13,757 nucleotides of DNA from a virus, in IMG/VR virus record IMGVR_UViG_3300021966_000146, positions 1-13,757 of that record; one strand, 5' to 3'. Shown one piece after another: positions 1 through 13,757 of the stretch. Under the pieces are notes generated by a model. That model was not told where the DNA came from. It searched no databases and saw only the letters and a program-made list of their open reading frames with translations. The translations under genes were made by a program, and so were the position numbers. Numbering within the stretch: the stretch's first letter is position 1; each line of letters starts with the position of its first letter.

Positions 1-13
1 CTCACTATTCCGC

Positions 14-53
14 ATTAACGTATTCCCCTATTAACGCATTAACGCTTTAACGC
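14..53 (+). repeat. TTAACG iteron cluster inside the left ITR (mirrored at 13705..13744)
   Basis: TTAACG occurs at 15-20, 31-36, 39-44 and 47-52. The last three form a tandem 8-mer array: ATTAACGC (30-37), ATTAACGC (38-45) and TTTAACGC (46-53). GCATTAACG is also duplicated at 12-20 and 36-44. The repeats are directly visible; any role as a protein-binding site is inference. Confidence 0.6.
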
Positions 54-70
54 GCTAAAATAATAAAGCA

Positions 71-90
71 CACTTTAATACTTTAAAGTG
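71..90. repeat. Perfect 8-bp-stem/4-nt-loop palindrome inside the ITR (mirrored at 13668..13687)
   Basis: CACTTTAA (71-78), TACT loop (79-82), TTAAAGTG (83-90). It lies between the iterons and the ITR promoter. Function unknown. Confidence 0.5.
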
Positions 91-163
91 ATACAAGTGC
101 ATTGGAGTACAATAACGTAGAATTGTCTGAATATTACGACTTTTATAAATTTGAAAAAATCTA

Positions 164-191
164 TTGCTTTTTATAGTGGGTATGCTATAAT
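164..191 (+). promoter_or_regulatory. Sigma-A-type promoter with extended -10 in the left ITR, firing inward
   Basis: -35 TTGCTT (164-169), 16-bp spacer, TGc extended element (183-185), consensus -10 TATAAT (186-191). The predicted start near 198 gives a 5'UTR of about 25 nt before the ATG at 223. Confidence 0.7.
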
Positions 192-222
192 AGACTTATC
201 AAATGAAAGAGAGGTAATTGAT

Positions 223-444
223 ATGAGAATCGGAGAAAGAAGCTTATATGAAATTGAAGTAGACTATAATTGCGGATTGATTGAAAACGAGTATGCTGAT
301 ACTGCAATGAGCATAGAAGAAGTTAAAGAACTTTGCAAAAGTGACTATGTAGAGGGTTACTTAAATTTAAAGAGAGAACTTGTAATACTATTATCTAATA
401 ATAGATATTTTAAAGTATTAAATAGGAGGGCTTTAGGATGGTAG
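223..444 (+). CDS. Hypothetical left-end early protein, 73 aa
   Basis: ATG at 223 lies 8 nt after GAGAGG (209-214). The TTG at 151 used by the ORF track is upstream of the predicted transcription start and inside the promoter. The N-terminal two thirds are acidic. No family recognised. Confidence 0.7.
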   Translation: MRIGERSLYEIEVDYNCGLIENEYADTAMSIEEVKELCKSDYVEGYLNLKRELVILLSNNRYFKVLNRRALGW

Positions 445-498
445 ACGCAATAGCAATTACTTTATTATGCTTAGGATTTTATTTAGGAGGGTACGACA

Positions 499-753
499 GT
501 GCAAAAGAAAAATATGGAAAGAAACATTGATTTCGACAAGAACGGGTATTGTAAAGATAGGGACACGTATAAGAGTCCCTATTATGCTATTAAAGCCTTT
601 AATAACAACGAACACAATAAAGGATGCAATATGTACGATATCGACAAACGACCTATATTAAGAGAAACAGAACAAGGTGAGTATATTATATTAGGAGAAA
701 CTATTGAAATCGGATATGAAAAGGTGATTAAAAATGGAAACAGTGAGAATTGA
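499..753 (+). CDS. Hypothetical early protein, 84 aa
   Basis: GTG start 8 nt after AGGAGG (485-490). It overlaps the next gene by 20 nt, consistent with operon packing. No family recognised. Confidence 0.65.
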   Translation: MQKKNMERNIDFDKNGYCKDRDTYKSPYYAIKAFNNNEHNKGCNMYDIDKRPILRETEQGEYIILGETIEIGYEKVIKNGNSEN

Positions 754-1300
754 TTTAAGACGAAAAGACGTAGATATAGAAGAAGTAAGAAGTATCAGGA
801 GAAAGCTTGCAAAGAGAGCAAATCAGAGATTGCGTGTTTTAGAAAAAAACAAACTTACAAAGAATGCTTACAGAGTAGCCACATATTATACGCAACAGAC
901 AAGAGGAAAAGACAGATTTAGTGAAGCAAAAATGGTTAAGGCAGATATGCGATACTTAAAGCAAGAAATTCTTGAATTGGAAAGATTTTTAAATTCCGTA
1001 ACTTCTACCTTGACGGGATATAAGAAATTAGAACAACAGAGATTGAAAGTTTTTCGAGATTATGGACTTGAAGTTAAAGACACACAAGAGTTTTTTGACT
1101 TTTTAAATTCTGAAATATATAAACAACTTGCTAATAAAGCTATTTCATCCGACATTCTGCAAGAATTTTACGACACAGTAAAATCGAAAAAGGACGCAAA
1201 GAAAGAGGAAATACAGAAAGCCCTTGAAAAGTTCAGGGCAGGAAACATTGACACAATAGATGAACTATATGAGGAATTTGATTTAACATTTATGGAGTAG
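734..1300 (+). CDS. Candidate terminal protein (protein primer for the DNA polymerase), 188 aa
   Basis: AAGGTGA RBS (720-726) lies 7 nt before the ATG. The gene is immediately upstream of the protein-primed PolB gene and 3 nt from it, the conserved TP-pol arrangement of phi29 and Cp-1. The protein is highly charged and helical. From memory it shows loose resemblance to phi29 p3: a basic N-terminus (RIDLRRKD... vs RIRIKDND...), ADMRY vs ANMRY, and an acidic C-terminal tail (IDELYEEFDLTF). No search was run. Confidence 0.55.
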   Translation: METVRIDLRRKDVDIEEVRSIRRKLAKRANQRLRVLEKNKLTKNAYRVATYYTQQTRGKDRFSEAKMVKADMRYLKQEILELERFLNSVTSTLTGYKKLEQQRLKVFRDYGLEVKDTQEFFDFLNSEIYKQLANKAISSDILQEFYDTVKSKKDAKKEEIQKALEKFRAGNIDTIDELYEEFDLTFME

Positions 1301-1303
1301 ATT

Positions 1304-3337
1304 ATGGTAAAGTTTAATTTAACGGGAGAATTTAAAAATGAAGAAGCATTGTTTTACGAGGTGAAAGACCTTACCCCGTTAGATTATGCTATGAACTGTG
1401 ATATAGTATATAGTAAAGCAAGAAATAATAAGAAAGCATATTACAATTATCCGAACACATTTGATATTGAAAGTACGACAGTAGATTGTGAAGAACCTTA
1501 TGCTTTTATGTACATTTTTATGTTTTGGTACAACGGAAAGGCTATATGCGGTAGACGTTGGGAAGAATTCGTTGAATTTATGGATAATGTTGTTAAATAT
1601 AATGATGAAGATATAAAGGTAGTATTTTATGTTCACTATTTATCTTATGAATTTCAATTTATTAAAGATTTTTTGAATTGGCAAGAAGTATTTGCAGTAG
1701 ACGCACATAAGGTATTAAGATGCACTTATGAAAATATTGAATTTCGGTGTTCTTTTTATTTATCCAATATGAGTTTAGAAAAGTTTTGCGAAAGCGGAAA
1801 GAACGTGAAACACTTAAAACAAGCCGGACACTTTGACTATAAAGTGTTAAGAACTCCTATCACAGTCCTGACGGATGAAGAATTAACATATTGTTATTGT
1901 GACGTAGTAGGATTGCATGAAAGATTGTTAGAGTCTTTAGAAGATGATACAATGATTACAATACCTTACACAAGTACAGGATATGTAAGAAGAAATTGCC
2001 GTTTAGCAATGCGAAAAAACAAGGCGAATAGAGAACTGTTTTTAAAAACACGTTTAAATAAGGAAACTTACACCTTATTAAAAGAAGCTATGCGTGGAGG
2101 AAACACACACGGAAACGCTTTGCACGTAGAACAGATAGAGCATGATGTTAAATGTTTTGATATTGCTAGCTCATATCCAGCCGTAATGATGATGAAATAT
2201 TATCCTGTTACTTGCTTTACAAAGGTAAAACCTACTATGAAAAGCTTTGAAAAATACTTAAAAGAGTATTGTTGTTTATTTAGGGTACACTTTATCGGAT
2301 TAAAGATAAAGAAAGAAGTTCCAGTGCCGTATATATCCGAACATAAGTGTCTAAAGAAAATAAACCCTTTAATTTTTAACGGGCGCATAGTCGAAGCAGA
2401 AGCTGTTAGCATGACAGTTACGGAAATTGACTTTGACATTATCAATTCTGAATACACTTATGAAAAGTTTGCTATTTCCGATTTTTACATCGCGAAACGA
2501 GGAGAACTACCAAAAGAATTAAAAGATGAAATTATGACTTACTTTTATAATAAGACTACTTTAAAGAAAGTAGACCCTTATTTGTATGCGAAGAGTAAGA
2601 GTTTATTAAATGCAATTTTTGGCATGGCTTGCACAGACCCTGTACGTGAAATAATGTTATATTCTGAAACAGTAGGATGGGTAAGAGAAACAGAAGATAT
2701 AGATGAAGCACTTGATAAATATTATCGCTCTTATAATAGTTTTTTGCCTTACCAATGGGGAATTTGGGTTACCGCCCATGCAAGATTACAGTTAGAAAAG
2801 TCTTTAAGGCTGACGAAAAGTCATACTGTATATGTTGATACAGACAGTAATAAGTGCGTAGATATACCTGATAACATTTTAGACGGACTGAATGAAGAAA
2901 TAAAGAAAGAAGCAGAGGAACATAAAGCATACGTTGATTTTAACGGTGAACGCTATTATCTAGGAGTATTTGAACAAGAGGACACTTGTAAAGACTTTAT
3001 AACAATGGGTGCGAAGAAATATGCTTATACGGAAGAAGACGATACATTCCATATAACAATTTCAGGTGTATCTAAAAAATTAGGTGCACAGGAAATGATT
3101 GATAAAGCAAAAGAAGAAAACACTCTGCCAATTGAACAGTTTAAAAGGGGGTTTATATTTTATAATTGCGGTAGAACAGTACACCGCTACAACGAAGAAA
3201 GACCGCACTACATTACAGTAAACGGTTGTAAGATACTGAATGCAAGTAACATTGCAATTACTGATAGTACATACAAGTTAAGTACGACAAATGATTTTGA
3301 AAGTTTTATTGAAAATAACCTTGACATTATGATTTGA
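1304..3337 (+). CDS. Protein-primed family B DNA polymerase, 677 aa
   Basis: GGAG (1294-1297) lies 6 nt before the ATG. Exonuclease motifs: Exo I FDIES (D54 at 1463-1465), Exo II HYLSYEFQF, Exo III YCYCDVVG. Polymerase motifs: A DIASSYP (D286 at 2159-2161; phi29 DVNSLYP), B KSLLNAIFG (phi29 KLMLNSLYG), C YVDTDS (D512/D514 at 2837-2845), and a KxY-like GAKKYAY. It is about 100 aa longer than phi29 or Cp-1 polymerases; the extra length is mostly before Exo I and after motif C. Confidence 0.95.
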   Translation: MVKFNLTGEFKNEEALFYEVKDLTPLDYAMNCDIVYSKARNNKKAYYNYPNTFDIESTTVDCEEPYAFMYIFMFWYNGKAICGRRWEEFVEFMDNVVKYNDEDIKVVFYVHYLSYEFQFIKDFLNWQEVFAVDAHKVLRCTYENIEFRCSFYLSNMSLEKFCESGKNVKHLKQAGHFDYKVLRTPITVLTDEELTYCYCDVVGLHERLLESLEDDTMITIPYTSTGYVRRNCRLAMRKNKANRELFLKTRLNKETYTLLKEAMRGGNTHGNALHVEQIEHDVKCFDIASSYPAVMMMKYYPVTCFTKVKPTMKSFEKYLKEYCCLFRVHFIGLKIKKEVPVPYISEHKCLKKINPLIFNGRIVEAEAVSMTVTEIDFDIINSEYTYEKFAISDFYIAKRGELPKELKDEIMTYFYNKTTLKKVDPYLYAKSKSLLNAIFGMACTDPVREIMLYSETVGWVRETEDIDEALDKYYRSYNSFLPYQWGIWVTAHARLQLEKSLRLTKSHTVYVDTDSNKCVDIPDNILDGLNEEIKKEAEEHKAYVDFNGERYYLGVFEQEDTCKDFITMGAKKYAYTEEDDTFHITISGVSKKLGAQEMIDKAKEENTLPIEQFKRGFIFYNCGRTVHRYNEERPHYITVNGCKILNASNIAITDSTYKLSTTNDFESFIENNLDIMI

Positions 3338-3349
3338 TTGTGATATTAT
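3321..3349 (+). promoter_or_regulatory. Internal sigma-A promoter in front of the SSB-like gene
   Basis: Consensus -35 TTGACA (3321-3326), 17-bp spacer, TGa extended element (3341-3343), -10 TATTAT (3344-3349). It straddles the polymerase stop codon (3335-3337). Confidence 0.65.
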
Positions 3350-3419
3350 ATACTTGTAACAAAGAAACAGATTTATTAAGAAAGAACAACACTATATCTA
3401 ATTAAATGGAGGAAACAAC

Positions 3420-3767
3420 ATGAACAACAAAATTATGGTAAACGTAACAGCAAAGGACATCTTTAACGCACAGGCAGGAAAAGGATTTAAAGAAGCTGGT
3501 AGCGGAAAACTTGAAGGAATGCTTACCGGCTACGCAGTATACGACACAGAGTCAGCGAATAAAACAACTGGCGAAATTGAAACAAAAACAATCTCTTTAA
3601 TGATTGTTGACGGGGAAATCTATTCTGGTGAAAGTATTGTAATTGCTGACAGAGTAAGGCAGTTAGAACAGTTTACAACAGAAGAAGAAATTAAAGCAGG
3701 TATTCCTATTCAGTTCGGTGAATTGAAAGTAGGTAGAGGAACAGCAACAACCTTTATGCTGAAATAG
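3420..3767 (+). CDS. Candidate single-stranded DNA-binding protein (phi29 p5-like), 115 aa
   Basis: GGAGG (3408-3412) lies 7 nt before the ATG. The gene has its own strong promoter and is followed by a terminator hairpin, which suggests high expression. Its size and its position in the replication module fit an SSB. From memory of phi29 p5 there are shared stretches: IFNAQ, DGxxYSxxS, and a C-terminal G-x-G/S...F-x-L. This needs a profile search. Confidence 0.5.
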   Translation: MNNKIMVNVTAKDIFNAQAGKGFKEAGSGKLEGMLTGYAVYDTESANKTTGEIETKTISLMIVDGEIYSGESIVIADRVRQLEQFTTEEEIKAGIPIQFGELKVGRGTATTFMLK

Positions 3768-3779
3768 GAAAGGAGGAAC

Positions 3780-3804
3780 GGCGGTCAAATTGACCGCCTT
3801 TTCT
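3780..3804 (+). terminator. Rho-independent terminator-like hairpin after the SSB-like gene
   Basis: GGCGGTC (3780-3786), loop AAATT, GACCGCC (3792-3798), then TTTTCT. It sits between a GGAGG (3772-3776) and the ATG at 3808. Confidence 0.6.
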
Positions 3805-3807
3805 GTT

Positions 3808-4809
3808 ATGTATTTAAACTTAGAAACATTGGAAAATAAATTAGATGTGTTTAATATAATTCTGGGAAATCGTGGTGGAGGAAAGACATATACTTGTTTA
3901 AGAGATTGTATAAAGAATGGAAAGAAATTTATATATTTAAGAAGAACACAGAAAGAGATACAGCGTATTGCGAAGAAGAAAGTAGATGTGTCCTTATCTC
4001 CTTTTGAGCCACTCAATAAAGATTATCCCGACTGGAATTTGGAAGTTGAGCCACTTGATGATGATATATATGCGGTTACAAACGGACTTGAAGATGAAAA
4101 GAAAAGTGTAGGGCTTATGTGTCCTTTAAGTACCTTTGCAAGTATGCGCGGTTTTTCTGCGCCAGATGTGGAAGTAATTATATTTGATGAATTTAATCCT
4201 GAATTGCACGTAAGAGGGATTAAAAATGAAGATGATGCATTTTTTAATATGTACGAAACAGTAAATCGAAACAGGGAACTGCAAGGAGAAAAGCCCGTAC
4301 AAGTATTTCTATTAGGTAATACAAACAATATTGCAATTCCAATTCTAGAAACACTCGGTTTAATTGAAGTGATAGAGGGAATGCAGAGAAAAGGAAAGAA
4401 ATTTTATAATAACAGAAATCGAAATTTATTTTTAATGCTAATGGAAGATAGCGACTATATCGAAAAGAAATCAAAGACAGCTTTATACAAGCTTACAGCA
4501 GGTACAGAATTCTATGAAATGGCACTTGAAAACAAGTTTGCATATAATGACTTTAGCGATATAGAAGTTAAAAACCTGAATGAATACCGACTAGAATTTA
4601 CTTGTAACGACTTTGCAGTTTGGAAACATAAAAGCCGATTTGAATTCTATGTAACAAAGAATACAACAGGACGAGTAGACTATGAAAGCACAGAAGCCGA
4701 AGCAATGGCTTTACGAAATCGCATGAGATACTTATATAACGCTTACGTTGGAAGAAAAATAATTTATCAGAATTATAGGGTAAAAAAGTCCTTTACAAAT
4801 TATGTGTAA
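3808..4809 (+). CDS. DNA packaging (encapsidation) ATPase, phi29 gp16-like, 333 aa from ATG 3808
   Basis: Walker A GNRGGGKT (3865-3888) and Walker B VIIFDEF. Collinear similarity to remembered phi29 gp16: FNIILGNRGGGKTY...KFIYLRR vs FVIGARGIGKSY...QFIYVRR; YETVNRNRE vs MDTVFRNRE; GTEFYEMALENKF vs GTEYGEMSLDNQF. The start is ambiguous: the track start, TTG 3790, lies inside the terminator loop 13 nt after the GGAGG, while ATG 3808 has no adjacent SD. Confidence 0.93.
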   Translation: MYLNLETLENKLDVFNIILGNRGGGKTYTCLRDCIKNGKKFIYLRRTQKEIQRIAKKKVDVSLSPFEPLNKDYPDWNLEVEPLDDDIYAVTNGLEDEKKSVGLMCPLSTFASMRGFSAPDVEVIIFDEFNPELHVRGIKNEDDAFFNMYETVNRNRELQGEKPVQVFLLGNTNNIAIPILETLGLIEVIEGMQRKGKKFYNNRNRNLFLMLMEDSDYIEKKSKTALYKLTAGTEFYEMALENKFAYNDFSDIEVKNLNEYRLEFTCNDFAVWKHKSRFEFYVTKNTTGRVDYESTEAEAMALRNRMRYLYNAYVGRKIIYQNYRVKKSFTNYV

Positions 4810-4820
4810 TGTGTTATTAT
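4792..4820 (+). promoter_or_regulatory. Sigma-A promoter with extended -10 at the end of the ATPase gene (candidate late and/or small-RNA promoter)
   Basis: -35 TTTACA (4792-4797), 17-bp spacer, TGt (4812-4814), -10 TATTAT (4815-4820). Predicted start around 4827-4829. It has the same TGnTAT(A/T)AT design as the promoters at 186 and 3344. Confidence 0.6.
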
Positions 4821-4827
4821 AATAATC

Positions 4828-4895
4828 GAGGAAGGGAACAACTCAAGGCTCGGAAAGCCGTTCACGGGTGGGAGCACCTAAACCTTCCTCTTTTT
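4828..4895 (+). ncRNA. Candidate small structured RNA (three-way junction closed by 5'/3' pairing, ending in a U-run); alternatively a terminator or leader element
   Basis: GAGGAAGG (4828-4835) pairs with CCTTCCTC (4883-4890) and is followed by TTTTT (4891-4895). Two hairpins sit inside: GGCT/AGCC (4847-4850/4856-4859, loop CGGAA) and GGTG/CACC (4867-4870/4875-4878, loop GGAG). The predicted promoter start coincides with the 5' base of the outer stem. This is the largest non-coding gap in the genome. Folded by eye only. Confidence 0.3.
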
Positions 4896-4904
4896 CCTAA
4901 AGGG

Positions 4905-4917
4905 CATGAAATTCATG
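4905..4917. promoter_or_regulatory. Perfect 13-bp palindrome CATGAA-A-TTCATG upstream of the lysis/late genes (candidate operator or hairpin)
   Basis: Directly visible. It lies between the 4792-4820 promoter and the GGAGG (4931-4935) of the holin gene. It can be extended by G-U/G-C pairs to 4902-4920. Confidence 0.4.
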
Positions 4918-4942
4918 TTCTTTATGGAAAGGAGGAAACGAA

Positions 4943-5155
4943 ATGAATGAAATTGTGACAGTAGTCACGAATGCAATTAGCAATGTTGGTTTTCCTATCT
5001 GCTGTGTCGGTGCGCTAGGTTATCTTCTGTATCGTGAACAGGAATTACACAGAGAGGAAAGCAAAATGTTTACAAGTGCAATTAAAGATTTAACGGTTGC
5101 ACTTACACAGCTCTCGGAAAAGTTGGGAGGAAGTGAAGATGTTACGGATTATTGA
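4943..5155 (+). CDS. Holin candidate, BhlA/UviB-like, 70 aa
   Basis: GGAGG (4931-4935) lies 7 nt before the ATG. It has a single N-terminal hydrophobic segment (VVTNAISNVGFPICCVGALGYLLY) followed by a charged helical tail (REQELHREESK...), the BhlA/UviB layout. It is immediately upstream of the GH25 endolysin and overlaps it by 17 nt. Confidence 0.65.
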   Translation: MNEIVTVVTNAISNVGFPICCVGALGYLLYREQELHREESKMFTSAIKDLTVALTQLSEKLGGSEDVTDY

Positions 5156-5732
5156 TGTAAGTAATTGGCAAGAAGGACTTGTAGATTTGGCACATCTGGA
5201 AAAGTACAACGCTGACGGGGTAATGATGAAAGCAACAGAGGGAAGAACCTTTACTGATAAGTCCCTCGATAGCTTCTATGACCGATTACACGGAGCAAAA
5301 GACGGAAAACCTGATAGAAATAAAATCTATGGTTTCTATCATTACGCAAGACCTGAAAACAATTCTCCAGAACAAGAAGCACAGCATTTCCTTGACAAAG
5401 TAGGACACCACGCAGGCTATGCGATTTTTGCTTTGGATTGGGAAGGGAAAGCATTAAACTATCCCATTACATGGGCTATTCGTTGGCTTGACTATGTTTA
5501 TGAAAGAACAGGTGTTCGTCCCTTGATTTACACACAGGGAAGTTACACAAAGTATTTACAGAAAGTCTTAAATAGGGACTATGGACTCTGGGTAGCGCAT
5601 TATGGAGTAAAAAAACCGAACATTGGAGTTTATCCGTTTTACGCAATGTGGCAGTTCAGTGCAGAAGGCATTGACCATAATTATTTTAATGGTGATGAAA
5701 AAACATGGAAAAAGTATTGTGAGGTGAGATAG
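5139..5732 (+). CDS. Endolysin, glycoside hydrolase family 25 muramidase, 197 aa
   Basis: ATG 5139 lies 8 nt after GGGAGG (5125-5130); the track start at 5097 has no RBS. GH25 signature blocks are present: IIDVSNWQ, MMKATEG, GFYHYARP, ALDWE, LIYT, LWVAHY, MWQFS. No separate cell-wall-binding domain is evident. Confidence 0.9.
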   Translation: MLRIIDVSNWQEGLVDLAHLEKYNADGVMMKATEGRTFTDKSLDSFYDRLHGAKDGKPDRNKIYGFYHYARPENNSPEQEAQHFLDKVGHHAGYAIFALDWEGKALNYPITWAIRWLDYVYERTGVRPLIYTQGSYTKYLQKVLNRDYGLWVAHYGVKKPNIGVYPFYAMWQFSAEGIDHNYFNGDEKTWKKYCEVR

Positions 5733-6043
5733 TGTCTAAAATTTCAAAGGTTTTATCAAAACAGGGTACACGCTTAGATGTTGCGACTTTAACAAAAAGA
5801 GGTATAAAGCGTGTCTTACTTACACCTGCACATAACGTCGTTTTAGACGGTGTAACGTTAGAAGCTAACAAGCAATTTGACATCACTTTTCCAGAGTTAA
5901 ACGGTACGTTGCCAAGCTATATTCAGTTAACATCTAGCCTCAGCGAATGGTATTGTGGTTGTAGAATTATGGAACTAGCTGGAAAAGGTAACCCGAATTA
6001 CTTTGAGATTACAAAAGAAAATAACAACGGAGTGCCTACATAA
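5732..6043 (+). CDS. Hypothetical protein, 103 aa
   Basis: GTG start overlaps the endolysin stop (TAGTG), with GAGG at 5721-5724. Its stop overlaps the next start (TAATG at 6041-6045). No family recognised. Confidence 0.65.
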   Translation: MSKISKVLSKQGTRLDVATLTKRGIKRVLLTPAHNVVLDGVTLEANKQFDITFPELNGTLPSYIQLTSSLSEWYCGCRIMELAGKGNPNYFEITKENNNGVPT

Positions 6044-7119
6044 TGGCTTGGATAGCAGGAAACAGGTATCTATCACAGTCGGAAATGGATAACAACGCTC
6101 TAATTGTTGCTCAAATACTTTTAGAGTTTGGATGGACTCATAACGCTATTGCAGGGACTTTAGGTAATATGCAATATGAGTCTAACATAAACCCCGGTTT
6201 GTGGGAAAGTCTGAATGAAGGAAACACAAGCAGAGGTTTTGGGTTGACCCAATGGACACCAGCAACAAAGTTAATAAACTGGTGCAACAGTAAAGGACTC
6301 AATTACAAAGACGGAAACGCACAGTTACAGCGGTTGCAGTATGAGGTCGAATGGGACACACAAAGTCCTAATCAGGGACAATGGATAAATCGAGATGGGC
6401 TATCCTTTGCCGAATACATTAAAAGCACTGATACCCCGACTAACCTTGCAAGAGTGTTCATCCGTTCTTACGAGCGTCCAGCGAATGAAAACCAACCACA
6501 AAGAGGAACAGCAGCCGAACGATACTTTAACTTGATAAAGGATTTAGTGGGTGGAAAACTGGAAAAAGTAATTGAAGCAATTATGGGAAGAACAGTGGAA
6601 TACAACGGGCACAAGGGATTGAACCTTTATTCACAAGACGCAGTATTGCGAACACAAGTTTTTAAATCGCCTACAGGTCATTCAGATTGTTCATCTCTAA
6701 TGTGGAAAGCGTTTGAAATCTACGGAGACACCTTTATTGGAACGTGGACGGAAGACCAGCGAAGCCACGGTGAACTGGTTTGGACGAACACGAACCCCGA
6801 TTGGCATACTGTACCTTTAGAGGAACAAAGCAAAATCATGCGTGGAGATTTAATCTTCTACGGCACTTTAGGAGGACAAAGCGAACACGTAGAAATGTTT
6901 CTCGGTGATAATAAACAGGTCGGTCATGGCTCAGGTTGGGGACCTACTTTAAAGGTAACAAGCAACTACCGACATCCATATCCAGTAATGGAAGTGAGAA
7001 GATATTTATACGGGGGTGGAATTATACCACCGACAAGCCCCCTTTGGAAAAAATACTTAGGTGGAATTGTTAAAAATAGGAGGAAAAAACAATGCAAACA
7101 AGTGATATTGTTAAATTAG
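6043..7119 (+). CDS. Tail-associated peptidoglycan hydrolase: N-terminal phage tail lysozyme-like domain plus C-terminal NlpC/P60-type cysteine peptidase, 358 aa
   Basis: The N-terminus has the tail-lysozyme pattern AIAGTLGNMQYESNINP...GFGLTQWT...YERP. The C-terminus has a candidate catalytic Cys in GHSDCSSLMWKAF, followed by GDLIFYG and SEHVEMFLG...GHG, an NlpC/P60-like Cys-His arrangement. It is a functional analogue of phi29 gp13 (two lytic domains, tail-associated). Confidence 0.85.
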   Translation: MAWIAGNRYLSQSEMDNNALIVAQILLEFGWTHNAIAGTLGNMQYESNINPGLWESLNEGNTSRGFGLTQWTPATKLINWCNSKGLNYKDGNAQLQRLQYEVEWDTQSPNQGQWINRDGLSFAEYIKSTDTPTNLARVFIRSYERPANENQPQRGTAAERYFNLIKDLVGGKLEKVIEAIMGRTVEYNGHKGLNLYSQDAVLRTQVFKSPTGHSDCSSLMWKAFEIYGDTFIGTWTEDQRSHGELVWTNTNPDWHTVPLEEQSKIMRGDLIFYGTLGGQSEHVEMFLGDNKQVGHGSGWGPTLKVTSNYRHPYPVMEVRRYLYGGGIIPPTSPLWKKYLGGIVKNRRKKQCKQVILLN

Positions 7120-7412
7120 TAGACGCAGGGTTCACGAAAGAGGAGATTATGCAGTTGGCTAGTCCAGCACAGACACAGGTTCAGACACCAACACTGGTTC
7201 AGCCACAGATGCAGACACCAGCACAGGTACAGCCACAGATGCAGACACCAGCACAGGTGCAGATGCCACCAAATGTGGATTATAAAATGCTTTATGAAAC
7301 ACAGAAACAGATGCTTGCCGATATGCAGTCTTTAAACCAGAGAATGAATGTTGGTGCACCGATTGACACCGTGGAGAGCGTCATGAAGGATTTTCTTGGA
7401 GGTGAAAAATAA
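7092..7412 (+). CDS. Candidate scaffolding protein, 106 aa, with a P/Q/T-rich repeat linker
   Basis: AGGAGG (7078-7083) lies 8 nt before the ATG. The gene is immediately upstream of the major capsid gene and coupled to it by TAATG, as phi29 gp7 (about 98 aa) is to gp8. The ends are helical and flank repeated QPQMQTPAQV units. The assignment rests on position and composition only. Confidence 0.55.
   Translation: MQTSDIVKLVDAGFTKEEIMQLASPAQTQVQTPTLVQPQMQTPAQVQPQMQTPAQVQMPPNVDYKMLYETQKQMLADMQSLNQRMNVGAPIDTVESVMKDFLGGEK
7201..7260 (+). repeat. Tandem 30-bp direct repeat (2 copies, 1 mismatch) inside the scaffold candidate
   Basis: 7201-7230 AGCCACAGATGCAGACACCAGCACAGGTAC and 7231-7260 AGCCACAGATGCAGACACCAGCACAGGTGC. 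Degenerate related units lie upstream at about 7166-7200. Confidence 0.9.
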
Positions 7413-8590
7413 TGCCAGCTAATGAATTAAATATAAATCAGGTTAGTACAATTTTAAATGCAGTGGTTAAGCAGGCAACAGGAAACACAGCTTTAGCAAC
7501 TGTCGACGGAAATAACTTTGCAACAGTAGCACAGTTACCGTTAAAAATTGGATACGACCCTGTTATTAACGCTATTTCACAGGTTCTGTCATCTACAATC
7601 TTTTCTGTTAGACCGTATTCCCGTAAATTTAAGGGTATTAACGTGTCAAGCCAGAAATTCGGAAACATCACACGCAAATTAAACATTGCAGACAGTGACT
7701 GGACGGACGATGACAGACAGAAATTAACAGACGGTGAAAGTATTGATATGTACGTTGTTAAAAAACCGACTGTATTACAGACTAACTTCTACGGTGCAAA
7801 TGCTTTCCAGCGTCAGACCACAATTTTTAAAGACCAGTTAGATGTAGCCTTTTCCTCTCAGGAAGAGTTTGGCAGATTTATTTCAATGCTTATGAGTAAT
7901 GTTTCTGATATGATTGAGCAGGGTCATGAAAGTATGGCAAGAATGTGTATTCTTAACTACGTTGGTGGAAAGCTTGCTAATGAAGATGAAGTAAATAACC
8001 GTATTCATTTGCTTACAGAATACAATGAGCTTACAGGTTTGACTTTAAATGATAAAGACGTATATAAACCAGAGAATTTTCCGTCATTCATGAAGTTTGT
8101 TGTTGCTAGAATTAAAGCAATTTCAAACCTTATGACTGAAAGAAGTGAAAAGTTTCACACTAACGTTACTGGAAAAGAGATTATGCGTCATACACCACTT
8201 TCAAAGCAGAAAGTGTATTTACTTGCCCCACAGCAGTATTTAATGGAAACATCTGTTTTGTCTGACCTGTTTAACGACAAGTATATGAAAATGACTGACT
8301 TGGAGTTAGTGAATTTTTGGCAGAATATTGATAAACCGGCTGATATTGATATTAAGCCTATTTACATGGACAAGAAAGGAGCTTTAAAACAGCCAGCAAG
8401 CGCAATCAAAGAACCACACCTTTTTGGTGTAATTTTTGACGAGGAAGCTTTGGGTTATACTACTGTTAATAGTTGGTCGGCTCCTACACCTTTTAATGCA
8501 AGAGGTGGTTATCACAATATCTTCTGGCACTACACAGATAGATATTGGAACGATTTTACAGAAAACGGTGTCGTTTTACTGTTAGACTAA
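7412..8590 (+). CDS. Major capsid protein, 392 aa
   Basis: GGAGG (7398-7402) lies 9 nt before the ATG. The gene follows the scaffold and precedes tail knob and portal. Stretches resemble remembered phi29 gp8: an N-terminal VNAI/ATV..N..A block, and NARGGYHNIFWHYTDRYW vs NPRGLYWNYYYHVW. It is shorter than gp8, consistent with lacking the C-terminal Ig-like domain. Confidence 0.8.
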   Translation: MPANELNINQVSTILNAVVKQATGNTALATVDGNNFATVAQLPLKIGYDPVINAISQVLSSTIFSVRPYSRKFKGINVSSQKFGNITRKLNIADSDWTDDDRQKLTDGESIDMYVVKKPTVLQTNFYGANAFQRQTTIFKDQLDVAFSSQEEFGRFISMLMSNVSDMIEQGHESMARMCILNYVGGKLANEDEVNNRIHLLTEYNELTGLTLNDKDVYKPENFPSFMKFVVARIKAISNLMTERSEKFHTNVTGKEIMRHTPLSKQKVYLLAPQQYLMETSVLSDLFNDKYMKMTDLELVNFWQNIDKPADIDIKPIYMDKKGALKQPASAIKEPHLFGVIFDEEALGYTTVNSWSAPTPFNARGGYHNIFWHYTDRYWNDFTENGVVLLLD

Positions 8591-8605
8591 CAAAGATAGG
8601 AGGTA

Positions 8606-8625
8606 GAGGGGATTAACATCCCCTC
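8606..8625 (+). other. Perfect GC-rich hairpin between the SD and the start codon of the tail knob gene
   Basis: GAGGGGAT (8606-8613), loop TAAC, ATCCCCTC (8618-8625). There is no downstream T-run. GGAGG at 8599-8603 lies 2 nt upstream, and ATG 8635 lies 9 nt downstream. Confidence 0.6.
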
Positions 8626-8634
8626 GAAATCTAC

Positions 8635-9990
8635 ATGGAAGTAATTTTTTATAAATTCAGTAAAAGAAAAAATAGTACGAAACAGGCTTTTGGTGGAGTT
8701 TCTTACAAGCATGGGACTTTAAAGGAGTTCTGTAGTGTTACGAAGCCTGTAATTCTTGTAGACATGGGAAAAATCCCTGATTACAATTATGCTTATATTA
8801 CAGAATTTAAAAGATATTACTACATTACTAATGTAGTAGTGGAAAGCGGTACAATGTGCAGAGTTTACATGACTGTGGATGTATTGGCAAGCTACAAAGA
8901 TGATATCTTAAAAGCGGATGTGTTTGTACAGCGTTGGAGTCGGTCGAATGTGATAGACATTATGGACGGACAATGTGTAGCCAGAGCAAATCCAGAACAG
9001 CGAATAGAAACAGGTGTTTTGCCGATAGACAGTGACGGTCATTTTGTTTTGGGAGTAACAGGGAAGAACGGAGCAAATGCAGTAGCTTACTATGATTTAA
9101 ACAAGACACAATTAGAGTTGCTTATGAATTTTCTTTTCACAGAAGATAATTTTAAAGATGTCATTTCCGAAGAAGTTGTAAAAAGTTTCTTTAATCCTTT
9201 TGATTTTATTGTGAGCTGTATGTGGTTTCCTTTTCCGCACAGTCCAGCAAATAAACGTCGAATAGATTTCGGATGGTTTAGCAATGACGAAATTATGGGA
9301 GTGTTACTAGAAGGAAATAGTCTAACTTCTGGTGAGCTTTGGGTGACAATTCCTAGAATGTACCCCAAAGGAGATTTTAGGAATTCGGCTTTTATTTCCT
9401 ACAAAATCTATATTCCGTTTTTCGGGGAAATTCCAATAGACGCAAACATAATTTCAGAAGCAGATGTAATTTCTTATAAATTCGTGGTCGATATTGCAAC
9501 TGGAAAAGCACAATGCCAGTTGGGGTATGGAGATTTCAGCATAATGGAAAGCGGTAGTGGTACTGTCTTCATGCGACTTGAAGGGCAAATGGGTTGTCCG
9601 ATAGCCTTAGCTCAAACTAACACGGACATAATCGGCGGAGCAGTTTCCGCTATCGGAAGTGTTGCGGGATTTCTCAAAAATCCACAAGGAGCAGTGGAGG
9701 GAGTAGTTAGCGCAGTTGAAAACGCAATGCCTGTGCCTGAAATTAAAAGCGGTAACGGATGCCGAAGCACTTTAGACTTCGAAAGAAATGTGAAGCTCAC
9801 GGCTACTATGTACCGTGCTAACGTTTTAAATCCAGAAGATAGGGGCTATATACATTGTAAACGGCAAACTCTCGGTAGTCTCGGTGGCGGTTTTGCTATT
9901 TGCGATAATGCAAGCATTCCGTTATCTGCAACAGAAGAAGAAATAACAGAAGTTAATAATTATGTGAATGGAGGTATTTATATTGAGTAA
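8635..9990 (+). CDS. Tail knob (distal tail tube) protein, phi29 gp9-like, 451 aa
   Basis: Collinear resemblance to remembered phi29 gp9: YAYITEFKRYYYITNVVVESGTMCRVYMTVDVLASY vs SYIMFQN...[30 protein letters not shown]. It also has a Gly/Ala/Ser-rich hydrophobic segment, DIIGGAVSAIGSVAGFL...GAVEGVVSAV, that parallels the gp9 loop. It sits immediately before the portal gene, as in phi29. Confidence 0.8.
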   Translation: MEVIFYKFSKRKNSTKQAFGGVSYKHGTLKEFCSVTKPVILVDMGKIPDYNYAYITEFKRYYYITNVVVESGTMCRVYMTVDVLASYKDDILKADVFVQRWSRSNVIDIMDGQCVARANPEQRIETGVLPIDSDGHFVLGVTGKNGANAVAYYDLNKTQLELLMNFLFTEDNFKDVISEEVVKSFFNPFDFIVSCMWFPFPHSPANKRRIDFGWFSNDEIMGVLLEGNSLTSGELWVTIPRMYPKGDFRNSAFISYKIYIPFFGEIPIDANIISEADVISYKFVVDIATGKAQCQLGYGDFSIMESGSGTVFMRLEGQMGCPIALAQTNTDIIGGAVSAIGSVAGFLKNPQGAVEGVVSAVENAMPVPEIKSGNGCRSTLDFERNVKLTATMYRANVLNPEDRGYIHCKRQTLGSLGGGFAICDNASIPLSATEEEITEVNNYVNGGIYIE

Positions 9991-10873
9991 TTATCCTGTG
10001 GATTTTGACGGAATAGCACGTTACAACACTAAAGTAACCCCAAATACCATACATACTTGGGGGACTTACAATGTAGAATTTTATAAGAGATATTTGCTTA
10101 CTAAAGCAATGTCAGTCTTTGAGTGGACTATTCCGAAAGAGTGGAGCTTAGATTATTTTAAAAGTTGTATTTATGTAAATGGTGCAATTTGCGTAATAAA
10201 TACAAACAGATTTGGAGTAATACCTCAAGTTTTTACGCCAGCCGGCTATGACATTTACTACGAACCAAACACGGCATATATTGCTAGTCCGATTTTAGGG
10301 GATTATATGCTGGAAATCGGTAAACAATGTGAGGTGATAAAGTTAAAAAGAGATTGGTGCGGTATAATGGATATCGTAAACAACTATGCGGAACTACTTA
10401 CTGAATGCGATAAATCAATCGGAATAAATCTTTTAAATACAAAAGTTGCTTTTGCTTTTGGTGTGAACAGTAAAGCCGAAGCGGAAAAAATGAAGAAAAT
10501 CTATGACGAAATTATTTCAGGAAATCCAGCGGTGTTTTACAAAGACGGAGGAGAAAAGTGGGATTTCTTCATTCAGAATTTGAAACAAAATTATATCGTT
10601 CAGGATTTAATTATTGCTAAAAAGTCGATTATGGACGAGTTTAACACTTTAGTTGGTATTCCGAATGCAAATACCGAAAAGAGAGAAAGACTTGTCAAGG
10701 ATGAAGTTAATGCAAACAATGCGGACACGTTTTCGCTGGCTGAGGAATGGTTAGAAGAATTAAAAATCGGATGTGAAAAGGTTAATAGAATGTTTGGACT
10801 AAACTTGTCTGTTAAATTCAGGGAAGGAGTGAAGCAGAATGGCGAAAATAACACTGTGGGGAGTTCTGAATAA
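9983..10873 (+). CDS. Portal (upper collar/connector) protein, phi29 gp10-like, about 296 aa
   Basis: Strong similarity to remembered phi29 gp10: FEWTIPKEW vs [35 protein letters not shown] vs [44 protein letters not shown] vs ACEKINELYGLNVKVKFR. For the start, the in-frame TTG at 9983 lies 8 nt after GGAGG (9970-9974), while the ATG at 9968 (track start) has no RBS. Either is possible. Confidence 0.93.
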   Translation: [296 protein letters not shown]

Positions 10874-11408
10874 TTACCCTGAAATTATTAAAGGTGTGGA
10901 ACTGCCCAACAACGTAGACTACGAAACTTTATTAGAAGTTATAATCTTTAAAGCTGGGGAAAATGAAGTTATGTATCCTAATCCCGTTTTCATGGAAACA
11001 GCAGTTCGGGCATGGTTTAGAGCGAAAAAGTACGAGTTTGATAAACTTGCAGAAACTTTAGATTTAGAATACAATCCGATTGAAAATTACGACAGAAAAG
11101 AAGAATGGACGGATAGAACAGAAAGTACAAGTAATTCCAGTACGAAAGGAAATGGAACAAGTACGGAAAGTAAATATGCGTTCGACAGCACGAGCTTTAA
11201 CCCGTACACACGTACAGAAAGCACGAACAATGATACTGATACCGTGCAGGGGAACGGGGAAACGGTGCACAGTGGAAAAATTCACGGGAATATTGGAGTT
11301 ACAACATCACAGCAGATGATACAGTCGGAAAGAGAAGTTGCTAACTTTGATATATATGACTATATCGCAAGTAAATTTGAAGACGCTTTTACGCTTGCGG
11401 TTTATTAA
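10839..11408 (+). CDS. Lower collar / head-tail adaptor candidate, 189 aa
   Basis: AAGGAG (10824-10829) lies 9 nt before the ATG. It occupies the phi29 gp11 slot, directly after the portal and before the appendage gene. It contains an LEYNPIENYDR block and an S/T/N-rich middle region. The assignment is mainly positional. Confidence 0.55.
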   Translation: MAKITLWGVLNNYPEIIKGVELPNNVDYETLLEVIIFKAGENEVMYPNPVFMETAVRAWFRAKKYEFDKLAETLDLEYNPIENYDRKEEWTDRTESTSNSSTKGNGTSTESKYAFDSTSFNPYTRTESTNNDTDTVQGNGETVHSGKIHGNIGVTTSQQMIQSEREVANFDIYDYIASKFEDAFTLAVY

Positions 11409-11424
11409 GAAAGGAGAAATGATT

Positions 11425-12996
11425 ATGAGTTTTGAAGTGTTTCCTTACACCAATTTCCATGAAATGAATTTGGATTGGTTAATTGAAAAAATGAAAGAGT
11501 TAGTGAAGGAATGGATGGACGTAGGCAAGAAGTGGGAAGAGATTAGAGAACTAATTGAAAACTTCTTAGACCACGTAGCAGTAGACATTTCCGCAGAAGT
11601 CAAGAAACAGTTAAAAGTGATGCTGAATAACGGAGAGTTGGAAGCAATAATCACGAGTTCTTTAGGAATTGTAACAAGCGTAGATACTTGCGTAGAACTT
11701 AAAAAATCTACAAAATATAAGGCAGGGCAGGTTATTGTTACAAAAGGGTATCACAAAGTCGGTGACAATGGCGGTGCAACTTATTACTTGTCAGACACTG
11801 CTTTTGAGGACACAGGGGTTTTCGAAAAAACAGCAAACGGATTATTTGCAAATATGCTGTACAATGATGTAATTTCCGTTGAACAGTTAGGTGTCGTTAG
11901 CAATGCTACTGGCGATTACACTACAAAACCAGCTAATAATGCGGTAGCTTTTAATAATGCCCTGACGCTTTGCAAAAGCAATTCTACAAGAAAACACAAA
12001 TTTAAACTTGTAGGTTACGGAAATTATTATGTAGAAACAACTTTGGATTTCGGTGGAACGAATGAAGCGAAAGTTTCTGACAGTGATTTCAAAACCGACT
12101 TTTCTGGTTCAACGATTTTCACGGATAAAAGCTTAGACGCTCTTATTTCCATTAAAAATGCTCAAGAGATTATTTATAATTTTGGGTATATCAATGCAAA
12201 AACTTGTAATTACGGAATTAAAATTGCATCTTTGGAAAGGTATGATTGGTCGCAGTATGTAACATTACATTGCTTGGATGTGAGAGCATCTACAAATTCT
12301 CTGTATGTAACAAACAACGACAAGGGCGGCTGGGTAAATGAATTACACGTAAACGGCGGTTTATTCGCCGACGGAATTTTTGTAGACTGCCCGAACCCTG
12401 AGGACGAAGTGTTTGTGACTAATATGTTAAGTGGTTTTTACTTTAATGATGTATCATGTGAAGGTGCGGACGTTTGGTATAACTTTAAAAATGTAGTCGG
12501 TGTGCATATCACATCTGCAAGAACAACAGACATTACAAACAAGTGGATTACTACGCAGGGAAATACAAGAGAAGTTCTTCTGTTCGGTGATTTTAAAATT
12601 ACCCACTTGCAGTTATCACAGGGAACACAGAAATTAAGAATTTTCGGTGCATTGACTATTCCAGATAAATTCGTTATTAAAAACCCAACCTATATGTTAG
12701 GTGCGTGGTGTGTAGATTATTTTCCACAAGTTGTCGAACAGGGTTCTGGTAGTGGATTTTTCAGGGATAGTGACGTTTCTCCTACTTATATGCTTTTCAA
12801 AGGTGATTGTAGTAAAGTAAAACTACCGAAAGAGTATAGTGAATTCTTAGGAATAAACTCTTTTAAAGCGTATGTAGAAGAAGGAGCAACAGGAACTATA
12901 ATGGACGCATACGGAAAAACAGTAATGAACGTTGCCAATTATCAAGGAAAGTACATTTCAGTAGATTTCGTAGGTCGAGGATGGTGGATTAGTTAA
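11425..12996 (+). CDS. Tail appendage / receptor-binding protein (tailspike-like), 523 aa
   Basis: ATG 11425 lies 8 nt after AGGAG (11412-11416); the track start at 11338 overlaps the previous gene and has no RBS. The helical N-terminal anchor (FHEMNLDWLIEKMKEL) is a motif type seen in Gram-positive phage fibres. The G/N/V-rich body (GDNGGATYY..., repeated short beta-like segments) is compatible with a beta-helix. It is the last late gene, in the phi29 gp12 slot. Confidence 0.7.
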   Translation: MSFEVFPYTNFHEMNLDWLIEKMKELVKEWMDVGKKWEEIRELIENFLDHVAVDISAEVKKQLKVMLNNGELEAIITSSLGIVTSVDTCVELKKSTKYKAGQVIVTKGYHKVGDNGGATYYLSDTAFEDTGVFEKTANGLFANMLYNDVISVEQLGVVSNATGDYTTKPANNAVAFNNALTLCKSNSTRKHKFKLVGYGNYYVETTLDFGGTNEAKVSDSDFKTDFSGSTIFTDKSLDALISIKNAQEIIYNFGYINAKTCNYGIKIASLERYDWSQYVTLHCLDVRASTNSLYVTNNDKGGWVNELHVNGGLFADGIFVDCPNPEDEVFVTNMLSGFYFNDVSCEGADVWYNFKNVVGVHITSARTTDITNKWITTQGNTREVLLFGDFKITHLQLSQGTQKLRIFGALTIPDKFVIKNPTYMLGAWCVDYFPQVVEQGSGSGFFRDSDVSPTYMLFKGDCSKVKLPKEYSEFLGINSFKAYVEEGATGTIMDAYGKTVMNVANYQGKYISVDFVGRGWWIS

Positions 12997-12997
12997 T

Positions 12998-13022
12998 CAA
13001 AGAGGGCTATAAGCCCTCTTTT
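12998..13022. terminator. Bidirectional rho-independent terminator between the convergent late and right-early operons
   Basis: AAAGAGGGC (12998-13007... stem core AGAGGGC 13001-13007), loop TATAA, GCCCTCT (13013-13019), flanked by an A-run upstream and a T-run downstream. Both strands therefore read as hairpin plus U-tract. Confidence 0.8.
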
Positions 13023-13221
13023 AATTGTATTCTATTTTAAATATTCCTAAAGCCCTTAATTCTTCATTATCAAATTTCCAATGTATAAGCTTGTTATTTA
13101 GTGCTCTATACCCTCGTTCATTTATGTATGCAATACGTGTTTTTCTGTCGATTGTTACAAACACAGTAGCGTATTTCTTATTTATCGTGCTTTTCGCCGT
13201 TAGCACTGTTTGCAATCTCAT
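13021..13221 (-). CDS. Hypothetical right-end early protein, 66 aa
   Basis: ATG at 13221 lies 7 nt after GGAGGAG (13229-13235 on the minus strand). The TTG track start at 13263 lacks an RBS. It overlaps the upstream gene by 44 nt in another frame. Basic; no family recognised. Confidence 0.6.
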   Translation of the reverse strand: MRLQTVLTAKSTINKKYATVFVTIDRKTRIAYINERGYRALNNKLIHWKFDNEELRALGIFKIEYN

Positions 13222-13345
13222 TCTGTAACTCCTCCAATCTACGCAATAGATAATAGTTTTCAATATATAAATCGTTTATCTTGTTTGATGTGCATAAAGA
13301 ACAGATAAGTATGCCTATTACAGCACCTATTACAATGCCTAGCAT
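13178..13345 (-). CDS. Small membrane protein, 55 aa (N-terminal TM helix plus a short coiled-coil-like tail)
   Basis: ATG at 13345 lies 9 nt after GAGAGG (13355-13360) and directly follows the upstream stop (13347-13349). The alternative ATG at 13366 (track start) lacks an RBS. The TM segment is MLGIVIGAVIGILICSLC, followed by LYIENYYLLRRLEELQNEIANS. Confidence 0.6.
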   Translation of the reverse strand: MLGIVIGAVIGILICSLCTSNKINDLYIENYYLLRRLEELQNEIANSANGEKHDK

Positions 13346-13346
13346 C

Positions 13347-13535
13347 CTATTTAACCTCTCTTTCATAGCAAATGAATTGATGATTATTCCTATCGAACCA
13401 ACGAATACTGTCTACGCACCAAATAGGCACTCTCATAATAGCATCATCACCATTACAATAATATCTGTACTTTCTTGTGTCAACAATTCTTTCTTTTTTA
13501 ACTCTCTTTAAAAATTCAATATTAGGTTTTCTCAT
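13347..13535 (-). CDS. Hypothetical right-end early protein, 62 aa
   Basis: ATG at 13535 uses the ITR-encoded RBS (mirror of 209-214). The first two codons (ATG AGA) are shared with the left-end gene and the sequences then diverge. The protein is basic with scattered Cys/His (C27, C40, H53, C57). No family recognised. Confidence 0.7.
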   Translation of the reverse strand: MRKPNIEFLKRVKKERIVDTRKYRYYCNGDDAIMRVPIWCVDSIRWFDRNNHQFICYEREVK

Positions 13536-13538
13536 TTT

Positions 13539-13757
13539 AATTACCTCTCTTTCATTTGATAAGTCTATTATAGCATACCCACTATAAAAAGCAATAGATT
13601 TTTTCAAATTTATAAAAGTCGTAATATTCAGACAATTCTACGTTATTGTACTCCAATGCACTTGTATCACTTTAAAGTATTAAAGTGTGCTTTATTATTT
13701 TAGCGCGTTAAAGCGTTAATGCGTTAATAGGGGAATACGTTAATGCGGAATAGTGAG
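13539..13757. repeat. Right inverted terminal repeat, 219 bp
   Basis: Exact reverse complement of 1..219. The window ends exactly at its last base. Confidence 0.97.
13567..13594 (-). promoter_or_regulatory. Identical ITR promoter in the right ITR, firing inward (leftward)
   Basis: Mirror copy of 164..191 (coordinate p maps to 13758-p). It would drive the three minus-strand genes 13535..13021. Confidence 0.7.

What the first reader, a model, noticed from the sequence alone, without database searches (positions are those of the whole stretch)
1..13757. Complete genome of a very small protein-primed (phi29/Cp-1-like) podophage bounded by 219-bp ITRs
The window begins and ends exactly on a perfect 219-bp inverted repeat. 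Between the repeats are about 19 tightly packed genes that make a self-sufficient set. The replication genes are a terminal-protein candidate, protein-primed PolB and an SSB-like protein. Packaging is covered by a gp16-like ATPase, and lysis by a holin and a GH25 endolysin. The phi29-type virion genes are scaffold, MCP, tail knob, portal, lower collar, appendage and tail lysin. At 13.7 kb it is about 30% smaller than phi29 or Cp-1 (both about 19 kb, from memory). That places it near the lower size limit known for tailed phages. No integrase or repressor is visible, so it is probably strictly lytic. Similarity to phi29 proteins is patchy and motif-level, which suggests a distant and possibly undescribed lineage.
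Basis: partly seen in the sequence, partly recalled or inferred. Interest (0 to 1): 0.7.

Follow-up and report, generated by a model that had tools for sequence, protein, structure and literature searches.

The report
Small phi29-like phage with pRNA-like RNA
The window is an essentially complete 13.8-kb linear genome of a small gut phage of an already catalogued type, but it also carries a previously undescribed, strongly conserved 63-base RNA built like the "packaging RNA" that so far has been found only in phi29 and related Bacillus phages.

Summary
The window starts and ends on a perfect 219-bp inverted repeat (229 bp with two mismatches), and 19 genes cover 94% of it.

Curated models confirm six genes:
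- protein-primed PolB;
- gp16-type ATPase;
- GH25 endolysin;
- gp13-like tail lysin;
- phi29-type capsid protein;
- connector.

Remote-homology tests support the SSB and the lower collar. The terminal protein, tail knob, scaffold and appendage rest on gene order only.

The phage is not unusual. An ENA contig is 99.99% identical, IMG/VR contigs are 87-90% identical, and thousands of related 12-14-kb contigs exist. Cultured relatives are as small as 10.4-12.3 kb. The closest cultured ones are Amedibacillus phages AD70P2/P3 and Clostridium phage HM2 (about 40% PolB identity), not phi29 or Cp-1.

It has its own promoter and forms a three-way junction with a one-sided bulge complementary to a hairpin loop. 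A model built without this lineage finds it once per genome in 63 relatives. All 22 base pairs covary, and so does the bulge-loop pairing. Element for element it matches phi29 pRNA, yet Rfam does not detect it.

It always heads the late/lysis operon, so a cis-acting leader remains a serious alternative.

The parts
1..219 (+). Left inverted terminal repeat. The outer part carries four TTAACG motifs (15, 31, 39, 47). The inner part carries a promoter (-35 TTGCTT 164-169; extended -10 TGcTATAAT 183-191), the 5'UTR and the RBS (about 208-214) of the first gene.
13539..13757 (-). Right inverted terminal repeat. It carries the same promoter, 5'UTR and RBS, driving the leftward genes (-35 13594-13589; -10 13575-13567).
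223..444 (+). g01, 73 aa, early gene of unknown function. It is transcribed from the ITR promoter.
   Evidence: no family hit
499..753 (+). g02, 84 aa, unknown function.
734..1300 (+). g03, 188 aa, terminal-protein candidate assigned by position only. It ends 4 nt before PolB and is predicted all-alpha. Homologues sit in the same slot in AD70P2, HM2 and MT836155. Invariant residues include Y46, S91, T92, S126 and S139.
   Evidence: no match to known TPs
1304..3337 (+). g04, 677 aa, protein-primed family-B DNA polymerase. Motifs present: Exo I DIE; Exo II HYLSYE; Exo III YCYCD; motif A DIASSYP; motif B KSLLNAIFG; motif C YVDTDS; KKY.
3321..3349 (+). Promoter-like site (TTGACA-17-TGnTATTAT, 11 of 12 matches) ahead of the SSB gene.
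3420..3767 (+). g05, 115 aa, phi29 p5-type single-stranded-DNA-binding protein (remote homologue).
3780..3798 (+). Terminator-like hairpin followed by a T-tract after the SSB gene. It overlaps the TTG start codon of the ATPase gene.
3790..4809 (+). g06, gp16-type DNA-packaging ATPase. The start is either TTG 3790, which has an AAGGAGG RBS, or ATG 3808, which public gene calls use.
4792..4820 (+). Promoter-like site (TTTACA-17-TGnTATTAT, 10 of 12 matches). It places the transcription start at about 4827, the first base of the RNA.
4828..4890 (+). Conserved pRNA-like RNA, a three-way junction:
- A helix 4828-4835 / 4883-4890
- C helix 4836-4839 / 4860-4863
- one-sided bulge AACUCAA 4840-4846
- E helix 4847-4850 / 4856-4859
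- E loop CGGAA 4851-4855
- D hairpin 4866-4879 with loop GGGAGC
- bulge CUC is complementary to D-loop GAG

The ORF at 4809-4946 (45 aa) that overlaps it is probably not a gene.
4886..4936 (+). Lineage-specific 24-bp hairpin. Its 3' arm holds the holin Shine-Dalgarno sequence (GGAGG 4931-4935). Its 5' base overlaps the 3' arm of the RNA's A helix.
4943..5155 (+). g08, 70 aa, single-TM holin candidate. This family follows the RNA in about 52 of 63 relatives, and true Phage_holin_4_1 genes replace it in others.
5139..5732 (+). g09, 197 aa, GH25 endolysin.
5732..6043 (+). g10, 103 aa, unknown function.
6043..7119 (+). g11, 358 aa, tail lysin (Phage_lysozyme2 plus NlpC/P60). It is 38% identical to phi29 gp13 and is absent from the L006/L033 lineage.
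7092..7412 (+). g12, 106 aa, scaffold candidate assigned by position only. It contains three 30-nt tandem repeats (7169-7262).
7412..8590 (+). g13, 392 aa, phi29-type major capsid protein.
8635..9990 (+). g14, 451 aa, tail-knob (gp9-like) candidate. Support is synteny plus a short shared motif only.
9968..10873 (+). g15, 301 aa, portal / upper collar connector (gp10 family).
10839..11408 (+). g16, 189 aa, lower collar (remote gp11 homologue).
11422..12996 (+). g17, 524 aa, tail fibre / appendage candidate. It gives a weak PHROG tail-fibre hit and no link to gp12.
12999..13021 (.). Bidirectional terminator hairpin between the convergent late and right-end early genes.
13021..13535 (-). Three small leftward genes of unknown function (13347-13535, 13178-13366, 13021-13263), transcribed from the right ITR promoter.

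Best explanation
The window is the essentially complete linear dsDNA genome of a virulent, phi29/Cp-1-type podophage. It belongs to the very large clade of 12-14-kb phages seen in human faecal and other metagenomes. The host is probably a low-G+C Bacillota bacterium.

Shown:
- 219-bp ITRs whose ends are real molecular ends.
- A protein-primed-type PolB, a p5-type SSB, a gp16-type ATPase, a phi29-type capsid protein, connector, lower collar and tail lysin, and a GH25 endolysin.

Inferred replication: a terminal protein, most likely g03, primes DNA synthesis at both ITR ends.

Inferred transcription:
- The duplicated ITR promoters drive the two inward-facing early units.
- The SSB gene has its own promoter and terminator.
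- A promoter at 4792-4820 starts the late unit.

The RNA: the first 63 nt of the late transcript (4828-4890) form a conserved three-way-junction RNA with the element order of phi29 pRNA domain I. I think it most likely (about 0.55) acts as a miniature packaging RNA. In that reading the bulge and D loop pair between molecules to form a ring on the prohead. The invariant CGGAA loop would contact portal or capsid, and the A helix would hold the gp16-type ATPase. The RNA's existence and structure are shown. Its function is inferred.
For: Phage identity:
- ITR and real ends.
- Curated family hits.
- PolB motifs.
- SSB; lower collar and MCP profiles.
- Nine core genes are shared in the same order with the cultured Amedibacillus phage AD70P2.
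- The layout and ITR length resemble Cp-1.
- No integrase or repressor domain was found.

RNA is real:
- Model R1, built from 20 relatives and excluding this lineage, hits the window once (4827-4891, 32.7 bits, E 1e-7; next best E 0.07).
- It finds one hit per locus, always on the ATPase strand, in 63 of 85 sources.
- 94.1% of cells are paired against 55.4% in shuffles. All 22 pairs show compensatory changes. The covariation score is 0.954 against 0.203 shuffled and at most 0.164 for slid registers.
- The bulge-D-loop pairing cannot have been imposed by the model. Its covariation score is 0.427 against 0.092. Matched partners share 4.28 contiguous Watson-Crick pairs against 2.19 for mismatched partners, and 0 of 5,000 permutations reach that.
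- A sigma-70 promoter ends 5-12 nt upstream in 74% of instances against 1.6% of control positions.

RNA resembles pRNA:
- Rfam's structure line for phi29 pRNA has the same order of elements: A helix, C helix, one-sided 5' bulge, 4-bp E helix, E loop, D hairpin, with the bulge complementary to the D loop (PMC5066667).
- The RNA occurs in phages whose packaging ATPase is of the gp16 type.
- A larger variant of about 105 nt has a long A helix and lies 100-230 nt from the holin gene. A conserved hairpin follows it, with a U-tract in L109/L111.
Against: - The terminal protein is not demonstrated. g03 matches no known TP by sequence or fold.
- The true terminal nucleotides are uncertain.
- Rfam's pRNA model (RF00044) scores nothing in the window or in 12 relatives. 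The family model finds nothing in phi29, Cp-1, AD70P2, HM2 or astrithr. Homology to pRNA is therefore not shown.
- The RNA is always co-oriented with, and 17-60 nt (median 33) upstream of, a holin-type gene, even where it is not beside the ATPase gene. That is what a cis-acting leader would look like.
- No consistent terminator follows the RNA.
- The bulge-loop pairing could be an intramolecular pseudoknot.
- Astrithr-like phages have the ATPase and holin genes abutting with no RNA between them.
- The host is unresolved.
Confidence: 0.55

Rival explanations
1. Same phage, but the conserved RNA is a cis-acting structured leader of the late/lysis operon and not a packaging RNA. It would be a pseudoknotted three-way junction at the 5' end of the late mRNA. 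It could make RNA polymerase resistant to termination (as the put RNAs of HK022 do), stabilise the transcript, or time holin translation.
For: - The RNA starts at the predicted transcription start of the late promoter.
- It is always followed by a co-oriented gene, 17-60 nt away in most loci.
- In about 52 of 63 loci that gene belongs to the g08 holin-candidate family. In others it is a true Phage_holin_4_1 holin or the scaffold gene.
- The RNA-holin pair stays together when it lies away from the ATPase gene (L016, L009, L059, L108).
- No consistent terminator follows the RNA.
- In the window, a 24-bp hairpin couples the 3' arm of the A helix to the holin Shine-Dalgarno sequence.
- There is no CM-level similarity to phi29 pRNA.
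Against: - The distance to the start codon varies from 17 to more than 200 nt, and the Shine-Dalgarno sequence is not part of the conserved structure. A translational switch is therefore unlikely as the general mechanism.
- The element-for-element match to pRNA would be a coincidence. That match includes the one-sided 5' bulge that covaries with the D loop.
- The larger variant is separated from the holin gene by a further conserved hairpin, which is followed by a U-tract in L109/L111.
Confidence: 0.33
2. The molecule is not a strictly lytic virus. It is a linear phage-plasmid or a carrier-state element that persists in its host, as some phi29-like elements do (EF62phi and the C. beijerinckii plasmid listed in PMC11476376).
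For: - Six small ORFs have no assigned function, so a small regulator cannot be excluded.
- phi29-related phage-plasmids are on record.
Against: - No integrase, partition, repressor or plasmid-replication domain was found.
- The genome is half the size of the known phage-plasmids (about 29-30 kb).
- No relative was found inside a bacterial genome contig.
Confidence: 0.05
3. The ITRs or the ends are assembly artefacts, and the real genome is circular, circularly permuted or longer.
For: - The two arms are exactly identical, which assemblers can produce by construction.
- The ends differ by 1-8 nt between contigs.
Against: - Diverged relatives have their own ITRs of 223 and 238 bp.
- An independent contig breaks exactly at both ITR boundaries.
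- A third contig runs into a sequencing adapter at window position 5.
- Contig lengths across thousands of relatives top out at 12-14 kb.
- Cp-1 has a 236-bp ITR.
Confidence: 0.03

Closest known systems
Amedibacillus phages AD70P2/AD70P3 (12.2-12.3 kb, filed under Guelinviridae) and uncultured human-faecal 'Bacteriophage sp.' contigs MT835998, MT836155, MT836263
   Same: - Nine core genes are shared in the same order: TP candidate, PolB, ATPase, holin candidate, MCP, g14, portal and g16.
- Genome size is similar and the hosts or sources are low-G+C.
- AD70P2 has a promoter plus a by-eye similar RNA downstream of its ATPase gene.
   Different: - Protein identity is only 26-40% and there is no nucleotide similarity.
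- AD70P2 lacks detectable homologues of the SSB, the GH25 endolysin and the gp13-like lysin.
- Its RNA is not detected by the family models.
Streptococcus phage Cp-1 (19.3 kb; Salasmaviridae, Cepunavirus)
   Same: - A long ITR (236 bp against 219 bp).
- The same strand layout: TP then PolB, with the late genes rightward and small leftward genes at the right end.
- A GH25-type endolysin.
   Different: - Cp-1 is about 40% larger (19,343 bp against 13,757 bp).
- Only PolB, ATPase, portal and endolysin are detectably related, at 21-25% identity.
- The Cp-1 TP shows no similarity to g03.
Bacillus phage phi29 (19.3 kb; Salasmaviridae)
   Same: - Protein-primed PolB, p5-type SSB, gp16 ATPase, gp8-type MCP, gp10 connector, gp11 collar and gp13 tail lysin.
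- The late-gene order 7-8-9-10-11-12.
   Different: - The phi29 ITR is 6 bp.
- Its early genes are leftward at the left end.
- phi29 has gp4, gp6, gp8.5, gp16.7 and gp17, which are not found in the window.
- Identities are at most 28%, except gp13 at 38%.
phi29 prohead/packaging RNA (pRNA; Rfam RF00044)
   Same: - The same order of elements: A helix, C helix, one-sided 5' bulge, 4-bp E helix, E loop, D hairpin.
- The bulge is complementary to the D loop, and that pairing covaries.
- The RNA has its own promoter with the transcription start at the A helix.
- It is encoded by phages with a gp16-type ATPase (PMC5066667).
   Different: - 63-75 nt instead of about 117-174 nt. The A helix is 8-15 bp against about 26 bp, and the C helix is 4-6 bp against 9 bp.
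- The E loop (CGGAA) is nearly invariant.
- It lies at the head of the late/lysis operon and not at the genome's left end.
- It has no defined 3' end.
- RF00044 does not detect it, and the family models do not detect phi29 pRNA.
Astrithrvirus group (Salmonella phage astrithr, Pectobacterium DU_PP_III, Acinetobacter Phanie, Vibrio K58 g2; 10.4-11.9 kb)
   Same: - PolB (32%), ATPase, MCP and portal are related.
- A candidate TP gene lies upstream of PolB.
- A g08-like small membrane protein follows the ATPase gene.
   Different: - The hosts are Gram-negative.
- The genomes are smaller still.
- The gene order differs, with the portal before the MCP.
- No RNA lies between the ATPase and holin-like genes.

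Membership tests
phi29-like protein-primed podophages (broad group reviewed in PMC11476376) | Linear dsDNA genome with inverted terminal repeats | tested here: met
   A perfect 219-bp ITR is present. Three independent lines show that the ends are real.
phi29-like protein-primed podophages (broad group reviewed in PMC11476376) | Protein-primed family-B DNA polymerase | tested here: met
   PF03175 scores 41.9 bits against a cut-off of 25.8, and phrog_1907 gives E 4e-46. The Exo I-III, A, B, C and KxY motifs align with phi29 and Cp-1. The TPR1 and TPR2 insertions were not examined individually.
phi29-like protein-primed podophages (broad group reviewed in PMC11476376) | Terminal protein gene next to the polymerase gene | tested here: inconclusive
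   g03 occupies the slot, is conserved there in AD70P2, HM2 and MT836155, and is predicted all-alpha. It shows no sequence or fold similarity to the phi29 or Cp-1 TPs. Its fold relatives are uncharacterised.
phi29-like protein-primed podophages (broad group reviewed in PMC11476376) | Protein covalently linked to the 5' ends of the DNA | not testable with these tools
   This needs a protease-dependence assay on terminal fragments, or mass spectrometry.
phi29-like protein-primed podophages (broad group reviewed in PMC11476376) | gp16-type packaging ATPase, phi29-type MCP and gp10 connector | tested here: met
   PF05894 scores 77.4 bits, PF25622 65.7 bits and PF05352 88.7 bits. All are above their cut-offs.
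Salasmaviridae (phi29, Cp-1) | Close proteomic relationship to family members | tested here: not met
   Only 3-4 proteins are detectable by BLAST, at 21-28% identity, apart from gp13 at 38%. The nearest relatives are elsewhere. A formal ICTV proteomic tree was not run.
Guelinviridae (family under which AD70P2 is filed) | Shared core proteome with classified members | tested here: inconclusive
   About 9 of 19 proteins have AD70P2 homologues at 26-40% identity, in the same order. The review itself splits the Amedibacillus phages from the Clostridium Guelinviridae by MCP cluster. No family-level tree was run.
Phage_pRNA (Rfam RF00044) | Match to the family covariance model at its gathering score (100 bits) | tested here: not met
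   No hit in the window at E<=1, and none in 12 relatives at E<=0.1. The phi29 positive control scores 145 bits.
Phage_pRNA (Rfam RF00044) | Three-way junction with the element order A helix, C helix, 5' bulge, E hairpin, D hairpin | tested here: met
   The order of elements is the same as in Rfam's structure line for phi29. All 22 pairs covary.
Phage_pRNA (Rfam RF00044) | Watson-Crick complementarity between the CE bulge and the D loop | tested here: met
   Matched partners share 4.28 contiguous pairs against 2.19 for mismatched partners, with 0 of 5,000 permutations reaching that. Column covariation is 0.427 against 0.092. Whether the pairing is between molecules cannot be told from sequence.
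Phage_pRNA (Rfam RF00044) | Discrete small transcript | tested here: inconclusive
   A promoter sits at the 5' end in 74% of instances. There is no consistent 3' terminator, and a gene always follows.
Phage_pRNA (Rfam RF00044) | Binds proheads as a ring and is required for DNA packaging | not testable with these tools
   This needs prohead purification, cryo-EM or in-vitro packaging.

The most novel reading that the evidence does not exclude
The 63-nt RNA at 4828-4890, together with its 63 or more relatives, is a miniature prohead/packaging RNA. It would be the first found outside phi29 and the related Bacillus phages. That would mean RNA-scaffolded packaging motors are widespread, and perhaps ancestral, among phi29-like phages, including hundreds of human-gut phages. 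It would also show that about 63 nt is enough for the job.
Probability: 0.5. Interest if true: 0.8.

Novelty: new variant of a known kind. Interest (0 to 1): 0.62.

Why it matters
The phage itself is ordinary. It is one more member of an abundant, already catalogued clade of 12-14-kb gut podophages.

The RNA is not ordinary. Two reviews (PMC5066667, PMC11476376) describe pRNA as unique to phi29 and related Bacillus phages. How the many other phages with gp16-type ATPases dock their motor has been an open question.

A family of RNAs with the pRNA blueprint at half the size would make that question directly testable. The family covaries richly, has an invariant loop and sits beside the ATPase and holin genes.

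If the pRNA reading holds, it would provide dozens of natural kissing-loop pairs and a minimal scaffold for RNA nanotechnology. It would also inform ideas on the origin of pRNA.

If it is instead a cis-acting leader, it is still a new and very well supported structured RNA class that controls late genes in a major group of gut phages.

Tried and rejected
- Megablast of the whole window against 50,697 GenBank phages gave no match, so no classified close relative exists there.
- Terminal protein: profile against PDB sequences, hhalign against the phi29 and Cp-1 TPs, and Foldseek against PDB all gave nothing. BFVD gave only uncharacterised proteins.
- g14 against gp9 and the Cp-1 tail proteins, g17 against gp12, g12 against gp7 and Cp-1 orf8, g08 against the phi29 and Cp-1 holins, and g01, g02 and g10 against phi29 gp4 and gp6 were all insignificant.
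- My recollection that g08 is a BhlA/UviB-type holin was not supported by Pfam, so I dropped it.
- Host assignment failed:
  - Endolysin relatives in bacterial genomes are at most 38% identical and taxonomically scattered.
  - No MCP relative was found in 185,579 species genomes.
  - The only NCBI-sourced relative is a metagenome record.
- I first read the ATPase-holin spacer as a single long hairpin that sequesters the Shine-Dalgarno sequence. Comparison with relatives showed that the conserved element is the upstream three-way junction, and that the hairpin is lineage-specific.
- The family models did not reach phi29, Cp-1, AD70P2, HM2, astrithr or MT836155.
- I read hairpins after the larger RNA variant as terminators, but the strict scan did not call them. 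Folding shows stable hairpins, and only two loci have a U-tract. I therefore do not claim a free-standing gene.
- The other non-coding stretches showed no exceptional structure: the outer ITR, 440-505 and 3335-3425.

Full report
**1. Observation**

The window's first 219 bases are the exact reverse complement of its last 219. The first mismatches are at 220 and 222, and the repeat runs to 229 nt at 99%. Nineteen credible ORFs cover 94% of a 36.1% G+C sequence. Sixteen are rightward and three small ones are leftward at the right end, where the GC skew reverses.

Three independent lines show that the repeats and ends are real:
- Diverged relatives have their own ITRs. L005 has 223 bp at about 88% genome identity, and L006 has 238 bp at about 70%.
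- An independent ENA contig (L010) equals window 220-13538 at 99.992% and breaks exactly at both ITR boundaries.
- A third public contig (L013) runs from phage sequence into an Illumina Nextera adapter at window position 5.

L005 and L001 extend 8 nt and 1 nt further than the window. The window probably lacks a few terminal bases, so no statement can be made about the terminal reiteration used for sliding-back.

**2. Genes**

Curated models confirm six genes:
- protein-primed PolB (PF03175);
- gp16-type ATPase (PF05894);
- GH25 endolysin;
- a tail lysin (Phage_lysozyme2 plus NlpC/P60), 38% identical to phi29 gp13;
- phi29-type MCP (PF25622);
- gp10 connector (PF05352).

The polymerase carries the Exo I-III, A, B, C and KxY motifs.

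Remote-homology tests support three further assignments:
- g05 is a remote phi29 p5-type SSB. All 12 family members hit PF17427 (best E 2e-7; the window's own copy 0.014). hhalign to phi29 gp5 gives 87% (E 4e-6). The AlphaFold model (pLDDT 89.6) matches annotated podophage SSBs at TM 0.76.
- g16 is a remote gp11 lower collar (hhalign 86.9%).
- g08 is a holin by position. In lineages that lack it, genuine Phage_holin_4_1 genes fill the same slot.

Four assignments are not verified:
- The terminal-protein candidate g03 ends 4 nt before PolB. It is conserved in that slot in AD70P2, HM2 and MT836155 and is confidently all-alpha (pLDDT 81). It matches no known TP by sequence or fold. Its only fold relatives are uncharacterised proteins of 'Podoviridae sp.' and 'Tectiviridae sp.'.
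- g14 (tail knob) has synteny and one short motif shared with gp9.
- g12 (scaffold) has nothing detectable.
- g17 (appendage) has nothing detectable apart from a weak PHROG tail-fibre hit.

No integrase or repressor domain was found.

**3. Inferred expression map**

- Each ITR carries an extended -10 promoter, 5'UTR, RBS and start codon for the inward-facing terminal gene. This inner part is conserved even in L006.
- The SSB gene has its own strong promoter (3321-3349) and a terminator (3780-3798) that overlaps the ATPase start codon.
- A promoter at 4792-4820 starts the late unit.
- A bidirectional terminator at 12999-13021 ends both convergent units.

**4. Placement and novelty of the phage**

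There is no nucleotide match among 50,697 GenBank phages, but the phage is not rare or new in kind.
- Its exact MCP and TP-candidate proteins occur on at least 10 public contigs.
- IMG/VR holds contigs at 87-90% identity.
- More than 4,000 PolB relatives exist, on contigs that top out at 12-14 kb.
- A 2024 review already catalogues more than 2,000 phi29-like entries, including many 12-14-kb human-gut genomes.

The closest cultured relatives are Amedibacillus phages AD70P2/P3 (12.2-12.3 kb) and Clostridium phage HM2, at about 40% PolB identity. Astrithr-like phages and Vibrio phage K58 g2 are 10.4-11.9 kb. At 13.7 kb the genome is small but not near a record. Similarity to phi29 and Cp-1 is limited to a few proteins at 21-28%. 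The layout and ITR length are Cp-1-like. The host remains unresolved.

**5.

phi29-type motors need a pRNA, and Rfam finds none here. Public gene calls leave 4810-4942 empty. Comparison with relatives showed a promoter right after the ATPase stop codon, followed by a three-way junction.

In the window the elements are:
- A helix GAGGAAGG/CCUUCCUC;
- C helix GAAC/GUUC;
- one-sided bulge AACUCAA;
- E helix GGCU/AGCC with loop CGGAA;
- D hairpin with loop GGGAGC.

I built a covariance model from 20 relatives, excluding this lineage. Its results:
- It finds a single hit in the window: 4827-4891, 32.7 bits, E about 1e-7, with the next best at E 0.07.
- It finds one hit per locus, always on the ATPase strand, in 63 of 85 sources.
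- 94.1% of cells are paired against 55.4% in shuffles.
- All 22 pairs show compensatory changes.
- The covariation score is 0.954, against 0.203 shuffled and at most 0.164 for slid registers.

The bulge-D-loop complementarity is not part of the model. It covaries too, at 0.427 against 0.092. Matched partners share 4.28 contiguous Watson-Crick pairs against 2.19 for mismatched partners, and 0 of 5,000 permutations reach that.

A sigma-70 promoter ends 5-12 nt upstream in 74% of instances against 1.6% of controls, which places the transcription start at the A helix.

**6. What the RNA is like**

Rfam's structure line for phi29 pRNA has the same element order: A helix, C helix, one-sided 5' bulge, 4-bp E helix, E loop, D hairpin. 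In phi29 the bulge (..AACC) pairs with the D loop (GGUU..) (PMC5066667). The new family is about half the size and has an almost invariant E loop.

Membership in RF00044 fails. The Rfam model sees nothing here or in 12 relatives. The family models see nothing in phi29, Cp-1, AD70P2, HM2 or astrithr. The claim is therefore 'works like', not 'is a member of'.

**7. The rival reading**

The RNA is always followed by a co-oriented gene, with a median gap of 33 nt. In about 52 of 63 loci that gene is the g08 holin-candidate family, and this holds even where the pair lies far from the ATPase gene (L016, L009, L059, L108). No consistent terminator follows the RNA. A cis-acting pseudoknotted leader of the late/lysis operon therefore remains a serious alternative.

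Three points argue against that reading as the general mechanism:
- The spacing to the start codon is variable, and the Shine-Dalgarno sequence is not part of the conserved structure.
- A larger variant of about 105 nt has a long A helix and lies 100-230 nt from the holin gene. A conserved hairpin follows it, with a U-tract in two loci.
- The exact match to the pRNA blueprint would have to be a coincidence.

I put the pRNA-like function at about 0.5-0.55 and the leader at about 0.33.

**8. Verdict**

The phage is a new member of a known kind. The RNA is a new, very well supported structured RNA family that is best described as a new variant of the pRNA kind. No paper in the searchable library and no Rfam family describes it.

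Noticed in passing
window 15-52 (mirrored at 13706-13743): Four TTAACG motifs lie at 15, 31, 39 and 47, the last three with an 8-bp period, in the outermost part of the ITR. They are conserved in L005, L001 and L013, and similar TTAAYG motifs occur in L006. They are candidate origin or DNA-binding-protein sites.
   Followed up: partly
window 164-222 and 13536-13594: The inner part of each ITR is a complete expression cassette (promoter, 5'UTR, RBS and start codon). Two unrelated terminal genes therefore share identical control regions. The cassette is more conserved than the rest of the genome in the about 70%-identical L006.
   Followed up: partly
window 4886-4936: A 24-bp hairpin (z = -3.9) holds the holin Shine-Dalgarno sequence in its 3' arm. 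Its base overlaps the 3' arm of the RNA's A helix by 5 nt. Folding of the RNA and access to the holin ribosome site may therefore be coupled. The hairpin is absent from the L006/L033 lineage. The only Rfam near-hits here were microRNA hairpin models, which are noise.
   Followed up: partly
window 3780-3798: The terminator-like hairpin after the SSB gene contains the TTG start codon of the ATPase gene, and no promoter lies between the two. The ATPase may be made only from read-through transcripts.
   Followed up: no
window 6043-7119: The tail lysin is 38% identical to phi29 gp13, far above any other protein's similarity to phi29. It is absent from the L006/L033 lineage and sits outside the tail-gene block. 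This suggests a horizontally exchanged module.
   Followed up: partly
window 1304-3337 (PolB): The Exo II motif reads HYLSYE, where AD70P2, HM2 and astrithr have HNLSYE and phi29 has HNLKFD. Motif B reads LNAIFG, where relatives have Y in place of F. Both positions affect exonuclease or dNTP handling in phi29, according to my recollection of the mutant literature.
   Followed up: no
window 7169-7262: Three 30-nt tandem repeats encode a Q/P/T-rich decapeptide in the scaffold candidate. The homologue in L013 is 13 aa longer (119 aa against 106 aa), which suggests variation in repeat number.
   Followed up: no
L013 1-70 (ENA ERZ28017986 k141_4704): A public metagenome contig carries a complete Illumina Nextera i7 adapter and mosaic end fused to the phage terminus. 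This is contamination in the deposited assembly.
   Followed up: yes
L097, L104, L109, L111, L112, L114 (about 30-170 nt after the ATPase stop codon): This is a larger variant of the RNA, about 105 nt. It has a long interrupted A helix, E loop UCGGGAG/UUGGGAG, an extra hairpin and covarying kissing pairs (GGGUAA/UUACCC, GUACA/UGUAC, UGUGC/GCACA). A conserved 12-bp hairpin with loop UGUCA[C/A] follows it. The size and A helix are closer to phi29 pRNA.
   Followed up: partly
L016 (MT835998) 1051-1119; L009 5532-5597: In these genomes the RNA-holin pair is not adjacent to the ATPase gene. In L016 it lies near the left end of the genome, on the strand opposite to the ATPase gene.
   Followed up: partly
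L020 (Salmonella phage astrithr) 4161-4352: A g08-like small membrane protein (..DTMGFPIF..) starts 2 nt after the ATPase gene, with no RNA or promoter between them. The Gram-negative-infecting branch therefore lacks the element at this position.
   Followed up: partly
window 8606-8625: A stable G+C-rich hairpin (z = -3.0) lies just after the capsid gene and has no T-tract. It may be a partial terminator or a stabiliser that sets capsid-protein stoichiometry.
   Followed up: no
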